DNA of 64,000 bases, taken from assembly GCA_028688375.1 (NCBI GenBank), contig JAQTYG010000001.1, positions 183,420 to 247,419 of the forward strand, in the 5' to 3' direction. The notes under the pieces were generated by a model. The model worked only from the letters and a program-made list of their open reading frames with translations. It was not told where the DNA came from and ran no database searches. This DNA is from Patescibacteria group bacterium (GTDB lineage Bacteria; Patescibacteriota; Patescibacteriia; Magasanikbacterales; GWA2-37-8). A program made the translations under genes and the position numbers. Every line of letters starts with the position of its first letter. Position 1 is the stretch's first letter. Shown piece after piece: positions 1 to 64,000 of the stretch.

Positions 1-536
1 TGGCTGAGGGCTTTAACCGAATAAGCCCGATAACCTGAATGCCACTCAGATAAATGCCCGCCGGTCATCACGTTTTCAAAGAAAGTAAGGATTTTGTTAC
101 CGATAAATTTGTACAATGGCATGCCGCCCTTGCGCGCCGCGCCTTTAACCAGCATGCGCGAACCAAAAACCGCCTCTACCCTATCTTCCAAAAGCGGGCT
201 GATTATTTCCGGCAATGCTTCGGGCGCGTATTGTCCGTCGCCGTGCAGCATCACCACGATATCATAACCTCTTTTGATCGCGTAATCATAGCCGCGTTTT
301 TGATTGCCGCCATAACCCAAATTGGCATGATTGCGAAAAATTGACAGTTTTTCAAAACCGTTTTCTCTTTTCCATTCCTCGACCACTAAATTAGTATTAT
401 CCGGCGAATGGTTGTCAAAAACAAAAATTTCCTCCACCATTTCTTTGGTGTCAGCGGGAATTCTATCCAATACCTTGGTAATTGTTGATGCGGCATTATA
501 CGCGACAATCAGTAAGGCGATCCTTTTTTTATTCAT
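1..536 (-). CDS. Glycosyltransferase family 2 (dolichyl-phosphate mannosyltransferase-like), partial; N-terminal part only, runs off the window edge; tandem paralog of the next gene
   Basis: Manual minus-strand translation from ATG at 536..534 gives MNKKRIALLIVAYNAASTITKVLDRIPADTKEMVEEIFVFDNHSPDNTNLVVEEW..., about 80 percent aa identity to the 546..1337 product. Absent from the ORF track because there is no in-window stop. The 54..344 and 331..558 plus-strand ORFs are antisense to it. Confidence 0.7.
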   Translation of the reverse strand, partial: MNKKRIALLIVAYNAASTITKVLDRIPADTKEMVEEIFVFDNHSPDNTNLVVEEWKRENGFEKLSIFRNHANLGYGGNQKRGYDYAIKRGYDIVVMLHGDGQYAPEALPEIISPLLEDRVEAVFGSRMLVKGAARKGGMPLYKFIGNKILTFFENVMTGGHLSEWHSGYRAYSVKALS

Positions 537-545
537 AATAAAAGA

Positions 546-1337
546 CTATTTTTGTTGATAAATAGAAGCAGAAGTATTTTTTTCGAATTTCGCGTACTTT
601 TTTATTCCGAACTTGTGCAATTTATATTGGCAAATAATCTTAAAAAGATTAGCGGCGTATTTCATACCATTCACATAACAAATTTCGTCACCGTAATATG
701 TCGGAACCGGTACTTCCACTATTCTGAAATTATGATCCAAAAACTGGATAATTATTTCACTGTCAAAATGAAAATCGTTCGTGTTCTCTTGCAAGGGAAC
801 CGCGGCCAAGGCCTTGGTGGCGTAAGCTCGATAACCGGAGTGCCATTCGGATAGATGCGCGCCGGTCGCCCAATTTTCAAAAAAAGTCAGCACTTTGTTA
901 CCTACATATTTATATAGGGGCATGCCACCGCGCCGCGCCGCGCCTTTAACCAACATACGCGAACCAAAGACGGCTTCGGCCCGATCGGCGATCAACGGCG
1001 CCAAAATTTCCGGCAATGCTTCGGGCGCGTATTGTCCGTCGCCGTGCAGCATCACCACGATGTCATAACCTCTTTTGACCGCGTAATCATAGCCGCGTTT
1101 TTGATTGCCGCCGTAACCCAAATTAACTGGGTTGCGGAAAACAGTCAACTTTTCCAAGCCGGTTTTTCTCTTCCACTCTTCAGCTACTAAGTGGGTATCA
1201 TCTTTGGAAGCATCGTCAAAAACAAAAATTTCTTCCACCATTTCTTTAACTTCCGTCGGAATACGGTCCAGTACCCGGCTGATGGTGGTGGTGGCGTTAT
1301 AAGCGATAACAAAAATGGCAATTTTCTTTTTGTCCAT
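546..1337 (-). CDS. Glycosyltransferase family 2 (DPM1/GtrB-like)
   Basis: N-terminal GT-A signature IAIFVIAYNATTTISRVLDRIP...FVFDDASKDDT; 263 aa; typical DPM1-like length. Confidence 0.75.
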   Translation of the reverse strand: MDKKKIAIFVIAYNATTTISRVLDRIPTEVKEMVEEIFVFDDASKDDTHLVAEEWKRKTGLEKLTVFRNPVNLGYGGNQKRGYDYAVKRGYDIVVMLHGDGQYAPEALPEILAPLIADRAEAVFGSRMLVKGAARRGGMPLYKYVGNKVLTFFENWATGAHLSEWHSGYRAYATKALAAVPLQENTNDFHFDSEIIIQFLDHNFRIVEVPVPTYYGDEICYVNGMKYAANLFKIICQYKLHKFGIKKYAKFEKNTSASIYQQK

Positions 1338-1350
1338 ACGACTATTTTAT

Positions 1351-2253
1351 TTAAAATAACTGCTTTTTTTTTACTCGACAAATTATTTCGTAAGAATCGA
1401 AAAGATTCAGCGGGATAATTATTTTTTTCAATATCGCCGGGGGTTTGAATCTTAAGATTTTCGGCAGATATTGGCCCGCTCTCTCCAAAAAATAACTCAG
1501 AGTAAAATACCAATTCGGCCGACTCGTCTTCACCAATTCAAAACCGGCTTTATCCAACAATAATTTAAGCGTCTGTAAATTAAAATAATTAATGTGCGCG
1601 ATACGGTAATCCCACCATTTCCAACCCATAATTTTTGCAAAAAATGAACCCACATCCGGTGTCGTCAAAAGCAGGAACCCGTCGTCTTTTAAAACAGCTT
1701 TGACGTTTAACAATACACCGACCGGATCATCCACGTGCTCAATTACATCAACTAGAGTCGCGACATCATATCCGGTCCCCGCGTCCGGATGCGGTAGGGT
1801 GCCCAAAAGTACCGGCAATTTAAGTTCAACCGCTCTTTGTTGCAGCCAAACCGATGGTTCTACGCCGACGGCGTTATAACCAACCCTCTGCGCCTTTTCC
1901 ACTAAAATGCCGCTACCGGCGCCAATATCAATCAACCGGCCGGCTGGCACATATTTTTTTAAACCAGCGAGAATTTTTTTAGCTTGAAGGCCCCGCGGTT
2001 CTCTGGTATTTTCGTATTCCACATCTTCCAGCCCTTCGTAATAACGTCCGATTTCAGCCGTGTCCAAATTTTGTAAAAACCCGCAATCACCGCAACTAAA
2101 CAAATCCAGCGACTGACCATAGTGGGAATCGGTGATAGAAAAATTAACGCTGCTCAACTCGGTTGTCAGGTCGGATTTTTTGGCTAAAACCAGTTTATTA
2201 GAGCCGCATAACCGGCACTTTTTATCGCTCGGTGGCGAGGCCATATCGTTCAT
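1351..2253 (-). CDS. Class I SAM-dependent methyltransferase with N-terminal Cys4 zinc ribbon
   Basis: CRLCGS...CGDCGF zinc-ribbon pair followed by a SAM-binding glycine loop LIDIGAGSGILVEKA and an acidic residue; common in O-antigen/glycan clusters. Confidence 0.65.
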   Translation of the reverse strand: MNDMASPPSDKKCRLCGSNKLVLAKKSDLTTELSSVNFSITDSHYGQSLDLFSCGDCGFLQNLDTAEIGRYYEGLEDVEYENTREPRGLQAKKILAGLKKYVPAGRLIDIGAGSGILVEKAQRVGYNAVGVEPSVWLQQRAVELKLPVLLGTLPHPDAGTGYDVATLVDVIEHVDDPVGVLLNVKAVLKDDGFLLLTTPDVGSFFAKIMGWKWWDYRIAHINYFNLQTLKLLLDKAGFELVKTSRPNWYFTLSYFLERAGQYLPKILRFKPPAILKKIIIPLNLFDSYEIICRVKKKQLF

Positions 2254-2255
2254 AT

Positions 2256-4166
2256 TTATTTTTTTACCGATAGATCTAACATGAAATTCTTACCATCATC
2301 ATATAATACTTTTCGGTTTTTGTATAATTCCATTAAATTATCTTGGAAATCAAAACTATGCTCAGTTTCGGCCCGAAGCCAGGGATTAACATGGACCCGC
2401 AACATGCCGCTGTTCGCCTCTTTGGTAAAATTAGCTTCATTGCCGTAGGAATAAGCCACATATTTCACCCCGACCGACAATAAATAATCGGCCATTTTTT
2501 CACTCCCTTCTCTAAAAGGCAACCCCGGCGGCAAACTGGACCCTCCGGGTAAATCAATTATAAAAATGTTATTCCTCTTAAAATCAAACAAGAAATTTCT
2601 GTCTAATCTGGCTAAAATAATTTCCTGAGGCGGCACAGAGTTTTGCAGACTTTTATATTGACCCAATTCCTCGGCGCTAATCATCTCCGTGTTCAACAGG
2701 CCGATTTTTACGCCATTATCAAAACTAATGTTCCTTTCAAATTCACCCTCCCAAACAATCGCCTTCTGAATATAAACACCGAGCATAAAAACGGCCACCA
2801 TCATGGCATAAATGGAATATTTACCAACGTCATTGAGGACGCTCTTGTTTTCTTTTAACAAAGAGACTAGGAGAATTAAAATGGTGGGCACGACAAAAGA
2901 AAATATATAATAACCCAGCGAATAAGCGCCGACACCATAAATCACAGCCGCGATACCGACTAAGGAACTGACAAAAATGCACAGCAACATCCGCCTGTTG
3001 ACGTTGGTATTTTTAAATGTCAAATAACCTAAAATAATAAGGGGTAAAGTAACATTCAAGCAAGCGAAAATTTCCACTGCGACCCTAATAATGCTATACA
3101 CGTTGAGGGTCAAGTGTGGCCCGGCAAAATTGCCGTAACTCGCGCCGTGATATCCCGCGCCCAAAAACGGATAAAATAAAGTACCGGAAGATTCAAGCAT
3201 GGAAATCATCCAGGGTACCAGGGCGACGGCAAAAAGCGCCAAAACTAACAACGCGTTAAGCAGAATAATTTTTTTATTCTGACGATAAAAAGTCAGGCAA
3301 AAAAAGCAGCAGAACAAGAAGGCCGCCGGAATAATTAGGTTTGTTTTAAGAACAACCAGAGCGGATACCGTCAAACAAAGAACGGCGGTCAATTGCGACC
3401 TGCTTAAATCCCGGGTAAAACACAGTATTCTAAAAATGGCAAAGAAGAAAGCCGCGGCCAATAAAAAGCAGGTTGCATTAACGCTCGGACTGGGTATGAT
3501 GGACACTAAAAAGATAATCAGCAAAGACGCGTTTTTATTTAATTTAGCGTCTTTAAAACATTCGAGTAACAATATTATCAGTAACAAGAGGCCGATGCCG
3601 TTATCCACCAAATGGAGATTTTTAAACGAAGCGAAAGATAACACGGTCGCGTTTAGCAGGTGGCCGCCGCCCAAAGATGGAGCTATTCTTCTCTCGCTAA
3701 AAGGATCCTCGCCTAAATGGCCGGTTTGAATCATCTTCGCCGGAAAAACCAAATAGCCGTGATAGTCGTCGCTCCCGTGAAAAGGAAAAAATGACACAGC
3801 CGTGGCGTATCTGGCTAAAATTATCAGAAAGACAACGGCCGCCACGGCGGCAAATTTTTTATTATTCTTAATAAAGGCCCAGACACCGATTAAATAACCG
3901 ACGGTTGTTTTTATATTTTTTATAAACAAACCAAGCGTTACCAATAAACCAAGAGACAAAAGGCTCCAAAGCGTTGTTCTTGAAATCATTTCAAAAAGAT
4001 TGAGGTAACCGCCGATAATCATAAAAATGGCCACGCCCAAAATAACATATAAACCGAAATCAAGACGCTTTTTATTAAAAAATAAAAAAGTTACTATCTG
4101 ACCAAGGCCGGCAAAAGCCAGGAGTAGCGCCAGGCCGGCGAAAAATACGAGGAAATATGATGACAT
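2256..4166 (-). CDS. Large polytopic membrane protein (at least 12 predicted TM helices) with a C-terminal soluble domain; possible glycan polymerase or membrane glycosyltransferase
   Basis: Translation is dominated by hydrophobic helices (FLVFFAGLALLLAFAGL, LYVILGVAIFMIIGGYL, etc.) and ends in a roughly 180 aa hydrophilic tail; lies inside the glycan cluster. Confidence 0.4.
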   Translation of the reverse strand: MSSYFLVFFAGLALLLAFAGLGQIVTFLFFNKKRLDFGLYVILGVAIFMIIGGYLNLFEMISRTTLWSLLSLGLLVTLGLFIKNIKTTVGYLIGVWAFIKNNKKFAAVAAVVFLIILARYATAVSFFPFHGSDDYHGYLVFPAKMIQTGHLGEDPFSERRIAPSLGGGHLLNATVLSFASFKNLHLVDNGIGLLLLIILLLECFKDAKLNKNASLLIIFLVSIIPSPSVNATCFLLAAAFFFAIFRILCFTRDLSRSQLTAVLCLTVSALVVLKTNLIIPAAFLFCCFFCLTFYRQNKKIILLNALLVLALFAVALVPWMISMLESSGTLFYPFLGAGYHGASYGNFAGPHLTLNVYSIIRVAVEIFACLNVTLPLIILGYLTFKNTNVNRRMLLCIFVSSLVGIAAVIYGVGAYSLGYYIFSFVVPTILILLVSLLKENKSVLNDVGKYSIYAMMVAVFMLGVYIQKAIVWEGEFERNISFDNGVKIGLLNTEMISAEELGQYKSLQNSVPPQEIILARLDRNFLFDFKRNNIFIIDLPGGSSLPPGLPFREGSEKMADYLLSVGVKYVAYSYGNEANFTKEANSGMLRVHVNPWLRAETEHSFDFQDNLMELYKNRKVLYDDGKNFMLDLSVKK

Positions 4167-4167
4167 A

Positions 4168-5103
4168 TTAATTTGGTTGAATTAGTTTAATAAAATTTTC
4201 GGCGCATTTACGGTCGATCAAATTTTCCCGCACATAATCACGCGCGGAAAAATTATCCAAACTATCCATAAAAATTTGTAAACGCTTTTTGAAATCGTCA
4301 GTACCGGAAAAAAACATTCCCGATCGCGCGCTTAAATACGGCGCGCTAATCACCGGATCGCGCCATCGATAGTGTTCGAACCGACAACTTCCGCCATTCC
4401 ATACGAGAGTCGGCACGTTTCTCGCCCAGGCCTCTTGCAGAGCCAATCCCTGGCTTTCCGATTCGGAAACATAGACCATGAATTTAGCTCCGGCCAGTAA
4501 TCTATGATAGTCTTTTTGTTTAAAATGTCCATAGGTAAGGACATCTATTTTAATGGGTAAATTCTTCAATTCTTTCAAAATATGGCCGGGCAATTTGTCA
4601 TCCGAACAATTCTTAAAATATACCACGGCGCCGACCCGGTCGGTTTCATTCAAATTTTCCGGTAAGGCCACTCCCGCCGGCCACACCTTAATTTTATCCG
4701 CTAAAAAAGGGCTGATTGATAAATAAAAATCTCTGACCCAATCGGATGGCTGTAATATCAAATCAATTTCCGGGGTGTTAATTATGCCGTTAAAATCATC
4801 GGGCCCCACGACTAGATTCGGCCCGGCCACCAATTTTTTAAATTTGCCCGCCTTTTTTTCTTTAATCGCCCACTGCAGTGCCACGATACTACCGTTCACA
4901 AAAACCGTATCCCCCGTTTTAATCTCTGCAATTTTAGGATTGATCAGATATGGATATTTTAATTCGTTTAAACCACGCAGCAAACTTCTCAGAACTGCTT
5001 CCGGCCCCCTATTTTTATTTAATAATTTTTTAATCACGCCACGATAGACTTCTTGAGAAAAAAATCCGGCGCTTGGTGATTTTGTTAAAATAATTAAAGA
5101 CAT
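4168..5103 (-). CDS. Glycosyltransferase, GT-B fold (GT4/GT1-like)
   Basis: C-terminal E-x7-E donor-binding motif ESESQGLALQEAWARNVPTLVW is typical of GT4 retaining glycosyltransferases. Confidence 0.5.
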   Translation of the reverse strand: MSLIILTKSPSAGFFSQEVYRGVIKKLLNKNRGPEAVLRSLLRGLNELKYPYLINPKIAEIKTGDTVFVNGSIVALQWAIKEKKAGKFKKLVAGPNLVVGPDDFNGIINTPEIDLILQPSDWVRDFYLSISPFLADKIKVWPAGVALPENLNETDRVGAVVYFKNCSDDKLPGHILKELKNLPIKIDVLTYGHFKQKDYHRLLAGAKFMVYVSESESQGLALQEAWARNVPTLVWNGGSCRFEHYRWRDPVISAPYLSARSGMFFSGTDDFKKRLQIFMDSLDNFSARDYVRENLIDRKCAENFIKLIQPN

Positions 5104-5122
5104 TTTGAGTGGCTCAAATAAA

Positions 5123-6193
5123 TTAGGCCCGCGATTTTTTAGTCTTACTTTTTACAAAATATCTAATTTTAAAATCTTCTAAAAATTTAATCATTTTAAA
5201 TGGACGATATAATCTCGCCAAAAATTTCTTTATGGCGTTTCGCCTTTTAATATATTTTGCTACAATTTTCTCGTATTTTTCCAATTCAACTGCTTTCGCG
5301 GGATTGATATTTCTCCGCCCGGCCGAATTAAACGGTTGATCTATGATGTGTTTTAAAAATTCCTCGAAACCCATTCTCACGGCGGCAAAATTATAGCCCG
5401 GTACAGTTACCGGCTCATTAATAATGCTCAAATATAAGTCATCATTATTATCGACTTCCTTAACTCGTTCTACTACTTGATCGAAAGTAGCATAACGGTG
5501 ACAATTGATAAAGCGTTTTTCGTTAAACTCTTTACCTATTTCAGGATTACCCCAATAAATCGGGATCGTTCTTGCCGCCAATGAACTAACTATTTTTTCT
5601 GTGGTATATCCAAAATTGGAAGAATTTTCGAAAGCAACGGAAAATTTATGTTTTGTCTCAAATTCTAATTTATTCTCCACTCTACGACCAATATTATTCA
5701 GACAGCGACCGCCAGCATTTACTTTTTTATAGTTACTTAGTTTATCGAAAAAAATTTTTCGGGCTGGACCGGCGAGATAATTTGAATAAACAAAACTGCA
5801 AAAATCCGTTTTCTTTAATAAATCCTGTTTAGTAAACCGATTCGTTTCTTTAAAATCGGTATCAATACCCAAAGCCAGCTCATCCCTGTGGTAAAAAACA
5901 TCTATTAAATACCACGGCAGCCTATAATATCTATCTCGAAAATTTAAATAATCATAGCCAACGGCGTAGTCACACAAATTAAAATTGGGGTGAACATTCT
6001 CTCCGGTATAAAATATTTTTATACAACCATCATATTTTAAGTGTTGAAAAGATGAATCATTAAAAAATACATATTCCGGTTTTTCTGAAAATTCAACATC
6101 GTAATATTTTTTTAATATTTTATAAATAAAATGCTCTCGTAACTCATCGTCGCGCTTATTAAATTCGCAAATTTTGATTCGAATTTTTTTCAT
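5123..6193 (-). CDS. Alpha-1,3-fucosyltransferase-like glycosyltransferase (GT10)
   Basis: HKFSVAFENSSNFGYTTEKIVSSLAARTIPIYWG matches the conserved GT10 FucT motif FxxAFENSxxxxYxTEK followed by the PVxxG block. Confidence 0.6.
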   Translation of the reverse strand: MKKIRIKICEFNKRDDELREHFIYKILKKYYDVEFSEKPEYVFFNDSSFQHLKYDGCIKIFYTGENVHPNFNLCDYAVGYDYLNFRDRYYRLPWYLIDVFYHRDELALGIDTDFKETNRFTKQDLLKKTDFCSFVYSNYLAGPARKIFFDKLSNYKKVNAGGRCLNNIGRRVENKLEFETKHKFSVAFENSSNFGYTTEKIVSSLAARTIPIYWGNPEIGKEFNEKRFINCHRYATFDQVVERVKEVDNNDDLYLSIINEPVTVPGYNFAAVRMGFEEFLKHIIDQPFNSAGRRNINPAKAVELEKYEKIVAKYIKRRNAIKKFLARLYRPFKMIKFLEDFKIRYFVKSKTKKSRA

Positions 6194-6194
6194 A

Positions 6195-7154
6195 TTATTT
6201 TATAATCGCGATAATTTGGTTCAAATATTTTTCGTCCCGGCACTCTTCGGGGTTGCGCTCGTTAATTTCATTAAAATATTTAAACGGCACTTTTACTTGT
6301 TTATCCGCTTTGCGCGAAAACATTTCATACTCCATATCTATGTGGCCGATATCAATCACGCGATACCCTAATTTAAACAAATCATAAGCCAAAACTTTAG
6401 CCGTAGGTCCCAATGAAATTAATATCAATTTATCTTTACCGATTTTTATTACCTCATTTTTTATGGCTTCATACTTATCGTAAGCGTCGGTTGGCGGACA
6501 CAATATCCGTTGCAAGGATTTAACATTATCAAATAAATTGTTCCCCACACCCAAACGGCTTTTCTCGCCTTCAATCAAAACCACATCCTTATCTTCCCAA
6601 ATGGAGAATAATTTTTTAAATCTTTCCGCGGCTTTGGATTTATCTTTGAACGCCAAATAAAAGCGCGTCATTCCGGTATTGCCATATGTTCGATCAAACG
6701 ATAACGCACTTTTCCAGGCCGGCCCGTATCTATATATATGATGTACGCCAAACCGATAAGCGTAATATTCCTGCCAATCCTGTCTTTCCCACATATCCGG
6801 AAGCGTAAATAAAAGGCCGTTAACATCGGTTTTTAAAATCATTTCCAACTTTGCCGCCAAATCGGCATCGTATCGTTGGAAACCTAAATCCAAACCGTCG
6901 ATCAAAGAAATCTCACCGTCGCCAAAGCGTATCACGGAGAGATTTTTCTGAATTATTAGATCAATGGTGTCATCCACTGACAATACACGGGGGCGTTTAC
7001 GATTCGGCCGAAAATAGATATTGAAATAATATAAAGCAAAAGCCAGACGCCAACCGATTATTTGGCGAATTTTTAACGGCGTGACGCCTCTTATTGTCTG
7101 AACAATTGATTGGATTAACGTTCTTTTCATAAAATACCCGGAACTTCTAATCAA
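6195..7154 (-). CDS. Putative glycosyltransferase (DUF1792/GT-D-like)
   Basis: RFGDGEISLIDG (DXE-containing) motif and about 320 aa size resemble GT-D/DUF1792 proteins; overlaps neighbours in an operon. Low certainty without an HMM search. Confidence 0.35.
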   Translation of the reverse strand: MIRSSGYFMKRTLIQSIVQTIRGVTPLKIRQIIGWRLAFALYYFNIYFRPNRKRPRVLSVDDTIDLIIQKNLSVIRFGDGEISLIDGLDLGFQRYDADLAAKLEMILKTDVNGLLFTLPDMWERQDWQEYYAYRFGVHHIYRYGPAWKSALSFDRTYGNTGMTRFYLAFKDKSKAAERFKKLFSIWEDKDVVLIEGEKSRLGVGNNLFDNVKSLQRILCPPTDAYDKYEAIKNEVIKIGKDKLILISLGPTAKVLAYDLFKLGYRVIDIGHIDMEYEMFSRKADKQVKVPFKYFNEINERNPEECRDEKYLNQIIAIIK

Positions 7155-7977
7155 AATCTTTTAACATTTTTTCCTTTAACACGCTGTAATTTCCCTCTAT
7201 TGATTCTAAAGAAATTCCTCTCTCCAATTCATACAATCTCGCGTAAGACATTAATCTGAAAAAGGAATAACTTAAAACAATAATCAAGCCCAGAGAGCCA
7301 TTTTTTAAACTTTTTCTATATATCCACCAATATCTGATCATGCCCGCCAACATTCTAAGAACACTAAACTTTTTACCGCGACGATACTTCTCCAGCGCTT
7401 CCTCCTCAGCATAGCGCCAGTGGCTACCGACAAACTTACCTATATTATAAACACTGAAATGCTTTAAAGCGAATTCTTCTTTATCCGGCAACTTCAAGAT
7501 TTGCTTTTTAGTGCCTAAAAATTTCCCCATGCCGTGGATATTATTCTGACTGTAGTCCATAAAATCTTTATGGTAAAAGAAGGGCGAATATCCTTTATGC
7601 GCGTAATGTCGCGTATTGCCCCAAAGATAGGTATAAAGCGGGATCAGCACCATTTTTACTTTATTCTGCATCGAAATTTCCGTCAGTTTTTCTAATAAAC
7701 TTTTCGGTGCCAAATTATCAACATAGCCCCAATAAATCCAATCGGTCTGAATTTTTCTTTTAATAAATTCGAAATTTTCTTGTGTTTCCACCTGAGGCTT
7801 GTCACTGAACGGACGCAAAACAAACTGCGCCCCGGCCTTTTCGCATAGTTCCTTAGTTTGGTCGGTGCTACCGCCATCCAAAACGATAACCGCCCCATAA
7901 TTTTTAAGGTTCCTGATAGCGTATAAAATTCTTTTCTCTTCGTTGCGCGCGAAAAGCACAAAAGTAATATTACTCAT
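7147..7977 (-). CDS. Glycosyltransferase family 2
   Basis: N-terminal ITFVLFARNEEKRILYAIRNL...VLDGGSTDQT GT-A fold signature (DGGSTD = DxD-type motif). Confidence 0.65.
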   Translation of the reverse strand: MSNITFVLFARNEEKRILYAIRNLKNYGAVIVLDGGSTDQTKELCEKAGAQFVLRPFSDKPQVETQENFEFIKRKIQTDWIYWGYVDNLAPKSLLEKLTEISMQNKVKMVLIPLYTYLWGNTRHYAHKGYSPFFYHKDFMDYSQNNIHGMGKFLGTKKQILKLPDKEEFALKHFSVYNIGKFVGSHWRYAEEEALEKYRRGKKFSVLRMLAGMIRYWWIYRKSLKNGSLGLIIVLSYSFFRLMSYARLYELERGISLESIEGNYSVLKEKMLKDFD

Positions 7978-7981
7978 AAAG

Positions 7982-8884
7982 TTAGTTAAAAATATCGCGA
8001 AAAAAATCTACCGTTTGACGGAATCCTTCGCGCCAATTAGTAGCGGCTTGCCAATCAATTTTTTTATTATTTGACAAATCCGCGTGAGAATCCATTATTT
8101 CATCTTTTCGGTAGTCCAATTTACCGAATTGTAAAGACGTTCCACTGTTCGTAATTTCTTTCAAATATTCCACGGCTTCCTTAATAGAAACAGAGCCGCC
8201 GCTGCCGATGCCGAATTCTTCAAAATTTGATAAATTGCTTTGGTGGGTATGCGCGTTAAAAAACGCTTGAGCCACATCGTTAACGAACACGAAGTCGCGT
8301 TTTTGTTCACCGTTTGTTAACGGAATATTTTCAACTTCATTCAACAACTCTTTAACAATGGAGGGGACAAATTTTTTCAGGCCATCATTCGGTCCATACA
8401 TCTGTTCTATTCTTAAATTAAAAAATTTCATTTTGAGATATCTCGTGGCGCGTTTCGCAATGACTAAAAAATTTTTCTTAGTTTCAACATAATAATTTTC
8501 GTTATTCTCAAAAAGTATTTTTTCGTTAAAAAAAGTGTCGGCATTTATAAAACAGCCCACCTTCGCTTTTTCGCCAGCTACTAAAAGGCGGAGGGGAAGA
8601 AGTAAATTTGCTTCTGCTATCTCCGACCACGCCTCCCTCTCCCTGCCATAACAGGTGGCTACGTGAATAATAGTACTGACATCGTATTGGGAAAAACATT
8701 TTTCCACCTCAAATTTATCTAAAGATACCACAACTAACCCAGGGTGATTGGCAAACTTTTTAAGACGCGACGACGAAGAATCGTCGCGAGCCAAAATAAC
8801 CGTGCGATAGCCGTTGGCCAAAAATAATTCCACTATTTTCGAACCAAGGAAGCCGGTGCCGCCAGTTATTAAAATGGTTTGCAT
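7982..8884 (-). CDS. NAD(P)-dependent epimerase/dehydratase family (extended SDR)
   Basis: Rossmann motif ILITGGTGFLGSKIV at the N-terminus and YVETKK catalytic YxxxK. Confidence 0.65.
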   Translation of the reverse strand: MQTILITGGTGFLGSKIVELFLANGYRTVILARDDSSSSRLKKFANHPGLVVVSLDKFEVEKCFSQYDVSTIIHVATCYGREREAWSEIAEANLLLPLRLLVAGEKAKVGCFINADTFFNEKILFENNENYYVETKKNFLVIAKRATRYLKMKFFNLRIEQMYGPNDGLKKFVPSIVKELLNEVENIPLTNGEQKRDFVFVNDVAQAFFNAHTHQSNLSNFEEFGIGSGGSVSIKEAVEYLKEITNSGTSLQFGKLDYRKDEIMDSHADLSNNKKIDWQAATNWREGFRQTVDFFRDIFN

Positions 8885-8893
8885 ATAATAAAA

Positions 8894-9778
8894 TTATTTT
8901 CTTAATCCAATTACTCGTAAAGTGGCCTTGGCTAATTCTTTAAAGGCTACCCAGCAACTGTGCCACAAAAAAAACGCCTCTACTCGATAACGCGGTATAT
9001 CTAAGTCGTAAAAATCGCTGATCCATAGAATACTTTTAATAGTCGCGCGGTTACGCTTTAAATTGGTTTCCAACCCCGTATACGAATCCCAGCGCAAGTT
9101 GTCATTTCGTGTTTTGATTAATGGCTCCGCTAATAACGCAAACCTGCTATCTTTAAAAACATTTAACAAAATAAAAAAATGAACAATGTTGGTGCCAATA
9201 AAAATTTCTTTATTGGCAAAATTTGTCCAAGCTTTTCGGAAAAAAAGCTGCGTAGACATGCTGCTAAAAAATCCCACTAAATCCATATAATTTTTAATGG
9301 ATTTAACAAAATCTGACAAATTGGGATAGACGATATCTTGAGTGATCTGATGATTAGGGAAGGGTAGGACGGGGTTTTTCAGCCAATGGTCATAGCCCCA
9401 ACAATTAAGCATGAGGTACGGAGCTCTGATCGTTTTAATTTTTTGAATTATGACTGAAAAACTTTCCGGGAAAAAAGCGTCGTCGTCGCCAATGGTTAGA
9501 CAATATTCTCCCGAACTTTTCTCTACTGCTTTTAATAAATTGCGATCAAAACCTATATTTTTTTCATTTCTAAAAAATTTAATATTACTAAATTTCTTTT
9601 GGAAACTTTCTACCAGGGAGGCGGTTCCGTCCGTACTGGCGTTGTCGCAAATCACAACTTCGACCTGTTCGAACAGATCTCTGTCTTTAAACTGAGAAAC
9701 GATACTTTCTAAATTTTCTTTTAGGCACTCCGCCCGATTAAGGGTGGGTATACAGATGCTTAAGACCGGATTTTCCAT
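8894..9778 (-). CDS. Glycosyltransferase family 2
   Basis: LSICIPTLNRAECLKENLESIVSQ...VVICDNASTDGT is a classic GT2 N-terminus. Confidence 0.75.
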   Translation of the reverse strand: MENPVLSICIPTLNRAECLKENLESIVSQFKDRDLFEQVEVVICDNASTDGTASLVESFQKKFSNIKFFRNEKNIGFDRNLLKAVEKSSGEYCLTIGDDDAFFPESFSVIIQKIKTIRAPYLMLNCWGYDHWLKNPVLPFPNHQITQDIVYPNLSDFVKSIKNYMDLVGFFSSMSTQLFFRKAWTNFANKEIFIGTNIVHFFILLNVFKDSRFALLAEPLIKTRNDNLRWDSYTGLETNLKRNRATIKSILWISDFYDLDIPRYRVEAFFLWHSCWVAFKELAKATLRVIGLRK

Positions 9779-9831
9779 AAATATTATAAAATTGATTGCA
9801 TAAATTTCGAAAAATGACCATTATGATAAAT

Positions 9832-11784
9832 TTATTCAATATATCGTTCTTTAATTTTATGCTGGCCGTGAAAAAATTTCCCCCCTTTTCTTCCATACCA
9901 AATAATTTCTCTGGCATAAGAGGGTAAATCTCCGCCGAATTCTTCAATATCATGAAAAAGGAGCTTATTTTTTTTATAAACCAAACTGGGTTTATCGGTT
10001 CCACGATAAAACTCATTAAAATACTTGTTGAAATCCCAATTTAAATCCAATTCCGAGGCAGAACGGCGAAAAGGATCAATCAACATTTTGGCGGAATATT
10101 TTATGAGATCGGAAATTTTTTCCTCTTCCTCTTTTCCAAAGTACGATGACAGATATTTTTTTAATTCTTCATAAAATCTTTCTTTGGCTACGATGATATT
10201 GAGAAATGAGCCTTCTTCCGTGGGCCAGCTAATGGCGCCAAATTTTTCAATCACGAATTCCCAGCTTCCACCGTTTATAACACCGTCGATAATACGGGAA
10301 ATTAGGTTCACTTCACGGCCAATAATAGACCCCGGAGAATTCTCGCCGTGTTTTATTAAATCATTATAAAATTGCGCATAAGAAATAGAGCGCTCATTGT
10401 GAGCGAATATGGCGGCGTGTTGCGTTAAGCCTAAACAATGAAAGCACTGAACGGCCCAAGAAAAAATACACGATTTTTTCCAATCTTCCGTAGACATCGC
10501 ATTTGTGCCAATCACAATTTCATCATACTCCTGAATATTATTCGCGCTGGGCACGGAATGAGAGAGGACGGCGGGTACACGCACGGATTTGATGCCGTAA
10601 AATTCTTTATATTTTTTATCACCCATCAAAGAATTGGGTAAAATTTCGCAATTATACACGTTGATTGAGCTGTGTTGTCCGTTTACCAAAAGAGTATCGA
10701 GCCCGGCGCAAAAAGTATCGCGAGATTCGTTAGGTAATCCTAAAATAATTTCCGTGTAAGTTGAGATATTCTCGTTGTTATATTGCCGGAGTAGCTCCTT
10801 GAAATTGTCTATGCGCAAGTTGATTCTTCCCACCGCCTTTAGAGTTTCGGCGTTTAAACTCTGAAATGACAGAGTGACACCCTTGCACATTTTATTTTCA
10901 TTAAGCTTTTTATTCATTTCAAAAATAGCCTGATTGCTATTTTTAGCATAAGCGGTTCTAAATTTCTTCGGAAAATCGTATTTATTTTTAATTTCAATAA
11001 ACTTATCAACAAAATCGTTGTCTCGTTGCAAAATACCGAAATTCGAATCACACCCCATAACAAATTCAATTTTATTTTTACCGAACCACTCTATTTCGTC
11101 CTTCACTCGCTGTTCGTCAAAAGGGACGATGGTTTTGCAATTTGTTAGGGGCGACCCCCAATCACAATAGGCGCAGCCATATGGGCAGCCCCGATTGGTT
11201 TCCAAACTGGCGGTAAAAGAATAAGGTAGTTTTATTATGCCATCAAAAACTCCGCTTAAATACGGGGACGGAATTTTATTGATATTAATTTTTTTCTGTT
11301 CTTTCTTAGTTTTAAAGGTTTCTCCACCCAAGTTAACGCTCAAATTGCTAATTCTGCGAAAATCTTTACCGGGCGAGAGAAGAGCTAATAATATTTCAGC
11401 GAAAGCAACCTCTCCATCACCATGTACTAAAATATCAACATAATTATGCCGCGCGAAAAAATTTTCTGATTCAAAAGGAATCTGGTGGCCGCCAAACACC
11501 ACCAAACAGCTCGGATATTTGGATTTTACCGCCTCTGCTAATTTTTTATTATACTCGAAATTCCAAATATACGAAGATAGGCCCAGAACCTTCGGATCGT
11601 TCAATTTCTTCACCACAATCTCAATATCTTCTTTTAAAAATAAAGGGGGGTTAAATTCGAAATTCTCTCTCAAACCATCAATCGAGAGGCAATAGCTCGC
11701 AATCATGCCGACAGAATAAGGCAAAAAGACGTTGTTGCCGTATTTGTCGCCAACCTGTCCCAAATAAACGTTTCTTTTTTCCAT
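9832..11784 (-). CDS. B12-binding domain radical SAM protein (class B radical SAM, likely C-methyltransferase or related)
   Basis: N-terminal cobalamin-binding-like segment (VVFGGHQIPFE...DILVHGDGEVAF) followed by NRGCPYGCAYCDWGS (CxxxCxxC radical SAM cluster motif); 650 aa. Confidence 0.7.
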   Translation of the reverse strand: MEKRNVYLGQVGDKYGNNVFLPYSVGMIASYCLSIDGLRENFEFNPPLFLKEDIEIVVKKLNDPKVLGLSSYIWNFEYNKKLAEAVKSKYPSCLVVFGGHQIPFESENFFARHNYVDILVHGDGEVAFAEILLALLSPGKDFRRISNLSVNLGGETFKTKKEQKKININKIPSPYLSGVFDGIIKLPYSFTASLETNRGCPYGCAYCDWGSPLTNCKTIVPFDEQRVKDEIEWFGKNKIEFVMGCDSNFGILQRDNDFVDKFIEIKNKYDFPKKFRTAYAKNSNQAIFEMNKKLNENKMCKGVTLSFQSLNAETLKAVGRINLRIDNFKELLRQYNNENISTYTEIILGLPNESRDTFCAGLDTLLVNGQHSSINVYNCEILPNSLMGDKKYKEFYGIKSVRVPAVLSHSVPSANNIQEYDEIVIGTNAMSTEDWKKSCIFSWAVQCFHCLGLTQHAAIFAHNERSISYAQFYNDLIKHGENSPGSIIGREVNLISRIIDGVINGGSWEFVIEKFGAISWPTEEGSFLNIIVAKERFYEELKKYLSSYFGKEEEEKISDLIKYSAKMLIDPFRRSASELDLNWDFNKYFNEFYRGTDKPSLVYKKNKLLFHDIEEFGGDLPSYAREIIWYGRKGGKFFHGQHKIKERYIE

Positions 11785-11801
11785 AGTTTAACTTGCGCAA
11801 T

Positions 11802-13115
11802 CTAAATTTTTACGGACAACTCAATAAAATCGTTCAAATTATCCGCGATATAATCAATCATTTCTCGATTAATCAACGGACCGACACCGATCCAAAAACT
11901 GTTCGCCATGATAAAATCGGTGTTTTGCAGCGCTTCAGCGATCCGATGACCGCAATTATCGCCAATAAAATACGGTTGTTTAGTAATATTCCCCGCAAAA
12001 AGTAATCTGGTGCCGATTTTTTTATCATTTAAATATTTCAATAATTTCGTTCTGTCAATCCCTGTGTTTTCTTTGATGGTTAATATAAATCCGAACCAAC
12101 TGGGATTAGCGCTCGGTAGACATCGGGGTAAAATAAAATAGTTATTAAACCTGCTTAACTGTTCTGATAAAAATTTAAAATTTTCACGTCGCTTGCTAAC
12201 AAAAGTGTTTATTTTTTTCATTTGGGCCAAACCCAACGCCGCCTGGATATCGGTCATTTTTAAATTATATCCCATCTCGCTATAAATATACTTGTGGTCA
12301 TAGCCGTGAGGTAAATTACCCAATTGCCAATTAAATCTGTTTTTGCAGGTGTCATCTTTTCCGGTTGGACACCAGCAATCTCTCCCCCAATCTCTAAAAG
12401 ATCTGATGATTTTATTTAGCAAAGCATCGTTCGTCAGCACCGCTCCGCCTTCGGCGGTAGTGATATGGTGGGCGGGATAAAAACTCAGGGTTGAAATATG
12501 GCCATAACTACCGGTTTTTTTCTGTTTATATTCCGAACCCAAAGCATCGCAGTTGTCTTCGATGAGCCACAACTTTTTTTCTTCGCAGAATTTAGCGACG
12601 CTATCGATTTCGTATGGATTACCCAGAGTATGAGCGATGAAGACGGCTTTTGTTTTTTCAGAAAAAGCTTTTTTGATAGATTCTAAACTTGGATTATAGG
12701 AACCGATTTCCACGTCTACAAATACCGGAATCAACCCGTTCTGTATAATCGGATTAATCGTCGTGGGAAAACCGGCGGCGACGGTAATCACTTCGTCACC
12801 CGGTTTTAATCTTTTGCTTTCCGGTAACTTTTTCGAGGTGAGCGCGGTTAAGGCCAATAGATTCGCCGATGATCCGGAATTAACCAAGGAACAAAAATTA
12901 ACTCCAACGTAGGAAGCCAGCTCCGATTCTAACCTCGCCGAATACTCGCCTTCCGTCCACCAACCTTCCAATACCGCTTCAATCGCCAGAATTAACTCCT
13001 GCTCATCGAAAACCTTACCTGAAATAGGCACGGCCGATTGTCCGGGGATAAATTTTTTTTCGGGAAACCTTTCTTTAAATTCCTGAATTATGTTTTTTTT
13101 CAATTCGTCTCTCAT
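11802..13115 (-). CDS. rfbH: CDP-6-deoxy-D-xylo-4-hexulose 3-dehydrase (E1, RfbH/DdhC family; PMP-dependent DegT/AHBA-synthase fold with [2Fe-2S] motif)
   Basis: 437 aa (canonical RfbH length); SLVNSGSSANLLAL and the Lys-containing region; C-x-C-x7-C iron-sulfur motif DCWCPTGKDDTC characteristic of E1. Confidence 0.75.
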   Translation of the reverse strand: MRDELKKNIIQEFKERFPEKKFIPGQSAVPISGKVFDEQELILAIEAVLEGWWTEGEYSARLESELASYVGVNFCSLVNSGSSANLLALTALTSKKLPESKRLKPGDEVITVAAGFPTTINPIIQNGLIPVFVDVEIGSYNPSLESIKKAFSEKTKAVFIAHTLGNPYEIDSVAKFCEEKKLWLIEDNCDALGSEYKQKKTGSYGHISTLSFYPAHHITTAEGGAVLTNDALLNKIIRSFRDWGRDCWCPTGKDDTCKNRFNWQLGNLPHGYDHKYIYSEMGYNLKMTDIQAALGLAQMKKINTFVSKRRENFKFLSEQLSRFNNYFILPRCLPSANPSWFGFILTIKENTGIDRTKLLKYLNDKKIGTRLLFAGNITKQPYFIGDNCGHRIAEALQNTDFIMANSFWIGVGPLINREMIDYIADNLNDFIELSVKI

Positions 13116-13123
13116 ATTATTTA

Positions 13124-14005
13124 TCAGATAAAAAATTTATTAATATCCAACTTTTGGCATATCTTTTCGTAGTATGCGAACATCTCGGCAATCGCCTCTC
13201 GAAAATCAGTATAATCAATCGGGCCAAATTCATTCATAAATTTCTTGATATCACCGGAGTACTCACGGTTCAGCCCGTTTTCTATAATTTTGATGTCTGT
13301 TTTATTGCCACCATATTCGTTGATAATATTGGCTAAAGACAAAAGATCGATCGTTTGCCCGCGGCCGATATTATAACAGATGCTGGCTGGCTTTACGGTT
13401 ATGAACCGTTCTAAAATTTTTACCAAATCTTTGATAAAGATATAATCGAAATAAACGTTTTTTTTAATCACAATCGGCAAACCAAGAATTTTTCTACAAA
13501 TTGCGTTAGAAATAAATCTAGTTTCATAATCTTCATATTTACCGAAGATGCCAAAAAAACGGAGATGGGTAATCTTATGGTTATTTTCGGCAATTTTTGC
13601 CATTACAAATTTTGCCAAACCATATTCATCAACCGGAATACTTCGGCCAAAACATTCTTCAGAAATTAGATGCAGATCTTTTCTCTTGTCGTATTCTGCT
13701 CCGGAGCCAAAAACAATCATCCGTTTAAAGTATGCCTCGGTATTTAACAAATTAAAATACATTAATAAATTCTTTTGCAAAATACCGGGAAGATTATTCG
13801 TATTTCTATTTCCCCCAACAGTGGCAGCGTGGATAACCAGATCTGGCTGATTTATTTTCATAAAATTCAACACCGCCTCGGTATCTAGCAAATCCAGAGC
13901 GTCTTCATCGGGTGATAAAAATTCGTATTTAGCCCCTAAAATTTCTAATATATTTTTCCCTAAAAAGCCGCTTCCACCGGTTAGAAAAATTTTTAATTTA
14001 GGCAT
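13124..14005 (-). CDS. NAD(P)-dependent sugar 4-ketoreductase/epimerase (extended SDR; RfbJ/RfbS/Rmd-like)
   Basis: KIFLTGGSGFLGKNI Rossmann motif and YGLAK catalytic motif; 293 aa; position between E1 and the transketolase-like genes. Confidence 0.55.
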   Translation of the reverse strand: MPKLKIFLTGGSGFLGKNILEILGAKYEFLSPDEDALDLLDTEAVLNFMKINQPDLVIHAATVGGNRNTNNLPGILQKNLLMYFNLLNTEAYFKRMIVFGSGAEYDKRKDLHLISEECFGRSIPVDEYGLAKFVMAKIAENNHKITHLRFFGIFGKYEDYETRFISNAICRKILGLPIVIKKNVYFDYIFIKDLVKILERFITVKPASICYNIGRGQTIDLLSLANIINEYGGNKTDIKIIENGLNREYSGDIKKFMNEFGPIDYTDFREAIAEMFAYYEKICQKLDINKFFI

Positions 14006-14928
14006 AGAGGTATGATTTTTTGTTCAATTTTTTGAGCGGATAACCCGGCTTGATCGCGCATGTAATCCTGCGTGCCAATAAAATTAAAATACTTATCTTC
14101 GACACCCAATCGTACCAATTTAATATTAAGATTTTCTTCAGCGATAATTTCCGCCATGGTCGAACCTAACCCCCCCAAAATAGTGTGTTCTTCAACCGTG
14201 ATCACCGAGTGGCGATTTCGCAAAATATCTACTATTTTTTCTCTGTTAATCGGTTTTAAAAAGGGACAACTATAAAGTGCCACATTCTCCCCTCTTTCGA
14301 CTAAATCGCTGGCGGCCCTATAGGCTTCTGACAATATGCTACCGCAAGAAAAAATCGCCACGCCGCCGTTCTTTTTATTCTTATAAATCTCCACCAAATC
14401 TCCTAATTTGATACTCTCATAATCCAAATTACTAATAACATTTTTTTCTCCGCCACGATTTAGCCTGATATAACTTGGCCCGCCGGTTATCACCGCTTTT
14501 TTTATTACTTGGACTGCTTCGTTCGGATCGGCCGGACACATTACCTTCATGTTAGGCAGGGCTCTCATGATAGCCAGATCCTCCACGGCGTTATGGGTCG
14601 TGCCTGAAGTGCCATAAGCGAAACCGCCTCCTACGCCAAGAATCGTCACATCCAAATTCTGATAACACAAATCCACTCTAATCTGTTCAAAGCATCTCAT
14701 GATGGCGAACGGAGCGATACTATAAAGAAACACTTTTTTACCACTTAATGCTAAGCCGGCCGCTACACCGATCATATTTTGTTCAGCGATTCCAATATTA
14801 AAAAACCTATCCGGAAATTCCATTTTAAATTTCTCCACCACCGAATAACCCAAATCGGCGGTTATTAAAATAATATCCTGATTCTTCCGCGCTTCTCCAA
14901 TAATATATTCTACGACAGTATTTCTCAT
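13993..14928 (-). CDS. Transketolase-like protein, C-terminal (pyrimidine-binding/C-terminal domain) subunit of a split transketolase
   Basis: 311 aa; ILITADLGYSV...GIAEQNMIGVAAGLALSGKK resembles the transketolase Pyr/C-terminal half; overlaps upstream partner; a canonical full-length tkt exists at 49248..51491. Confidence 0.7.
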   Translation of the reverse strand: MRNTVVEYIIGEARKNQDIILITADLGYSVVEKFKMEFPDRFFNIGIAEQNMIGVAAGLALSGKKVFLYSIAPFAIMRCFEQIRVDLCYQNLDVTILGVGGGFAYGTSGTTHNAVEDLAIMRALPNMKVMCPADPNEAVQVIKKAVITGGPSYIRLNRGGEKNVISNLDYESIKLGDLVEIYKNKKNGGVAIFSCGSILSEAYRAASDLVERGENVALYSCPFLKPINREKIVDILRNRHSVITVEEHTILGGLGSTMAEIIAEENLNIKLVRLGVEDKYFNFIGTQDYMRDQAGLSAQKIEQKIIPLCLN

Positions 14929-14930
14929 AA

Positions 14931-15743
14931 TTAAGATTCGAGCTCTTTTAAAGCTTGCCTATATTGTTCATCGGAAGGGCTCTTGTAATGCCAATCGACT
15001 GAGTTTTCCATAAAACTCACGCCTTTGCCTTTTGTTGTTTTGGCAATTATTACTAAGGGGCGAGAACTATTATTAGACCGGCCCAAAGCGGTCGTTAATT
15101 CCATATAATCATGACCGCTAGTTTCGCGCACTTCGCAGCCAAAAGCCCTGAATTTATCCGCTAAATTATCTTGCGAAATAATCTCTCTTGATTCGCCCAT
15201 ACCCTGTTGATTATTAAAATCAATAATTATTGTTAAATTATCCAATCGCTTCTGCACTGCAAACATTGTCGCCTCCCACACGGAGCCCTCGTCGCACTCG
15301 CCATCACCCATCAAACAAAATATTTTTCTGTTACTATTTTTATCAATTTTCGCCCCTAAGGCCAGTCCGGTGGCGATCGGGAGTCCATGACCCAATGAAC
15401 CGGAAGAGATTTCAATTCCCGGGATACTGCCTCTAATTACATGGCCGGCAAATTGCGTTCCATCAGCGGCGTACTTGTCAATAACGGTGGTATCGCAGAA
15501 ACCGGACTCGACTAAAATTGCATAAAGCGCTACAGCCGCATGGCCCTTACTTAAAATAAAAATATCGCGGTTGTGCGCTTCCGTGTTGTTCGGGTTGATG
15601 TTCATCACTTCAAAATATAGAGCTACAAGTATTTCCACAATGCTAAAACACGAACCGATGTGTGAATTTTTCGTACGATAAATCGCCCGCAAAATATTTT
15701 TTCGGATATTCACCGCTCTTTTTTTAAAATCATCGTACGGCAT
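14931..15743 (-). CDS. Transketolase-like protein, N-terminal (thiamine diphosphate-binding) subunit of a split transketolase
   Basis: GHIGSCFSIVEILVALY, LSKGHAAVALYA, GSLGHGLPIATGLALG and GDGECDEGSVWEA (ThDP/Mg binding GDG...E...N-like block). Confidence 0.7.
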   Translation of the reverse strand: MPYDDFKKRAVNIRKNILRAIYRTKNSHIGSCFSIVEILVALYFEVMNINPNNTEAHNRDIFILSKGHAAVALYAILVESGFCDTTVIDKYAADGTQFAGHVIRGSIPGIEISSGSLGHGLPIATGLALGAKIDKNSNRKIFCLMGDGECDEGSVWEATMFAVQKRLDNLTIIIDFNNQQGMGESREIISQDNLADKFRAFGCEVRETSGHDYMELTTALGRSNNSSRPLVIIAKTTKGKGVSFMENSVDWHYKSPSDEQYRQALKELES

Positions 15744-15759
15744 AATTTAAAATACCATG

Positions 15760-16833
15760 TTATTCGCCGAAATATTCCGCGATCTGGCTGTCCGTAAATT
15801 TACTCGGATCTTCTTTCCCGCCATAAAATTTCTCATACCAACTAAAAGTCTTTTCCAAACTCTGGGTCAAACTCCACTTAGGATGCCAGTCTAATAAAAT
15901 ACCCGCCTTGCTCGCGTCTAATTTAAGCAAATTAGCTTCATGCTTAGAGGCATCTTCAGCAACTTCGAAAACGCCTTGTTGTAATATGGAAATGCCTTTT
16001 TCGACTAATTCTTCAACACGCACGAGGCCGTCCTCTCCGGGACCAAAATTCCAGGCGCCGGACAAGTCTCCATGACCGACAAACATTTTTTTGCCAAGCA
16101 ACAAATAACCGCCCAGCGGTTCTAACACATGTTGCCACGGTCTAACCGCTTTAGGATTTCTAATTATCACCGATTCTTTACGCTCAAAAATTGCTCTAAC
16201 CATATCAGGAATCAATCGATCTCTGGCCCAATCACCCCCGCCGATAACATTGCCGGCTCTGGCGACAGCCACTAAAGTGTCGTGCTTTTGGCCAAAGTCG
16301 CTTGGATTAAAAAACGATCTTATATAGGAGCTCGTCACAATGTCCGCCGCGGCCTTACTCGCACTATATGGGTCATAACCCCCAAGCGCATCCGTTTCTT
16401 TATAAGGATAGTCCTGCTCTTTATTTTCATAAACTTTATCAGTGGTAATAATTACTGCCGATTTCACTCCGCCGGCTTCTTTAATCGCCTGTAAAATATT
16501 AGCCGTACCAATAATATTGGTGGAGAAGGTGGCTAGCGGGTCATCGTAGCTATCCCGAACAATTGGCTGAGCCGCCAGATGAAAAACTATTTCCGGTTTT
16601 TCTATCTCAAAAATATTCTTGATTTTGTTAAAATCACGGATATCGGTAAAATAATTTTTCTTTATTTTTCCAGCCAATTCTAATGTTTCAAACAAGTTAG
16701 GCGCAGTGTCTGGCGGTAAAGAAACACCGACGACTGTCGCGCCCCAATTGACAAGAATCCGGGTTAACCACGAACCTTTGAATCCCGTGTGACCGGTGAT
16801 TAAGATTTTTTTACCACAATAAAATTCTTTCAT
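15760..16833 (-). CDS. rfbG: CDP-glucose 4,6-dehydratase
   Basis: FYCGKKILITGHTGFKGSWLTRILVNWGATVVGVSLPPDT is the hallmark RfbG/DdhB N-terminus; 357 aa. Confidence 0.8.
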   Translation of the reverse strand: MKEFYCGKKILITGHTGFKGSWLTRILVNWGATVVGVSLPPDTAPNLFETLELAGKIKKNYFTDIRDFNKIKNIFEIEKPEIVFHLAAQPIVRDSYDDPLATFSTNIIGTANILQAIKEAGGVKSAVIITTDKVYENKEQDYPYKETDALGGYDPYSASKAAADIVTSSYIRSFFNPSDFGQKHDTLVAVARAGNVIGGGDWARDRLIPDMVRAIFERKESVIIRNPKAVRPWQHVLEPLGGYLLLGKKMFVGHGDLSGAWNFGPGEDGLVRVEELVEKGISILQQGVFEVAEDASKHEANLLKLDASKAGILLDWHPKWSLTQSLEKTFSWYEKFYGGKEDPSKFTDSQIAEYFGE

Positions 16834-16843
16834 ATTATTTATA

Positions 16844-17635
16844 CTAATCCCAAATTTTCCAAAAAGGGTCCTTATGCCAATGTTCGTTCATTTCCTCAAC
16901 TTCTTTATGCGTATCCATGCACTTCCATTTTCCGTCATGACAAAAGACAGATAATTGGCCGGATTTAGCCAGTTTTGGGAATACGCTTTCAATCATGCTA
17001 TCCGGTTCGATCATATCCAATACCTCTCGCTTAAAAACCATAAAACCGCCGTTAATCAAATTTTTTTCCGCGGAGGGCTCCTCTTCAGCGGTTACTTTAT
17101 GTTGAGAAAAATCAACCACTTTCTTGGCCTCACGATCGATATCTAAATAGCCAAAACGGCTAGCCGGTCGAACCGCAGTTATGGTGGCAATAGTATTTTG
17201 GTTTTGATGAAATTTTACTAATTCGGGTATATTTACATCCGCCACCCCATCCCCATAAGTAACCATAAAATAATCGTCGGAGCCGATATAGTTTTTTAAA
17301 CGTCTAATTCTTTCACCGGTTAAACTATCCGTACCGGTTTCAGCGAACACTATCCTAAAGTCATCGCAATCATTGTTGTGGAATGTCGTAGCGCCGGTTT
17401 TAGTATCAAGTGTAAAATCGTTCACAAATGCCCGCCAGTTCAAAAAATAATCTTTAATCATGTTGCTCTTGTAGCCGAGCGCTAAAATAAAATCATTAAA
17501 GCCGTAATGCGCGTATATCTTCATGATATGCCAAAGGATCGGCTTTCCGCCGACTTCCACCAAAGGCTTGGGTTTAAATTCCGTTTCCTCCTTCATACGA
17601 GTGCCCGTGCCGCCACAAAGTATAATGGTTTTCAT
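16844..17635 (-). CDS. rfbF: Glucose-1-phosphate cytidylyltransferase
   Basis: MKTIILCGGTGTRMKEETEFKPKPLVEVGGKPILWHIMKIY is the hallmark RfbF/DdhA N-terminus; 263 aa. Confidence 0.8.
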   Translation of the reverse strand: MKTIILCGGTGTRMKEETEFKPKPLVEVGGKPILWHIMKIYAHYGFNDFILALGYKSNMIKDYFLNWRAFVNDFTLDTKTGATTFHNNDCDDFRIVFAETGTDSLTGERIRRLKNYIGSDDYFMVTYGDGVADVNIPELVKFHQNQNTIATITAVRPASRFGYLDIDREAKKVVDFSQHKVTAEEEPSAEKNLINGGFMVFKREVLDMIEPDSMIESVFPKLAKSGQLSVFCHDGKWKCMDTHKEVEEMNEHWHKDPFWKIWD

Positions 17636-18516
17636 ATGATAGATAACTTCTTTTTAATAAATAAATTAATATTTTTTATCATTATGATCAAGCCAATGAG
17701 CGCTCTGTTGAATACGAATAATGTGCTTGTTCTTTGGTGCAAATATTTTATTTTTAAATTATCCAAATGCGTATAGCTCAACCTTAATTGCCAAATATAC
17801 TGTTCTGAAGAACGGTTGTTCTCGCCATGATACAAATCTAACGGCTGAATCTTGACTTCATTATTAAAATATTTTCTAAAAAATATATTTACTAGAGTCA
17901 TATCGTGTCGAAAAATCTCGCAATCTCTACTAAATATATTTTTATCCTTACCTTTATTTCTCCACTGATCGTTTGGTGAAAAACCAAGAGCCAGGCCCGC
18001 TCGAGCTGAATCGTAAATTTTTTTAAATATTTCGCTAATCCTGGGAGTGTTTTTAAAACCAATTATGCCCGCGTGAACTACAGTTAGACCATCATACCGT
18101 TCATCCAAATCAAAAATCGATTTATAACTGGTTGGCACAATTTTTTTAAACAATTGTTCTTGATCAATCAAAAGCACGTCTTCCTGTTCAATGACGGAGA
18201 AAACCTCGTCTAATGATCTTAAAACTTGGCACCCAGCATCGAGATAAAAATTTAACCGCGCTAAAGGATGGGCAAAAATATAGGCCTTCCAAGTATAGCA
18301 GCCTCGCCAATGATGGCAAAATTCCGGCATTTTTACTACCTTGACATTATCAACCGACTCAAGTTCTCGGCGAAAAATCGGCAATAAGCCGAGGTCATAA
18401 ACAAAAATAGTCGGGTGATTCGGATAAATCAATTTTATCGAGGATAACAAATTTATTACTGAGGGAAAAAATTTGTTTGAAGCAGAAGTTATAATCGCTT
18501 TTTCTAACATAAACAA
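17632..18516 (-). CDS. Hypothetical protein, possibly a nucleotide-diphospho-sugar transferase-like glycosyltransferase
   Basis: ATGA overlap with rfbF start (translational coupling); no confident motif. Confidence 0.3.
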   Translation of the reverse strand: MFMLEKAIITSASNKFFPSVINLLSSIKLIYPNHPTIFVYDLGLLPIFRRELESVDNVKVVKMPEFCHHWRGCYTWKAYIFAHPLARLNFYLDAGCQVLRSLDEVFSVIEQEDVLLIDQEQLFKKIVPTSYKSIFDLDERYDGLTVVHAGIIGFKNTPRISEIFKKIYDSARAGLALGFSPNDQWRNKGKDKNIFSRDCEIFRHDMTLVNIFFRKYFNNEVKIQPLDLYHGENNRSSEQYIWQLRLSYTHLDNLKIKYLHQRTSTLFVFNRALIGLIIMIKNINLFIKKKLSII

Positions 18517-18526
18517 TTTTTTAGAA

Positions 18527-19873
18527 TTACTTGAAAAACATCCCTCTCAAAATTAAAACGCCCTGTCTCCGTGTTGATTTAAATAAAAGGGCGCAAAAAG
18601 GAATGAGGGAATAAGAAATCAGAGTGGCAAAAGCCGCGCCGTTAATCCCGAACCGGGGAATGAAAATAAAATTCAATACAATATTAATCGTCATGCCCAG
18701 TAAATTTATTAAAAAAGATATTTTTGTCTTTTTTTCTCCGATTAAAGCCTGGTTAAGGACCGTGCTTATCGCCACGGCGATGCCGGCCCAAACATAAATC
18801 GACAGAACCGCGGCAGCGGATAAATAATTTTGACCGTAAGCGATTTGGATGATTATTTTAGAAAATAGCGCCATCGGTACCACAAAAATTAAAGACAGAT
18901 AAAACGCTAAACCATATAATCGAGAGAGTCTTTCCTCGTATCTTTCATGGCTAACTGCAACCGCGTTAAGCACCGCTGGAAAAATCGATCCGACGATAAT
19001 AGTGGGAAAAAAATACCATAATTCTGATAAGCGAACCGCCACATCGTAAAATCCGACCGCCGCATTGTCTAAAAGATGTTTGATCATCACCTGATCGATT
19101 CTGGAAAAAATACCCGCGAAGGCAGAGGAAAAAATTAACGGCCAAGAATGCGCTAACAAATCTTTACAGGTTTGTCCGGAAAATTTCCAACTAAATTGAC
19201 CTAATTTATTTCCAACAAAGATAATTACATAGCCTATGGCGTAAAAAACGCTTTCTAAAAAGAAAATGGCGACAAAATAAATCAAATCAAATTTTAAATA
19301 AACGCAGAAAATTTTAAGTGCGGACAAAACCAGACTAACAACTAAGGAGGTGATCACCACCGGTTTGGAAAAAACTTTGGCTTGAAAAAAAGTATTGATT
19401 ATGCCGAAAGACTGAAAGATAAAAGACAAGGAGACGATAAAAATCAAAAAATTAGTATAAAAATCATTGTGATTAAATAAAAAAGTAATTAAAACCAAAA
19501 CGATAGTTAGACAGGCGCCCATTATTTTAAGAACAAAAGCGGACCCCATCAATTCTTTCTTTTTCTCCGGCTCTTTAATTAAATCAACATACAGTATGGC
19601 TTCAATCCCCAAGCCGGCTAAAAAAGAAAATAGGCCAACATAACTAATGACATAACTTACCAAACCATATTTATCCGGACCCAAAGAGCGCACGATATAT
19701 ATATTTACCAAAAAAGCCACGGCGCTAGCCAAAACTTTACCAATCAGATTCCAACCGCTATTAGAAAAATAGCGTTTTAAACCCTGCGATCTCAATTCGA
19801 ATAACCAGCTTTCCGGTAAAAAAAAGCGCGCTATTTTTTTAACAAGTAATTTAATTGGCTTGACAATATTCAT
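18527..19873 (-). CDS. Polysaccharide biosynthesis protein / Wzx-like flippase (MOP superfamily)
   Basis: 448 aa with about 12 TM helices, N-terminal KR-rich cytoplasmic segment; typical Wzx architecture and cluster context. Confidence 0.6.
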   Translation of the reverse strand: MNIVKPIKLLVKKIARFFLPESWLFELRSQGLKRYFSNSGWNLIGKVLASAVAFLVNIYIVRSLGPDKYGLVSYVISYVGLFSFLAGLGIEAILYVDLIKEPEKKKELMGSAFVLKIMGACLTIVLVLITFLFNHNDFYTNFLIFIVSLSFIFQSFGIINTFFQAKVFSKPVVITSLVVSLVLSALKIFCVYLKFDLIYFVAIFFLESVFYAIGYVIIFVGNKLGQFSWKFSGQTCKDLLAHSWPLIFSSAFAGIFSRIDQVMIKHLLDNAAVGFYDVAVRLSELWYFFPTIIVGSIFPAVLNAVAVSHERYEERLSRLYGLAFYLSLIFVVPMALFSKIIIQIAYGQNYLSAAAVLSIYVWAGIAVAISTVLNQALIGEKKTKISFLINLLGMTINIVLNFIFIPRFGINGAAFATLISYSLIPFCALLFKSTRRQGVLILRGMFFK

Positions 19874-19889
19874 AAATATTTTCCACGAT

Positions 19890-20825
19890 TCACTTTTGTT
19901 GTTTTAAAAAATATTCAATGGTTTTCTTTAAACCGTCTTCAAAATTAACAACCGGTTGCCACCCTAAGTACATTTTGGCTTTGGTGTTATCCAGCCGATT
20001 ACGCAACATCTCGCCGGGTCTATCCGGATTATATTCCGGGACAGCCTCGGGCTTCCCTAACAAGTCGGCGATTTTTTTATATAAAACATTCAGACTAATT
20101 TCATTGCTGTTGCCTAAATTAAATATCGGAATAATTTTCTCATCGCTCTCATAATCTAAAGCCAATAAATTAGCTCTTATCACGTCCCCGACATAAGTAT
20201 AATCTCTAGTCTTGGTGCCGTCGCCATAAATAGCCGCTCTCTTCCCGACATTAATAGACCGGATGTAATCAGCCATCGCGCCTCCCGTTTGACGCGGACC
20301 AAAAATGGTGGCAAATCTAAAAATTACGCAATTTAGCCCAAAAACATGACTATAAAATTGGACATAATTTTCTACGGCAAATTTTGAAATGATATATGGG
20401 TTATCCGGCATCACGGGCTCTGTTTCTTTGGTCGGTAAATTATTGGTGTTGCCATAAACAAAACCGGTGGAAGAAAAAATCACCTTCTTGGCTCCATACT
20501 GTTTTGAAAACTCCAGAGTTTTCAAACTACCCGTGATGCTACGAGAATCAAATATCGGATCTTCTACAGATTTTGGCACATTGGTATTGAAACCGAACAT
20601 ATACACAATCTCCGGCCGTTCTTTTTTAAAAACGTCTTCAAAATTTGGGTCATTCATATCTAATTCGTAAAACTCGGCTTTCAAATTTATGTTTTCGCGC
20701 TTGCCGGTGCTCAAATTATCAACCACGACGACTTTCGCTCCTTTCTCCAACAGAGCGTCTACCAAATGCGAACCGATAAATCCGGCTCCTCCGGTAACTA
20801 AAATTGTCTTGTTCTCTAAATTCAT
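19890..20825 (-). CDS. NAD-dependent epimerase/dehydratase (GalE/UDP-sugar epimerase-like SDR)
   Basis: ILVTGGAGFIGSHLV Rossmann motif and YIISK catalytic motif; 311 aa. Confidence 0.65.
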   Translation of the reverse strand: MNLENKTILVTGGAGFIGSHLVDALLEKGAKVVVVDNLSTGKRENINLKAEFYELDMNDPNFEDVFKKERPEIVYMFGFNTNVPKSVEDPIFDSRSITGSLKTLEFSKQYGAKKVIFSSTGFVYGNTNNLPTKETEPVMPDNPYIISKFAVENYVQFYSHVFGLNCVIFRFATIFGPRQTGGAMADYIRSINVGKRAAIYGDGTKTRDYTYVGDVIRANLLALDYESDEKIIPIFNLGNSNEISLNVLYKKIADLLGKPEAVPEYNPDRPGEMLRNRLDNTKAKMYLGWQPVVNFEDGLKKTIEYFLKQQK

Positions 20826-20827
20826 AA

Positions 20828-21487
20828 TTATTTTTTTCTAAACACTGACAATGAATCCTGAACTTCTAAAAATTCTAACGCCGGACTATTTTTTAATTCA
20901 GCAACTAACTTAATCGGTCCGGGCCAACCAATGAACCCGCCCGGTATAGTGGATGTCACCGGCGCGGAATCGTGAAAAGCCACCGTACCGCCTGACTGTA
21001 ATAAAGGAAACCATTGTAAAAAATCCTGTCTAACCGCTTCGTAGGTATGATCGCCATCGATAAAAATAAAATCGAATGGCTGTCGCCAGTTTTTCACCAC
21101 ATTAAAACTATAATCTTTAAAAAAATAAAATTTCGGATAAAAATTTAGGTTTTGCTTTATTTTTTCTTCATTTCCGATTAACCTCTCGTTCATACTGTCT
21201 GGAATAATCGGGTCAATTCCGTAAATGGGCGCTTGGGCCACTTTCGCCATTTCACGGGTGGTTAGGCCATCTAAAACACCTACCTCTACGATACCCACCC
21301 TCGCAATACAGGCATATTTTTGTAAAGTTTTCACTTCTAAATCAGTACTGAAACGATTGCCTTCTTTCGGGGTTTTGGGGAACAAACCCAGCCTAGTTTT
21401 AACCACATTTTTTATCACATGCGCAAACAGGCGCGGGTTACGCTTTAAAATATCAATTTTGTCTATAATTTTTTCTTTCAAATTCAT
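20828..21487 (-). CDS. Class I SAM-dependent methyltransferase (TylF/CmcI-like O-methyltransferase fold)
   Basis: VGVLDGLTTREMAKV and DFIFIDGDHTYEAVRQDF ... VAFHD resemble macrocin-O-methyltransferase-like family members. Confidence 0.5.
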   Translation of the reverse strand: MNLKEKIIDKIDILKRNPRLFAHVIKNVVKTRLGLFPKTPKEGNRFSTDLEVKTLQKYACIARVGIVEVGVLDGLTTREMAKVAQAPIYGIDPIIPDSMNERLIGNEEKIKQNLNFYPKFYFFKDYSFNVVKNWRQPFDFIFIDGDHTYEAVRQDFLQWFPLLQSGGTVAFHDSAPVTSTIPGGFIGWPGPIKLVAELKNSPALEFLEVQDSLSVFRKK

Positions 21488-21497
21488 AAGCGATTTT

Positions 21498-22565
21498 TTA
21501 ATACAATCTCAGCCGTATCAATATCCATTTCAACGGCAATTTAATGTACTTAGAAATAAAATGAACACCAAAGGCCAAATGTCGTTTTCGATTGGTGTAA
21601 TATTTTTTTATAGCACTTTGCTTTTCTTCGGGCGAAATTGTGATGCCGGGTACTAAAAACGGACGCGATAATTTTAAACGGTAATATTCTTTTGATTCAC
21701 GAAATTGCCCCAAAAATATCTCGTGTTTTTTGTAAAGATAATGTACGTTGCGTGCATAAATTGCTTCAAGTCCCGGAGTACCGGTTGTTTTATTATGCAT
21801 AGTTCCCCATTCAACCTCGGATTGAAATTTTAAGGCGAACACATAATTACGCAATCCCGCCTCAAGACAACGCAATGAAATATCATGACAAGACCAACCA
21901 ACCGGAGCCAACTGTTCATCCATAATTCCAATTTTATTTACGACTTCGCATGATAAGCACTGCGGACTGCCGATCGCCACCATGCGTTCAATCATTTCAT
22001 GCGGCGATAAAGGAATTGGGGACATGCCGGTGCCGTAAGCGCTTTCAATAATATTCCGCTCTTCAATTACCGGCTTTCTGCTTCTAAAATATTCACAAAT
22101 TTCCGGTCTGTCTTTTAAATAAATATTTACTCCGTGTCGGAAACCGAGATAACCAATATTAGAATATCCAAAATGATTATAAATTTTGAAAACCAAATTT
22201 TCCAAATCATAATCTTTTATTATTACATCATCCTGCACAATGATATTACACCCCGGCTCATTCTGCGACGCCGCGCGCAATCCGGCATTAATCTTTCTAA
22301 GTTCATGCACATCGGGAGTCAAAACTTTTGTAATTGGAACTTGGGGGTTCTTTTGAATAATTTCATCTATAATTTTTTCTGTATCATCCGTAGGACGGTC
22401 AAATACCGGATAAATATAACTATTTTCTTTACAACAAGCAAGAACCCCCTCCAAAACTTTGCCGATAAGCTCTTCCTTGTTGTGGATTGTAATAATGTAA
22501 TTAAATCGAAAATTCTTCACATTGATAGATAATAAATATTTTAATTGTGAATTGATATTTACCAA
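21498..22565 (-). CDS. Hypothetical protein, possible GT2-like glycosyltransferase
   Basis: N-terminal pattern YIITIHNKEELIGKVLEGVL...FDRPTDDTEKII resembles GT-A N-termini; weak. Confidence 0.3.
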   Translation of the reverse strand: MVNINSQLKYLLSINVKNFRFNYIITIHNKEELIGKVLEGVLACCKENSYIYPVFDRPTDDTEKIIDEIIQKNPQVPITKVLTPDVHELRKINAGLRAASQNEPGCNIIVQDDVIIKDYDLENLVFKIYNHFGYSNIGYLGFRHGVNIYLKDRPEICEYFRSRKPVIEERNIIESAYGTGMSPIPLSPHEMIERMVAIGSPQCLSCEVVNKIGIMDEQLAPVGWSCHDISLRCLEAGLRNYVFALKFQSEVEWGTMHNKTTGTPGLEAIYARNVHYLYKKHEIFLGQFRESKEYYRLKLSRPFLVPGITISPEEKQSAIKKYYTNRKRHLAFGVHFISKYIKLPLKWILIRLRLY

Positions 22566-22810
22566 TCCTTTGTTTTCTCAATGGTTTTCATTTTAACTTT
22601 TTGATAGATATCTGTGGCCCTCACATCAATTTCCGACGAAAGCATTTTTAATAATTCGTGACCCAAAATACGATATTGCTTACCGATTTTATTTGCCTTG
22701 AGCAGGCCGCTTTTCAACATCCGTTTAACCGTACTTTTACTCACCTTGAGAAGGCGTTCGGTTTCTACCGGTGTATATACTTCATTTGGCTTAATTTCCA
22801 TATTCTGCAA
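22559..22810 (-). CDS. Helix-turn-helix DNA-binding protein (excisionase/MerR-like HTH_17 family)
   Basis: 83 aa; ETERLLKVSKSTVKRMLKSGLLKANKIGKQYRI matches the excisionase-family HTH; embedded in the glycan operon with a 7 nt overlap upstream. Confidence 0.55.
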   Translation of the reverse strand: MQNMEIKPNEVYTPVETERLLKVSKSTVKRMLKSGLLKANKIGKQYRILGHELLKMLSSEIDVRATDIYQKVKMKTIEKTKDW

Positions 22811-22827
22811 TATCTATAATCGCATAT

Positions 22828-23697
22828 TTAAACCATTTGGCCGCGAATAATTGCTAAATTGTGTTCCAAATTATTGAAATTAAAATCAAACTTTTCTACC
22901 GCTAATTTATTAATCGTGGAACAATTCATCGGGCGCTTCGCAATTTGACCGAGCGATTTCGTGCCAACCGGCACGAGCAAATTTTTATCCCAACCAAAAT
23001 AATCACAAATTTTTACGGCGAAATCATATCGTCCGAATATTTCATTGCCAGTAGCGACAAATTTACCGACGACATCACTGGCTATGGCTTTTTTTATTAG
23101 ACGACACAAATCTAGAACAAAAGTCGGATTGCTGATTTGGTCAGTCATTATTCGCATGGCTTTTCCATCTTTCATATTACGATATAATTGCATAAAAAAA
23201 TTCATACCATCCGGGTCCCAGCCGTAAATAACCGTTGGCCTAAATATGATGTAATTTTTTAAAGCGGACACGATTTTTTCCCCTTCAACTTTCGTTTCGC
23301 CGTAATACTGCGCGGGATTAACCGCGTCATTTTCATCATAGCCGCCTTTCTTCCCGTCATAAACGTAATCGGATGAAATGTAAATTATCTTTTTATCGTG
23401 GTGCGCCGACCAAGCGGCCAGTATTTTTGTCGGCAAGACGTTGCACTTGTCCGCGAGCTCTTTTTCCATTTCGCATTTTTCCACATTAGACAAAGCCGCG
23501 AGGTGAACGATGACATCGGGTTGAAAACCATCTAAGATGTTTTTCAGAGCCGCCCTGTCGCTCACGTCAATCACTTTATCCACGAATTCGTTTTTTACGA
23601 TATCTATTCCGCAAATTTCAAAATCCGGCTTCAAAATTGAATAAAGATTTTTGCCGACAAAACCGCCGGAGCCGGTAATTAAAATCTTTTTACTCAT
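22828..23697 (-). CDS. rfbD: dTDP-4-dehydrorhamnose reductase-like (RmlD family SDR)
   Basis: KILITGSGGFVGKNL; 289 aa; adjacent to a cupin 3,5-epimerase. Confidence 0.65.
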   Translation of the reverse strand: MSKKILITGSGGFVGKNLYSILKPDFEICGIDIVKNEFVDKVIDVSDRAALKNILDGFQPDVIVHLAALSNVEKCEMEKELADKCNVLPTKILAAWSAHHDKKIIYISSDYVYDGKKGGYDENDAVNPAQYYGETKVEGEKIVSALKNYIIFRPTVIYGWDPDGMNFFMQLYRNMKDGKAMRIMTDQISNPTFVLDLCRLIKKAIASDVVGKFVATGNEIFGRYDFAVKICDYFGWDKNLLVPVGTKSLGQIAKRPMNCSTINKLAVEKFDFNFNNLEHNLAIIRGQMV

Positions 23698-24217
23698 ATT
23701 TTATTTCCCAGTTATAGGGAATTTCTTTTGAAAACGGGTCCATTCTTTTTATTTCGTCCGGAGAATGGGGATGAGTGGCACAGTTAGCGACAATCGCCTC
23801 TTCAACGCCGATACCTTTGAAACCGTTCCAAACACCTGGCGGAATTGCCACCAAACTATAATTTTTATCACCAATGAATATCACTTGTAATTCGCCTTTA
23901 GTCGAAGAATCTTCCCGCGCGTCAAACAAAACGACTTTGATATTGCCCTTAACCACCGCGTAATTTAACGTCATTTCCGTATGCAGATGCCAACCCTTGA
24001 CTACCCCTGGATATACGGTAGAAAAATACATTTCACCAAATTGCTTAAATTCCGGGTCAGTGACTTTGAGCATATGCATAATGCTGCCACGTTCATCGGC
24101 AATCTTACGCAAAGGTTTAATAATAACTCCGTCTATCATATTTATTGTATTAATGTGATTAAAAGCCCAATAATTTGAATAAAAAATGACACATAGATAG
24201 TCTAACAGAGGTGTCAT
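23690..24217 (-). CDS. rfbC: dTDP-4-dehydrorhamnose 3,5-epimerase-like (RmlC cupin)
   Basis: MIDGVIIKPLRKIADERGS...YFSTVYPGVVKGWHLH matches the RmlC family; true start is probably the internal Met at 24139 (protein starting MIDGV), because the upstream extension is hydrophobic nonsense. Confidence 0.7.
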   Translation of the reverse strand: MTPLLDYLCVIFYSNYWAFNHINTINMIDGVIIKPLRKIADERGSIMHMLKVTDPEFKQFGEMYFSTVYPGVVKGWHLHTEMTLNYAVVKGNIKVVLFDAREDSSTKGELQVIFIGDKNYSLVAIPPGVWNGFKGIGVEEAIVANCATHPHSPDEIKRMDPFSKEIPYNWEIKYE

Positions 24218-24236
24218 TAGGTGTCAAAAGGTGTCA
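24210..24236. promoter_or_regulatory. Three phased direct repeats GGTGTCA (TGACACC on the coding strand) at exact 10 bp spacing, immediately upstream of rmlC
   Basis: ggtgtcattaggtgtcaaaaggtgtcagg read directly; helical-turn phasing suggests a transcription-factor operator. Confidence 0.4.
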
Positions 24237-24250
24237 GGAAGAGTTATCCA

Positions 24251-24288
24251 CAGGGCACTAGAGAAAGCTTCGCTTTCACAGTGCCCTG
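24251..24288. repeat. Perfect nested hairpin (CAGGGCACT ... AGTGCCCTG with inner GAAAGC-TTC-GCTTTC) between fcl and rmlC
   Basis: Inverted repeats read directly; sits at the boundary where GC content shifts from about 50 percent to AT-rich. Confidence 0.5.
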
Positions 24289-24320
24289 CAGGCAGGGCGG
24301 GGTATACACCACTTCCGGAC

Positions 24321-25277
24321 TTATGCGGGGCGAGGCGCTTTATACCACTCATAAACGGACTTAACCCCCTCTTTCAGCCCGATCTTTTGCTTCCAGCCCA
24401 AAGCATTAATTTTGGAGATGTCCAATAATTTTTGTGGGGTGCCGTCCGGTTTGGAATCGTCCCAGACTACTTCTCCCTTACAATCGACGACTTGCTTTAT
24501 CAATTCGGCCAGCTCTCTGATGGTCACATCATTACCGGCGCCCAAATTAAAATATATTTCCCCCTTCTCGCTTTGTTCTTTAGTCGGATTGAAATTGTTC
24601 ATTAAAAAAACACAACCATCGGCCATATCATCCACGTGTAAAAATTCTCGATGCGGAGCGCCGGTCCCCCAAACCTCTACTGTCGGCGCGTTATTTATTT
24701 TTGCTTCGTGAAATTTACGAATCAGCGCCGGAATGACGTGAGAGTTTTTTAAATCAAAATTATCGTTCGGACCGTATAAATTTGTCGGCATGACAGCGAA
24801 AAAATCGGTGCCGTATTGCCGATTATAGCTCTGGCACATTTTTATTCCGGCAATTTTAGCCAGAGCGTAAGAATCGTTGGTCGGCTCAAGTTTGCCGGTC
24901 ATTAAGTATTCCTCTTTAATCGGTTGGGGGCATTCGCGCGGGTAAATACAGGAAGAACCGAGAAATAATAATTTTTTTACGCCGTTTAGATAAGACTGGT
25001 GAATGATATTATTTTGGATCTGTAAATTTTCGTAAATAAACTGCGCCGGATAAGTGTTGTTGGCTAAAATTCCACCGACTTTGGCCGCGGCCAAGAAAAC
25101 ATACTCCGGTTTGGCTTCAGAAAAAAAATCGGCCACAGCTGATTGATTGGTCAAATCCAATTCGACCAAAGTACGGAATATCAAATTGGTATAGCCTTCG
25201 GCCTGAAGCCGGCGCACTAAAGCCGAGCCGACCAAGCCGGTATGCCCCGCCACATAAATTTTAGCGTTCTTCTCCAT
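24321..25277 (-). CDS. fcl: GDP-L-fucose synthase (GDP-4-keto-6-deoxy-D-mannose 3,5-epimerase/4-reductase)
   Basis: [31 protein letters not shown] is a near-canonical Fcl/WcaG N-terminus; 318 aa. Confidence 0.8.
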
Positions 25278-25282
25278 AATAT

Positions 25283-26347
25283 TTACTCCCTCCCCCTCTT
25301 ATTCTCCCCCTCTGGCAGGGGGAGAGAAGCGCCCTCCGCTTCACACATGATTTTCACCAGCTCTACGAACTTTACTTTCGGTTCCCAACCAAATGCTTGT
25401 TTGGCCTTGGTGGCGTCGCCCAACAGAAAATCCACTTCCGCCGGACGATAATACTCCGGATCAATGGCAATAATCACCTGGCCGGTTTTTTTATCCACGC
25501 CTTTTTCTTCCAGACCACTCCCCTGCCAAATCAATTCAAAACCGAAATATTTAGCCGCTTCTTCGGCGAACTCCCGCACGCTATGCGATTCGCCGGTGGC
25601 AATAACATAATCGTCCGGCTTATCTTGCTGGAGCATCTGCCACATCGCCTCCACATAATCTTTGGCGTAACCCCAATCGCGTTTGGCTTCCAAGTTGCCG
25701 AGGAATAATTTTTCTTGTTTACCGGCTTTTATTTGCGCTAAACCGTGAGTAATTTTTTTCGTAACGAAAGTTCCGCCTCGACGCGGTGATTCATGGTTGA
25801 AAAGAATGCCGTTGCAAATAAACATGCCGTAGGACTCCCGATAATTCACCGCGATATTATGCGCGTAAACCTTGGCGCAACCATACGGACTGCGGGGATA
25901 AAAAGGTGTAGTTTCTTTTTGCGGCGTCTCCAACACTTTACCAAACATTTCTGAAGAACCGGCTTGATAAAATTTTGTTTTAAAACCGGTGTCGCGAATG
26001 GCATCCAGCAAACGCAGGGTGCCCACCCCGTCGGCATCAGCCGTATACTCCGGTAATTCAAAACTGACTTTAACGTGGCTTTGCGCGCCCAAATTGTACA
26101 CCTCGTCCGGTTTAACTTTTTCTATAATGCGGTTGAGGTTACTGCCATCAGTTAAATCACCATAATGCAGGAACATTTTTGCGCCCTGGTTATGCGGGTC
26201 GCTATAAATATGGTCAATTCGTCCGGTGTTGAAACTGCTGGAGCGGCGGATAATACCGTGCACTTCATAACCCTTATCCAACAAAAACTCCGCTAGGTAA
26301 GAGCCATCTTGGCCGGTGATACCGGTGATAAGCGCTTTTTTAGGCAT
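25283..26347 (-). CDS. gmd: GDP-mannose 4,6-dehydratase with a C-terminal extension encoded by an inserted palindromic repeat
   Basis: [35 protein letters not shown] is the canonical Gmd N-terminus; the last 17 codons ([16 protein letters not shown]) derive from repeat family C. Confidence 0.8.
25286..25340. repeat. Intragenic palindromic repeat element family C, copy 1 (CTCCCTCCCCCTCTTATTCTCCCCCTCTGGCAGGGGGAGAGAAGCGCC)
   Basis: 45/48 nt identical to 31337..31384; contains the TCTCCCCCT/AGGGGGAGA inverted repeat; lies inside the gmd 3' end, in frame. Confidence 0.75.
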
Positions 26348-26360
26348 AAAATAATTATGA

Positions 26361-28511
26361 TTATTTTTTAGTCGCAGCGGCCGCGGTGGAGGTGCCGTTG
26401 GGGAATATTTGATTAATGTAATCTTTGTCTTGGTCCGTAAAAACCGCTTTATTCTTGTCGGCCAAAGTCCAAACCGACGGTATTTTTTCCGGCTGTCCGG
26501 TCAATTGGTAGATATAGGCTAAACGCCAGTAACCTTCTCCCGGACGCGGATTGTCAGCAATGGTTTGCAATAATAAACTAACCGCTTCATCCGGTTTATT
26601 TATCTGCGTATCCAACATGGCCAGCGCATAGATAATTTGCTGACGATGCGGAGAGTTAACTAGCGCTTGGCGTAAATAATTTTCCGATTCTTGAACGTAA
26701 AGTTGGTTATTTTCGATATACGCCTTGAATTGCGCCAATTGATAGAGGTTTAGATAGTTGCGCACATCTAAGGGATGGAGAATCGTATTCTTATTCAATT
26801 CGGCATAACAAAAATCCAAAACGCTTTTTATTATTTCATTGTTTAAGCTTTTCTGCTTTTCCGCGGCGTATAACATTTGCACGGCCGAACGACTCAAGTC
26901 GCTTCTAATATCATCAATATGAGGCGACCCGACAGAGACGGCGATTTTCATTTTTTCCAAACTGGCTGATGGATTAAGCGAAAGGGTTTTGATCGCATCC
27001 AACGTGGCCATGTTCGCCCGAGCCGGTTGGATATTAAAAATAAGGATGACGATAAAAGTCAGCAGGCCGACGGTGCAGACCGCGCCCAAACTAATCCGTT
27101 CGTTCGGTTCCGTTTTATAATTTTTATTTTTCTCGTTTCCCGCTATTTGCTCTTTATCGGTTGTAAGCTGATTAATCATCGCCAACCAACACATGAAATA
27201 TAGATACGAAGTAATATTTTCAAACACGGTAAGGTTACTGACAAAATGCGCGGCTAAAAATCCGCAACCAATCGCCAAAAGATGAACATCGATGCGTTCT
27301 CGCCGATAAGCTTGGATCAGCGCGATGGCCGCCACGATAAACAACGCGAAATACGTTAAAAAACCGACCGCACCCTGCACCGCTAATGTGTTCATGACAA
27401 TGTTGTGCGCGTTATCGAACCACGTTTCACTATAACCAAAATCCAGCGAGCGAGCGGTGTAATTGTAATTAAACGCGTAGAAATAATTATTCGGACCCCA
27501 GCCGAAAAACGGCCGTTGTAAAAAGCTTTCCCAAGCAATTTCCCAGGCCACCCAGCGCGGAGTCGCTTTGACATCTGTCCAGGAGGTATTTACCGCGCGG
27601 CCCACAGCCGGCATATTACTAACAAAATCAGTTTTGCGATAATTGTAAAGCAAGCCGACGATCAACACTACCAAAATCATTAAACCGAATAAAGAATATC
27701 GAGTTTTCGGATGTCCGCGAAGAGCCAGGGCGTAGGTAAAAATACACGCGCCGACGCCGGCCAGCAAACCCAATACCGCTCCTCTGGTACCACTGTAAAG
27801 GAGGCCGAGAAAAGCAAAGAACATCAAAAATAAATATATGCCTTGCCAAATTCTATTTTTATCTTTTACAAAAAGTAGAAACGCCAAAAACAAGAGGAAT
27901 AAACCATAGCCACCAACATAAATCGGGTTGCCTAGAGTACTGCCGACACGGCCGCTGCCCCCATTCAAAAGCAAATCCGGATTGGCGATTTGCAAAGCGC
28001 CGACAAACATAACGAGCGAGCCGGCTAAAAGAAGGACCCGCAACAACCATTTCCAATCAGTCCAAGTTTTAAAAAACTGGCTGGCCAATAAATAAAAAAC
28101 AAAGTAATGAAGGATGGTATAAAAGCCAAGCATTCTCTCGTGATTATCCCAAAAACTATGATAGGCGTCCGCGCCGACAAAAGTGGAGATGCCAAAACTA
28201 ATGACATAAAACGCGACCACGGCCGCGGTCAACGGCGTAAAACGCGGTTTGTATTCTTGCCAATTGATGATCAGAAGCAAAATATAAGCGCCGAGCATTA
28301 TTTCCACTAAAGAGCGGAACACCACTATTTTCGGCACGATAAAAGGGAAAATAAACGAACTGGGAATAACGATAAGCGGTACAAAAAAACTGACGTAAAT
28401 CAGGGCCTTGATAACAAATTCTAATTTCTTGCGATTCATATTAAATAAGGATAAAAAACCGGCCAGAACCCGGTTTATTCTTCTGGATCCCCGCCTGCGC
28501 GAGGATGACAA
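26361..28511 (-). CDS. O-antigen ligase/polymerase-like (Wzy_C-type) polytopic membrane protein with C-terminal TPR repeats
   Basis: Many TM helices; periplasmic loop [11 protein letters not shown] resembles the O-antigen ligase family motif; C-terminal about 250 aa TPR-like ([12 protein letters not shown]). Real start is probably the internal MNRKK. Confidence 0.5.
28478..28508. repeat. REP-like hairpin element family A (degenerate copy): CTGGATCCCCGCCTGCGCGAGGATGACA
   Basis: Matches the consensus CTGGATTCCCGCC-TKCGC-GGGAATGACA seen at 46637, 49256, 58753 and 42180. Confidence 0.55.
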
Positions 28512-28622
28512 ATTAATGATATTATTTTACGCAAAAACGGGCTAAACGTCAAATGGTAGTCGCGTATTGATTGTGCGGGGAAAATATGATACCCTAAGTA
28601 CTCGGACGACGAACAAAAAAAT

Positions 28623-29078
28623 ATGCAATACCGGACAAAAAATGAAAGTGAGACGGCGGAAGTTGGCAGAAAAACGGCAGCCGAACTCAACGGCGGTGAT
28701 ATCTTGTGTTTATACGGAGATCTGGGAGCCGGCAAGACAACCCTGGTAAAAGGGTTGGCCCGAGGGCTAGGACTTCGGCGCCGGATCACCAGCCCGACGT
28801 TCGCGCTAATGAATATATACGACGTACGAACCGCGAAAGACGCGGCGGTGCGCAAATTGGTTCACATCGACACCTACCGCTTGGAGAATGAGCGGGAATT
28901 AGTTGAAATCGGAATTGAAGATTATCTGGGCGCGCCGAACACGATTTGCGTGATTGAGTGGCCGGAAAAAATTAAGGGATTGCTTAAAAATAAAAAAACG
29001 CTCAATGTGCGGATTGAGCATACAAAAACCGGAAGGACGATCGTAGTAAACAGAAATTTGAAAACAGAAAACAGGTAA
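28623..29078 (+). CDS. tsaE: tRNA threonylcarbamoyladenosine biosynthesis ATPase TsaE
   Basis: GDLGAGKTTLVKGLARGLG Walker A and SPTFALMNIYD are typical of TsaE/YjeE; 151 aa. Confidence 0.8.
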   Translation: MQYRTKNESETAEVGRKTAAELNGGDILCLYGDLGAGKTTLVKGLARGLGLRRRITSPTFALMNIYDVRTAKDAAVRKLVHIDTYRLENERELVEIGIEDYLGAPNTICVIEWPEKIKGLLKNKKTLNVRIEHTKTGRTIVVNRNLKTENR

Positions 29079-29093
29079 GTGACGATTTTCTGT

Positions 29094-29648
29094 TTACTGC
29101 TTTCTAATTACTGTTTTCTTTTGGCTATACCGGCATCCACAATAATTCTGCCGATAAATGCCTCTCTCTTCGACTAGTTTCTTTGCCTTGATCTGTCGCC
29201 CAGATTTCTTCCAATCTTCCGGGTAAAACTTGATGCCAAATTCATCCGCCAGCGCCCAGCCGATCGGGTTTATCACCTCGGCTTTTTTGTTTCGGCCCAT
29301 GGTCAGTGAGGTGGCAAACAAACTAAAACCATGTTGCGCGGCGTATTCGGCCGTTCGGCGCAGGCGCAAACCAAAACAAACCGGACAGCGCTCCCCCATC
29401 TCAGGCTCATGTTCCAGCCCGGCGACAGCCTTATCCCATTTGGTCGACTCATAATCAGCGTCCACCATCGAGATTTGCCATTCGTCACACACGCGTACCA
29501 CTTCGGCCTTGCGTTTTAAATATTCCGCTTCGGGATAAATGTTGGGATTATAAAAAAAGACGGTCAGAACGTATTTTGACCGGAGCTCATCAATGACGGC
29601 AATGGAGCAGGGCGCACAGCAGACGTGCAACAATAATTTTATTGGCAT
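29094..29648 (-). CDS. queH: Epoxyqueuosine reductase QueH (DUF208)
   Basis: KLLLHVCCAPCS and CGCRYS cysteine motifs. The ORF track extends to 29681 with a TTG start; the ATG at 29648 (MPIKLLLHVCCAPC) is the more plausible start. Confidence 0.75.
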   Translation of the reverse strand: MPIKLLLHVCCAPCSIAVIDELRSKYVLTVFFYNPNIYPEAEYLKRKAEVVRVCDEWQISMVDADYESTKWDKAVAGLEHEPEMGERCPVCFGLRLRRTAEYAAQHGFSLFATSLTMGRNKKAEVINPIGWALADEFGIKFYPEDWKKSGRQIKAKKLVEERGIYRQNYCGCRYSQKKTVIRKQ

Positions 29649-29659
29649 AAAATTCTTAA

Positions 29660-29770
29660 AATCCCAATAACCAATTCCCAATGACCAAAAAATGACTAAA
29701 ATTCAAATGACCAATTGGATATTGGGATTTGTGATTTGATTGGTCATTGGACATTAGAGCTTGGTCATTA
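29660..29770. promoter_or_regulatory. Array of ATGACCAA / TTGGTCAT direct and inverted repeats in the queH upstream region
   Basis: atgaccaa (29681), aatgaccaat (29706), attggtcatt (29739), ttggtcatt (29761); palindromic half-sites suggest a dimeric regulator operator. Confidence 0.4.
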
Positions 29771-31006
29771 TCCTAAGTACTTCTTTCCTCGCAATTCCTT
29801 CGGAAGGTACTCTTGGTCTTCCTTATAATCAAACTCCGGAGAATATTTATAGTCCTTGCCGTAACCGATTTCTTTCATAAACTTGGTCGGCGCATTGCGC
29901 AAATGCAACGGCACACCGAGATGCGAGGTGGCGCGAGCGTCCTCGGCCGCCGCGCCGTAGGCCGTATATAACAAATTAGATTTTTTTGACTTGGCGCAAT
30001 AGACCACGGCCTGGGCCAAATGCACGGTGCACTCCGGATAACCGATTTTATGGCAAGCGTCGTAAGCGGCATTGGCCTGGATCATGGCCTCGCCGTTGGC
30101 CATACCGATATCTTCGCTGGCGAATCGCAATACTCGACGCGCCACGTAAAGCGGGTCGGCTCCGCCTTCCAGCATGCGCGCCAACCAATACAAAGCGGCG
30201 TCCGGATCGCTGCCGCGCATGGATTTGTGCAGAGCGGAAATGAGATTGTAAAACTCTTCGCCTTTTTTATCAAAAATCAAATGGGTTTTTTGCAAAGCCT
30301 CTTTGATATCCTCTTTGGTAATTTTAATAGACGACTTACCTCCTTTAACTTGCGCCTTCACCGCCAGCTCCAAACCGTTCAACGCCACGCGCGCGTCACC
30401 GCCGGCCAGCTCGGCTAATATTTCAATGACCTGGTCGTCAATTTTAATATTCAAATTTCCCAGACCGCTGTCTTTGTCGGCTAAAGCGCGCCGGATAATA
30501 GCCGTGATATCCGCCGGCGCGAGTGATTTTAAAATAAATACGCGCGACCGCGACAGCAGCGCGCCGATGATTTCAAACGACGGATTTTCCGTGGTGGCGC
30601 CGATTAAAATCAACGTCCCTTTTTCCACGTAAGGCAACAGCGCGTCTTGTTGGGCCTTATTCCAACGATGGATTTCATCAATAAACAAAACCGTGCGCCG
30701 GCCCTCGGCCAATTTTTCCTTGGCTTCTGCCACCACTCGGCGCAACTCTTCTTTACCGCTCATCACCGCGGAAATCTGCACAAAATGCGCGTGGGATTTT
30801 TCCGCCACAATGCCGGCTAAAGTGGTCTTCCCCACTCCGGGCGGACCCCAAAAAATAAGCGAGGAAACATCGTCGCTTTCCACTAATTTTCGCAGGAGAC
30901 GCCCCGCGCCGACCACCTCCTCCTGCCCGAAAAAATCTTCAAAATTTTTCGGCCGCATTCTGTCGGCGAGCGGCGCTGTATTTTTACTCGCTGGCCTCTC
31001 GCTCAT
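29768..31006 (-). CDS. rarA: Replication-associated recombination protein A (AAA+ ATPase)
   Basis: FWGPPGVGKTTLAGIVAEKS Walker A, LFIDEIHRWNKAQQDALLPYVE (Walker B/sensor), 412 aa; MgsA/RarA architecture. Confidence 0.8.
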   Translation of the reverse strand: MSERPASKNTAPLADRMRPKNFEDFFGQEEVVGAGRLLRKLVESDDVSSLIFWGPPGVGKTTLAGIVAEKSHAHFVQISAVMSGKEELRRVVAEAKEKLAEGRRTVLFIDEIHRWNKAQQDALLPYVEKGTLILIGATTENPSFEIIGALLSRSRVFILKSLAPADITAIIRRALADKDSGLGNLNIKIDDQVIEILAELAGGDARVALNGLELAVKAQVKGGKSSIKITKEDIKEALQKTHLIFDKKGEEFYNLISALHKSMRGSDPDAALYWLARMLEGGADPLYVARRVLRFASEDIGMANGEAMIQANAAYDACHKIGYPECTVHLAQAVVYCAKSKKSNLLYTAYGAAAEDARATSHLGVPLHLRNAPTKFMKEIGYGKDYKYSPEFDYKEDQEYLPKELRGKKYLG

Positions 31007-31015
31007 ATGATGATG

Positions 31016-33169
31016 TTATGTTTTTTCTTGTGGCGTCGAAGCGATTTGCTCTGCCAACTCCTGTAAAATTTCTTCACGCGTGCGCTCGAAACCGGCGTCA
31101 TCCAAAATCACGAACCCGCCGTCGGCCTCTTCTTTCACCACGAAAGAATCGGGCACAATATCGCTTAAAAATTTACGCGCCGCGCCGGCGGCCATCTCGG
31201 ACGACATCCCTTCGCTCTTAAAACGGTGGCTTAGCGACAATTCGGCCTGGCGCCGCGCCGTCTCAATCGCTTTAGAAACTTCCGCGCCCTGTTCGGCTCT
31301 TTTTATGGCGCCCAGATGTTCGCGCAAGCGTTGGTCCTCCCTCCCCCTCTTTTTCTCCCCCTCGGGCAGGGGGAGAGACGCGCCGTCTTCTCGCCCGCTT
31401 TCTCCGTCAGCTCGTTCCGCGCTACCGACCGCGGTTTTGACTACCCGGCTGTTGGTGGCTTTTTGCAATTCCAACAGCAAATCATTGATATCTTCTCCGT
31501 TCGGCAAAGCTACTGTCACTTCATCCCCGCCGACTAAAGTAAAAATTTTATCTTTAGAATAATATCGGCCACAAACCTCCGCCACCTTGGCGCGCACCTC
31601 GCGCATTCTTTTTGTGGTGCTGTCCCCGGCTTTCAACGAGGCCTCGGCTAAACTTATTTTACCCGCATCAATGTCGTTCAACAAACGCTCATATTCCAAA
31701 AGCAAATCCACGCCCAAATCCATCACGTCAATGGAGACATACACCGCGTCCGGCATTTTCATCGCCTCGGAATGAAAAATTTCCGGCGAGGCGCAGGTCG
31801 CGTCTTTTTGATCTACTTTCAAAATGGCCGCGACGGCTTGGCGGTCGGCTTGATTAAGGTCCTTCATTTTCGCCAAATCAATCAAGCGCCGGGTTTTATC
31901 GACTTTGTTTTTCAAGGTATCGTCGGCCGAACCAGGCAATGAATTTTTCCCGGCAATTTCATCGGCGGTAAGCGGTTTGAATAAATCTAACAAATTAACT
32001 CGGCGAATATATTGTTCAACTTTTTTTACCGCTTCTTCTTGGCCGGGCGCCGGTTCAAATTTATTTTTTCTGATCGCCCTGACTAAATCACGATTGATCG
32101 TCCGCCGGCCGTCCACGGTTTGCCAAACCTCAAACGGCAAGCCGTTTTTATCTTTAATTACACCGGCCAATTCTTTACCCGAAGCGATAATATTTCCGAT
32201 TTCAGCTTTAATAAATTTAGCGTCATATTCCCCGCCGTATTTTTTCTGCTCGCCATGCCGTAAAACCTGCGCCATCTGTTGGCTTTCGGCCACGGCCAAA
32301 GCGGCCGGGGTGTAGTCGCCGGATTTTGGCGAAGCGCCAACTTTGCTGGCGCCAAAAGTCGCTTTAAAACCCCACTGGCCGAGCTTGTTTTTAAAACTAT
32401 CCAATTTTTTTAATTTGGCTTCTTTGGCCGCCGGCGCCAGGGACGAATTTTTTAATTCTGTTTCTTTGGTTTTGATAGTTTCCAGAATCACTTTTACCAT
32501 GGCCTGATCCAATTGCCGACCGAGAGCGTTCATAATGTCGGCGGTTTTATCCGGGCCGCCCAATTCTTTTATTTTTTCTTGGTTCGGTTTCAAAATCCCA
32601 CTGCGAAAATCCTGATGCAAAATTTCCAGTCCATGGTGTTCGGCCAGCGAAGCCATGTAGTTTTTTCTGTGGTCAATAATTTCGTCAGTTAACTGTTGAC
32701 CGAATAATTCGTCGTTAAAATATTTGACGGAAAAAATACCGGCCGGCATGGAAAAATATATGGCCGTATCGCCCTGGCGCAATTCGCTAAAAATCTTTTG
32801 CCAGCTGCGCGACTCCAAGGACGAGGCGATATTGGCTGATTCGCGATCTGTCAGCTCTGCCATCTCTCCACCCGCCAATTTATTAATAAATTCCGCCCGC
32901 GCCAAAGCGCCACGAGTGCGTTCCAGCGTCGCCGAGTCAACCAATTCCGTTTCCACCCGCCGTTGATATTCGCGCGTTTTCTTTTTGTCCGGACTGACTA
33001 ATTCCACCACTGCTGCGCCCTCGTCAAGACCGTCAATCATCAGGCGGTCCACCGCGTTCTCCACATCCGCTTCAGATATTTCAATCTCCCGTCCTTGAGG
33101 GGCGATTTCCGGCGACTGGGGATAAATTTCTTTCTCAGGCAAAATTGCCGCGGCTTTGTTATTGGTCAT
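31016..33169 (-). CDS. Hypothetical 717 aa protein, coiled-coil/charged N-terminal region and a C-terminal degenerate GGDEF-like (nucleotide cyclase fold) domain; carries an in-frame repeat insertion
   Basis: VSIDVMDLGVD ... GDSTTKRMREV ... LVGGDEVTVALP parallels the DxD...GDE...GGDEF blocks of diguanylate cyclases (GGDEV instead of GGDEF); segment [16 protein letters not shown] comes from repeat family C. Confidence 0.35.
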   Translation of the reverse strand: MTNNKAAAILPEKEIYPQSPEIAPQGREIEISEADVENAVDRLMIDGLDEGAAVVELVSPDKKKTREYQRRVETELVDSATLERTRGALARAEFINKLAGGEMAELTDRESANIASSLESRSWQKIFSELRQGDTAIYFSMPAGIFSVKYFNDELFGQQLTDEIIDHRKNYMASLAEHHGLEILHQDFRSGILKPNQEKIKELGGPDKTADIMNALGRQLDQAMVKVILETIKTKETELKNSSLAPAAKEAKLKKLDSFKNKLGQWGFKATFGASKVGASPKSGDYTPAALAVAESQQMAQVLRHGEQKKYGGEYDAKFIKAEIGNIIASGKELAGVIKDKNGLPFEVWQTVDGRRTINRDLVRAIRKNKFEPAPGQEEAVKKVEQYIRRVNLLDLFKPLTADEIAGKNSLPGSADDTLKNKVDKTRRLIDLAKMKDLNQADRQAVAAILKVDQKDATCASPEIFHSEAMKMPDAVYVSIDVMDLGVDLLLEYERLLNDIDAGKISLAEASLKAGDSTTKRMREVRAKVAEVCGRYYSKDKIFTLVGGDEVTVALPNGEDINDLLLELQKATNSRVVKTAVGSAERADGESGREDGASLPLPEGEKKRGREDQRLREHLGAIKRAEQGAEVSKAIETARRQAELSLSHRFKSEGMSSEMAAGAARKFLSDIVPDSFVVKEEADGGFVILDDAGFERTREEILQELAEQIASTPQEKT
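31337..31384. repeat. Intragenic palindromic repeat element family C, copy 2
   Basis: tccctccccctctttttctccccctcgggcagggggagagacgcgcc; near-identical to 25286..25340; translated in frame within the 717 aa ORF. Confidence 0.75.
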
Positions 33170-33492
33170 AAATGTTTAATTTTTTTAACAAGATCTTTTA
33201 TCGCCGTTGAATCTACCGCTAATTTCTGCGCGGCCCGGGCGGATAAAACTTTCTGTCTCGCTCGCGCGCCGACAGCCAAGACTCGTTCCGCGAATTTCGG
33301 ATCTTCGGTCTGGCGTTTTTTAATCTCTTCTTTTTGGAAAGCGATCACTTCCAGCAAAATTTTTGCCAGATGCTCAAGGCCGGACGGCGGTAATTCTCCC
33401 GCCCGATTCAAAATTTCCGCCTTAAAGGACGGGGCAAAAATAAAGATTCGGCGCAATAATTCACCGATGTTTTTAGCTTTTTTTTCCTCCAT
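33166..33492 (-). CDS. Hypothetical small protein (108 aa), translationally coupled to the 717 aa gene
   Basis: ATGA stop/start overlap at 33166..33169; AGGAG Shine-Dalgarno 9 nt upstream; charged helical protein, no recognisable motif. Confidence 0.45.
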   Translation of the reverse strand: MEEKKAKNIGELLRRIFIFAPSFKAEILNRAGELPPSGLEHLAKILLEVIAFQKEEIKKRQTEDPKFAERVLAVGARARQKVLSARAAQKLAVDSTAIKDLVKKIKHL

Positions 33493-33533
33493 ACGTTATG
33501 CTCCTATTTTATCACTTTACACCAACGGGGTCA

Positions 33534-33575
33534 AAAAAACCCGCCCCGCATTTTGCGGGGCGGGGCGGGCTTTTT
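33534..33575 (-). terminator. Rho-independent terminator (GC hairpin CCCGCCCCGC-loop-GCGGGGCGGG followed by T7 on the minus strand) downstream of the FN3-repeat protein gene
   Basis: Read directly; a perfect 10 bp GC stem plus a U-tract. Confidence 0.8.
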
Positions 33576-33581
33576 CAGCAT

Positions 33582-36110
33582 TTATTGCGCTGTCTGAAAG
33601 TAATGGAAGCTGCGATAATCAGACCAGGGAGTATAGGTTGAATTATTTAATTTGGCGCGCACTCGGAAACGATAGGTGTTATCTGTGCCCGGCGCCCAAT
33701 AGCTGTAAGAATTACTACCGGTGATATAGGTATTAACAAGCGCCCACTGGCTGGAATAACCGTTGCAATAATCGCAGGCCACTTCCACGTCGTAATTTTG
33801 GGCGTTGCTGACCGAATACCAGCCCAGATTAACCGAGCGCGAACTTTGATTGATCGCCGCGTTGTTGGCCGGAGTATAAACTACCGGCGCATTGCCGTAA
33901 GAATTGCCGTTGGAAGAACCGCCGGCGTTAACCGAGAACTCTCGCCAATCAGACCAATTGGAATAAGCGCCATCGGAAAATTTCGTGCGCACGCGCATTC
34001 GATAATTATTATCGTACGAAAAATACATGGTGGCGAAATTGCTCCAGGCGGTCTGGGTGCGTTCCTCATACCAGCCGGTGCCGGATTTGTAATTGACGTT
34101 TATTTCGTAAGAAACAGAATGGCTATCATTTGACCAAGTGGCGTAAACATTGCGGCCGGTAAATGTCTGGCCGGCGTTCGGCATACTGATCAAAGGCGCG
34201 TCATCTAAATGATCATAACCGCCGCCATACGGCCCAACCATAAACTCTCGCCAATCAGACCAATCGCCGTAGGAATTATCCCAAAATTTAGCGCGAGCGC
34301 GCAAACGATAATAACCGTCATTGGTTACGTTGAAATTTAAACTATTTTGGATAGAGCCGTAAATACCGTCAGGCGTGCCATAGACATACCAGGTATTTCC
34401 AGATTTGTAATTAACCTCTACTGCATAAACATAAGCGCTGGGGACAGCGGTCCAACTGGAATAAACGGTGTGGTAGGTTAAGTACTGATCCTCGGTCGGA
34501 TTATATACGGAAATCCCGTTGGAATTGGAATTGTATTTATAATGGAAATAGCGATAATCAGACCAGGTGGTAAAATTGCCATTGCCTAAATTGGCGCGCA
34601 CGCGAAAATGGCACCAGGTATCGTCGCCGTGAACGGCATATAAATTATAGACGGCGCCGAACGGCAAATACGGATAAATAGTTTCAGTGCCATAGCCGTC
34701 GCAAGTCATTTCTATGATGTAACCGGTAACACCGGACACGCCGCTCCAACTTAAAGACACCATGCGACTGCCATTTTCAACCACGGCATTTTGCGCCGGA
34801 GTATAAATTACGGGGGCGGTAGTGTTATTATTGGTGCCGACGGTAAACTCTCGCCAGTCAGACCAATCGCTGTAGACAGAAGTGGTAAAATGGGCGCGGA
34901 CGCGGAAACGATATTTGTTATCGTCGCTAATATTCAGAGTGGGATTAACGTTGTAGACAGAGGTGTTGCTTTTGTTCACCCAAGCGCCATTGGAAAAATA
35001 ATCAAGATCCATTTCATAAGCCTGTGCGCCGGAATTGCTGGTCCAGCTGGCATTCACGAGATGATCATTGAAAACCTGGCCCTGCCACGGCGCGGTGATC
35101 ACCGGCGCGTCGTAATTGTGACTTCCGTTGTCATAATAAAAATGGTTGTATTCGCTCCACCCGCCGTAACTGCCGTTGCGGAAAGCGCGGACGCGGAAAC
35201 TGTATTGGCCAAAAACGCCGGAAGATAAAGTGACAGAAGTGTCGCTCGCGGTAATCGTGTTTTCCACCACCAAAACCCAAAATGAACCATTGTTTCTGGT
35301 CACTTGATATTGGTAAGCGGTGGCGCCGGCCACGACCGACCAATCCAAAGTTACATTATTACTTGTCAAATGGGCTTCATCAGTCGGCAAAAGAAGCGAC
35401 GGGACGGTTAAATCCGTGCCCGAATGCGTATCCACCTTAAAATACCGCCACTCAGACCAGTTGGTGTAGGTGTTGTTGGATAATTGCGCGCGAATTTTCA
35501 CGCGGTAACTGTTATCCCAAATGCCTTCGCCGATCACGTAATTATTGCTGGTTTGATAATCAACAAAATTTTTCCAAACGCCGTTGGAAGAATATTCCAC
35601 CGTAATAAAATAGGTTTGCGCGCTGACGACCGAGTTCCAATGGAAATCCGTGGAGTCCCAATCCATCGTTTGGTTGGCGCCTGGCACGGTAATCACCGGA
35701 GCGGTGGTCACCGGAGTTTGGGCGGAAGTATTAAATCTAAAATATTTATAATCAGACCAGTAACCGGCGGTAGCGCCATCATAAGCGCGGACACGCCAGC
35801 GGAATTGGTTGTCGCCCGGCATGGTTACGGTCAAAGTTCTGGCCGTAGTAGAATAGGTTTTAGCGCCCTGCCATTTGTTGGTTTTGCTGACGCAAACATC
35901 GCAGGTCACTTCCACTTCATACTTGGTGGCGTGGGAGACACTATCCCAGGTGAAGGTGGTTTGACGCGGATAATTAGTCAAGGTTTGATTGGACGCCGGA
36001 GCGGTCAAGTACGGAGCCGATAAAACCGAGGCCTTGGCCGTACCGACAGCAAAAAACGACGCCACAAAAATGACGGCGAGCCAAGCAACGATTTGGGGAT
36101 ATTTACGCAT
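33582..36110 (-). CDS. Secreted/cell-surface protein with about 8 tandem fibronectin type III-like repeats
   Basis: N-terminal signal peptide MRKYPQIVAWLAVIFVASFFAVGTAKA; recurrent about 95 aa units each ending Y/F-RFRVRA ... WSDWREF / WSDYRYF. Confidence 0.7.
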   Translation of the reverse strand: MRKYPQIVAWLAVIFVASFFAVGTAKASVLSAPYLTAPASNQTLTNYPRQTTFTWDSVSHATKYEVEVTCDVCVSKTNKWQGAKTYSTTARTLTVTMPGDNQFRWRVRAYDGATAGYWSDYKYFRFNTSAQTPVTTAPVITVPGANQTMDWDSTDFHWNSVVSAQTYFITVEYSSNGVWKNFVDYQTSNNYVIGEGIWDNSYRVKIRAQLSNNTYTNWSEWRYFKVDTHSGTDLTVPSLLLPTDEAHLTSNNVTLDWSVVAGATAYQYQVTRNNGSFWVLVVENTITASDTSVTLSSGVFGQYSFRVRAFRNGSYGGWSEYNHFYYDNGSHNYDAPVITAPWQGQVFNDHLVNASWTSNSGAQAYEMDLDYFSNGAWVNKSNTSVYNVNPTLNISDDNKYRFRVRAHFTTSVYSDWSDWREFTVGTNNNTTAPVIYTPAQNAVVENGSRMVSLSWSGVSGVTGYIIEMTCDGYGTETIYPYLPFGAVYNLYAVHGDDTWCHFRVRANLGNGNFTTWSDYRYFHYKYNSNSNGISVYNPTEDQYLTYHTVYSSWTAVPSAYVYAVEVNYKSGNTWYVYGTPDGIYGSIQNSLNFNVTNDGYYRLRARAKFWDNSYGDWSDWREFMVGPYGGGYDHLDDAPLISMPNAGQTFTGRNVYATWSNDSHSVSYEINVNYKSGTGWYEERTQTAWSNFATMYFSYDNNYRMRVRTKFSDGAYSNWSDWREFSVNAGGSSNGNSYGNAPVVYTPANNAAINQSSRSVNLGWYSVSNAQNYDVEVACDYCNGYSSQWALVNTYITGSNSYSYWAPGTDNTYRFRVRAKLNNSTYTPWSDYRSFHYFQTAQ

Positions 36111-36114
36111 AGGC

Positions 36115-36160
36115 TTGTTTATTAGTTTATTGGTTAATTGGTTTATTAGTAATTAGGAAT
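36115..36160. promoter_or_regulatory. AT-rich short direct repeats (TTTATTAGT / TTAATTGG) upstream of the FN3-protein gene, possible UP element or binding-site array
   Basis: gtttattagtttattggttaattggtttattagtaattagg read directly. Confidence 0.25.
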
Positions 36161-36202
36161 ACGCTTAGTTTAGCAAAAAGTGACTTACTAACATAGCACA
36201 TC

Positions 36203-36231
36203 TTGACAAAAATGTCAATACATGCTATATT
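36203..36231 (+). promoter_or_regulatory. Near-consensus sigma70 promoter (TTGACA-17-TATATT) whose -35 is embedded in the palindrome TTGACAAAAATGTCAA
   Basis: Read directly; drives the GC-rich two-gene cassette starting at 36304. Confidence 0.65.
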
Positions 36232-36303
36232 TCTCTGTTCTAGCTCTTTGCCCAATTCAAGGGAATCAGGCCGTTTTTACGGCTTTCAACAAAGGAGCGA
36301 GCC

Positions 36304-36546
36304 ATGAAAAGGGTTTATTACTACCACTTTCCTGGTGGTCCGGGCGGGATCTTCGGAGCCAGCCCCTACGGCCAGATCATGATCCGCGACCTGGCGGATG
36401 GCGGGAAGGAGACGTACAGCGAGTATCTCACTGATATCGAGCTCCTGATCCTCCTGCTGAATGAACTGGCGAAGGACCCGCGGTGCAACAAGAACGACAT
36501 CGCTCGGGCCAAGGCCGAGATCCAGCGGAAGCTGGGCAAGAAGTAG
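36304..36546 (+). CDS. Hypothetical small protein (80 aa), GC-rich cassette gene 1
   Basis: AAAGGAG Shine-Dalgarno 7 nt upstream of ATG; about 60 percent GC versus under 40 percent in flanks; no recognisable domain. Confidence 0.55.
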   Translation: MKRVYYYHFPGGPGGIFGASPYGQIMIRDLADGGKETYSEYLTDIELLILLLNELAKDPRCNKNDIARAKAEIQRKLGKK

Positions 36547-36548
36547 CC

Positions 36549-37016
36549 ATGGAGACCACGCACGCCCACACCAACTTGTGCGAATGCGGACTATGCTGTG
36601 AGGGCAACCCGCATGTCTACATCGAGCTCAAAAACAAAAAACAGCGCCATGGGCCATTCGAATCGGCCTTCGAGGCGCTGATATTCCTCTTCGGGCGAAC
36701 CGCCAGCAAGGTGGTCACCAAAGAGGAGACCGGAAAGGAGGTCCTGACCGCCGATCTGGACAAGAAAGAGGCGGTCGAGATCGGCCAGTGGATTCTGAAC
36801 ATCCTGCCCCACGGCCGGACCGACACCACCACCGCCGCCACCGAGCTCAAGCGCGAGCTCGAACGCCACCACAACGGACAGTCCGTCCGCCTGCTTGAAC
36901 TGGCGGACGCTATGTTCGCTCCCCTGTTGGAAGGGGAAAAGTCCTTTGATAAGCTCCCACCGCCCCGAGAGCGCGAGAAGCTCTCGCTACGATACGTCGT
37001 GGCTACCGGCGGTTGA
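36549..37016 (+). CDS. Hypothetical protein (155 aa) with N-terminal Cys cluster (CECGLCCEGNPH), GC-rich cassette gene 2
   Basis: ATG immediately after the gene 1 stop (the ORF track's longer 36483 start overlaps gene 1 and is less likely); followed by a terminator at 37040. Confidence 0.5.
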   Translation: METTHAHTNLCECGLCCEGNPHVYIELKNKKQRHGPFESAFEALIFLFGRTASKVVTKEETGKEVLTADLDKKEAVEIGQWILNILPHGRTDTTTAATELKRELERHHNGQSVRLLELADAMFAPLLEGEKSFDKLPPPREREKLSLRYVVATGG

Positions 37017-37039
37017 GCTTCCGACCCACCCGCACCCCC

Positions 37040-37077
37040 GGCCGTCCTGACACATGTTAGGACGGCCTTTCTCTTTT
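37040..37077 (+). terminator. Rho-independent terminator (GGCCGTCCT-loop-AGGACGGCC followed by TTTCTCTTTT)
   Basis: Read directly, 9 bp perfect stem plus a U-rich tract. Confidence 0.7.
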
Positions 37078-37086
37078 ATACACGGA

Positions 37087-37115
37087 TTGACTTTGGCCGA
37101 TTTTTACGCTATAAT
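37087..37115 (+). promoter_or_regulatory. Near-consensus sigma70 promoter TTGACT-17-TATAAT
   Basis: Read directly; no ORF follows, only a structured approximately 130 nt segment ending in a terminator. Confidence 0.6.
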
Positions 37116-37217
37116 TTTTTAGCTATTATAATCCGCCCGTTTAGGAACGGGCAACGAACATGGCCCGTTCGTCTATCAGTTAGGACACGGCCCTCTCAAG
37201 GCTGAAAGACGGGTGCG

Positions 37218-37236
37218 ATTCCCGTACGGGCTACAA
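37218..37236. repeat. 19 nt direct repeat ATTCCCGTACGGGCTACAA, copy 1 (tRNA-3'-end-like)
   Basis: Identical 19-mer recurs at 37449..37467. Confidence 0.6.
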
Positions 37237-37245
37237 AATTAAAAG

Positions 37246-37270
37246 GTCCAGCGCAAGCTGGGTTTTTTAA
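37246..37270 (+). terminator. Rho-independent terminator CCAGC-GCAA-GCTGG followed by GTTTTTTAATTTT
   Basis: Read directly (GNRA-like tetraloop hairpin plus U-tract). Confidence 0.65.
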
Positions 37271-37296
37271 TTTTGTAATTTGTCCAGGGAATCGCA

Positions 37297-37317
37297 CCTG
37301 CCTGCCGGCAGGCAGGC
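37297..37317. repeat. GC-rich palindromic repeat family D (CCTGCCTGCCGGCAGGCAGGC), left flank of the AT-rich defense island
   Basis: 20/21 identical to 42257..42277; core TGCCTGCCGGCAGGCA is a perfect palindrome. Confidence 0.55.
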
Positions 37318-37448
37318 GGGCAGGAGCGAGCAACGAAGTTTTTGCGGAAGCAAAAACGAGGAAGCGAGAGTCGGCGGACTTCCAGTGAAAGTCCGCCGCT
37401 GCCCAGGACAAGGAGCCGAGCCGATTGTGGTCGGCTCGGCGACGCGGA

Positions 37449-37467
37449 ATTCCCGTACGGGCTACAA
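37449..37467. repeat. 19 nt direct repeat ATTCCCGTACGGGCTACAA, copy 2
   Basis: Identical to 37218..37236; preceded by several GC hairpins (GGCGGACTT..AAGTCCGCC, GCCGAGCCGA..TCGGCTCGGC). Confidence 0.6.
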
Positions 37468-37544
37468 CTGGCTTTTTGCTGAGGTTCCAGTTCACCAGCA
37501 CACTTTTTGCCCACTCGCTTTTGGCGGGACGATTTCAAGTTTTT

Positions 37545-37925
37545 TTATTTTTTGACAACATTGTCCTTGTTAAACAAAAAACCCACTACTATCAATGCTA
37601 ACCCGATCGTTTTTAAAAAACTCTCTCCAACAAAAAATGGCACAATATAACCTTCGTTAAAGCTCATCCATTTAAATCCTACTGCCACTATAACAAAAAA
37701 ATCAAAAACAACAATTGAAATGATAACCCGTAATAACCAATCAGACCATGTCCTTCTCATGCCCATTATATCCAGTCTTTCGCGAGCCAAAATTTGCGCA
37801 ATTATTTTATCCTGCTCCAGCTGGCTCATTTTCCTTTGTGTTTCTAAATCAGGCCCAACAATATCGTAAGTCGTTTGTTCCTCCAATATCTTTTTGACTT
37901 CCTCAACTGTTACGCGATTTTCCAT
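37545..37925 (-). CDS. Small membrane protein (126 aa, soluble N-terminal domain plus 2 TM helices); holin-like or membrane anchor
   Basis: WLLRVIISIVVFDFFVIVAVGF and LKTIGLALIVVGFLF hydrophobic helices; overlaps the ImmA-like gene by 16 nt. Confidence 0.45.
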   Translation of the reverse strand: MENRVTVEEVKKILEEQTTYDIVGPDLETQRKMSQLEQDKIIAQILARERLDIMGMRRTWSDWLLRVIISIVVFDFFVIVAVGFKWMSFNEGYIVPFFVGESFLKTIGLALIVVGFLFNKDNVVKK

Positions 37926-38506
37926 AAATTCAGCTTCTTCATTCTGAAAGCCATCATTTCATTTGACACTCCGAACATTTTGGCCAGCAGATCAATATCA
38001 TCTTTTGTAATTTTGTATTTATTTATTATTTCTTCAGCCATGTTTTTAGGCACAAGAATATTAGCGGCAAAACAATTAGCCTCTTGCTCTACCGGGCTAT
38101 AATTTCCATTAATGATTGTTTGTCGCAATAACACATTGTAGTCGGAAGGCTTATGTTCCATTTTAAAGTGTCCCAACTCATGTGCTATAGTGAACATCTG
38201 ACGATTTGCTGGGTCGTCATTGTTAACAAAAATTATCTTCTTTTCAATATCTAAGAAACCAGCGACGGATTGAAGCTTCTCGGGCATTTTAATAAAACGC
38301 AATTCCAGCCCCTCGCCTTTGGCAATTTGAAAAACATTAACAACGGGTTCGGTTACACCATATTTTACCAACAAATCATTGGCTAATTCTTCACATTTTG
38401 GAAAATTTGCCTCGCCCATATAATAATGGTTAATTTTTACTTCTGCTGTTGGTAGTATAGCACAATAAAGAAATTTTGACGATTTTAAATTTTTCTTTAT
38501 GCACAA
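37910..38506 (-). CDS. ImmA/IrrE family zinc metallo-endopeptidase (DUF955)
   Basis: HEXXH motif FTIAHELGHFKMEH plus downstream EQEANCFAANILVP are typical of ImmA/IrrE; real start is probably the internal MGEANFP. Confidence 0.65.
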   Translation of the reverse strand: MCIKKNLKSSKFLYCAILPTAEVKINHYYMGEANFPKCEELANDLLVKYGVTEPVVNVFQIAKGEGLELRFIKMPEKLQSVAGFLDIEKKIIFVNNDDPANRQMFTIAHELGHFKMEHKPSDYNVLLRQTIINGNYSPVEQEANCFAANILVPKNMAEEIINKYKITKDDIDLLAKMFGVSNEMMAFRMKKLNLWKIA

Positions 38507-39289
38507 TCAAGTAAAATCTATAAATTTAGCCTGGTATTTATCCTTCCACTGACTTTTAGAGATAACCCTCTCAGAATAAACACCGGGAGGCGGCCAGTTC
38601 ACCTCCGAAATTTTAATACTACCATCTTGGTACACCTCTTCTACAAACGCAACATGACCTACTGCAGGATTTTTTAAACTTCCGACGAACGACATGGCAC
38701 AACCGGCCTTTGGTTCTTCCAGAATCCTGTACTGGGCACTTCTTTGAAAAATCCCTGCCCATAAGCCCCCATTACGCGGTCTTTCTGCTGGCCATTTGAT
38801 AGTGATGCCCATTTGCTGAATTTTATAATGAACATACTCTACGCACTGAAGATCGTCTCTTCGTGCTCCTCCACCAAACTCATCATTAATAATTTTGCGT
38901 AATTTTATGGAATTTGCATCAGTCGCGAGATTTTTTTCGTGATTATGAAAAGCTGGCACGACATCCTGAAATACTTCTTTTTTCTGCAAATTTTCCAATG
39001 CGATTGGAACGACTTCTACTAAATAAAATTTAGAAACCCAGCCGTTTTTCCCATCAGCATTGACCCTAAACCAGTCGCCATTTTCTTCAACAGCCTCAAC
39101 CTTAGTACTAAAAGCGAGTTTTGCGATAATATTATCGTTGTTAATCTTTTCCGGGCTGGAACGCATGCGTAACCCATCGGAAGCACTGACAAATAACTCT
39201 TTAGTGGAAAATTGTGGAGTTATATCTGCTACATTTGTTTTTTCTTCGAAGTCAAACGTTTGATTGCACTTAGGACAAGTTATCGGCAT
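38507..39289 (-). CDS. Zinc-ribbon - SH3-like - CHAP domain protein (putative peptidoglycan amidase/endopeptidase; endolysin-like, no signal peptide)
   Basis: N-terminal CPKCNQTF zinc ribbon; NGDWFRVNADGKNGWVSKFYL SH3b-like; C-terminal QCVEYVHYKI ... GHVAFVEEV consistent with CHAP Cys/His catalytic residues. Confidence 0.55.
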   Translation of the reverse strand: MPITCPKCNQTFDFEEKTNVADITPQFSTKELFVSASDGLRMRSSPEKINNDNIIAKLAFSTKVEAVEENGDWFRVNADGKNGWVSKFYLVEVVPIALENLQKKEVFQDVVPAFHNHEKNLATDANSIKLRKIINDEFGGGARRDDLQCVEYVHYKIQQMGITIKWPAERPRNGGLWAGIFQRSAQYRILEEPKAGCAMSFVGSLKNPAVGHVAFVEEVYQDGSIKISEVNWPPPGVYSERVISKSQWKDKYQAKFIDFT

Positions 39290-39335
39290 ATAATATTTTC
39301 GGGTTATTTATAATATCATTATACTAGAAAGAATC

Positions 39336-40427
39336 TTATTTTCCAGATTTGGTTCGATTATCTTGCTTACACAACATTTGGCAATTCTCGGCAACAGTTT
39401 TACCACCCTCGTGCCACGGCTTTATATGGTCGGCTTCCATTTCTTCTATTTCAAAACGCTTCTTGCATTTTTTACAAATTCCTTTTTGCCTCTCATACGC
39501 TTCGCGCTTCATTTTGTCCGTAAAAGCACGAATCGAAAGAAATTTTTCTTGTCCCGTTAAAACATACGGGTAAATACCGGATTTTTTTGTAACATCTTCA
39601 TCTTGCATTAACTCTTTGATCTCGGCTTCAAGTTTACCGGCGTTCAATTTCCTATCTTTGAATTGATTATACAGTTCACCCCATTGCACGCCACTCATTT
39701 CTCGGCGATAATTTGTAAAAATTTTACGCACCCACGCAATCACGTCTTGAAAATACTGCCACAATGCTTCCGCATCCTTTTTATTTTGATGTTTGGCCAT
39801 GTAATCTTCTATCTTGCCGTCGTTAATCCACGAAAGTGCTGTTTCTAAATACTCCTGGCGAATTGGCGAGCCGTTAACTAATTGCCCGCCGTCGTTCGCT
39901 AACAAATATGCCGCGCAATTTGATTTGCTGAATTTAAGTTTGGCGTCAGAGAGCCATGGCCCGGTATATACCGCGTTGCGTATTTCTTGGTCAGTCAATT
40001 TTTCACCGGCAATATTAATAATTCTAAACCAGTCCAGTCGTTCTTTGTCTGTACCCTCGCAGAAATATATCATCAGTTCATAATCCAAAATCTGTTTTTG
40101 TTCTTCGTTGGTCAAGTTGTGAAAAAAACGATCATTCAGCGAAAAATCGCCATTAATATATTGCCCGATACTAATGGTGCGCTGTTGGCCGTCCAAAACT
40201 TCGAAATTTCCTTGGTCGGTCTTGACCCAGTACATCACATTAAGCGGAAAGCTATTTTTAATCGTTTCAAGCACGGCATCCCGCTGTTTGCCGGTATAAA
40301 CAAATTCGCGCTGATATTTGGGGCGGATATCCAGCTTACCGCCATACGCGACCACGCCTTCTTCGGCGCTGTCTTTGTAACCAACGACCACTTTACGCAC
40401 CGAAATTTTATGTAATTCAATTTTCAT
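39336..40427 (-). CDS. DUF262 (ParB/GmrSD N-terminal-like) - HNH endonuclease fusion protein; candidate restriction/defense nuclease
   Basis: VLDGQQRT (DGQQR signature of DUF262); C-terminal CKKCKKRFEIEEMEADHIKPWHEGGKTVAENCQMLCKQDNRTK HNH motif. Confidence 0.7.
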   Translation of the reverse strand: MKIELHKISVRKVVVGYKDSAEEGVVAYGGKLDIRPKYQREFVYTGKQRDAVLETIKNSFPLNVMYWVKTDQGNFEVLDGQQRTISIGQYINGDFSLNDRFFHNLTNEEQKQILDYELMIYFCEGTDKERLDWFRIINIAGEKLTDQEIRNAVYTGPWLSDAKLKFSKSNCAAYLLANDGGQLVNGSPIRQEYLETALSWINDGKIEDYMAKHQNKKDAEALWQYFQDVIAWVRKIFTNYRREMSGVQWGELYNQFKDRKLNAGKLEAEIKELMQDEDVTKKSGIYPYVLTGQEKFLSIRAFTDKMKREAYERQKGICKKCKKRFEIEEMEADHIKPWHEGGKTVAENCQMLCKQDNRTKSGK

Positions 40428-40428
40428 A

Positions 40429-41382
40429 TTATTTTTTTACTTTCTTATTTTTAACTAAAATTCTAAAATATGTAAATTTCCCATTTATTGACAGGTCTTT
40501 ATCATCATCGCCCTTACGAAACTTCACAATTTCAAACTGGTCCGGATTATATTTATCAATAAAAGTTATCGGCACACCAATAACGCCGTTATAATCATAG
40601 GGAATATCCGTATATTTGTCTACGTTGATTGCATCATAATTATCATAATGTGGATATTCCTCGGGGTTGTATTTTTTATATAATGTTATAAATTCCTTAT
40701 GCTTTTCAACCTCAAGGCTTGTGAACCAACACGAAGTTGAAACTCGCGCGATTTTCTTACCGTTCTCATCAATATGGTGAAACAATTCCCAATCGTCTGG
40801 CACCATAAAGAACATACCGACGTTAAAATTGGTGTAACCTGTTCGAATTTTGTCTTCTTTGAATAACTTAAAAATTTCTTTATAAGTTATCGCATTGGTA
40901 TTGCCGATAATCAAAAACCTCTTATCGTACTCCATCAGCTGCGCCATATACTCACGAAATAGTGAAAATGGCGGGTTTGTTACTATGATGTCAGCTTGTT
41001 TGAGAAGGTCAATACATTCCTTGCTTCGGAAATCGCCGTCGCTTATCATTTCGGTCATAAATTCATCCGGGTCGGGCATGCGATTACCATTTTTATCCCC
41101 AGCGTATTCCAATTTATAAGGTTTTTTATTGGTAAATAAAGTTGCGCCTTTGAAATGGGTGGCAATCAATTTCTTCAATCCTAAATGTTCAAAATTTCTA
41201 CTGAAATATTTAACAAAGTTACTTTCTCTCGGGTCATCGCAATTACAAAATACCACCTTTCCTCGAAACTGATCTTTATAATGCTTGATTTCATTTTCAA
41301 TATCGGCAAGCTGGGTATAAAACTCGTCTTTCTTTTCTTTACTTGCCTTATGCAAACTTTTATTTGATGATTTAGTTACCAT
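40429..41382 (-). CDS. N6-adenine DNA methyltransferase of the M.EcoRI family
   Basis: KDEFYTQLADIENEIKHYKDQFRGKVVFCNCDDPRESNFVKYF and IIVTNPPFSLFREY (NPPF catalytic motif) closely parallel M.EcoRI-family methylases; 317 aa; 1 nt gap to the downstream gene and 2 nt to the upstream gene. Confidence 0.7.
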   Translation of the reverse strand: MVTKSSNKSLHKASKEKKDEFYTQLADIENEIKHYKDQFRGKVVFCNCDDPRESNFVKYFSRNFEHLGLKKLIATHFKGATLFTNKKPYKLEYAGDKNGNRMPDPDEFMTEMISDGDFRSKECIDLLKQADIIVTNPPFSLFREYMAQLMEYDKRFLIIGNTNAITYKEIFKLFKEDKIRTGYTNFNVGMFFMVPDDWELFHHIDENGKKIARVSTSCWFTSLEVEKHKEFITLYKKYNPEEYPHYDNYDAINVDKYTDIPYDYNGVIGVPITFIDKYNPDQFEIVKFRKGDDDKDLSINGKFTYFRILVKNKKVKK

Positions 41383-41384
41383 AA

Positions 41385-42134
41385 TTATCTTCTTGTTATC
41401 AAGTCATACGCCAAGCTGGCGAGTGATATATAATGAATTGCTAAATTTTTATCCAAATCTTGAGCGGGAGTATGCGCTTTTTCATTCCGCAAAAATTGGA
41501 TGGACATATGTAAAAATTTTACTCCCTCAAAAAAATCTTTTTCCGCGTCATTTTTCGGTTTCCGCCCAAAAATTATTTCTTGGTTCGATTCCGCAAACGC
41601 CTCGTGCGCTTTTTCTTTGCCGGTAATATCTCTGAGCTTTTGACGAACGATTTTATACGCTTCTTCTACGGCGTTAAAATAATGCCCACTATTCAGAAAT
41701 TTTTGAACATGGTCAAAAACTTCTTTTTGCAAAATTATATTGATATTACCGTTCTTAAAGGTGGCTTGGGATATATTTTCAACTTTCACTTTTACCCCAA
41801 GAAGTTTTTCGCCAATGTTTTTAGCGGCGGTCATTCTGTCGGCTGGAAAATCATCTCGTTTCAAATTATCCAATAAAATCTGATTTTCAATATATTCAAT
41901 GAGTTTCAAAATACTTTTTCCAACGATTTTATCGTCTGCGTTCGTCCATAGGCCACGGAGACGATTTGCTTTTGAACCGCTGGCATAATTGTACCTTTGA
42001 TTGTAAATATCAATGCCGATGTCATCTCTAAAAAATTCACCCATTGTTCGGTCGGAAAAATTCAAAACATAACCACTGCCCATCTGGAGTAGTTTTTCAA
42101 GTGTCTGTTTTTCGAGTGTAGTCAGTTCTGCCAT
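41385..42134 (-). CDS. HEPN domain protein (TIGR02391/Swt1-like, Rx4-6H motif); Abi-like RNase candidate
   Basis: C-terminal FLRNEKAHTP provides the HEPN R-x4-H motif; first gene of the three-gene operon; sigma70-like promoter (TTGCGA-16/17-TAGAAT) immediately upstream at about 42140..42175. Confidence 0.55.
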   Translation of the reverse strand: MAELTTLEKQTLEKLLQMGSGYVLNFSDRTMGEFFRDDIGIDIYNQRYNYASGSKANRLRGLWTNADDKIVGKSILKLIEYIENQILLDNLKRDDFPADRMTAAKNIGEKLLGVKVKVENISQATFKNGNINIILQKEVFDHVQKFLNSGHYFNAVEEAYKIVRQKLRDITGKEKAHEAFAESNQEIIFGRKPKNDAEKDFFEGVKFLHMSIQFLRNEKAHTPAQDLDKNLAIHYISLASLAYDLITRR

Positions 42135-42139
42135 AATCT

Positions 42140-42480
42140 TATTCTATTCTATACTTATTAGAAAGATTCGCAATATATTTCTGGATTCCCGCCAGAGTTT
42201 ATCCTCGCGAAAGCGGGGGCGGGAATGACAGGGCTTCGCCGCGACCTCACCCCAGCCCTGCCTACCGGCAGGCAGGCCTCTCCTTATCAAGGAGAGGGGC
42301 GCCGGAGGGATTCCTCCACTACGGTCGGAATGACAGGACTTCCCCTCGCCCCCTCTTTATATAAGAGGGGGAAAGATCCTTCGCTTCGCTCAGGATGACA
42401 AGTGGCGGGAATGACAGGGTGACGAGAAGATCCTTCTCTCCGCTCAGGGTGACACCGCAAATTGCGGTGTCACTTTCTCT
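42140..42480. repeat. Repeat-dense intergenic region: at least five REP-like elements (families A, B, D plus the CTCTCCTTATCAAGGAGAGG hairpin and the GTGACACCGC-AAATT-GCGGTGTCAC hairpin)
   Basis: Family A at 42180..42232, D at 42257..42277, B-type at 42371..42400 and 42424..42454, perfect 10 bp hairpin at 42451..42473. Confidence 0.6.
42257..42277. repeat. GC-rich palindromic repeat family D (CCTGCCTACCGGCAGGCAGGC), right flank of the defense island
   Basis: 20/21 identical to 37297..37317. Confidence 0.55.
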
Positions 42481-43762
42481 CCCACTCCCCCGTCTGCCTG
42501 ACTAAAAGTTCAGACGCGCGGAGCGGTTCGGCCATTAATTCTTTGACGATTTTTTCCATCCGTACACCCTGCGAGCCTTTGATTAAAACTACATCGCCTT
42601 CTTTGATGGCGTCTTGTAAAAATTTCCCGGCGCTGGCACTGTCGGCAAAAGTCACCACGCGGTGTTCTTCCATCCCAGCCTCGCGCGCCGCTTGGGCCGT
42701 TTGTTTGGACGCCTCCCCCACCGTCACCAAGACATCAACCCCCAATTCCGCCACGCGCCGGCCGATATCACGATGGGCGCTTTCCGTTTCCAAACCCAGC
42801 TCCAGCATATCGCCGAGCACGGCGTAACGTTCGGCGTCGGCCTTGATGTCAATATTTTTAAGCGTCTTCAGCGCCGAGATGGTCGGTTCGGGCGAAGAAT
42901 TATAGCTGTCATCAATCAGCATGGTTTTTTTAATGCCCGGAATCAAACACATATGCCCGGCCAATGGTTTCAAATCGCGCAACGCGCCGGCCGCTTCCAC
43001 AAAATTCACGCCGAAAATATGGCCGATGGCCAGACCGGCCAAAGCCGCCGGAATCAAATGTTCGGCCATGGCGCCGGGTAAAAATACCGGCACGATGTTG
43101 CCCCGAAAATTAACCTTGAAATTCAAACCGGTCGGCCAGTTGGTCTCCGGGTCGGGAATAATATTGACATCAGTCGCCTGAAAATCCGCACCGTCTTTAA
43201 AACCGAAAGTGACCACCTCGGCTTTAGTTTTGGCGTTTTGCATCACCAGGTCATTGTCATAATTCAGCACGGCAAAACCTTCTTCGGTCAGATGAGAAAC
43301 AATGACACGCTTCTCCTGAATAATTTTTTTGAGGGTTTTAAAAAATTCTATATGCACCGGCGCGATGTAGGTCAACACGCCGACTTTACACGGCGCGGTC
43401 TCCACCAAATATTGAATGTCGCCCGGCTTATCCGAGCCCATTTCCAACACTAAAATTTCCGGATAATTTTCCGTTTTCCCGCCAATTAATTTTAACGCCC
43501 GGCCAAAAACTTTCAACCAACCGAAAATCGACCGGCCCGGAGTTTTATCAACACCGATAACGGTCAAGGGCAAGCCGATTTCGTTATTATAATTTTTAAC
43601 ATTGGCGCGAACGTTGAAACGCGTCCGCAGCACCGCCACCGCCGCTTCTTTGGTGGAAGTTTTGCCGATGGAACCGGTGATGCCGACAACATCGGGGCGA
43701 TATTTTTTTAAAATCGCCTTTGCTAATAATTTTAGGATGAGTTGGAGAAGGGATTTTAACAT
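42470..43762 (-). CDS. murF: UDP-N-acetylmuramoyl-tripeptide--D-alanyl-D-alanine ligase
   Basis: DVVGITGSIGKTSTKE P-loop, Mur ligase middle/C-terminal conservation; 430 aa. Confidence 0.8.
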   Translation of the reverse strand: MLKSLLQLILKLLAKAILKKYRPDVVGITGSIGKTSTKEAAVAVLRTRFNVRANVKNYNNEIGLPLTVIGVDKTPGRSIFGWLKVFGRALKLIGGKTENYPEILVLEMGSDKPGDIQYLVETAPCKVGVLTYIAPVHIEFFKTLKKIIQEKRVIVSHLTEEGFAVLNYDNDLVMQNAKTKAEVVTFGFKDGADFQATDVNIIPDPETNWPTGLNFKVNFRGNIVPVFLPGAMAEHLIPAALAGLAIGHIFGVNFVEAAGALRDLKPLAGHMCLIPGIKKTMLIDDSYNSSPEPTISALKTLKNIDIKADAERYAVLGDMLELGLETESAHRDIGRRVAELGVDVLVTVGEASKQTAQAAREAGMEEHRVVTFADSASAGKFLQDAIKEGDVVLIKGSQGVRMEKIVKELMAEPLRASELLVRQTGEWERK

Positions 43763-43768
43763 AAATTA

Positions 43769-45502
43769 TTATTTATCCTTTTGGATATTGTAATATTTCA
43801 AAGCGAAATCGGCCACGTCTTTGAATACCACCGCGGCGGTGGATTCCGCCCATTGGCGTTCCGGTTTTTCAAACTTTACCACCATGACAAATTTTATATC
43901 ACTGCCGGTCGGGGCGTAACCGCAAAAAGTATGGTTGGTTTCTTCGGTGTAACCGCCCGGTCCGGGAATTTGCGCCGTGCCGGTTTTGCCGGCGACATAA
44001 TATCCGCCCATTTTCACCGTGGCCCGATAAGTTTTTTCCACCACCGAAGTAAGCATGCCGGTAATCAATTTGGAAGCGCGCGGAGAAATAGCTTGCGCCA
44101 CCACGGTCGGGTCTGTTTTTTCCACTTTGCCGTTGGAGTACCTAATTTCTTTAATCAAATATGGTTTAAGCACCTGCCCGCCGTTGGCTAGGGCCGAATA
44201 GGCTACCGCCAATTGCAACGGGGTCACGGTTATGCCTTGCCCGAACGATGCTTGGGCGGTGGAAAGAACGGACTTTTTTTCCAAAGAGGAAATGTTGCCC
44301 GGCATTTCCGTATCCAACGGAACGCCCGTTTGCTGGCCAAAGCCGAATTTTTCAATATACGATTTCATGGTCTCCTGCGGCATTTTCTCCGACACCCAAA
44401 TCATACCCGTATTGATGGAATTTTCCAAGACCTCGGTCATGGTGACGCGCGGACCGTAACATTTGCCCAGCGCGTTGTGAATGGTGTATTTGCCGAACTG
44501 GCGCTCGCACGGGTCGGAAAAAGTGGTATTAGGCGAGACCAGCCCCTGGTCCAAAACCGACGACATCACAATCGGTTTAAAAACCGAACCCGGTTCATAA
44601 GGCGTAAAAATCGCCGTGTTATTAAACGCCTCCATATTTTTAACCTCGGAAAAATTATTCGGGTCATAACCGGGCAAGCTACACATGGCGATAATGGCGC
44701 CGGTGGCCGGGTCCATCATCACCAGCGAAGCGCTTTGGGCGTTGAACGCTTTCAGGCCTTCGGCCAGCCGACTACAAGCTTTGTACTGAATGGCGCGGTC
44801 AATGGTCAACACTAAATCAGCGCCGTTCTCCGCTTCCACCGAAGTCAAGCCGGCCAAAGAAATCCAACCGCCACCTTCCGCTCTTTCCCCGGAAAAAAAG
44901 CCCGTTTTGCCGGCCAAGGTTTTATTCCAATAACCTTCCACGCCGTATTTACCGGCCAAATTGTCTTCCTGGTCAAAAGCGCAAAATCCGAGCGCGCCGG
45001 CGCTACTGGCGCCTTCCGGATAATAACGATAAATTTCCGTGGTGGCATAAATGCCAGTCAATTTCGCCGCCTCCAGCTGGCTCCATTGTTCTTCCGGAAT
45101 TTTCCGCGCGATTGGTTCATAGGGGTCGTCGGCCTTGCTTAATTTAGCGCGCAACTCTTCCAGCGCTTCGTCGGGTAAAGCGAGCACGGTTTTAATTTTT
45201 TGCGCCGTCGCGTCCACTGCCTCTTTTTTTATTTCTTTAGGCACGGCGTAAATTTTGTAATAGGCGCGATTAATCGCCGCCGGATAAGTGTCGCCGTTGC
45301 GCGAGTCGGAAAAATAAATTTGGCCTCGGGCCGGATGAATTTTTTGATAAATCTCGTGCGTGTCCAAAGCCATGGTGGCGTAATAATCATGTTGCAAAAT
45401 CTGCAACCGGAACAGCTGGATCACCACCAACAAAATCGCCAAGCCGAAAATCAGCGAGAGGTAGCGAATTTCACGATATTGTTCGGCGTGATGAGTGAAC
45501 AT
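43769..45502 (-). CDS. ftsI: Penicillin-binding protein 2/FtsI-type peptidoglycan D,D-transpeptidase
   Basis: N-terminal TM anchor; EPGSVFKP (SxxK), SINT (SxN) and KTGTA (KTG) active-site triad motifs. Confidence 0.8.
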   Translation of the reverse strand: MFTHHAEQYREIRYLSLIFGLAILLVVIQLFRLQILQHDYYATMALDTHEIYQKIHPARGQIYFSDSRNGDTYPAAINRAYYKIYAVPKEIKKEAVDATAQKIKTVLALPDEALEELRAKLSKADDPYEPIARKIPEEQWSQLEAAKLTGIYATTEIYRYYPEGASSAGALGFCAFDQEDNLAGKYGVEGYWNKTLAGKTGFFSGERAEGGGWISLAGLTSVEAENGADLVLTIDRAIQYKACSRLAEGLKAFNAQSASLVMMDPATGAIIAMCSLPGYDPNNFSEVKNMEAFNNTAIFTPYEPGSVFKPIVMSSVLDQGLVSPNTTFSDPCERQFGKYTIHNALGKCYGPRVTMTEVLENSINTGMIWVSEKMPQETMKSYIEKFGFGQQTGVPLDTEMPGNISSLEKKSVLSTAQASFGQGITVTPLQLAVAYSALANGGQVLKPYLIKEIRYSNGKVEKTDPTVVAQAISPRASKLITGMLTSVVEKTYRATVKMGGYYVAGKTGTAQIPGPGGYTEETNHTFCGYAPTGSDIKFVMVVKFEKPERQWAESTAAVVFKDVADFALKYYNIQKDK

Positions 45503-45534
45503 GGATTAAGGAGTAAGGAGTAAGGAATAACGGT

Positions 45535-45580
45535 TGCCGAAGGGATCCTTCCCCCGCATCTTGCGGGGTCAGGATGACAG
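45535..45580. repeat. REP-like element family B (CCGAAGGGATCCTTC-hairpin-TCAGGATGACA) preceded by tandem AGGAGTA repeats
   Basis: Shares its 5' block and 3' GGATGACA with copies at 42371, 42424 and intragenic 61280. Confidence 0.55.
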
Positions 45581-46624
45581 ACGGGTGACGACGGATTTGT
45601 TCGCCAGTTGACCGCAGGCGGCGGAAATATCGGCCCCTTGTGAAACGCGCATGGTGGCGATAAAACCTTTGGCCAGCAAGCGGTCGCGCCAATTTTTAAT
45701 CAGCGTTTCAGAGGCGCTGGTCCATTTTTTATCCGTGGCGTTATACGGAATTAAATTTATTCTCACCCGGCCGAGACGGGAGGCAAAATCGGCCAAGGCC
45801 TTAAAATGTTTAGCGTCGTCATTAATGCCGGCGAGAAATAAATATTCCAAACCGAGGAAATGCGTGCGATTGCCGAAACGAGCATGATATTTTTTCGCCC
45901 AATCAGTCATAAACTCAAAAAACTTCGGCGGTTGGGACGGAATAATTTTTTTGCGCTCGCCCTCAATGGCGCTGTGCAACGACAGAGCAAAACGCACGGC
46001 GGGAAAATCTTTATCTGCCACCATTTTCTCCATGCCGGCTATCACCCCGCCGGTGGAAATGGTGATTTTAGTCGGACCGACATCGGTATATTTTAAAATT
46101 AAATTAATCGCTTTTTTGACTTCATCGTAATTCAACAGCGGTTCGCCTTGGCCCATAAAAACAATGTTGTCCACTCGTCCGGCGCCCTGTTCGGTTAAAT
46201 ATTTTTGCCAAAAACGGTACTGGCCGACAATTTCTTCCGCCGTTAAATTTCTTTTAAACCCGAGCCGGCCGGTGGCGCAAAAAACGCATTTCATGGCGCA
46301 ACCGACTTGCGATGACACGCAAATGGTAAAACGATTCGTCCCGGCTTTGGTTTGTTTTTTGGAAGCCCGGCCGAGCAAAACGGTTTCCACCGCCAAACCG
46401 TCAGCCAAACGCAGGAGGGCTTTTTTCGTGTCATCAATCTTGCTTTCCTCAATCACTAACGGCGCCACGGCTTGCCACGGTATCTCCGCCAATTCTTGGC
46501 GTAAATCTTTGGGCAAGGTGGTGACGGTGGTAAAACCGGTGATGGCCGGATCAAACCAAGCGCGATAAATTTGGTCGCGCCGATAAGCCGGCTGGTCGCT
46601 TAAAATTGTGTCCAAATTTTTCAT
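45569..46624 (-). CDS. rlmN: 23S rRNA (adenine2503-C2)-methyltransferase / tRNA m2A37 methyltransferase
   Basis: Radical SAM motif GCAMKCVFCATG, 351 aa, conserved C-terminal Cys. Confidence 0.8.
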   Translation of the reverse strand: MKNLDTILSDQPAYRRDQIYRAWFDPAITGFTTVTTLPKDLRQELAEIPWQAVAPLVIEESKIDDTKKALLRLADGLAVETVLLGRASKKQTKAGTNRFTICVSSQVGCAMKCVFCATGRLGFKRNLTAEEIVGQYRFWQKYLTEQGAGRVDNIVFMGQGEPLLNYDEVKKAINLILKYTDVGPTKITISTGGVIAGMEKMVADKDFPAVRFALSLHSAIEGERKKIIPSQPPKFFEFMTDWAKKYHARFGNRTHFLGLEYLFLAGINDDAKHFKALADFASRLGRVRINLIPYNATDKKWTSASETLIKNWRDRLLAKGFIATMRVSQGADISAACGQLANKSVVTRLSS

Positions 46625-46636
46625 GATAAATAGTGT

Positions 46637-46664
46637 CTGGATTCCCGCCTGCGCGGGAATGACA
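46637..46664. repeat. REP-like hairpin family A: CTGGATTCCCGCCTGCGCGGGAATGACA
   Basis: Stem ATTCCCGC/GCGGGAAT; intergenic between the P-type ATPase and rlmN. Confidence 0.65.
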
Positions 46665-46675
46665 AGGTGAAAAAA

Positions 46676-49189
46676 TTAATTGTCTTCTCTACCCCGGATA
46701 ACCACAAAACCGGCGAAAACCGAAACGATAAACGAAACAACAAAAATCAGACCAAACGTTAGCCAAGAAATTGTCGCCAAATGAAATAACCCGCGCAAAA
46801 ACGGCACGAAAAAAATCACGGTTAAACCCAGAAAAGTGGCCAAAGAAATTATCGCCAAAGTTAAGTTGTTTTTTATCTGTTGCCATTCGCGCGTGGTGAA
46901 AATCAGCATAATCTGCGACACCACCAGCGAACCAAAAGCTAGAGTGGTGCCGGTAAAAAAGTCGTGGCGGATAAAGCCGAAATAACAGTACAGGCCAAAA
47001 CTGACGATAAAAATAGCCAGCGCCTGAACCACCACTTGTTTCCAAAGCCTGGGGTTGATGAGAGGTTCATCCACCGGACGCGGGGGCACGCGCATCACGT
47101 TGCGCGGAGCTTTTTCTTTTTCAAAACCCAGCACCGCCGCCGGATCGCAAATTAATTCTAAGAAAATTATATGGATGGGGAGAAAAATTAACGGCTGGCC
47201 AAAAAACAACGGGATGACGGCCAACCCGACAATCGGTAAATGAAAAGATAGCAAAAACATAAAAGCCTGTTGCATGTTGCGGTAGGTTTTTCGACCCTCT
47301 TTGACCGCGCGGGCGATGGTGGCAAAATTATCGTCCATCAGTACGATACCGGCCGCCTGGCGCGCCACTTCCGTGCCTTTCTGACCCATGGCCACGCCGA
47401 TGTTGGCCTTTTTCAAAGCCGGCGCGTCATTGACGCCGTCGCCGGTCATGGCCACTACTTCGCCGTTTTTTTGCAAGGCTTCCACGATTAAAAATTTTTG
47501 GTCCGGCCGAACGCGGGCGAAAATGTTATGTTCCGCCACGGTTTTTCGCAAAGCGGACGGCGACATTTTTTCCAGTTCATCCCCGCTGATAATCATGTCG
47601 TCGTGCTTCAGACCGACCTGTTCCGCCACATTGTGCGCTGTCATTTTGTTATCACCGGTAATCATCATCACCCGAATGCCGGCTTCCTGGCACATCTGGA
47701 TCGCCTCGCGCACGCGTGAACGCGGGGGGTCGCTCATGGCCAGCAGGCCGACGAAATTCATGGCGGTCGGGGCGATGATTGACTCACGGTCGCAATTTTT
47801 TACCGCCAAAGCGATGACGCGCAAACCGGCCGCGGCAAATTCTTCATAAACGGCCAATTTTTGTTTTTTCTCCGCTTCGGATAACGCGCAATTACCGATG
47901 ATCACTTCCGGCGCGCCGACCGAATATTGGGCGCAAGCGCCGGTAATTTTATCGCGCCAAATATGGTGGACCATTTTGGTGTGGGCGTCAAAAGGACTGT
48001 CTTTAAGCAGTTCAAAACCATCAAAAAATTCCTGGACATTGACGCCAATTTTGGCGGTAAAATTTTGCGCTTCAATTTCCAGCGGGTCGGTGGCGATGCG
48101 TTCCAACGAAAGAATCGCCGGCTTCATCAAATCAACCAGCGCCGTCGGGTCGGACATGGTTTTTATCTCAAACGCCTTGTGGTTGTAGAAAACCCGCTCC
48201 AATGACATGCGGCCTTCGGTCAGTGTGCCGGTTTTGTCGGTACAAATTACCGTGGCCGAACCAAGGGTTTCCACCATCGCCATTTCGCGCACCAAGGCGT
48301 TTTTCTTAGCCAAACGCCAGACGCCCAGAATCAAGAAAACGCTGAAAACAACGGGAAATTCCTCGGGAATCAAGGACATGGCCATGGTCAAAGCGCCCAG
48401 AGTCGCTTCTTTCCAGCCCTGAGCCAACGCTAAAATTAAACCGACGGTGCCGGACGAGAGCATGGCGACGATGGCGATGCTCCGGATTAAATGATTAATT
48501 TTTTTCTGCAACGGGGTTTTTTCTTTAATGATTTTTTCCAACAACGAACCGAGCCGGCCGTATTGGGTGTGCAGGCCGGTGGAATCAACAAATAATTCAC
48601 CCCCACCTTGAGTCACCAGCGTGCCTTGAAATAATTTATGCTCGCCGGCAATGTCGGCCGGTTTGTCCGGCAAAGATTTTTTCGTGGCCGGGGATGATTC
48701 GCCGGTCAGAACCGCTTCATCCACCAGCAGGCCGGGTCCGGAAAACAAAAAGCCATCGGCCGGCAATTTATCTCCGGCGGTCAGATGCACCAGATCGCCG
48801 GGCACGAGATTTTTTATATCTAAAGTAATAAGACGACCACCACGATAAACTTTGCATTGTTCGCTGATCATTTTATCCAATTCGGCCACGGCTTGGTCGG
48901 TTCTCTTTTGTTGAAAATATTGCATCAAACCGATTGGGATAATGGACAGAAAGAAAACCGCCGTTTCCACCAGATCGCCGATGAAATAATAAACCACGGC
49001 GGTGATGATGATTAGCAGCATCATCGGTTCGGAAAAAATATCCCAGAGCATTTTCAGGCGGGTTTTTCTTTTTATTCTCGGCCGTTCATTGGGGCCGTAT
49101 TTGACAGCGAGTTCGGCGGCCTGCTTAACTGACAAACCGCGGTAGGTGTTTTTCTCGCTCCAAATTGATTGAATAATTTCTGTGTTCAT
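46676..49189 (-). CDS. P-type cation-transporting ATPase (P2-type, Ca2+/Mg2+-like)
   Basis: ICTDKTGTLTEG phosphorylation motif, MTGDGVNDAPAL hinge motif, 10 TM architecture, 837 aa. Confidence 0.8.
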   Translation of the reverse strand: MNTEIIQSIWSEKNTYRGLSVKQAAELAVKYGPNERPRIKRKTRLKMLWDIFSEPMMLLIIITAVVYYFIGDLVETAVFFLSIIPIGLMQYFQQKRTDQAVAELDKMISEQCKVYRGGRLITLDIKNLVPGDLVHLTAGDKLPADGFLFSGPGLLVDEAVLTGESSPATKKSLPDKPADIAGEHKLFQGTLVTQGGGELFVDSTGLHTQYGRLGSLLEKIIKEKTPLQKKINHLIRSIAIVAMLSSGTVGLILALAQGWKEATLGALTMAMSLIPEEFPVVFSVFLILGVWRLAKKNALVREMAMVETLGSATVICTDKTGTLTEGRMSLERVFYNHKAFEIKTMSDPTALVDLMKPAILSLERIATDPLEIEAQNFTAKIGVNVQEFFDGFELLKDSPFDAHTKMVHHIWRDKITGACAQYSVGAPEVIIGNCALSEAEKKQKLAVYEEFAAAGLRVIALAVKNCDRESIIAPTAMNFVGLLAMSDPPRSRVREAIQMCQEAGIRVMMITGDNKMTAHNVAEQVGLKHDDMIISGDELEKMSPSALRKTVAEHNIFARVRPDQKFLIVEALQKNGEVVAMTGDGVNDAPALKKANIGVAMGQKGTEVARQAAGIVLMDDNFATIARAVKEGRKTYRNMQQAFMFLLSFHLPIVGLAVIPLFFGQPLIFLPIHIIFLELICDPAAVLGFEKEKAPRNVMRVPPRPVDEPLINPRLWKQVVVQALAIFIVSFGLYCYFGFIRHDFFTGTTLAFGSLVVSQIMLIFTTREWQQIKNNLTLAIISLATFLGLTVIFFVPFLRGLFHLATISWLTFGLIFVVSFIVSVFAGFVVIRGREDN

Positions 49190-49247
49190 GTGGTTTTAAA
49201 TAGCTCTCGTTGTCACCCCCGACCCGATCGGGGGTCCAGGAACTCGC

Positions 49248-51491
49248 TTACTTTTCTGGATTCCCGCCTTCGCGGGAATGACAAATATGTACATTTTTTT
49301 TAACGAGGCTCTCCGTGTCCAAACCAGCTTGACCGTAGACTTCCGTCGCTCGGCCGGATTTAAGAAAATGATCCACGCCGATGAGGCGGTTCTGATAACC
49401 GGCCGGTTGGATAAACTCGCGGGTAAATTCATTCCAGCCGTTGTGCAGAGCGATAACAGTGGCCCTTTCTTCATCGGATAAAATGGCTTGCGCTTTTTTC
49501 GGATCGGTTTTTTCCAGTTCCACAAATAATTCCGGCGAAGTGACGACAACGATTTTTACGTCCAATTTTTGTTTGGCTAAATCGGGCAGGGCTAGTAAAA
49601 CATTTTGCAGAAGCGTGGCGCCACAAACCGCCAGCGCGATTTTTTTGCCGGCGCCGGTGTATTCTTTATAGATGTAAGCGCCATCGCAGGCGGATGAGGC
49701 CGGCGTATTTTTTCTGTCTAACACCGGAGTCTCCGAACGGGACAGGGCCAAAACAATCGGCTCGCCTTTCTCCAAAGCGAAAAACAGCATCTCAATTACT
49801 TCATTGGCATCGGTCGGCTTGTAAACTTTTATCCCGGGATAAGCGTCAAACAAAGACATCCAATACATGCCCTGGTGGGTCGGGCCGTCTTCGCCTGTTT
49901 CCGGGCCGTCATGTGTGGCCAGAGCGATAAAAAAGCCCTGTGTAGCCGGATTGGCGGCATTGGCCACCAGCGCCAAATGCACGGCGTGACCATACATAGC
50001 GGTAAAAACGCCGTAAGTGCCGAACACTGATACCGGCCGGAAACCGCCGGGTAAAACATCCTGCGTCAAGGCCATAGACATCATGGCCATATTTTGTTCA
50101 GCGATGCCAAAACGAATGCCCCGGCCGAACTTATTTTGCGCGTTGATGATGCCATAAACATGCTCCGACTGGCCGAGCAAAACCGATTTGCTCAAATCCC
50201 CCGCTCCGGCGTAAAAAAACGCGGTCTGCTCCATCAACCATTTGCACCAGAGCTCGGAGGCCTGGCGCATGCTAATTTTGTCGCCGGGCTTGAAGGCAAG
50301 TTCGGGCGGGAGGTTTTTCGGACGCTTGATGCCACGCGGATTTATCAGCGGACGATTGGGCAAAGTTTTTTTCATCCGCGCTATCAGTTCAGATTCCGGT
50401 TCAATTTTGTCCGCGCCTTTTTCCAATTGCCAATCAATAAACGAAGCATCGTCTTCAGTCAACGCGTCCAAAATCTTTTGAATATCACGGGCGACATTTC
50501 CCTTTTCTCCGGGCGCGCTAAAACCAAGCTGTTTCAAAATTTTTACATAATCTTCATGGTCGGTCGGCGAACCATGCGAGGCAGTGGTGTTTTCTTTGGC
50601 GCCGTATTCTTTGCCTTTGATAGTGTGGGCGATAATTGCTGTCGGCCGGCTGTTGTCAAAACCTTGGCGGGCGATGGCGTAGGCGTAAAGAAGTTCGTTG
50701 ACATTGTGGCCATTTGCTTCAATCACATTCCAACCAAAACCGAGCCAATAATTCAAATACGGCGCGCTCATGGCTTCTTCAATCGGGCCGTCAATACCAA
50801 AATGATTGTAATCAAGTGAGACGATAATATTGTCGGTGGCGGTGGCGACCAAAACATTGCGCGCTTCAAAAGTCATGCCCTCTTCGCTCTCGGCATCGCC
50901 CATCATCACCCAAACTTTGGTCGGCAGACCGCAACTGGCGTGCGCGATAGCCATACCGCCGGCGGCGGAAAAACCATGGCCGGACGGACCGGTGCAATAG
51001 TCGGCATAGGGATATTGGCTTTCGGCATGACCGGGCGGACCGTCCAAACGGCGGAATTGCGACAAGTGTTCGGGCAGAACGCAATTAACCACGGCTTCAG
51101 AAAATTGGCGACCGGCTCGGCGCATGGCTTCATAGTATAGCGCCTGTCCGCCGTACAAAAGCGGGGTGCAGTGGCCGGCGCTCCAAATCAACCGGTCTCG
51201 GCCGGGATGTTTGGGGTCGGCCGGATCAAAGGCCAGCGAACCGCCCAGGGTAAGCGCTAAAAATTGTTCCACTTTGGAGCTACTGCCCCCGGGATGGCCG
51301 GACCGGGCGCCTTCCACGGTGGCAAAAATAAGGCCACGGAGAATTTTGGCCAGACGGTCTAAACGAGAAATGTCTAGGCCGTTATATGGCTCCAATTCAG
51401 CGTCTTGCAATTTAATATATGTAGCGCCGTCGTTTTTTCCGTTTACTGTCAATTTTTTCAGGTCTTTGGCAACAAGGGGGTTAAGGGGCAT
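49248..51491 (-). CDS. tkt: Transketolase (full length, with an approximately 60 aa N-terminal extension)
   Basis: GHPGGS ThDP motif, GDG..EG block, FGIAEQNMAMM pyrimidine-binding region; 747 aa. Confidence 0.8.
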   Translation of the reverse strand: MPLNPLVAKDLKKLTVNGKNDGATYIKLQDAELEPYNGLDISRLDRLAKILRGLIFATVEGARSGHPGGSSSKVEQFLALTLGGSLAFDPADPKHPGRDRLIWSAGHCTPLLYGGQALYYEAMRRAGRQFSEAVVNCVLPEHLSQFRRLDGPPGHAESQYPYADYCTGPSGHGFSAAGGMAIAHASCGLPTKVWVMMGDAESEEGMTFEARNVLVATATDNIIVSLDYNHFGIDGPIEEAMSAPYLNYWLGFGWNVIEANGHNVNELLYAYAIARQGFDNSRPTAIIAHTIKGKEYGAKENTTASHGSPTDHEDYVKILKQLGFSAPGEKGNVARDIQKILDALTEDDASFIDWQLEKGADKIEPESELIARMKKTLPNRPLINPRGIKRPKNLPPELAFKPGDKISMRQASELWCKWLMEQTAFFYAGAGDLSKSVLLGQSEHVYGIINAQNKFGRGIRFGIAEQNMAMMSMALTQDVLPGGFRPVSVFGTYGVFTAMYGHAVHLALVANAANPATQGFFIALATHDGPETGEDGPTHQGMYWMSLFDAYPGIKVYKPTDANEVIEMLFFALEKGEPIVLALSRSETPVLDRKNTPASSACDGAYIYKEYTGAGKKIALAVCGATLLQNVLLALPDLAKQKLDVKIVVVTSPELFVELEKTDPKKAQAILSDEERATVIALHNGWNEFTREFIQPAGYQNRLIGVDHFLKSGRATEVYGQAGLDTESLVKKNVHICHSREGGNPEK
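49256..49283. repeat. REP-like hairpin family A: CTGGATTCCCGCCTTCGCGGGAATGACA
   Basis: Between the tkt stop and the ATPase start; preceded by an 8 bp GC hairpin ACCCCCGA..TCGGGGGT. Confidence 0.65.
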
Positions 51492-51723
51492 ATTTTGTTT
51501 GAATAATACAAAAAAGTCAGCTATTTAGCTGCTTATATTTTACCATTTTTCCGGGCGGACAACAAGAAAAACCGGGTTGCCAATTGACGACGAACTGTAT
51601 ATAATGATATCCACCAAGTATAATTGACAGCCGTCGCCTTTTATGTTAAATTTTAATGTCAGTTTTAGCCGTTCTTTGACAGAATATTTTTAGAAGGAAC
51701 AACCAAAAAAGGAGGGAAATGAA

Positions 51724-52251
51724 ATGAAAGAGGAAAAAACAGTGGTAAGGGCCTACCTGGCCAATCAGTTTGGGTTCTCGGAAACCGGCCGGTACGTGCT
51801 TGACAGCCTCATCAAGCCGAGGATCACGGCCATGGGCATTGTGATTCTCGACCCGTTTGAGGAGTGCGGAAAGGAACTGGACTTCGCCCATCTTGCCCGC
51901 TTGAAGCGCCATGATAAGGTGACGGCCTATTGGACGGAATTCAACGCGAAAGTGACGCACATAAACAACGCGCTGATGCGCGACTCCAACTGCCTCCTGG
52001 CCGTCTTGGACGGCGGGCACGCGATTGACGACGGCGTCGCAAGCGAAATCGGCTACTACGCCGGCATTCGACAGGGAAAAATTTTCGCCGTCAGAAGCGA
52101 TTTTCGCTGTGGCGAAAACATGGCGGCGGCCATCAACCCCCAAATTCTCGGCTACATCCAACAAAGCGGCGGTTCTCTGTCCGTCTGTCCCGATGCCATG
52201 AAAAAATGGTTCGCGGCCATTCAGACGTGGAAAGAGATGCTCGCGCGGTAG
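51724..52251 (+). CDS. Nucleoside 2-deoxyribosyltransferase family protein
   Basis: AAGGAGGG Shine-Dalgarno; VLDGGHAIDDGVASEIGYYAG matches the NDT family D-x-G-x-x-x-E-x-G-Y-A motif. The opposite-strand 218 aa ORF is rejected. Confidence 0.65.
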   Translation: MKEEKTVVRAYLANQFGFSETGRYVLDSLIKPRITAMGIVILDPFEECGKELDFAHLARLKRHDKVTAYWTEFNAKVTHINNALMRDSNCLLAVLDGGHAIDDGVASEIGYYAGIRQGKIFAVRSDFRCGENMAAAINPQILGYIQQSGGSLSVCPDAMKKWFAAIQTWKEMLAR

Positions 52252-52352
52252 CATGCCGGCTAGAAATCCCCTCCTCATTTCATTCGCCCTTTCGCGAGGC
52301 AAAACGAGCCTTCTCGCCTTGCCTCCTTCTAAAAATATTTTGTATTAAAAGT

Positions 52353-52388
52353 CCGCCACGTGCGTAGTTATGCGTGGCGGGTTTTTTG
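52353..52388 (+). terminator. Rho-independent terminator CCGCCACG-loop-CGTGGCGG followed by GTTTTTT
   Basis: Read directly; downstream of the NDT gene. Confidence 0.65.
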
Positions 52389-52391
52389 TGT

Positions 52392-52427
52392 AAAAAAATG
52401 AGCCCGCGACGGACGACGTCGGAGCTC
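52392..52427 (-). terminator. Rho-independent terminator (GAGCTCCGACG..CGTCGCGGGCTC hairpin followed by a U-tract on the minus strand) after small paralog A
   Basis: Same element recurs at 52907..52943 after paralog B. Confidence 0.55.
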
Positions 52428-52456
52428 GAGAGAAAGAACGGGGGTGTGGCGGTAGG

Positions 52457-52840
52457 CTACTTGGCGAGGTCGGCGGGCACGGGAGGACCTTCGACGACAG
52501 GGAGACCGAGAAGGCGCTGCTGTTCGGGCGTGAGCAGGCTGAGAGCTTTCTTGACCGCTTCGGCCCGGATCGCTTCCTGGTCGCTGAGTTCGACCGGAGT
52601 GTTGTTGAGAACATATCCAGTCTTGCCGTCTTTCGTCAGGACGGACACCTCCACCACATTGCCGTCTCTACCGTACCAGGCCCTCCCCCTACCTTCCGCT
52701 GTGGCCAGGTCTTTGTCGGAGAAATATCCTCCGATATTCCAGCTGTTGCCCATCTCGTTATCGGAGAGTTGTAACATATACCATGTTTCAACTCGCCAAC
52801 CAGCCAGACCTTCTTTGAGCAGTTCCGGCACCATGTTCAT
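52457..52840 (-). CDS. Hypothetical small protein, paralog A (127 aa) of a tandem duplicated cassette
   Basis: AAGGAGG Shine-Dalgarno; shares GWRVETWY, VLTKDGKTG and LLGLP blocks with paralog B; TTGACA-17-TAAAGT promoter at about 52880..52908. Confidence 0.55.
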   Translation of the reverse strand: MNMVPELLKEGLAGWRVETWYMLQLSDNEMGNSWNIGGYFSDKDLATAEGRGRAWYGRDGNVVEVSVLTKDGKTGYVLNNTPVELSDQEAIRAEAVKKALSLLTPEQQRLLGLPVVEGPPVPADLAK

Positions 52841-52906
52841 TCCCTCCTTTTGGGTTGTTGCTGTTTTAGGTTCGAATGCACTTTACTATGAGTGTATTTT
52901 TTTGTC

Positions 52907-52943
52907 AAAAAAAATGAGCCCGCGACGGACGACGTCGGAGCTC
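52907..52943 (-). terminator. Rho-independent terminator after small paralog B (duplicate of 52392..52427), immediately followed by the TTGACA -35 of the paralog A promoter
   Basis: Read directly. Confidence 0.55.
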
Positions 52944-52973
52944 TGAAAGAAGGAGCGGGGGTATGGCGGTAGG

Positions 52974-53345
52974 CTATCTGAGGAAAGGCAGGCCGAGAAG
53001 CTGACACTCTTCGGCGGTGAGTACGGTTCCGATTTTTTTGAGGGCTTCGGCTTTTCTGGCGGCGAGCCGGTTTTCCTCGTCTTCGATCTCGATTACTTCC
53101 CCGCGGAGAGTCCAGCCAGTCTTGTCGTCTTTGGTCAGGACGTGAACCGCTTCCACGACCGCGTCCGAACAAGCTGAGCAGGAACCTCGTTCGTCCCCGT
53201 GTGCGAGGCGAGCCTGATTCTCGCTGGGAAAATACCTCACCTTATCTCCGGCAGGAACCGCGCCGGCAGATAAGGTCATCAGTCCGTACCAGGTTTCCAC
53301 TCGCCAACCGACCTTTTTCAGGTCCTCCATGAGTTCTTCCCACAT
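52974..53345 (-). CDS. Hypothetical small protein, paralog B (123 aa); Cys-containing variant (CSACSD)
   Basis: AAGGAGGG Shine-Dalgarno; TTGACA-17-TAGAGT promoter at about 53395..53425; paralogous to 52457..52840. Confidence 0.55.
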   Translation of the reverse strand: MWEELMEDLKKVGWRVETWYGLMTLSAGAVPAGDKVRYFPSENQARLAHGDERGSCSACSDAVVEAVHVLTKDDKTGWTLRGEVIEIEDEENRLAARKAEALKKIGTVLTAEECQLLGLPFLR

Positions 53346-53431
53346 TTTTCCCTCCTTTTGGGTTGTTACTATTTTGAGTCCGGATTTATTCGCACTCTAA
53401 CCTAAAAAAATGTTTTTGTCAAAAAAAAACG

Positions 53432-55693
53432 CTATTTCTTTAAATACCACAGTCTCCCCTCTTCAAACATTTGGCGCTTCCATTGAAAATAGTTAAAATA
53501 TTCGCACAGCGTGAGCGGAGTCGCGGGGTCGGCGGAAATATTCTCGGCGTCGCAATTCAAATCCGCCGGCAAAGAATAACTCATCCGGCGCGTACCCGAT
53601 ACGTCTTCGTTGATCCAAAGTCCAAACTCGTGCATGCCGAGCAAATCGGGATATTGGTCGCGATCGTCAAAAATGGAATGCCCTTCAAAAGTGTTCGGCC
53701 CATTTAGCCCCAGCAGCTGCAAAATCGTCGGCGCGAAATCCATGGCCGACGCGTAAGTATCCACGTCTTTAGGCAAAATATTCCCCGGCACATACATCAT
53801 AAAAGCCAGCTCGTCGTAAAAATTCATCTTGCCGGTTTCGGCCGGAAAATAATCTTTGGTGTAAGCGGCGGGAAAAACCGCGTGGTCGGCGATGGCCACC
53901 ACGATGGTATTATTCGCGAATTCGCTCGCTTTAAATTGTTCCCAGAATTTTTTGAAAGCGTTGTCAGTGGTGTAAATAGTGTTGAGCAAACGATTTTTTC
54001 CTGCTTCGTATTTTATTTCATCTTTTACCAAATCAAACGGCGGATGCGTGTCCACAGTGGAAAGCATCATCAAGAACGGCTGGGCGCGTTTGGATAATTC
54101 ATCAAAAAATACGGGAAACATTTGGTGGTCGGAATAACCCCAAGCCAATGGCTCGCCGGATATTTTTTTCGCCAGTTCATCCGTGCCCCAAAATTCTTTC
54201 ACGCCCATACTGGCCAAAATCGTATCTTTATTGGCGTAATCTTTATCCACCGCCGTCATATAAAAATTATCGCGCCAGCCGGCCTCATTCAGCGCCTCCG
54301 GCAGACAAAACAAGTGGAGATTCTGTAAATGTTTTTCCATTTCAATTTCATTGTGGCCGGTGGGTGGCAAAAACGAACAAAGCTCGGCCATCAAACCGGT
54401 GACGGTCGGCGTGGAGGGATTATAAACATGGTGGAAAATCGTGGTGGACGAATCCTCGGCCATGGCTTTGAGGCCGGGAGTCAGACCGGCCAAACGCGGA
54501 TTGTAAACTTCGGTCAGCCGGCTGGAAAATGACTCCAAAAAAACAATGATAATGTTCGGTGGCTCGGCCAACAACTTATCGGGTAATAATTTTTTATCGG
54601 ATTGATAAATTTTTTCTTTTTGATTGATGTAAAAATTGTCAGCATTGTAATTCAGGCCGAACCGTTTTAATTTTTCTCTGACTACCGGCGATAATTCCAC
54701 ATTTTTTTCCGCGCCCTTAAAATACGAGTAAAAAGATTTGATGATGGCCGCTTCCGGCGTATTGCGCAGGGAGGCGACGGCGAAAAAAGACAAAACCGCC
54801 AGGCCGATGATGGCAGCGTCAAAAAAATACCAATAGCGGGCGCCGGTCAGACGATGCGAAGCGAGAAATTTTTTGAAAATTAAAACAAACGCGACGCCGG
54901 TGGCTAAAAATAGCGCCGCCGATACCACGGCTGATTTCCAAAAAATAAAGAAGCCCCCGCCCTCGGCGTGCTCCAACATCACCGGACTTAAATAGAGCCC
55001 GGAATTGTAAATGATGCTGGCGTTGGCGAAACTGACCAACAGGGCCAGGACGAACGCCGTTAACCAAAAAATCCAAAACAAATGACGCCAACGATTTTTT
55101 AATCGTAAATACAAAAAACTGGCCAGAGCAAAACCGCCCAGCCAAAACATAGTGAGGGCGAAAGAGCGAAACAGGACGATGTTAAAAAATTTAACATTAG
55201 AATCAAGGATGTAATATTTATAGGCGAAATACTGAAAAACGGCGCTGGTGATAAAAATAAAAACCGACAGAACGAATTGACTGCGGGCGACGACACGCCA
55301 ATTTTGGGTGGCTGGATGTTGACCGAGATAATAATCCAAACGCCAAAATAACAGGCCGAGCACGGCGCCGAACCAAAGCAAACTGATAATTTCCGAACGA
55401 CTGAAAAAAATCAGGAAAAAAAGCGAAGCGATGAAAAAAAATTCATTCAAAAAATTGAAAAACTCGTTGGACCAATAAGCGTGCCGGCCGAAACGGATCA
55501 CCAGATAACGGTAAACTTTTTTAGCGATAAACCAAACCAGCCAGATCGCCAACCAAACCGCCAGCCAGACAATAATAAAACGAACCCGCGGATGGCGCGG
55601 GAAATGATACCATTGCCAGCCGGAGGCGATGATAATACTGGCCGCGGGCGCTAACAGCCGCGGGATTATTTTGTTAAACCAATCAAATTTCAT
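53432..55693 (-). CDS. LTA synthase family protein / phosphoglycerol (sulfatase-type) transferase with N-terminal polytopic membrane domain
   Basis: Multiple N-terminal TM helices; C-terminal alkaline-phosphatase-superfamily blocks IIIVFLESFSS and STVDTHPPF. Confidence 0.65.
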   Translation of the reverse strand: MKFDWFNKIIPRLLAPAASIIIASGWQWYHFPRHPRVRFIIVWLAVWLAIWLVWFIAKKVYRYLVIRFGRHAYWSNEFFNFLNEFFFIASLFFLIFFSRSEIISLLWFGAVLGLLFWRLDYYLGQHPATQNWRVVARSQFVLSVFIFITSAVFQYFAYKYYILDSNVKFFNIVLFRSFALTMFWLGGFALASFLYLRLKNRWRHLFWIFWLTAFVLALLVSFANASIIYNSGLYLSPVMLEHAEGGGFFIFWKSAVVSAALFLATGVAFVLIFKKFLASHRLTGARYWYFFDAAIIGLAVLSFFAVASLRNTPEAAIIKSFYSYFKGAEKNVELSPVVREKLKRFGLNYNADNFYINQKEKIYQSDKKLLPDKLLAEPPNIIIVFLESFSSRLTEVYNPRLAGLTPGLKAMAEDSSTTIFHHVYNPSTPTVTGLMAELCSFLPPTGHNEIEMEKHLQNLHLFCLPEALNEAGWRDNFYMTAVDKDYANKDTILASMGVKEFWGTDELAKKISGEPLAWGYSDHQMFPVFFDELSKRAQPFLMMLSTVDTHPPFDLVKDEIKYEAGKNRLLNTIYTTDNAFKKFWEQFKASEFANNTIVVAIADHAVFPAAYTKDYFPAETGKMNFYDELAFMMYVPGNILPKDVDTYASAMDFAPTILQLLGLNGPNTFEGHSIFDDRDQYPDLLGMHEFGLWINEDVSGTRRMSYSLPADLNCDAENISADPATPLTLCEYFNYFQWKRQMFEEGRLWYLKK

Positions 55694-56053
55694 CTAGCTT
55701 TCAAAATTGTAAGTTTTTTCCTCCCGAACGCGACGCTTATCTTTTTTAATTTTTTCGCGCTGGAGAATTTTGTGTTTCTTCAATTCGCCTTCCAGATAAT
55801 CGCGCACCTTGTCAATCGCTTTGTAGAGATTTTTTTCGTTTTTGGAGGCAAACAAATCCACGCCCGGCACGTCCAGCCGGCATTCGGCGATAAACACCTC
55901 GCCTTTCAGGTGGTGGTCGGTTTCCTTGCCGACTTTTACTTCCGCTTTAATGATTTGATCGTAAAATTTTTCCAAACCACCGATTTTTTTATCCACGTAA
56001 GCCTTGATCGCTTCGGTTAAATCCATGCCCTTGCCACTGATGATGATTTTCAT
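55694..56053 (-). CDS. hpf: Ribosome hibernation promoting factor (RaiA/HPF family)
   Basis: MKIIISGKGMDLTEAIKAYVDKKIGGLEKF matches the YfiA/HPF family; 119 aa. A 12 nt direct repeat ATTGAAGATTTA x2 lies upstream (56058..56082). Confidence 0.75.
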   Translation of the reverse strand: MKIIISGKGMDLTEAIKAYVDKKIGGLEKFYDQIIKAEVKVGKETDHHLKGEVFIAECRLDVPGVDLFASKNEKNLYKAIDKVRDYLEGELKKHKILQREKIKKDKRRVREEKTYNFES

Positions 56054-56098
56054 AAAATTGAAGATTTAGGATTGAAGATTTATGATTAAATTTGGAAT

Positions 56099-57043
56099 TT
56101 ATGGCATGATGATTTCTACTTCCGGTTCAAGCCAGACCCTATACTTATCATACACTCTTCCTTTTATTTCTTCAACCAGAGCGACGACATCGGCTTGAGT
56201 AGCATTGCCGGCGTTGATAATAAAATTGCCGTGTTGCGGAGAAACCTGCGCGCCGCCGATTTTCACGCCTTTTAGGCCGGCTTGTTCCACCAACCAACCG
56301 GCCGGAATCATGCCTCGTTCGCGATAAATCTCCGGTAAGTTGCCGGGCAAAGCGCCCGGCCAATCGCCGGTTTTGATATTTTTAAAAAAACTGCCGGCCG
56401 AAGGCACCGTCGGCAATTTCTGCGACCGACCGAGTAAAATCTCCTGCATTTTTTTAACCACCGACGCTTGGTCGGATGGGATAAGTTTGAAGGTCGCGCG
56501 CAAAACCACTCCCCCATCGCGCTTGAAAATACTATCGCGATAACCGAAGGCGCACTCGGCCGAGGTGAGCGCCGTTGTTTCGCCGTTACGCCACGCTTCA
56601 ACCTGTTTAATATTTTGGGCCATATCCGAACCGTGCGCGCCAGCGTTGCCACGAACCGCTCCGCCGACCGTACCCGGGATGCCGGTCGCCCATTCCAATC
56701 CGGACAAACCGCGCGCCGCGGCTTCGTTGACCGCCGTGGATAACAGCGCGCCAGCTTCAATAATAATTTCGTCTTTGTCCGTCCGACATTTGGCGCAGTC
56801 AATTTTAATCACCACGCCACTAAACCCTTCATCCGGCGCCAGCACGTTTGACCCGCCACCGAGAATAAAAAAATCCTCACCCGCGCCGGATAGGAAATTT
56901 AATAAAGCGGGCAGTTTATCCGCCTCGCTGACTGTCACCACATATTTGGCCGGTCCGCCGATTTTAAAAGTGGTGTGCCGGGATAACAACACGTTAGTCT
57001 TGGTTTTTCCGTATTTTTTCAGCTCGGGATAGAGCAGATCCAT
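56099..57043 (-). CDS. murB: UDP-N-acetylenolpyruvoylglucosamine reductase
   Basis: LSRHTTFKIGGPAKYVV FAD-binding N-terminus and GGSN motif; 314 aa. Confidence 0.8.
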   Translation of the reverse strand: MDLLYPELKKYGKTKTNVLLSRHTTFKIGGPAKYVVTVSEADKLPALLNFLSGAGEDFFILGGGSNVLAPDEGFSGVVIKIDCAKCRTDKDEIIIEAGALLSTAVNEAAARGLSGLEWATGIPGTVGGAVRGNAGAHGSDMAQNIKQVEAWRNGETTALTSAECAFGYRDSIFKRDGGVVLRATFKLIPSDQASVVKKMQEILLGRSQKLPTVPSAGSFFKNIKTGDWPGALPGNLPEIYRERGMIPAGWLVEQAGLKGVKIGGAQVSPQHGNFIINAGNATQADVVALVEEIKGRVYDKYRVWLEPEVEIIMP

Positions 57044-57045
57044 AC

Positions 57046-58743
57046 TTGCTTTTTTCCTTATTTCCAGGTATTATTACCCCATTATATGGGAAAAATATGG
57101 TCTTGGCAAATGAAGTAAAAACAACGCTAAAAAAGAAACTCGGCCGGAAGCGGCTTTTTTATGTCTGCCGAGACGCGGAGCGCGCCGAAGCCGGACTTTT
57201 GCTTGGCCTGGCGAACTTTTTTATCGTGACCAACGACGGCCCCTATAGCCGCCAGCTGGCAAAGAAATACCGGAATATTTTGATTGTCCGAGGAAAGAAA
57301 ATTTTAGGCACGCATGAAATTCTGGCTAATTCCGCGATTAAGAAAAAAATTCGCCGAGGTGATTTTATTTTACTCTTTAAGCAGATGGAAAAAATTGAAA
57401 AAATCTGCGCCGAGCGCGGCTGGGTTTTGCTGAACCCGCCGACGGCGCTGGCCACGCGAGTGGAAGAAAAAATCTCGCAAGTGAAGTGGCTGGGCGCGTT
57501 AAAAAAATATTTGCCGTTGATTAAAATTGATATTTTAAAAAATATTTCCTGGGGCGGAAAAAAATTCATTTTACAATTTAATCGCGCTCACACCGGCGGT
57601 GGCACCATGTTGATTGACACGGCCAAAAAACTGAACGATTTAAAAAAGAAATTTCCGGCGCGCGAGGCGCGACTGGCCAAATTCGTGGCGGGGCCGAGTT
57701 TTACGGCCAACTGCGTTGTGTCGGGCAAAAAGGTTTTGCTTGGCAATATCAGCTACCAAATCACCGGCTTACGGCCGTTTACTGACAATCCCTTCGCCAC
57801 TATCGGCAATGACTGGGCTTTGCCGAAGAAAATTTTGAATAAAGAACAGCTGGGCGCGATTGAAACTATCGCCCGGGCCGTGGGCGCGAAATTAGCGCGT
57901 GATGGTTGGCGCGGACTGTATGGCATTGACGTTTCCATAGACGAAAAAACCGGGCGCGTCTATTTGATTGAAATCAACGCCCGACAACCGGCTTCCACCA
58001 GTTGGGAATCAATCTTACAGAATGAACACCGGATAATGGGTGGATTGACCGTGTTCGAAGCGCACTTATTAGCTTTACTGAAATGCGCCAGCGGACAAAA
58101 AATTATTCCGATTAGCAACGGCGCGCAAATTATTCAACGGGTAACCAAGGATACGCCACGATTGCCGGAGCCGAAACTTTTTAAACCGATTGAATTCCAT
58201 TACATCCGCTACGAAAATACAGAAATTGATAACGATCTTTTGCGGTTGCAGACCGGGTGCGGGGTAATGGCCAAGCATAGTCAGTTAAATCCGCACGGGG
58301 AAGAACTTTCCGTTTTTGTCCGTTTTACCCGAAGCCGACGGGCTTCTAACTGCCCGCGGGCCGGCGCGATCATTACACGGAACGGGCGCATCCTTTTGCT
58401 GAAACGCCACCGTTACGGGTATAATTACTGGGTGGTGCCGGGCGGAACACCCGAAAAAAACGAGAATATGGCCACGACCGCCAGACGAGAAATCCTGGAA
58501 GAAACCGGTTTGCGCGCGATACTTGATACCCAACAACCGCCGCTTCGTATTAACGGTACCCGCGATGAAACTTACTATTTTACGAAATCATTCAACGGGC
58601 GGGCGCGGTTGGGCGGACCGGAAAGAAAAAGTAGTTGTCCGGAAAACCACTACACTTTGAAGTGGGTGCCGATTAAAGAACTTAAAAAAATAAATTTGTT
58701 GCCGGTAGAATTAAAGGAAAAATTGATAAAAATATTGTGTTAA
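57046..58743 (+). CDS. Fusion protein: N-terminal ATP-grasp ligase domain plus C-terminal NUDIX hydrolase domain
   Basis: ATP-grasp-like core ending RVYLIEINARQ; Nudix box GGTPEKNENMATTARREILEETGL (Gx5Ex7REUxEExGU). Start could alternatively be the ATG at 57097 (MVLANEV), which has a GGGAAA RBS. Confidence 0.55.
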   Translation: MLFSLFPGIITPLYGKNMVLANEVKTTLKKKLGRKRLFYVCRDAERAEAGLLLGLANFFIVTNDGPYSRQLAKKYRNILIVRGKKILGTHEILANSAIKKKIRRGDFILLFKQMEKIEKICAERGWVLLNPPTALATRVEEKISQVKWLGALKKYLPLIKIDILKNISWGGKKFILQFNRAHTGGGTMLIDTAKKLNDLKKKFPAREARLAKFVAGPSFTANCVVSGKKVLLGNISYQITGLRPFTDNPFATIGNDWALPKKILNKEQLGAIETIARAVGAKLARDGWRGLYGIDVSIDEKTGRVYLIEINARQPASTSWESILQNEHRIMGGLTVFEAHLLALLKCASGQKIIPISNGAQIIQRVTKDTPRLPEPKLFKPIEFHYIRYENTEIDNDLLRLQTGCGVMAKHSQLNPHGEELSVFVRFTRSRRASNCPRAGAIITRNGRILLLKRHRYGYNYWVVPGGTPEKNENMATTARREILEETGLRAILDTQQPPLRINGTRDETYYFTKSFNGRARLGGPERKSSCPENHYTLKWVPIKELKKINLLPVELKEKLIKILC

Positions 58744-58752
58744 TTTTAATAA

Positions 58753-58780
58753 CTGGATTCCCGCCTTCGCGGGAATGACA
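58753..58780. repeat. REP-like hairpin family A: CTGGATTCCCGCCTTCGCGGGAATGACA, overlapping the start codon of the next gene
   Basis: The ATGACA of the repeat supplies the ATG at 58775. Confidence 0.65.
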
Positions 58781-59602
58781 ATGATTATGTTATCCGCGCG
58801 AGCTGAAAAAGTTATCCGCGATTATTTCAACCTTCCTTTTGAGGGTTTGACTGGCGTGCGCTGTCCTTATTTTAACAACGCCCGGCGCAATCGGCGCGGA
58901 CAACTGCGCGGGCTGATCGGTAAAGGCACACCGGAAGAAATCGCGGAGGAGGCGCGAATCATTTCCACTCAATATCGCCATAATATTTTTGATAAAGATG
59001 GCCACTGCTGTGTGCACGCGACGCATAATGACGAAGAAAAAATTGAAGACGTGAGAAAATTTTTGATTGATAATGATCTGGGAATTGATTGTTCCGGATT
59101 TGTCAGCCATGTCCTGATTGAACATTACAAAGAAACCAGGGGCGTGGATATCGCCCGCCGGTTTCACTTTTGGCCGATAAAAAATTTCTGGCGCTGGCTG
59201 GTGGCGCGTTTGCGTCCGGTGGAAAACATGTCGGTCCGCGTAATGGCTAAGGACGCTAACACTAACAAGATCGCCGATGGGCGAAGCGGTTTTGATTGGT
59301 CGCGCTTAGAATCGGCGGATTTAGTGATCATGATGGAAACCGGACCGAACAAAAAAAGAAACCACGTGTTGCTGATTGAAGACAACGAGGGCTCGGTGAT
59401 TAGATACACGCACGCCCGCGCCTGGTCGGCTGAAGGCAAATACGGACATGGGGTGGCGCGCGGAGAGATCCGTCTAACCAAACCGGGCGGTAATTTGTTG
59501 GAACAAGCCTGGGAAGAACTGGGCCGAGCCGGAGAAGATAATGAAACATTTTTAGAAGCAACAGGGGCTAAACTGTTGGAAGTAAGACGGATAAGAATAT
59601 AG
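58775..59602 (+). CDS. Hypothetical protein with NlpC/P60-like papain-fold cysteine peptidase motif
   Basis: GIDCSGFVSHVL resembles the NlpC/P60 catalytic Cys block; a downstream His (NHVLLI) is present. Weak. Confidence 0.35.
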   Translation: MTMIMLSARAEKVIRDYFNLPFEGLTGVRCPYFNNARRNRRGQLRGLIGKGTPEEIAEEARIISTQYRHNIFDKDGHCCVHATHNDEEKIEDVRKFLIDNDLGIDCSGFVSHVLIEHYKETRGVDIARRFHFWPIKNFWRWLVARLRPVENMSVRVMAKDANTNKIADGRSGFDWSRLESADLVIMMETGPNKKRNHVLLIEDNEGSVIRYTHARAWSAEGKYGHGVARGEIRLTKPGGNLLEQAWEELGRAGEDNETFLEATGAKLLEVRRIRI

Positions 59603-59676
59603 AAGCTGGAAGTTGGAAGATGGAAGAATGACAGGCCGATTAAAAATTAAAAATTACAAAATTAAAAATTTTCACT

Positions 59677-60810
59677 ATGATGTCTTGCCAGCCATTTTCA
59701 CCGGAATTATTGGAGCAGGCATTTTTGTATCTTTTGTGCGCGACCATTGGCGCGTTTATTTTAGCGCCGTTACTAACCAAATTTTTATACAAATTTAAAA
59801 TTACCCGCCGAAGCGAATATGACTTCACTTTGCAGGGCGCGGATCGAGCGGGAAAAGTCGGCACGCCGATCATGGGTGGTTTATTAGTCATTGTGGTGGT
59901 CACGATCATTACTTTACTTTTTAATTGGGAACGCAGTTATACCTATGTGCCGATCGGTGTGATGGGTCTGTCGGCCTTGCTCGGCGCGGCTGATGATTTG
60001 ATGAACATTTTCGGGGCAAAAAGACGCTCTCGTTCGTTCGCTAATACTTGGCTTCTGGTAAGAATACACCGACATTGGTACGCGCGAATTTTTTATTTTT
60101 GCAGTCTGCCCTGGGTGGCTTTTCGCCAGCTGGCCAGCGCGCTCGGTTCACATCCGGGGCGCGGAATTCAGGTGCACGAAAAACTGCTGATGCAATTTAT
60201 CGCCGGCGGAGTGACGGCTTGGTGGATCTATTTTAAACTGGGAGAAAATTGGCGCTCGCTTTGGGTGCCGTTTGACGGCGTGATTAATCTCGGCTGGTGG
60301 ATTATTCCTTTGGTGATTTTACTGGTGATGTTCACGGCCAACGCGGTCAACATCGCCGACGGCTTGGACGGTCTGGCCGGCGGAGCGTTGATTATGACCT
60401 TTCTCGGCCTGATGATTATCAGTTGGATTGAGGGCCGGGTGGCGTTTACTTTGCTCAATGGTACGGTGGTGGGGGCGCTGATTGCTTATACTTACTTTAA
60501 TATCAAACCGGCGCGATTCCAAATGGGCGATGTCGGCACACTGGGATTAGGCGCGCTTTTTGCCATCAACGCCATTGCCGTTAATAAAACCATTCTGATT
60601 CCCCTACTCGGCTTTATTTTTTACGTGGAAGCGATTTCTGTGCTGATCCAAATTTTCTGCCGCCGAATGTTGGGCAAAAGATTTTTCAAAATGGCCCCCA
60701 TTCATCATCACTTTGAGTTTCGCGGTTGGAGTGAGGAAAAAATTGTGATGCGCTTTTGGCTGATTCACTCTTTCTTTGTGATTGTGGCCGTGTGGCTGGC
60801 GTTACATTAA
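59677..60810 (+). CDS. mraY: Phospho-N-acetylmuramoyl-pentapeptide transferase
   Basis: NAVNIADGLDGLAGG and QMGDVGTLGLGA motifs of the MraY/WecA family; 10 TM; 377 aa. Confidence 0.8.
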   Translation: MMSCQPFSPELLEQAFLYLLCATIGAFILAPLLTKFLYKFKITRRSEYDFTLQGADRAGKVGTPIMGGLLVIVVVTIITLLFNWERSYTYVPIGVMGLSALLGAADDLMNIFGAKRRSRSFANTWLLVRIHRHWYARIFYFCSLPWVAFRQLASALGSHPGRGIQVHEKLLMQFIAGGVTAWWIYFKLGENWRSLWVPFDGVINLGWWIIPLVILLVMFTANAVNIADGLDGLAGGALIMTFLGLMIISWIEGRVAFTLLNGTVVGALIAYTYFNIKPARFQMGDVGTLGLGALFAINAIAVNKTILIPLLGFIFYVEAISVLIQIFCRRMLGKRFFKMAPIHHHFEFRGWSEEKIVMRFWLIHSFFVIVAVWLALH

Positions 60811-60895
60811 AACAGTTCTCGGTGCACAGTTCACAGTACACAGTACGCAGTACACGGAAAAAAATGTCATCTGTAAACTGAGAACTGTGAACTCC
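60811..60895. repeat. Long imperfect inverted repeat (CAGTTCTC..GAGAACTG; CACAGTTCACAG..CTGTGAACTGTG) enclosing tandem heptamers CACAGTA-CACAGTA-CGCAGTA
   Basis: Read directly between the mraY stop (60810) and the next gene start (60902). Confidence 0.55.
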
Positions 60896-60901
60896 ATAAT
60901 T

Positions 60902-61591
60902 ATGGACAGATACTTAACCTGGGACGAAAAAACAATCACGGATTTTTCCGATGCCAATGTCAGCGCCCTGTATGAGCGCGGTTTTGTTTTTACGCGCCTG
61001 GGCAAGGGGCAGATGGCGCAGACTAGAAGCGTGCGTGTCGACTTGAACAAATTTGAATTAACCAGCGAAAATCGCCGAGTGTTGAAAAAAACAGAAAACG
61101 TGCGGTTAAATGTTGTGTCGCTCCCCCATCCGAATTATGACTGGCGGATACATAAAATGGGCTTTGATTTTTATACGACAAAATTCGGGCCCGGAACTTT
61201 TTCCGCCAATAAGATCAAGGAACTTTTGATCAGCGAAAATAGTAATTTTAATTTGCTTTTTAAGTACTCTCTCGATGCCCCGAAGGGATCCCTCGACTCC
61301 GCTCGGGATGACAAAAATGAGCCGGTCGGCTACTGTATTTGCTATACCAATTCCGATTGGCTACATTACGCTTATCCGTTTTATGATTTGAATGTCGACG
61401 CGCCGAATTTAGGTATCAGCATGATGACCAAGGCGATTGTCTGGGCCAAGGAAAACGGAAAAAAATATGTTTGTCTCGGTAGCGCGAAAGATGCCGCAGC
61501 GATTTACAAGTTTCAATTTTCCGGCGTGGAATGGTTTGACGGTAAAGAATGGAAAACGGATGTTGAAGAACTAAAAAAAATATTAAAATAA
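60902..61591 (+). CDS. GNAT-fold aminoacyl-tRNA-dependent transferase-like protein (FemAB/DUF2156-like), carrying an in-frame REP insertion
   Basis: C-terminal AAAIYKFQFSGVEW resembles the Fem-family G..YRFK.GFG ending; start chosen at 60902 rather than 60782 to avoid overlap with mraY and the hairpin. Weak. Confidence 0.4.
   Translation: MDRYLTWDEKTITDFSDANVSALYERGFVFTRLGKGQMAQTRSVRVDLNKFELTSENRRVLKKTENVRLNVVSLPHPNYDWRIHKMGFDFYTTKFGPGTFSANKIKELLISENSNFNLLFKYSLDAPKGSLDSARDDKNEPVGYCICYTNSDWLHYAYPFYDLNVDAPNLGISMMTKAIVWAKENGKKYVCLGSAKDAAAIYKFQFSGVEWFDGKEWKTDVEELKKILK
61280..61313. repeat. REP-like element family B inserted in frame within a CDS (CCGAAGGGATCCCTCGACTCCGCTCGGGATGACA, encoding PKGSLDSARDD)
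   Basis: The 5' 15 nt and 3' GGGATGACA match the intergenic copies at 45535 and 42371/42424. Confidence 0.6.
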
Positions 61592-61614
61592 CTATAAAAA
61601 TTGCACTTTGCCAT

Positions 61615-62421
61615 ATGGAAAAATTTAACTCATCCAAACACGGGCATCTTACCAAAGATTTGCCGCTTAGCTTTCTTTCTCTGCCGGTCTATCTTGATTT
61701 TTGCGCGCATATTCTTGAAAGAAACGGCGAGCCAATAATAGTCCGGCAGGACGCTTTATATGAGCACGAATTTCCTTCAATCTTTTTGCCCAAGAACCCT
61801 CAAAATTGGCAACGGGCTTCAATGGCAATGATAACAAAGCATGATATTGAGAAGATTAAAGCACACAGCATCGAAGTTGGCATTGAAACTCCGACGGAAA
61901 CCGAGTTTTTTTATAACACAAATGATTTTGTGAATCCGCGCGGGAAATTAAAGGAGCGCATTAATCAATTTGAAAATAATTACGATTTTGTTTTAAAAAA
62001 TACTTACAGTAAAGATGCGCTCGCAACGTTTTTTAAAACGTGGGAAGGGCAAAAAGAATGCGCCAACGATTGGTTTGAAAAAGAAAGCGCCGACTTTTTC
62101 TTTTATTGTTTGGAAAATCTTGAAAAATATGGCATTGCCCAAGTGTATGTAGAAGTGGAAAACAAATTAGTCGGTTTTGCGTGGGGAGTAAAACATTTAG
62201 GAAATAATTGGGCGGGGTTGCACATGAAGGTTGACTATAACTACAAAGGGCTGAGCCGTTTTATTCATCACGAGAGAGCAAAAATATTTTCCGGGTATGA
62301 TATGTTTACTTTGGGCACGGGTTGCGAGGACCCCGGACTGATTCAGTTCAAAAAAGAACTGAAACCGGTTAAAGAGCAGGAATATTTTTACGTATTCACT
62401 CGCGGAATAATCACTTCATGA
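61615..62421 (+). CDS. GNAT-fold aminoacyl-tRNA-dependent transferase-like protein (DUF2156 / MprF C-terminal-like)
   Basis: 268 aa; the GLIQFKKELKPV ending and central VGFAWGV block resemble DUF2156/Fem family members. Weak. Confidence 0.4.
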   Translation: MEKFNSSKHGHLTKDLPLSFLSLPVYLDFCAHILERNGEPIIVRQDALYEHEFPSIFLPKNPQNWQRASMAMITKHDIEKIKAHSIEVGIETPTETEFFYNTNDFVNPRGKLKERINQFENNYDFVLKNTYSKDALATFFKTWEGQKECANDWFEKESADFFFYCLENLEKYGIAQVYVEVENKLVGFAWGVKHLGNNWAGLHMKVDYNYKGLSRFIHHERAKIFSGYDMFTLGTGCEDPGLIQFKKELKPVKEQEYFYVFTRGIITS

Positions 62422-62422
62422 T

Positions 62423-63283
62423 ATGAAAAATAATTTGGAGCAAAGACTTCTCTCCGATAAAATTGAACAGGAGAAACACATGGAGGAGCTGATTAGAAAT
62501 TTGGACGTTCTGTCTTCAATAGACAGTTTTTCGACACATGAAGACGAGATTAGAGCATATTTAAAAGAAATTTTGGAAAAATTCGAGATGAAATGCGAGG
62601 TGGACGAAAAAGGCAATCTCTGGGGAGAATCGGAAAAAGGAAAACAAAAAAATATCTTAGTGTCGGCACATATGGATAAGGTCGGAGCGGGAAATCCGGT
62701 AGCACATATTGGAAACCGACTAAAGGGACGGCTGGATAACGCGCTCGGTTTATCAATTATCATTGAATTATTAAAAAACGGCTTAAAACCGTCGGTACTT
62801 TTTACCGTTGAAGAAGAATCAGATTACGAAGTTGTAAGAGAGGGTCTGCCCGCGTTTGAAGAGCGAGAGCTCCCGAATGGCCTTTATCATGCCGGCGCAC
62901 GATTCGCGGCGGAACAACTGGTTAAACAACTTGAAAAACCAAGCCTGGCAATAGTGGTGGATGTTACAAGAATGGGAAAGGTGGGCGACGGGCCGATTAT
63001 TTATACTTCTTCCGGCTATAAAAAGCCGGGAACACAATCTTATTTCTCTCCAAAAATTCTAAAAAAGATAGCGAAAATTATAAACCCACTTGGTATCGGC
63101 GTCAGCTATCAGGAGGGAAATCCCAACGATGCCACAGAGATGGCTAGTGTTCCAGGAATGGAGATTCTTGCCGTTGAGATTCCTGTTATAAATAACCATA
63201 CCGCGAATGAAGAAGCCGACCTTGGAGACGTTGAGAAAACAATAAAAATCTTAACTAGTATTATAGAAAATTTTGAATTTTAA
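62423..63283 (+). CDS. M42/M20-like metallopeptidase family protein (short form)
   Basis: SAHMDKVG resembles the M42 (FrvX/glutamyl aminopeptidase) HMDEIG metal-binding block; 286 aa is shorter than canonical. Confidence 0.4.
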   Translation: MKNNLEQRLLSDKIEQEKHMEELIRNLDVLSSIDSFSTHEDEIRAYLKEILEKFEMKCEVDEKGNLWGESEKGKQKNILVSAHMDKVGAGNPVAHIGNRLKGRLDNALGLSIIIELLKNGLKPSVLFTVEEESDYEVVREGLPAFEERELPNGLYHAGARFAAEQLVKQLEKPSLAIVVDVTRMGKVGDGPIIYTSSGYKKPGTQSYFSPKILKKIAKIINPLGIGVSYQEGNPNDATEMASVPGMEILAVEIPVINNHTANEEADLGDVEKTIKILTSIIENFEF

Positions 63284-63324
63284 GTTGTAATTTTGATTTT
63301 TGCCTTTTGCCTTTTGATTTATTT

Positions 63325-64000
63325 ATGAAGCACATCCACTTTATTGGCATTTGCGGGGTCGGCATGAGCGCGCTGGCCATTCTTTGGAAAAAGAAAGGGT
63401 TCAAAGTAACCGGCTCGGACGCGGGATTTTATCCGCCTGTTTCCACTCATCTGGAGGAAAATGGGATTGATTTTTATGCCGGCTGGCATCCGGAAAAAAT
63501 GTCTACGCCGGATTTGGTGGTGGTCGGCAATGTGGCCGGTTCGGTCAATCCGGAGTGGCTCTATGTGCAGGAACATAATATCCCGTATGTTTCCTATCCG
63601 GAATTAATCGCGCAAAACTTAGTGCGTAAAAATTCTATAGTCTGCGCCGGCACTTGGGGTAAAACTTCCACTACCGCGCTCCTCGCCTACATTTTAAAAA
63701 CAGCGAATTTTAAGCCGGCCTATATGTTTGGGGGCTTGTCCCTGAGCCTGCCATATGCCGCCGATGACGAGGGTGGCGACTGGAGTGTGTTGGAAGGAGA
63801 TGAATACAAAACAGGTAAAGACCATCCGGAAGCGAAATTTTTTTCTTACAAACCGACTCATTTGCTCCTGACCGGCCTGGCTTGGGATCACTTTGATATG
63901 TATCCGACCGAGGAATCTTACTACGAAGCTTTTACCAAGCTTTTAGGCGGCATGCCGACAGACGGACTGGCGGTGGTGTGCGCGGACGATGAGAATATCA
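63325..64000 (+). CDS. murC: UDP-N-acetylmuramate--L-alanine ligase, N-terminal part (runs off the window)
   Basis: MKHIHFIGICGVGMSALAIL matches the MurC N-terminus (HFIGIGGxGMSGLA); GTWGKTSTTALLAYIL P-loop; not in the ORF track because there is no stop in the window. Confidence 0.75.
   Translation, partial: MKHIHFIGICGVGMSALAILWKKKGFKVTGSDAGFYPPVSTHLEENGIDFYAGWHPEKMSTPDLVVVGNVAGSVNPEWLYVQEHNIPYVSYPELIAQNLVRKNSIVCAGTWGKTSTTALLAYILKTANFKPAYMFGGLSLSLPYAADDEGGDWSVLEGDEYKTGKDHPEAKFFSYKPTHLLLTGLAWDHFDMYPTEESYYEAFTKLLGGMPTDGLAVVCADDENI

Follow-up and report, generated by a model that had tools for sequence, protein, structure and literature searches.

NTS, the Neisseria Transformation Sequence, has dRS3 as its core. 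In ssDNA it is recognised by SsnA, a GIY-YIG nuclease of ~94 aa with a single domain (cd10448; Chenal et al., Nat Commun 2025, PMC11893778). Experiments established that SsnA binds the NTS hairpin in its single-stranded form, specifically on one strand, and cuts a few nucleotides upstream of the hairpin (PMC11893778). Binding by SsnA depends critically on the C after the palindrome and cutting on the GTC before it, and the enzyme is inactive on dsDNA, RNA, and the complementary strand (PMC11893778). The dRS3/NIME mosaics of Neisseria were described by Parkhill et al. 2000 (as cited in PMC11893778).

The stretch analysed here, hereinafter the window, comprises 64 kb of a Patescibacteria MAG and contains a dispersed hairpin family (family A), which reads TGTCATTCCCGCG[A/C]AGGCGGGAATCCAG on the minus strand, with the architecture (T)GTC-ATTCCCGCG-MAG-GCGGGAAT-C-CAG. 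Three copies, at 46637-46664, 49256-49283, and 58753-58780, are the exact 28-mer CTGGATTCCCGCCTKCGCGGGAATGACA. Each agrees with the NTS consensus CGTCATTCCCGCGMAVGCGGGAATCYRG at 27 of 28 positions; the GTC head, the ATTCCCGCG/GCGGGAAT stem, and the C following the palindrome are all among these. The dRS3 core ATTCCC-N8-GGGAAT, identical to that of Neisseria, is present in the window hairpins, and the positions critical for SsnA binding and cutting are all retained. Judged by sequence, family A is the already described NTS/SRM motif, a known kind of element in a new host, Patescibacteria; PMC11893778 makes no mention of Patescibacteria or archaea. A literal text search of the literature for GGGAATGAC returned unrelated primers only.

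A search of the window with the published SRM pattern, HGTCWYN(0-2)YYVSBRHN(0-5)WNVSBRGN(0-2)RNCYNB, gave five matches, compared with a mean of 0.1 in 100 dinucleotide shuffles. Family A with up to 3 mismatches gave four window matches and none in 100 shuffles. These controls rule out chance as the source of the repeats and bear out the sequence-only reading of this DNA, which had proposed a dispersed family of near-identical 28-nt hairpins. Its copies exist, with adjusted coordinates: the copy placed at 28478 lies 5 nt to the right at 28483-28510, that at 42180 spans 42181-42230, and the partial copy at 42400 is a half NTS at 42402-42416.

The listed family-A copies (28483, 42181, 46637, 49256, 58753, the partial 42402, and a degenerate copy at 42307) share one orientation, on the minus strand. 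In every full copy GTC stands upstream and C downstream of the palindrome, giving an oriented hairpin. The 28483-28510 copy is an NTS-like subtype, TGTCATCCTCGCGCAGGCGGGGATCCAG, with three mismatches to family A and a match to the SRM pattern. It lies between a divergent Wzy_C-like gene (probable ATG 28439) and tsaE (28623), folds as ssDNA with -6.3 kcal/mol, and its subtype was also found in a genome stretch from elsewhere (L124). The 42181-42230 copy keeps the 8-bp stem unchanged and has 25 nt in place of the 3-nt loop; this insert includes half of an opposite-strand SRM (ATCCTCGCGAAAGCGGGG), and the copy folds as ssDNA with -13.1 kcal/mol (z -3.6). The exact copies, all of which match the SRM pattern, form an 8-bp stem with a 4-nt loop as ssDNA (-8.9 to -10.7 kcal/mol, z -4.1 to -5.2). 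Among them, the solo copy at 46637-46664 (SRM pattern match; -10.7 kcal/mol, z -5.2) occupies a 51-nt spacer from the P-type ATPase stop to the radical-SAM start. The copy at 49256-49283, also an SRM pattern match, adjoins the end of the transketolase coding sequence. It forms a head-to-head pair, with a 16-nt gap, with a plus-strand variant SRM, TGTCACCCCCGACCCGATCGGGGGTCCAG, at 49211-49239; this right arm of the pair also matches the SRM pattern and was absent from the earlier list. The solo copy at 58753-58780 lies 10 nt past the stop of an ATP-grasp/NUDIX gene and holds the first in-frame ATG (58775) of ORF 58775-59602, with further in-frame ATGs at 58781 and 58787. Either this ATG or a later one may be the start; the sequence-only reading had credited the element with supplying it. 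Separately, the GC skew changes sign at ~56-57 kb, as it might at a replication origin; at this point the genes also switch strand, between neighbours separated by just 2 nt.

The region from 28 to 62 kb holds 12 units, complete or partial; nine of them sit in spacers and three overlap coding sequence. Most lie on the coding strand, just past or overlapping gene ends. The family had been described as wholly intergenic, which is mostly the case; the transketolase ORF 49248-51491(-), however, runs through the 49256 copy and thereby gains the C-terminal tail CHSREGGNPEK. The window elements resemble NTS in fitting the SRM pattern, in being multi-copy, and in being mostly extragenic; they differ in that some copies lie over stop codons or in-frame inside coding sequence, whereas in N. 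meningitidis genes contain only 2% of NTS (PMC11893778).

GC-rich 8-bp stems between genes would also suit intrinsic transcription terminators or attenuators, a role suggested earlier. The hairpins lend it no support: on neither strand is the stem followed by a T/U run (the flanks read CCAGA... and GACAA...), and none of the 53 terminator-like calls of a terminator scan is a family-A copy. In addition, one family-A copy falls within the end of an ORF and a family-B-like copy within coding sequence, and SsnA does not bind RNA (PMC11893778). We consider a terminator function very improbable. An RNA family scan of the window gave a tRNA as its sole match at gathering score. A permissive scan placed FtrB over the 46637 copy at 31 bits; the cutoff is 66 bits, and the copy is not a member.

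At least two or three motif families occur together in the window, a further difference from the NTS/SsnA system. Family-B elements, which end in GGATGACA or GGGTGACA, lie at 42375-42400, 42429-42454, 45544-45579, and 61287-61313. The 45544-45579 element (minus strand), TGTCATCCTGA-CCCCGCAAGATGCGGGG-GAAGGATC, folds with -11.9 kcal/mol (z -4.1), and its first 11 nt provide the radical-SAM gene 45569-46624(-) with its TGA stop and the two codons before it. The family-B-like element at 61287-61313 (minus strand) folds weakly (z -0.2) and is part of a ~13-aa in-frame insertion (APKGSLDSARDDK) in an ATE/GNAT-like protein, 60902-61591(+). This insertion is missing in 16 of 17 homologues, and the left flank CCGAAGGGATCC is common to the 61287 and 45544 elements. 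A second, separate in-frame palindromic element of 51 nt lies at 31337-31387. Rickettsia palindromic elements (RPEs), which are 100-150 bp long and known only from Rickettsia, are likewise tolerated in-frame in genes. The in-frame insertions at 61287-61313 and 31337-31387 are similar to RPEs in this respect, but the elements here are only 27-51 nt long and come from widely distributed motif families.

Several units are combined in a NIME-like mosaic of ~295 nt at 42181-42475 (minus strand), in which other short repeats separate full, half, and variant units. Specifically, the split NTS (42181-42230) is the first unit of the mosaic, which also contains the degenerate NTS (42307-42335), the half NTS (42402-42416), two family-B elements (42375-42400 and 42429-42454), and three GC-rich palindromes unrelated to these. 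The mosaic is situated where a 37.2-42.1 kb island meets the Mur ligase gene. Like its make-up and the shared core palindrome, its position at the border of an accessory island is reminiscent of NIME. The differences are a host outside Neisseria, the lack of RS-type spacer repeats and of DUS, far smaller arrays, and mosaic spacers that are unrelated GC palindromes.

The exact 28-mer was found in >120 genome stretches from dozens of phyla, including 16 from Patescibacteria, and in 79 IMG/VR stretches. Sequence flanking 134 copies holds at most 0.19 bit per position, which indicates that the repeat unit is the 28-mer itself and rules out that it is the end of a longer MITE. In some genomes, for example Hatepunaea, the palindrome extends further. 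Neighbouring SRM pairs are head-to-head in 49 cases, tandem in 10, and tail-to-tail in none; the window pair 49211/49256, being head-to-head, conforms to this. Flush direct repeats at the ends, as expected of target-site duplication, are no commoner than in shuffled controls. With inverted GTCA-outward pairs present but no target-site duplication above control, the elements do not fit the MITE/TIR class.

A small GIY-YIG ORF (PF01541) is present in 9 of 120 8-kb stretches around the 28-mer. Four stretches (L054, L087, L027, and L013) read NTS(+), ATG, ssn, stop, NTS(-), with the gene enclosed by inverted terminal copies, and in a further one (L076) a family-B-type motif flanks a GIY-YIG gene in the same inverted manner. 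This arrangement is shared with the NTS/SsnA system. The window itself differs from that system in having no ssn gene: an HMM built from nine locus-derived Ssn-like ORFs and run with --max found no Ssn gene or pseudogene in the 64 kb (hmmsearch best E = 1), tblastn for Ssn matched only translated hairpins, and phmmer of the window with two GIY-YIG sequences found no Ssn. Nor was an NTS-type Ssn gene found in the 16 Patescibacteria stretches with the 28-mer; one Patescibacteria stretch (L119) has a GIY-YIG gene, flanked by a different hairpin.

The sequence-only reading took the hairpins for a REP-like family and suggested a search for a RAYT/IS200 transposase. In REP elements the palindrome has a conserved GTAG (or GTGG) tetranucleotide on its 5' side, as is familiar from the RAYT literature. 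A classical REP/BIME family mobilised by a RAYT (an IS200/IS605-like Y1 transposase), as in E. coli and Pseudomonas, would account for short imperfect extragenic palindromes, inverted pairs, and a BIME-like mosaic. The likeness extends to the action on ssDNA hairpins and to a partner gene flanked by its own repeats. However, the conserved head here is GTCA, with no GTAG or GTGG at either end, and elsewhere the motif flanks genes of GIY-YIG hydrolases rather than HUH/Y1 transposases. No Y1_Tnp, RAYT, IS200, IS110, Piv, or integrase domain was detected by Pfam in essentially all window ORFs of at least 90 aa. REPs are lineage-specific, whereas the exact 28-mer spans dozens of phyla, and lineage specificity is rejected for this reason. 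A REP/RAYT origin is hardly credible. The suggestion of a dedicated protein partner probably holds, with the documented partner being the GIY-YIG Ssn instead of a RAYT/IS200-type enzyme (PMC11893778).

The best protein matches of the window are in Patescibacteria and Magasanikbacteria. The window proteins themselves occur only on short Logan contigs (SRR22315506 and SRR22315507), all inside the window. In three relatives (L122, L123, and L127), the TKT-ATPase-(rSAM)-PBP-MurLig order is kept with spacers of 0-30 nt and no SRM; where the 46637 copy sits, the relatives' spacer is 0-5 nt. Comparison of these sequences suggests that the window copies are lineage-specific insertions, although the relatives are distant (54-65% aa identity) and loss is formally possible. 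In two other stretches (L124 and L125), the TKT|ATPase junction holds an additional gene with SRM pairs on both sides. In the window, a 5-kb island separates tRNA-Glu from the Mur ligase gene, which are adjacent in relatives.

In Neisseria, dRS3 serves the filamentous Nf/MDA phages as target or attachment site. The window hairpins could by analogy be target or attachment sites of an IS110/Piv-type recombinase, or could mark breakpoints at which islands are gained and lost: the mosaic at 42181-42475 lies exactly at the border of the 5-kb island, and the bracketed extra genes at the TKT|ATPase junction point the same way. Against this stand the lack of any IS110, Piv, or integrase domain in the window and the fact that most copies are solo, in tiny spacers, without cargo. 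We give this explanation very little chance.

The evidence is best accounted for if the window hairpins are recognition sites of one or more Ssn-type nucleases and have spread as tiny non-autonomous units, a reading to which we assign a probability of about 0.75. The family-A hairpins would be sites for one or more such nucleases in this genome, and the family-B and CCCCCGA variants would probably be Ssn-type sites too. Genes for the nucleases may lie beyond the window, or the enzymes may come from phages or other mobile DNA. The units would spread solo or as GTCA-outward pairs, and gene ends, short spacers, and a surface loop would be the tolerated landing places in a compact genome. The expected effect would be strand-specific cutting of ssDNA forms of these loci, such as incoming transforming, conjugative, or phage DNA, and through it a modulation of recombination near the flanked genes, as in Neisseria. 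One argument against the proposed spread is that a GIY-YIG enzyme is hydrolytic and would not readily be expected to act as a transposase.

It is also conceivable that the hairpins are orphans or relics, acquired horizontally or seeded by a nuclease since lost, with no cognate Ssn. Their present effect would be passive, as RNA or DNA hairpins at gene ends (for example, protecting mRNA 3' ends) or as tolerated junk. Consistent with this, the window yielded no Ssn gene and the 16 Patescibacteria stretches no NTS-type Ssn, some copies are degenerate (42307), half (42402), or split (42181), and most copies lie on the coding strand at or over gene ends. Among genomes with >200 SRMs, moreover, only 81% have an Ssn homologue (PMC11893778). 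However, the three exact copies keep every position for Ssn binding and cutting, which is unexpected after long decay, and the absence of Ssn refers to 64 kb of the genome. We regard the relic explanation as unlikely.

The reading of the hairpins as Ssn-type sites replaces the vague label "REP-like" with a specific, experimentally characterised system, a ssDNA nuclease and its motif, and corrects the predicted partner from a RAYT to a GIY-YIG nuclease. The window offers clean comparisons of filled and empty sites in a streamlined Patescibacteria genome, in which gene ends and even coding sequence have received hairpins and two or three motif families coexist. How NTS/dRS3-type repeats multiply is an open question in the Discussion of PMC11893778, and small genomes whose relatives have near-zero spacers are good material for it. 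For annotation, the motif explains recurrent junk peptides (SFPRRRES, VIPAKAGIQ, and LDSRLRGND) and artificially extended ORF ends. More tentatively, and with considerable doubt, solo SRMs and GTCA-outward pairs may be mobile non-autonomous derivatives of NTS-ssn-NTS units. They would insert through GIY-YIG-driven ssDNA insertion without target-site duplication and cross between bacterial phyla, candidate-phyla bacteria, phages, and possibly DPANN archaea. Several motif/nuclease specificities would reside in one ~1-Mb genome, and SRM pairs would mark junctions of cargo gain and loss. If so, compact genomes would be colonised by a mobile SRM system whose landing sites are stop codons, minimal spacers, and protein loops.

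Three exact copies of the family A hairpin, CTGGATTCCCGCCTKCGCGGGAATGACA, were located by pattern search at 46637, 49256 and 58753, together with a copy at 28483 that carries three mismatches; the same pattern gave 0 matches in 100 dinucleotide-preserving shuffles. Further members are an 8-bp stem (ATTCCCGC/GCGGGAAT) with an enlarged loop between its arms at 42185-42226 and two copies seen on reading of the sequence, one degenerate (42307-42335) and one reduced to a half (42402-42416). All of these copies have the same orientation. Folded as single-stranded DNA (ssDNA), the exact copies reach −8.9 to −10.7 kcal/mol, with z of −4.1 to −5.2. Because the pattern copies are absent from shuffles, the stem recurs and the ssDNA folds are stable, the dispersed hairpins noticed in the sequence-only reading are real, with small shifts in coordinates. 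A role as terminators, also suggested there, fails because the hairpins lack a T-run and 0 of the copies were called by the terminator scan; intrinsic terminators are thus a highly improbable explanation.

The reverse complement of family A reads TGTCATTCCCGCG[A/C]AGGCGGGAATCCAG. The Neisseria dRS3 repeat has the form ATTCCC-N8-GGGAAT. The Neisseria Transformation Sequence (NTS) is defined as CGTCATTCCCGCGMAVGCGGGAATCYRG (Chenal et al. 2025, PMC11893778), and the window copies match its consensus at 27/28 positions, with every critical position kept. SsnA (cd10448), a GIY-YIG protein of 94 aa with a single domain, binds the NTS strand solely as ssDNA and cuts a few nt upstream; the C 3' of the palindrome is critical for binding, and the three bases 5' of the palindrome are critical for cutting (PMC11893778). 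NTS-like Ssn-related motifs (SRMs) and Ssn genes go together across many bacterial phyla (PMC11893778). The degenerate SRM pattern of that paper, coded for our search, has 5 matches in the window (28483-, 46637-, 49211+, 49256- and 58753-), compared with 0.1 ± 0.3 in 100 shuffles. Family A is an NTS-type SRM.

When one genome is scanned for each GTDB species, the exact 28-mer turns up in at least 120 stretches. Among the matches listed are Zixibacteria, Planctomycetota, Nitrospirota, Chloroflexota, Omnitrophota, Alpha-, Beta-, Gamma- and 'Delta'-proteobacteria, a Rickettsia endosymbiont, at least 16 Patescibacteria stretches and at least one contig binned as Nanoarchaeota. The copy on the Nanoarchaeota-binned 3.8-kb contig L007 (1508-1535) could mean that the motif has reached DPANN archaea, or else that the contig was binned wrongly. 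The exact 28-mer is also present on 79 IMG/VR stretches. In the flanks of 134 exact copies, taken as 20 nt on each side, no position exceeds 0.19 bit, indicating that the 28-mer is the conserved unit; its interpretation as the end of a longer element was ruled out by these uninformative flanks.

A ~95-aa GIY-YIG protein is encoded in 9 of the 120 listed 8-kb stretches (PF01541, E 1e-13 to 1e-15). In stretches L054, L087, L027 and L013 from other genomes the order is TGTCATTCCCGCG...CCAG, 5-15 nt, ATG-ssn-stop, 10-20 nt, CTGG...GGGAATGACA, the 28-mers around ssn being inverted terminal copies with GTCA outermost. The motif adjoins the same gene in 3 IMG/VR stretches. With at least 7,872 clusters at E ≤ 1e-15, the GIY-YIG protein family is very large; very short contigs carry most of its members. 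The 120 listed stretches contain 220 SRM matches, and neighbours no more than 150 nt apart are arranged head-to-head in 49 cases, tail-to-tail in 0 and in tandem in 10, mostly with gaps of 5-35 nt. Flush target-site duplications did not exceed the shuffled control.

The sequence-only reading had suggested a RAYT/IS200-like transposase as a possible partner. This suggestion was not borne out: the 64-kb window has no RAYT, IS200, IS110 or integrase domain, and the genes flanked by the motif elsewhere are GIY-YIG genes. Membership of a REP/RAYT family, for which both the head motif and the partner are wrong, is accordingly very doubtful, and there is just as little to commend IS110-type target sites, which are without any supporting gene. 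The 64-kb window also has no GIY-YIG/Ssn gene or pseudogene. We consider it likely (probability about 0.75) that the copies are Ssn recognition hairpins, spread as small non-autonomous units, that mark loci for cutting by an Ssn encoded elsewhere. The hairpins themselves would spread as such units, and the Ssn would cut the ssDNA of marked loci strand-specifically. The present analysis establishes what the motif is, how it is arranged and that the copies are insertions. Nuclease activity of Ssn has been demonstrated only in PMC11893778; that this genome has such a nuclease, and what it does there, we infer. The main alternative, that the hairpins are orphan relics without a nuclease partner, is unlikely.

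The host is a Patescibacteria MAG: one window protein has a 100% identical counterpart assigned to a Patescibacteria group bacterium, with close homologues in Candidatus Magasanikbacteria. Compared with relatives, the window copies are most likely insertions, as seen at a locus whose gene order, transketolase-ATPase-radical SAM-PBP-Mur ligase, is kept in relatives identified by their P-type ATPase (54-58% identity). The spacers in relatives L122, L123 and L127 are 0-30 nt long and have no SRM, and each enlarged spacer in the window contains one element. Specifically, the transketolase/ATPase spacer contains a head-to-head SRM pair with a 16-nt gap (49256-49283(-) and 49211-49239(+)), the ATPase/radical-SAM spacer a solo NTS (46637), and the radical-SAM/PBP spacer a family-B unit (45544-45579), from which the radical-SAM gene takes its TGA stop and the two codons before it. 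The claim that all hairpins are intergenic does not hold at 49256, where the transketolase ORF reads through the NTS and ends in the tail CHSREGGNPEK; transketolases of the relatives and in the PDB stop about at the NTS start. The relative L124 (3305-4985; equal to L125) has an extra 465-aa gene between transketolase and ATPase with head-to-head SRM pairs on both sides, and the same junction in the window has a single, heterogeneous pair, which suggests that genes have been gained or lost between SRM pairs. A sub-threshold Rfam match to the Francisella sRNA FtrB at 46601-46686 (31 bits; gathering score 66) covers the NTS copy there; an SRM-like hairpin may be part of the FtrB model itself.

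Family B, read on the minus strand as TGTCAYCCTGAGCG-AAG-CGAAGGATC, falls outside the published SRM pattern but has the shared GTCA head and GGATC tail. Because a GIY-YIG gene lies between two family-B-type motifs with GTCA outward in L076 (Dehalococcoidaceae), and another, in L119 (Patescibacteria), has a third hairpin type, GTCGTTGCGA..., on its flanks, family B is read, from one locus and the common architecture, as a putative motif of another Ssn specificity. A family-B-like unit at 61287-61313, inside an ATE/GNAT-like gene, has the flank CCGAAGGGATCC in common with the 45544 copy and lies within an in-frame insertion of ~13 aa that is missing in 16/17 homologues. A separate repeat family is RPE-like, in-frame in coding sequence: a 51-nt GC-rich hairpin (…CTCTCCCCCTGCCNGAGGGGGAGA…) whose copies, 92% identical, encode the 16-residue C-terminal tail of a GDP-mannose dehydratase gene (25286-25336, in 25283-26347) and 16 internal residues of a 717-aa ORF (31337-31387, in 31016-33169).

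A 295-nt mosaic at 42181-42475 combines the split, degenerate and half NTS copies with two family-B units and unrelated palindromes. It borders an inserted ~5-kb island of lower GC (37237-42134) that separates tRNA-Glu(CTC) from the Mur ligase gene, two direct neighbours in L122 and L127. The island encodes an M78/IrrE-like peptidase, a CHAP-SH3 protein, a GmrSD-HNH nuclease, an EcoRI-like adenine methylase and a Hypoth_Ymh protein; no integrase was found for it. The tRNA 3' end is partially repeated at ~37443-37466. The palindrome CCTGCCTGCCGGCAGGCAGG occurs adjoining the tRNA (37297-37316), in the mosaic (42257-42277) and upstream of a GIY-YIG ORF in L107.

The SRM pattern scan found no match in the large, low-GC (37-40%) polysaccharide/O-antigen-type cluster at 1-26350, which encodes GT2, GT10 and GT-D glycosyltransferases, sugar epimerases/dehydratases, a DegT aminotransferase, a split transketolase-like pair, a flippase and a Wzy-like gene. 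Logan contigs break at its left end, at a 300-nt direct repeat (22-321 / 823-1122; 83% identical). An 842-aa secreted-looking protein (33582-36110) consists of repeats of ~100 aa in which the motif W-S-D-W-R-x-F recurs (DNA repeats D2 and D9); its only Pfam match is weak and Ig-like. At 52382-53345, two paralogous small genes without Pfam matches (52457-52840(-) and 52974-53345(-)) both have behind them a copy of one 63-nt repeat, within which lies a terminator-like hairpin GTCCGTCGCGGGC with a T-run. GC skew turns from negative to positive at ~56000-57100, where gene orientation flips between murB (-) and an ATP-grasp/NUDIX gene (+) 2 nt apart; the change probably reflects this strand switch and not an origin.

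Elements of this kind have been known since 2025, and the dRS3 core since 2000. Patescibacteria and archaea are unmentioned in PMC11893778. The extensions beyond the known kind are modest: a Patescibacteria host, clean empty-site comparisons, elements that overlap stop codons and a coding loop, several co-resident motif families, and a strict GTCA-outward pairing statistic.

What the first reader, a model, noticed from the sequence alone, without database searches (positions are those of the whole stretch)
36203..37077. GC-rich (about 60 percent) two-gene cassette with near-consensus promoter whose -35 box lies in a TTGACAAAAATGTCAA palindrome
A textbook TTGACA-17-TATATT promoter drives two small ORFs (80 aa; 155 aa with a CECGLCCEGNPH cysteine cluster). 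The first has a strong Shine-Dalgarno, and a clean intrinsic terminator follows. Composition is radically different from both flanks (FN3 gene about 52 percent, defense island about 35 percent). The palindromic -35 operator suggests auto-repression. The cassette looks like a foreign, independently regulated module of unknown function, such as a toxin/immunity pair, anti-defense genes or a phage moron.
Basis: seen in the sequence. Interest (0 to 1): 0.5.

Follow-up and report, generated by a model that had tools for sequence, protein, structure and literature searches.

The report
Conserved GC-rich orphan two-gene operon
This small two-gene unit with unusually GC-rich codons is not a fresh foreign insert: it is a fast-evolving module, restricted to one group of ultra-small Patescibacteria, that always sits head-to-head with a large surface-protein gene and next to one tRNA gene, and what its proteins do is still unknown.

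Summary
Window 36203-37077 is a complete transcription unit: a TTGACA-17-TATATT promoter with a TGn extension, a Shine-Dalgarno site, two coupled ORFs of 80 and 155 aa, and a 12-bp hairpin terminator. The ORFs are 58-60% GC with GC3 of 0.78-0.82, against 0.54 +/- 0.055 for core genes.

Direct searches found only the source MAG's own proteins. Searching with the neighbouring FN3-repeat protein, then with a profile, found eight more loci. In these, very divergent homologues (13-32% identity) lie in the same arrangement: FN3-like gene, divergent promoters, ORF1, ORF2, sometimes ORF3, then tRNA-Glu(CUC), between MgsA and Mur.

Every copy is GC3-rich (0.63-0.80) against host-like flanks, so the composition is a conserved trait and not a recent-transfer scar. 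dN/dS of 0.18-0.51 shows real genes that evolve fast. Single genes have been swapped between near-identical backgrounds.

The cassette promoter is orthologous in all loci, but the palindrome occurs only in the window. There its second arm is the -35 of the only candidate promoter for the FN3 gene. No protein, phage or defence family matches.

My best guess, at low confidence, is a lineage-specific cytoplasmic partner or regulator of the divergent surface-protein operon, of old GC-rich mobile-element ancestry.

The parts
36203..36231 (+). Cassette promoter: TTGACA, 17-nt spacer, TATATT, with a TGn extended -10
   Evidence: scores it 11 of 12 with TG. In one search, CTTGACA and the ATGnTA..T -10 region are invariant across all 7 aligned loci, so the promoter is orthologous.
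36190..36218 (-). Candidate promoter of the divergent FN3-repeat gene: TTGACA (36218-36213), 17-nt spacer, TATGTT (36195-36190), with TGn. It interleaves with the cassette promoter.
   Evidence: scores it 10 of 12 with TG. It is the only minus-strand candidate between the two genes. One search shows that the window lacks the stretch that carries the FN3 promoter in relatives.
36203..36218 (.). Palindrome TTGACAAAAATGTCAA, read here as the two -35 hexamers of the overlapping divergent promoters
   Evidence: One search finds it once in the window (0.08 expected with up to 1 mismatch). Searches show no palindrome at this place in the relatives, where the two -35 boxes lie about 61 nt apart.
36269..36284 (+). 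Small hairpin in the 5' UTR (GGCCGT-TTTT-ACGGCT), about 7 nt upstream of the Shine-Dalgarno site
   Evidence: A hairpin lies at the equivalent place in 6 of 7 loci (not L083). The individual z-scores are modest, from -0.8 to -2.4.
36291..36297 (+). Shine-Dalgarno site AAAGGAG, 6 nt before the ORF1 ATG
36304..36546 (+). ORF1, 80 aa, pI 9.1. Member of a new small-protein family of 80-116 aa with a conserved C-terminal KERAKAEI-like helix.
   Evidence: GC3 is 0.82. It is the positional orthologue of the ORF1 genes in L083, L084, L086-L089 and L093. In a leave-one-out HMM search it is the top hit among 745 window ORFs, but only at E=0.08. Family dN/dS is 0.32-0.48.
36549..37016 (+). ORF2, 155 aa, pI 6.2. 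Member of a second new family of 143-156 aa. The N-terminal Cys/His cluster CECGLCCEGNPH is shared only with the L083 type.
   Evidence: BLASTP against the L083 ORF gives E=6e-6. The profile search finds 9 members. The leave-one-out HMM gives E=1.7e-4. Family dN/dS is 0.18-0.51.
37040..37077 (+). Intrinsic terminator: 12-bp stem, 4-nt loop, T-rich tail
   Evidence: Equivalent hairpin terminators follow the cassettes in L083, L089 and L093.
37087..37234 (+). Conserved neighbour: tRNA-Glu(CUC) at 37162-37234, with its own TTGACT-17-TATAAT promoter at 37087-37115
   Evidence: The tRNA is adjacent to the cassette in L083, L086, L087, L089 and L093. Its promoter is homologous to that of L003.
33582..36110 (-). 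Conserved divergent partner: an 842-aa secreted protein built of FN3/Ig-like repeats
   Evidence: Homologues of 34-53% identity sit head-to-head with the cassette in L083, L084, L086, L087, L088, L089 and L093.

Best explanation
SHOWN.
- Window 36203-37077 is a real, self-contained operon. It has a sigma-70-type promoter with an extended -10, a Shine-Dalgarno site, two translationally coupled genes and an intrinsic terminator.
- It encodes two soluble proteins with no predicted membrane or signal segment. They belong to two previously undescribed protein families that evolve very fast.
- It is the local copy of a module found only in a narrow clade of Magasanikbacteria-like Patescibacteria.
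- In every locus where the neighbours are visible, the module is transcribed divergently from the gene of a large FN3/Ig-repeat surface protein and lies beside tRNA-Glu(CUC), between MgsA and Mur.
- GC-rich, AAG- and GAG-rich codon usage is a conserved property of the module in all lineages. Its untranslated flanks are AT-rich like the rest of the genome.

INFERRED.
1. The module was already present in the common ancestor of these lineages. Its composition is the legacy of an old acquisition from a GC-rich mobile-element gene pool. That legacy is only partly eroded, and allele exchange within the clade keeps reshuffling it.
2. In the window, the palindrome is the interleaving of the -35 hexamers of the cassette promoter and the FN3 promoter. 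RNA polymerase can therefore occupy only one promoter at a time, and the two units are expressed reciprocally.
3. Function, my committed guess at about 0.4: the small proteins act in the cytoplasm as a lineage-specific partner or regulatory pair for the divergent surface-protein operon, and not as a selfish toxin-antitoxin or phage gene.
For: A real unit and real genes:
- The unit's anatomy is confirmed.
- The GC1>GC2<<GC3 pattern is seen only in the sense frames.
- dN/dS is 0.18-0.51 in the relatives.
- Independent assemblies reproduce the junctions.

Conserved module:
- FN3 homologues carry the two GC-rich divergent ORFs and the tRNA in L083 and L084.
- Pairwise and profile homology is significant for ORF2. 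For window ORF1 it is only suggestive (E=0.08).
- Synteny is full in L086-L089, L093 and L094: MgsA, p717, FN3-like gene, cassette, tRNA-Glu, then Mur, PBP and a radical-SAM gene.
- The cassette promoter is orthologous in all seven aligned loci.

Conserved composition:
- The relatives' cassette genes are 0.53-0.61 GC with GC3 of 0.63-0.80; the window's are 0.58-0.60 with GC3 of 0.78-0.82. Flanking genes in every locus are 0.37-0.51 GC with GC3 of 0.39-0.60.
- The codon-usage contrast is large.

Fast evolution and allele exchange:
- Between L086 and L087, cassette dN is about 10 times that of Mur.
- ORF1 is cleanly replaced between L089 and L084, whose flanks are 93-95% identical.
- ORF2 is exchanged between L086 and L093. 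Third-position identity is 0.97 for ORF1, 0.76 for ORF2 and 0.85 for ORF3.

Narrow distribution:
- Only 9 ORF2-family proteins were found among 5.8 billion cluster representatives.
- ORF2 alone found nothing else among 1.84 billion representatives read by HMMER.
- None is present in 80 other Patescibacteria MgsA loci.

Promoters.

Mobile-element hint: in L088 the cassette is followed by a SprT-like gene of the type found on actinobacterial plasmids. It has the same GC3 (0.81) as the cassette.
Against: - No fold or family assignment exists. Nothing supports DNA binding: the HTH_24 hit (E=0.026) is below the Pfam cutoff and is not shared by any other ORF1 member.
- Co-occurrence with the FN3 gene could be plain synteny inertia within a narrow clade.
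- ORF1 alleles swap while the neighbouring FN3 5' end stays nearly identical. This argues against tight co-adaptation.
- Homology of window ORF1 to the family rests on position plus a weak score (E=0.08).
- The origin of the GC3 excess is unresolved. Flank dS between the window and the L086 clade is saturated (1.6-2.4), so a neutral excess should mostly have decayed. Polarised third-position changes are S>W 44 to W>S 28. That ratio lies between stationarity (1:1) and host-like decay (about 2.6:1).
- No transcription data are available, so both promoters are predictions.
Confidence: 0.6

Rival explanations
1. Remnant of a GC-rich integrative mobile element (plasmid- or ICE-like) lodged at the tRNA-Glu hotspot. 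Its surviving genes would serve a conflict function: addiction, immunity, defence or anti-defence. It would be kept because it is selfish or protective, with no functional link to the FN3 gene.
For: - Codon usage is foreign in every copy.
- The cassette is next to a tRNA in a region of repeated rearrangement. The tRNA is inverted in L089 and L093, a defence island lies after the tRNA in the window, and the tRNA 3' end is duplicated at 37449-37467.
- Gene number is variable, 2 or 3, plus a SprT-like plasmid-type gene with the same GC3 in L088.
- Alleles are replaced and evolution is fast, as in arms-race genes.
Against: - There is no integrase or other mobile-element hallmark gene in the window, L086, L087 or L089.
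- The cassette lies 5' of the tRNA, and no direct repeats flank it.
- The families are tiny and confined to one clade, unlike promiscuous TA or defence genes.
- There are no PADLOC, PHROG or Pfam hits.
- The promoter and position are inherited vertically.
- The L088 junction falls inside ORF3 on a 7.4-kb contig and could be a misassembly.
Confidence: 0.25
2. One reading: a recently acquired, independently regulated foreign cassette (toxin/immunity pair or phage moron). One of its own products would auto-repress it by binding the palindrome at the -35.
For: - The unit runs from its own promoter to its own terminator, with deviant composition.
- It consists of two small coupled genes.
- The 6-4-6 palindrome on the -35 is more than chance would give.
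- Direct searches returned no homologues.
Against: - Orthologous cassettes and an orthologous promoter are present in lineages that diverged to 72-78% Mur/MgsA identity.
- The palindrome is absent from all relatives and has an alternative reading as the FN3 promoter's -35.
- Most relatives have three genes.
- There is no phage context and no viral homologue.
Confidence: 0.1
3. The ORFs are artefacts of GC-rich DNA, and the region really specifies a structured non-coding RNA upstream of the tRNA.
For: - The whole transcript folds with z = -7.9, and the ORF2 segment with z = -5.7.
- GC-rich DNA throws up long spurious ORFs. Antisense ORFs were in fact called by annotators in L087 and L088.
Against: - Codon-position GC is typical of coding sequence only in the sense frames.
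- pN is lower than pS in every pair, with dN/dS of 0.18-0.51.
- Protein-level motifs are conserved where nucleotide similarity is gone.
- Rfam finds only the tRNA.
- The excess folding is not shared by relatives: z is -1.2 to -3.5, within or just beyond the range of control genes (+0.7 to -2.7).
Confidence: 0.03

Closest known systems
Phage 'morons': autonomous promoter-gene-terminator units with deviant composition, first described in lambdoid prophages (from my own knowledge)
   Same: It has its own promoter and intrinsic terminator, a compact 1-2-gene payload of unknown function, and a base composition unlike its neighbours.
   Different: It is not inside a prophage. It has no phage neighbours or phage homologues. 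It is inherited at one chromosomal site across a clade and is not scattered as a presence/absence insert. Its composition is higher in GC than the host.
Type II toxin-antitoxin operons
   Same: Two small, translationally coupled genes with the smaller one first, and a palindrome over the promoter in the window.
   Different: There is no match to any toxin or antitoxin family and no supported DNA-binding domain. Most relatives have three genes. The palindrome is not conserved. The phyletic range is extremely narrow, and the position is stably syntenic.
Divergently transcribed regulator/target pairs with overlapping promoters, such as tetR/tetA of Tn10 or LysR-type regulators (from my own knowledge)
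   Same: A head-to-head arrangement with a conserved partner gene. In the window the two core promoters overlap within 42 bp, which predicts mutual interference.
   Different: No helix-turn-helix or other regulator domain can be recognised. There are two or three proteins, not one. In the relatives the two promoters lie about 61 nt apart.
tRNA-associated genomic islands and actinomycete integrative elements (AICE type)
   Same: It lies next to a tRNA gene in a rearrangement-prone hotspot and has GC-rich codon usage. One relative (L088) carries an appended SprT-like gene of the kind found on actinobacterial plasmids.
   Different: It lies upstream of the tRNA, not downstream. It has no integrase and no flanking att repeats. 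Its promoter is host-like and orthologous across the clade.

Membership tests
Phage moron | Autonomous transcription unit with its own promoter and terminator | tested here: met
Phage moron | Embedded between phage genes in a phage or prophage genome | tested here: not met
   The neighbours are an FN3 surface protein, tRNA-Glu, MgsA and Mur. There are no PHROG hits, and no relatives in viral contigs or phage records.
Phage moron | Present or absent between otherwise collinear relatives (an insert) | tested here: not met
   Every contig that carries the FN3 homologue also carries the cassette behind an orthologous promoter. No empty site was found.
Type II toxin-antitoxin | Two adjacent small co-transcribed genes | tested here: met
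   However, L086, L087, L089, L093 and L094 have three genes.
Type II toxin-antitoxin | Sequence or fold membership in a known toxin or antitoxin family | tested here: not met
   Pfam, NCBIfam, PADLOC and PDB by sequence, using single proteins and family alignments, all find nothing. The AF2 models are too poor to use (pLDDT 42 and 59), and Foldseek finds nothing at E<=0.001.
Type II toxin-antitoxin | Conserved autoregulatory operator at the promoter | tested here: not met
   The palindrome is specific to the window, while the promoter is conserved.
Type II toxin-antitoxin | Toxicity of one product, neutralised by the other | not testable with these tools
   This needs expression experiments.
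tRNA-targeting integrative element / genomic island | Integrase gene, and direct repeats of the tRNA 3' end bounding the element, which lies 3' of the tRNA | tested here: not met
   There is no integrase among the genes at 29.7-43.8 kb. The cassette is 5' of the tRNA. The only tRNA-end repeat (37218-37236 and 37449-37467) lies downstream and does not bracket the cassette.
tRNA-targeting integrative element / genomic island | Mobile-element hallmark genes linked to the cassette | tested here: inconclusive
   Only L088 shows a SprT-like plasmid-type fragment after ORF3 (tblastn E about 1e-9 to actinobacterial plasmids; GC3 0.81). The contig ends 327 nt into that reading frame.
Divergent regulator-target gene pair | Conserved head-to-head adjacency with the target gene and a shared control region | tested here: met
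   Seen in seven loci plus the window.
Divergent regulator-target gene pair | A recognisable DNA-binding domain in the small protein | tested here: not met
   There is only a sub-threshold HTH_24 hit (E=0.026, 14.5 bits against a 21.9-bit cutoff) in 1 of 7 ORF1 members.

The most novel reading that the evidence does not exclude
The GC-rich, GAG- and AAG-heavy codon usage is held in place by selection, not inherited passively, and it is functionally tied to the tRNA-Glu(CUC) gene that accompanies the cassette in every lineage. Translation of these small proteins would then be gated by the supply of a minor tRNA encoded next door. That would form a codon-tRNA regulatory unit that sets the level of a partner of the surface-protein operon in a reduced-genome episymbiont.
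Probability: 0.07. Interest if true: 0.7.

Novelty: new member of a known kind. Interest (0 to 1): 0.33.

Why it matters
- The work defines three new small-protein families (ORF1, ORF2 and ORF3 types) and a conserved gene neighbourhood in a poorly understood group of ultra-small bacteria. These families are linked to a rapidly evolving FN3-repeat surface protein, which is a plausible host-contact molecule.
- It is a cautionary case. A strong compositional anomaly together with "no homologues in billions of proteins" looked like fresh horizontal transfer. Synteny-guided searching showed an old, vertically kept module that is simply too divergent for direct sequence search.
- The persistence of a 20-30-point GC3 excess through saturated synonymous divergence is unusual. 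Gene-by-gene allele swapping inside a module of roughly 1-1.5 kb is also unusual. Both would repay study.
- Nothing here yet points to a new mechanism.

Tried and rejected
- **Direct homology.** I searched ORF1 and ORF2 against Pfam, PHROGs, PADLOC, NCBIfam and PDB sequences. I also searched the 5.8-billion-protein word-indexed set, ran ORF2 alone against the 1.84-billion-protein HMMER set, and ran ORF2 against JGI metagenome contigs and both ORFs against IMG/VR. Only the source MAG's own proteins came back.
- **Structure.** pLDDT was 42 and 59, and Foldseek against PDB found nothing at E<=0.001. In hindsight I should have kept these jobs for the family alignments.
- **Family-level searches.** Profiles against PDB, each member against Pfam at E<=10, and members against PHROGs gave no consistent hit. 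The ORF1, ORF2 and ORF3 families are unrelated to each other and to the GC-rich paralogues at 52.5-53.3 kb by hhalign.
- **Exact-protein look-ups.** Look-ups of the FN3 and Mur proteins found nothing on record.
- **Structured-RNA explanation for the GC content.** The window's ORF2 mRNA is an outlier (z = -5.7), but relatives fall within or just beyond the range of control genes, so I rejected this as a general cause.
- **Amelioration test.** Polarised third-position changes gave S>W 44 to W>S 28, which is ambiguous.
- **Cassette homologues beside SprT-like genes on three actinobacterial plasmids.** None was convincing; the best was E=0.04 among 382 ORFs.
- **Viral contigs with family members.** Nothing was found, and two alignments were too divergent for the tool to use.
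- **Translational-selection explanation.** I could not test it, because the window has no ribosomal-protein or EF-Tu genes.
- **Literature.** Two searches found nothing specific.
- One script call returned nothing and was rerun.
Full report
**1. The observation.**
- The plus-strand promoter is TTGACA (36203-36208), 17 nt, TATATT (36226-36231). It scores 11 of 12 and has a TG two bases upstream of the -10.
- The 16-nt palindrome TTGACAAAAATGTCAA (36203-36218) is unique in the 64-kb window. With up to one mismatch allowed, 0.08 matches are expected by chance.
- AAAGGAG lies 6 nt before the ORF1 ATG.
- ORF1 (36304-36546, 80 aa) is followed after 2 nt by ORF2 (36549-37016, 155 aa, with CECGLCCEGNPH at residues 11-22).
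- A 12-bp hairpin (8 GC pairs) with a T-rich tail follows at 37040-37077.
- The interval is 57.7% GC and the ORFs are 58.0% and 60.3% GC.
- Two Logan assemblies from runs SRR22315508 and SRR22315509 reproduce the joins to the FN3 gene and to the tRNA. The unit is therefore not a chimera.

**2. The ORFs are genes.**
- GC by codon position is 0.57/0.36/0.82 for ORF1 and 0.63/0.40/0.78 for ORF2. This GC1>GC2<<GC3 pattern is typical of coding sequence and appears only in these frames.
- In the relatives found later, every pairwise comparison has pN below pS, with dN/dS of 0.18-0.51. Neighbouring housekeeping genes (Mur, g210, MgsA) give 0.08-0.13, and p717 up to 0.29.
- Rfam finds only tRNA-Glu(CUC) at 37162-37234, 85 nt beyond the terminator tail, with its own TTGACT-17-TATAAT promoter.

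**3. Direct searches made the cassette look like an orphan.**
- Pfam, PHROGs, PADLOC, NCBIfam and PDB sequences gave nothing. The one exception was a sub-threshold HTH_24 hit in ORF1 (E=0.026).
- The 5.8-billion-protein search returned only the source proteins, PHD72_01145 and PHD72_01150 of an NCBI "Patescibacteria group bacterium" MAG on a 281-kb contig.
- A full HMMER pass of ORF2 over 1.84 billion representatives added only a repetitive 1301-aa protein at E=2.6e-4.
- ORF2 against JGI metagenome contigs, and both ORFs against IMG/VR, gave nothing.

**4. Synteny changed the picture.**
- The closest species-level genomes by MgsA are Candidatus Magasanikbacteria, up to 78% identical.
- The nearest, L003, has Mur followed by tRNA-Glu, then p717 and MgsA further on. 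It has no FN3 gene and no cassette.
- Searching metagenome contigs with the FN3 protein found L083, L084 and L085.
- In L083, upstream of the FN3 homologue and divergent from it, lie two GC-rich ORFs, a hairpin terminator and tRNA-Glu(CUC). L084 has the same two ORFs.
- The second L083 ORF carries FCECGACGGNVH and matches window ORF2 at E=6e-6.
- The first ORFs share a C-terminal ...KERAKAEI(R/Q)... helix.
- A profile of the three ORF2 homologues then retrieved 9 proteins from the 5.8-billion set.
- Their contigs (L086, 70 kb; L087; L088; L089; L093; L094) show the same order as the window: MgsA, p717, a 106-aa gene, the FN3-like gene, then on the other strand ORF1, ORF2, ORF3 and tRNA-Glu, then Mur, PBP, a radical-SAM gene and a P-type ATPase.
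- Leave-one-out HMMs, scored against all 745 window ORF segments, rank window ORF2 first at E=1.7e-4 and window ORF1 first at E=0.08.
- ORF2 homology is therefore established. ORF1 is a positional orthologue with weak sequence support.
- ORF3 is absent from the window and from L083.
- L093 comes from the same run (SRR22315508) as the window's own cassette. Two versions therefore coexist in one sample.

**5. The compositional anomaly is a conserved trait.**
- In every locus the cassette genes are 0.53-0.61 GC. GC3 is 0.63-0.80 in the relatives and 0.78-0.82 in the window.
- Flanking genes are 0.37-0.51 GC with GC3 of 0.39-0.60, and the divergent intergenic region is 0.30-0.35 GC.
- In the window, GC3 is +4.3 and +5.0 sd from 28 core genes. 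The shift is general: AAG 0.70 against 0.19, GAG 0.71 against 0.31, ATC 0.83 against 0.34, and CTG+CTC 0.82 against 0.33. L086 shows the same direction.
- Synonymous divergence of flanking genes between the window and the L086 clade is saturated (dS 1.6-2.4). A neutral foreign composition should therefore have largely relaxed.
- I tested two explanations.
  - Selection for mRNA structure. Window ORF2 folds far better than shuffles (z = -5.7; whole transcript z = -7.9). Relatives' cassettes give z of -1.2 to -3.5, and control genes give +0.7 to -2.7. This is not a general cause.
  - Ongoing decay. Polarised third-position changes in the L086 clade are S>W 44 to W>S 28. ORF1 is strongly biased towards decay (13:2), and ORF2 is balanced (26:24 in the two independent pairs). 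The total sits between stationarity and the roughly 2.6:1 expected under host-like mutation.
- The cause is unresolved. An old acquisition from a very GC-rich pool with incomplete amelioration, some selective maintenance, and re-import of alleles all remain possible.

**6. Evolutionary mode.**
- The cassette evolves about ten times faster than Mur at the protein level (dN 0.19-0.27 against 0.017 for L086 and L087).
- Across lineages, ORF2 identity to the window is 13-18% for the L086 clade and 28-32% for the L083 type. ORF1 identity is 17-27%. By comparison, FN3 is 34-39%, p717 36%, Mur 72% and MgsA 78%.
- Single genes have been swapped.
  - L089 and L084 are 93-95% identical on both sides of ORF1 but share no nucleotide similarity across it. 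One has an 86-aa allele and the other a 116-aa allele.
  - ORF3 also has two allele classes, 29-34% identical.
  - L086 and L093 have third-position identity of 0.97 in ORF1 but 0.76 in ORF2.
It is not a family-wide metal site.

**7. The promoter and the palindrome.**
- Aligning the seven divergent intergenic regions shows that the cassette promoter is orthologous everywhere. CTTGACA, the 17-nt spacing and the ATGnTA..T extended -10 are invariant.
- In the relatives, the FN3 gene has its own TTGACA-17-TA(C/T)ATT promoter with TGn. Its -35 lies about 61 nt from the cassette's -35, and there is no palindrome.
- The window lacks the stretch that carries that promoter. Instead it has TGTCAA inside the cassette promoter's spacer.
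- Read on the minus strand, this gives TTGACA (36218-36213), 17 nt, TATGTT (36195-36190) with TGn, scoring 10 of 12. It is the only sigma-70-like candidate for the FN3 gene in the 193-nt gap between the two start codons.
- I therefore read the palindrome as two interleaved -35 hexamers of overlapping divergent promoters spanning 42 bp. This predicts that the two promoters cannot be occupied at once.
- This reading is inference. A window-specific operator is not excluded; I put it at about 0.3-0.4 for that sub-claim.
- A short 5' UTR hairpin just upstream of the Shine-Dalgarno site recurs in 6 of 7 loci, but it is statistically weak.

**8. Link to mobile elements.**
- There is no integrase, no phage gene and no att repeat around the cassette, and it lies upstream of the tRNA.
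- The surroundings are nevertheless a rearrangement hotspot.
  - A low-GC island follows the tRNA in the window. It carries an EcoRI-type methylase, a GmrSD_N-HNH endonuclease, an M78 peptidase, an SH3-CHAP protein and a Hypoth_Ymh protein.
  - The tRNA's last 19 nt are repeated 231 nt downstream.
  - The tRNA is inverted in L089 and L093.
- In L088, similarity to L089 stops inside ORF3. A plus-strand ORF follows that is similar to SprT-like proteins of actinobacterial plasmids (E about 1e-9). Its GC3 is 0.81, like the cassette's.
- This hints that the cassette descends from a GC-rich plasmid- or ICE-like element. However, the contig ends 327 nt into that reading frame and the join could be artefactual.
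- Neighbours of SprT-like genes on three plasmids do not resemble ORF1-3.

**9. What it most likely is and does.**
- Shown: a real operon of two new, fast-evolving small-protein families, belonging to a clade-restricted module conserved in position, orientation, promoter and composition.
- Inferred: ancestral presence, an old GC-rich mobile-element origin, and promoter interference with the FN3 gene.
- Function cannot be read from sequence.
- I commit, at about 0.4, to a lineage-specific cytoplasmic partner or regulator of the divergent surface-protein operon. My reasons:
  - Both the FN3 family and the cassette families are confined to the same clade.
  - The head-to-head arrangement and the shared control region survive amid heavy local rearrangement.
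  - Selfish modules such as toxin-antitoxin pairs normally spread widely, whereas only 9 ORF2-family proteins exist in the searched collections.
- A conflict-type remnant of a mobile element is the main rival, at about 0.25.
- The recent-insert or moron reading is largely excluded.

**10. Novelty and limits.**
- The three protein families are new, and the persistent codon-usage island is unusual. The kind of object, an accessory orphan operon of probable foreign ancestry, is familiar.
- The main weakness is the lack of a usable structure.
- There are also no transcription data, and no whole-genome reference for codon usage.

Noticed in passing
window 37218-37236 and 37449-37467: The last 19 nt of tRNA-Glu (ATTCCCGTACGGGCTACAA) are repeated exactly 231 nt downstream. 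This is an att-like scar of an integration or excision at the tRNA 3' end.
   Followed up: partly
window 37297-37316 and 42257-42276: The 20-nt GC palindrome CCTGCCTRCCGGCAGGCAGG brackets the low-GC island (0 copies expected by chance). Matches of about 31 nt to the second copy occur, sometimes as inverted pairs, in unrelated Patescibacteria loci L040 and L047. It may be a widespread REP- or MITE-like element.
   Followed up: partly
window 37545-42134 (minus strand): A low-GC (34-41%) six-gene island follows the tRNA. It encodes a 126-aa membrane protein, an M78/ImmA-like peptidase (capP-like), an SH3+CHAP protein, a GmrSD_N+HNH endonuclease (PADLOC REase_II, 1.5e-136), an EcoRI-type adenine methylase and a Hypoth_Ymh protein. 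None of these genes was found in the related loci compared, and L086, L087 and L089 carry two other genes (g210, g461) there.
   Followed up: partly
window 42185-42460: Several families of 25-28-nt direct repeats (GGAATGACAGG..., AAGATCCTTC..CTCAGGRTGACA) fill the GC-rich spacer between the island and Mur.
   Followed up: no
L089 1953-2025; L093 about 2030-2063; L003, L004, L005, L011: The orientation of tRNA-Glu(CUC) flips between close relatives. It is co-directional with the cassette in the window, L083, L086 and L087, and inverted in L089 and L093. In Magasanikbacteria that lack the cassette it points the same way as MgsA.
   Followed up: partly
L088 7107-7449: Similarity to L089 ends inside ORF3. 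A GC-rich (GC3 0.81) fragment of a SprT-like gene follows, of the kind found on Streptomyces, Amycolatopsis and Iamia plasmids (tblastn E about 1e-9). It is either a larger GC-rich element or a chimeric join.
   Followed up: partly
L083 about 1082-1099 (minus strand); L084, L086-L089 intergenic regions: Relatives carry an inverted repeat between the two divergent promoters. It reads TTGGCTAA-TT-TTAGCCAA in L083 and AGCCRAGG...TTTGGCT in the L084 clade. This is a better operator candidate than the window's palindrome. L093 has an extra palindromic MITE-like insert at that spot.
   Followed up: no
window 52457-52840 and 52974-53345 (minus strand): Two paralogous (41% identical) GC-rich orphan small proteins share a GWRVETWY motif. 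Pfam finds no hit for the one scanned (52974-53345). They are unrelated to the ORF1 family by hhalign. They are a second patch of GC-rich orphan genes in this genome.
   Followed up: partly
window 36549-37016: The ORF2 mRNA folds far better than dinucleotide shuffles (z = -5.7; -193.5 against -161.9 +/- 5.5 kcal/mol). Homologous cassettes and control genes do not. This is unexplained.
   Followed up: partly
window 31016-33169 (minus strand), and homologues in L003, L022, L085, L086, L088: A conserved protein of about 650-720 aa lies downstream of the FN3 gene. It has no Pfam, NCBIfam, PHROG or PDB match. By eye it carries a GGDE(V)-type motif, for example VGGDEVALA in L085, which recalls nucleotidyl-cyclase palm domains. 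I did not test this further.
   Followed up: no
L087 1832-2425 and L088 6925-7449 (called genes, minus strand): Gene callers annotated antisense ORFs across the GC-rich ORF3 region (GC by codon position 0.72/0.54/0.51). In L088 they fused ORF2 with upstream sequence into a 232-aa product. These are annotation artefacts typical of GC-rich segments in AT-richer genomes.
   Followed up: yes

Follow-up and report, generated by a model that had tools for sequence, protein, structure and literature searches.

Why does the 3′ end of a tRNA gene stand twice at the border of an accessory island, and what lies between the two copies? The question is raised by a locus in a stretch of 64,000 nucleotides of Patescibacteria DNA, from a Ca. 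Magasanikbacteria genome (called the window here; all coordinates are counted from its first letter). An earlier note on this DNA described a promoter followed by about 130 nt of stem-loops with no ORF and a tRNA-like end, a terminator and a 19-nt repeat. It read the whole as a small regulatory RNA, or else as a degraded tRNA or tmRNA-like gene that had served as an integration site for a neighbouring defence island. Our analysis indicates that the locus is probably a promoter-driven tRNA-Glu(CUC) gene together with one conserved, structured non-coding module of RtT-like design, a candidate tRNA-linked RNA.

An intact tRNA-Glu gene with its own promoter

The promoter of the tRNA-Glu unit is of the sigma-70 type, TTGACT-17-TATAAT on the + strand (37087–37115), and is present where the earlier note had placed it, with 11 of 12 consensus positions in our scanner. 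A TTGACT…TAtAAT promoter is also found upstream of tRNA-Glu in six related loci (L001, L002, L033, L034, L084 and L086; L-numbers denote the related loci that were compared, L081–L090 having been added by a metagenome pattern scan). Between promoter and tRNA the sequence forms a leader hairpin, GCCCGT-TTAGGA-ACGGGC (37135–37152, + strand). The leader of about 45 nt is missing in the alignment of L001. A repeat family search shows that its positions 37143–37158 resemble positions 37322–37337 further downstream in 14 of 16 nucleotides, which could be chance.

The scans that the earlier note had proposed as a check give a clear answer. ARAGORN calls the anticodon CTC and thus an intact tRNA-Glu(CUC) without encoded CCA on the + strand (37162–37233/4), and the Rfam covariance model RF00005 scores its cloverleaf with 50.9 bits against a threshold of 29. 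The idea of a degraded tRNA or tmRNA-like gene has to be given up; ARAGORN reports no tmRNA at this locus and Rfam returns no tmRNA match. The 130 nt of stem-loops do end in tRNA-derived sequence, as the earlier note had said, but they are not a non-coding or degraded unit: they are a leader and a complete tRNA-Glu. An identical gene is present in L001, L002 and L011. Its T-loop is unusual, UGCGAUU (TGCGATT in the DNA), with a G at position 55 in place of the canonical U54-U55-C56, and the D-loop, ATCAGTTA, does not contain the canonical G18-G19. Both changes are common to a clade of relatives and so look like a tolerated variant rather than decay.

Directly 3′ of the tRNA a terminator-like hairpin is observed (37232–37277, + strand). 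Its core CCAGC-GCAA-GCTGG (37248–37261) is directly followed by TTTTTT, the U-run at 37263–37268, and A/T-rich arms extend it to 37232–37252 and 37257–37277. The intrinsic terminator that had been claimed at 37246 is thus there as hairpin and T-run. The terminator scanner calls it on the − strand only; from the sequence itself we read it as a putative bidirectional terminator. All related loci have a hairpin here, and its sequence differs from locus to locus.

Duplication of the tRNA 3′ end

The first copy of the 19-mer, ATTCCCGTACGGGCTACAA (37218–37236, + strand), spans the 3′ part of the T-loop, the 3′ strand of the T-stem, the 3′ strand of the acceptor stem and the discriminator A, and then runs on into CAA. 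Its exact recurrence at 37449, already seen in the earlier note, is confirmed: the second copy (37449–37467) follows GACGCGGA, both together occupying 37441–37467 on the + strand. The copies are 231 bp apart from start to start, with 212 bp between them. No other match is found in the 64-kb window with up to three mismatches, and 100 shuffles give none. It is the tRNA 3′ end that has been duplicated here; the 19-mer is no dispersed REP. The earlier note had itself raised the possibility of a REP family scattered over unrelated loci; the sequence occurs just twice in 64 kb, the covariance model R1 described below finds no further copy of the module in the window, and the REP-like families of the window are different. 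The downstream copy reproduces the CAA trailer of the gene rather than the mature CCA end and therefore derives from DNA; for the same reason a retroelement primer-binding site is rejected.

The 11-nt inverted repeat that was said to bridge the terminator, GTGCGATTCCC / GGGAATCGCAC, is also real. In our repeat analysis it is reported with arms of 17 nt and 88% complementarity (37207–37223 / 37287–37303).

A folded module between the two tRNA 3′ ends

The sequence from 37278 to 37467 forms a module of about 180 nt, on the same strand as the tRNA and directly after it. No Rfam family is found for it at permissive thresholds, either in the window or in six other loci. The module begins with the linker AATTTGTCC (37278–37286, + strand), which by eye fits a loosely conserved T(C/T)TG(T/A)C of the relatives. 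Of 16 modules, about 6 allow wobble pairing of this linker with the acceptor 3′ strand ACGGG, and about 5 more show it in part. The acceptor-like stem T(C/T)TGT / ACGGG fails in L073, the sole module with a different acceptor, and is therefore left tentative.

The linker is followed by an anti-T-loop, GGGAATCGCAC (37287–37297, + strand), which is the reverse complement of tRNA positions 53–63 and forms the 5′ strand of the closing helix P1 (helices 1 and 2 of the alignment). In the related loci it follows the local variant of the T-loop, with the combinations TGCGATT/AATCGCA, TTCGATT/AATCGAA and TTCGACT/AGTCGAA. In the fold, 37287–37295 pairs with GCG (37444–37446) and ATTCCC (37449–37454), so that the closing helix consists of a reverse-complement copy of T-loop and T-stem, GGGAATCGC, against the direct copy GCG..ATTCCC.

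Inside P1 the window carries an insertion of 20 nt (37298–37317) that L001 and L086 lack. The insertion is a dispersed palindromic element in its own right, whose perfect palindrome CCTGCCTGCC/GGCAGGCAGG lies at 37297–37316. Copies occur in L012, L052, L056, L062, L065, L074 and L076, a further one is inserted in the module of L084, and a variant is found at 42258 in the window. We count the presence of this insertion in the window module against the RtT-like RNA reading.

The core of the module is helix P2, in which GGGCAG (37318–37323) pairs with CTGCCC (37399–37404) on the + strand, as given by model R1 and the alignment of eight copies (A8, see below). P2 spans 37318–37404 and encloses two hairpins, P2a (37339–37356, with a GGAA loop) and P2b (37372–37398). 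Next comes a single-stranded joiner, AGGACAAGGA (37405–37414, + strand), where seven of the eight type 1 modules have (A/C)GGACAA, and then the hairpin P3, GCCGAGCCGA-TTGTGG-TCGGCTCGGC (37415–37440, + strand; helix 6 of the alignment). Beyond the 3′ strand of P1 the fold model leaves a free, unpaired tRNA-like tail, GTACGGGCTACAA (37455–37467, + strand). The module ends in a tail identical to the acceptor 3′ strand and discriminator of the tRNA, and the 19-nt repeat is thus a built-in part of the module. In the window no hairpin follows the tail, unlike in most relatives, and this too counts against the RtT-like RNA reading. Two further structural candidates were rejected: a D-stem-like pairing GTCC/GGAC, which is present only in the window and L086, and a match of GAGGAAAGTCC from type 2 modules to the P4 region of RNase P, for which there is no Rfam support.

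Conservation and covariation among related loci

Conservation of the module does not depend on what surrounds it. The closest relative, L001, lacks the island but contains two exact copies of the 19-mer. It matches the window at 80.6% over 37157–37467 and at 90% over 37317–37467, while the adjacent Mur ligase and PBP genes share about 71% DNA identity and both flanks of the module are unrelated. In a systematic search, a copy of the local tRNA-Glu 3′ end 160–260 bp downstream is found in the window, L001, L002, L033 (two copies), L034, L054 and L073. The full succession of tRNA, module and 3′ copy recurs in L001, L002, L033 (two modules), L034, L054, L073, L081, L084, L086, L089 and L090, adjoining either tRNA-Glu(CUC) or tRNA-Glu(UUC). 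In most of them the 3′ copy matches the local tRNA, including L073 with its different acceptor; that of L084 is mismatched. A common layout is observed: tRNA-Glu, a long hairpin that starts from the tRNA trailer, a short linker and the reverse complement of T-loop and T-stem (GGGAATCG[C/A]AC), followed by two or three GC-rich hairpins with purine-rich linkers and finally the 3′-end copy.

The modules fall into two types. Type 1 comprises the window, L001, L002, L086, L089, L090, L073 and L033-B, and type 2 comprises L034, L054, L033-A, L081–L085, L087 and L088. Tandem or partial extra units are seen in L002, L033, L081, L087 and L090; in the window the unit is single. In L011 and L013 the module is reduced to its 5′ start, and L016 and L019 contain no module. 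L082, L083, L085, L087 and L088 are orphan modules, which keep the tRNA-Glu-like tail and for which no tRNA is found upstream even at a permissive threshold. The 3′ fragments in L084, L051, L060 and L077 mismatch the resident tRNA.

A covariance model, R1, was built from three close type 1 copies after removal of the 20-nt palindrome insertion of the window. Searched against 1.38 Mb, it detects eight type 1 modules at E ≤ 1e-6, all directly after tRNA-Glu. In the alignment A8 of these eight copies, 92.7% of the cells are in standard pairs against 71.3% in shuffles, and only 32–47% are paired when the partners are slid by 1–3 columns. Both sides have changed in 28 of the 43 pairs. None of 500 shuffles of A8 reached any of the five measures, which are to be read as those of only eight sequences in an alignment fitted to R1. 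The two parts of the closing helix P1 (helices 1 and 2) are paired to 93.8% and 70.8%. P2 is paired to 100% with four of six pairs covarying, the relatives having GAGCAG/CTGCTC, GGGTCG/CGACCC and GGGTGC/GCACCC, and changes on both sides affect 6/7 pairs in P2a, 10/11 in P2b and 7/10 in P3. For type 2 modules, aligned with MAFFT alone, 14 of 23 predicted pairs are kept via double changes. The type 2 model R2 cross-detects type 1 modules at E values from 5e-6 to 6e-4. The small RNA proposed in the earlier note is a reasonable reading of the sequence between the 19-mers.

Several features bear on the strand. The folding energy is lower on the + strand in 14 of 17 modules. On the + strand the stems contain G·T at 23 positions and A·C at 5, an excess for which the purine-rich composition could account in part; the linkers are purine-rich as well. 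The loops on the + strand, GGAA, GACA, GCAA and GTAA, are of the GNRA type. Both the G·U pairs and the GNRA loops speak for the tRNA strand as that of the module. An RNA from the minus strand, or a tRNA-like fold there, is rejected, as no T-arm pairing exists and the G·U bias is opposite. In L033-A the anti-T-loop fits the tRNA better than the 3′ copy of its own module, which could reflect palindrome correction at the DNA level rather than RNA pairing.

Genomic neighbourhood

Beyond the island a Mur ligase gene is encoded on the − strand (42470–43762), whose closest relatives come from Candidatus Magasanikbacteria and other Patescibacteria, the best with 78% amino acid identity. In most such genomes the tRNA-Glu(CUC) gene adjoins the Mur ligase gene, in either orientation and at a distance of about 50 bp to 3.4 kb. 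Because this junction is conserved in the relatives, the 5.2-kb gap in the window is an expansion of it. The gap contains the 212-bp spacer with the second 19-mer, a low-GC island (37545–42134, 36–39% GC) and a cluster of GC-rich hairpins (42180–42470). The unit borders the island, as the earlier note had it, with about 80 bp between the second 19-mer and the island start. Encoded in the island are an M78 peptidase and CHAP/SH3, GmrSD_N-HNH, EcoRI-type methylase and Hypoth_Ymh proteins. An AMMECR1 gene lies at the corresponding position in L001 and L002 and is missing from the window. Exact-protein look-ups of the flanking genes gave no recorded match.

Pfam searches of all neighbouring window ORFs reveal no integrase within the island or in the regions that flank the tRNA, and Pfam finds no recombinase, transposase or TnpB around the modules of L084 and L090, which are flanked by housekeeping genes (rplJ, tsaD, tsaE). 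Nothing similar to the module is found among viral contigs or in phage and plasmid records. A third att copy was considered at the right edge of the island. That edge has just the 8-mer GATTCCCG at 42184, part of a separate family of REP-like hairpins with further members at 46636, 49255 and 58752. A guide RNA of the omega-RNA or bridge-RNA kind (IS200/IS605 or PATE-type) is likewise rejected, as no TnpB or IS110 recombinase ORF adjoins the modules and the window has a single copy.

Alternative explanations

Three other explanations of the duplicated tRNA 3′ end have to be weighed against a structured RNA. Integrases that target tRNA genes classically have as their identity block the stretch from the T-loop to just past the tRNA 3′ end, and it is this block that the 19-mer covers. 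The two 19-mers could then be attL and attR of a tyrosine-integrase element in tRNA-Glu, either the low-GC island or an element deleted down to 212 bp. The island start so close to the second copy and the missing AMMECR1 gene would suit such an event. However, the repeats do not enclose the island, whose far end offers no third copy but just the 8-mer of a different family, no integrase was found in it or beside the tRNA, and L001, L002 and L086 have repeat and spacer without the island. In addition, the spacer is conserved and covarying, unlike a decaying scar. The att scar of a defence island proposed in the earlier note is thus largely refuted already, and we regard an integrase origin of the repeat as very improbable. 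It is somewhat less improbable, yet still quite unlikely, that the locus is a neutral by-product of replication, in which template switching at the terminator hairpin copied the tRNA 3′ end first in inverted and then in direct orientation and GC-rich palindromes accumulated without any RNA function. T-arm, terminator and anti-T-loop indeed form one long imperfect palindrome, the anti-T-loop tracks the changes of the T-loop as quasi-palindrome correction predicts, and dispersed palindromic elements of these genomes do insert into the module. A neutral origin is contradicted by interior helices and single-stranded motifs that are conserved across genera with compensatory changes, by the higher identity of the module than of the neighbouring genes in L001, and by an E. 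coli RtT of like design that is an annotated sRNA.

The alternative to which we give more room is a small mobile or selfish DNA unit, non-autonomous and directed at the 3′ part of tRNA-Glu, and even this we consider unlikely. According to this model a unit of 210–231 bp, made of tRNA 3′ end, terminator and core, inserts at the T-loop, where its replacement 3′ end keeps the tRNA intact. Tandem arrays would come from repeated insertion or unequal recombination, and the hairpins would act as DNA or as element-encoded RNA for a recombinase supplied in trans. The patchy distribution among close relatives, from complete modules to the mere 5′ starts of L011 and L013 and the empty L016 and L019, is what such a unit would leave, and so are the tandem or partial extra units in five loci, the mismatching 3′ copies in L084, L051, L060 and L077, the orphans of L082, L083 and L085 with differing left or right flanks, and the occurrence beside both tRNA-Glu isoacceptors in different gene neighbourhoods. 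The model has to face the lack of an integrase, transposase or TnpB next to any examined copy and of any match in viral contigs, phage or plasmid records. Module similarity moreover tracks host relatedness, L001 being closest in both, and the G·U bias favours a function at the RNA level. There is one copy per 64-kb window, and away from tRNA-Glu the 1.38 Mb contain only orphans.

Proposed function and significance

We return to the RtT-like RNA as the explanation that probably applies. By analogy with RttR of E. coli, whose annotated 3′ end coincides with a tRNA-like 19-mer, the module would be made as RNA via read-through from the tRNA promoter, and its fold may form once the second 19-mer has been transcribed and can pair with the anti-T-loop. 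Its 3′ end could be set at the tRNA-like end by the tRNA 3′-processing machinery, with RNase Z cleavage and CCA addition in a lineage whose tRNA genes do not encode CCA. Unit number would change when the duplicated tRNA 3′ ends recombine with each other; unequal exchange of this kind would explain tandem, truncated and orphan copies. The weakest link of this reading is the terminator-like hairpin between tRNA and module. With a U-run before the module and no separate promoter evident, transcription of the module is not assured.

It is conceivable, and we propose it only tentatively, that RtT is one representative of old and widespread structured RNAs on the 3′ ends of tRNA genes that act in tRNA homeostasis or starvation signalling. 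If so, RtT would not be an enterobacterial oddity, T-stem and acceptor sequence of the tRNA would have been borrowed for closing the fold and for maturation by tRNA enzymes, and the motif GGAGCGAAGCGA shared by the two sets would mark a common functional site. A second, independently evolving RtT-like set on a different tRNA in a very distant, genome-reduced lineage shows a design that is selected rather than a local accident. The modules of the candidate phyla radiation (CPR) supply covariation support for a defined fold, and the comparison separates the constant parts (tRNA-derived closing helix, free acceptor-strand tail and purine-rich joiner motif) from the variable ones. This set makes the function of the RtT-like class more testable. 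Two points concern annotation: the Rfam RtT model misses the CPR copies, and where the 3′ end of a tRNA gene recurs next to an accessory island, the repeat need not be an att site.

Comparison with known systems

A direct repeat of tRNA 3′-end sequence from the T-loop onwards is shared with the attL/attR sites of integrase-driven islands and with their integrase-less derivatives (CIME-type elements), as are the nearby accessory island and the upstream copy that makes up the end of a functional tRNA. In the loci examined here, however, no integrase is found, the island is outside the repeats, and the 190–210 bp or so between the repeats are conserved and covarying. The tRNA-like domain of tmRNA and MALAT1/mascRNA offer another likeness, as the module is predicted to be a non-tRNA RNA that ends in T-stem and acceptor sequence, and this tRNA-derived end could recruit tRNA end-processing enzymes. 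Unlike them, the module has neither a full T-arm nor a well-supported acceptor 5′ strand, and Rfam tRNA-like families give only chance-level matches, which fall on tRNA-Glu itself.

The nearest known system is RtT with RttR, which has been known in E. coli for decades. In NC_000913 the 19-mer of the tRNA-Tyr 3′ end, AATCCTTCCCCCACCACCA, starts inside the T-loop and occurs six times: in tyrT, as a copy in the tyrT–tyrV spacer, in tyrV, and at three sites downstream of tyrV with a period of 178 bp. RttR, an annotated sRNA/ncRNA of 171 nt, has its start 7 nt beyond tyrV, and its last nucleotide coincides with that of one 19-mer copy. A possible role of RttR in the stringent response has been noted, with its mode of action called unknown (bioRxiv 10.1101/2024.07.17.603846). 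The Rfam consensus of RtT (RF00391) has a closing helix in which GgGaaGGAU, an inverted repeat of the tRNA 3′ region, pairs with the direct copy AUCCuuCcC, and inside it a helix enclosing two hairpins, a purine-rich joiner and a free tail.

The CPR modules differ from RtT in several respects. They are linked to tRNA-Glu instead of tRNA-Tyr and come from a very distant phylum, a terminator-like hairpin stands between tRNA and module, which is not so in E. coli, and CCA is not encoded in the window locus. The inverted copy covers T-loop and T-stem here; in E. coli it covers the T-stem and the first part of the acceptor strand. The CPR set also has two structural types, no tpr-like ORF is evident, and the window holds a single unit. 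There is no reciprocal covariance-model match: RF00391 finds no RtT in the window region 36950–37650 even at E ≤ 10, where the 45-bit threshold is not reached, and none in the other CPR modules at E cutoffs from ≤ 0.1 to 5, while the reverse search of the E. coli RtT units with R2 gives nothing in register (8.9 bits, misaligned). The modules are thus filed as RtT-like in design and not as members of RF00391, and homology to RtT rests on the architecture and one short purine-rich motif. Our literature search for such modules in Patescibacteria found nothing.

The likeness in design is extensive. In both systems the module follows immediately on a tRNA gene and has its orientation, and the unit ends with the exact last 19 nt of the tRNA, present in six copies in E. 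coli and two in the window. The unit sizes are 178 bp in E. coli and 210–231 bp in the CPR loci, and tandem units occur in some CPR loci as well (L002, L033, L087 and L090), the window having one. The tRNA 3′ region in inverted orientation pairs with the direct copy and leaves the acceptor-strand tail free, and the helix around two hairpins followed by a purine-rich joiner corresponds to the topology of CPR type 1. In particular, the motif GGAGCGAAGCGA(CGAAT) is found at the equivalent position, just before the tRNA-derived copy, in the E. coli unit and in CPR modules. The tyrT–tyrV spacer unit shares GAGGAGCGAAGCGACGAAT with L088 in 19 of 19 nucleotides, 16 nt with L081 and 12 nt with L034, and the 12-mer GGAGCGAAGCGA occurs four times in the 1.39 Mb of fetched loci, each time at that position in a module. 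The tRNA-Glu-linked module of this CPR bacterium appears to share a design already known from RtT of E. coli.

Surroundings of the tRNA-Glu and the module

Among the related loci L001-L080, the tRNA-Glu adjoins the Mur ligase gene in either orientation. In L011 and L012, for instance, the tRNA-Glu lies 74 bp from this gene, with the strands opposite. The existence of both orientations therefore implies repeated small inversions with one endpoint at the tRNA-Glu beside the Mur ligase gene.

In the window, a low-GC block (36-39% GC) is located at 37545-42134. It holds a 126-aa ORF as well as genes for M78 peptidase, CHAP+SH3, GmrSD_N-HNH and Hypoth_Ymh proteins and for an EcoRI-type adenine methylase, next to which no endonuclease could be identified. 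The block encodes no integrase. Where the window has the block, L001 and L002 encode AMMECR1, accompanied by Memo in L002, and no AMMECR1 homologue is found in the window. A separate observation, unconnected with the tRNA-Glu module, is a succession of about 26 minus-strand ORFs with 34-44% GC at 546-28511.

Repeats and related sequences

Intergenic regions of the window also carry a REP-like hairpin family, CTGGATTCCCGCC-TTCG-CGGGAATGACAA, at 42180-42235, 46636-46665, 49255-49284 and 58752-58781. This family is unrelated to the 19-mer of the tRNA-Glu 3' end, though the 8-mer GATTCCCG is common to both. The sequence GGAATGACAGG occurs three times within 42220-42420.

A 20-nt perfect palindrome, CCTGCCTGCCGGCAGGCAGG, is scattered over Patescibacteria loci, being present in the window at 37297-37316 and 42258-42277 and in L012, L052, L056, L062, L065, L074, L076 and L084. 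The copies inside the RtT-like module of the window and that of L084 are separate insertions at different sites, and the module fold apparently survives the insertion in both. In L091 (2370-2540), an AT-rich palindrome lies between two inverted tRNA-Glu 3' halves within a larger perfect palindrome, which may be an assembly foldback artefact rather than a real module.

Between the promoter and the tRNA-Glu, the window has an extra leader of about 45 nt that is absent from L001. It includes AGGAACGGGCAACGAA (37143-37158), which resembles the module-internal AGGAGCGAGCAACGAA (37322-37337) at 14 of 16 positions and could be either the leftover of a further unit upstream or a chance likeness.

Loop variants of the tRNA-Glu

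The tRNA-Glu of the window (37162-37233) shares with those of L001, L002, L011, L016, L019, L025, L039, L042, L081 and L086 a UGCGAUU T-loop, in which G replaces the near-universal U55. The D-loop of this clade has CAG or UAG where relatives show the usual GG. Because the two loop changes invariably co-occur, a compensated change of the D-loop/T-loop tertiary contact is suggested.
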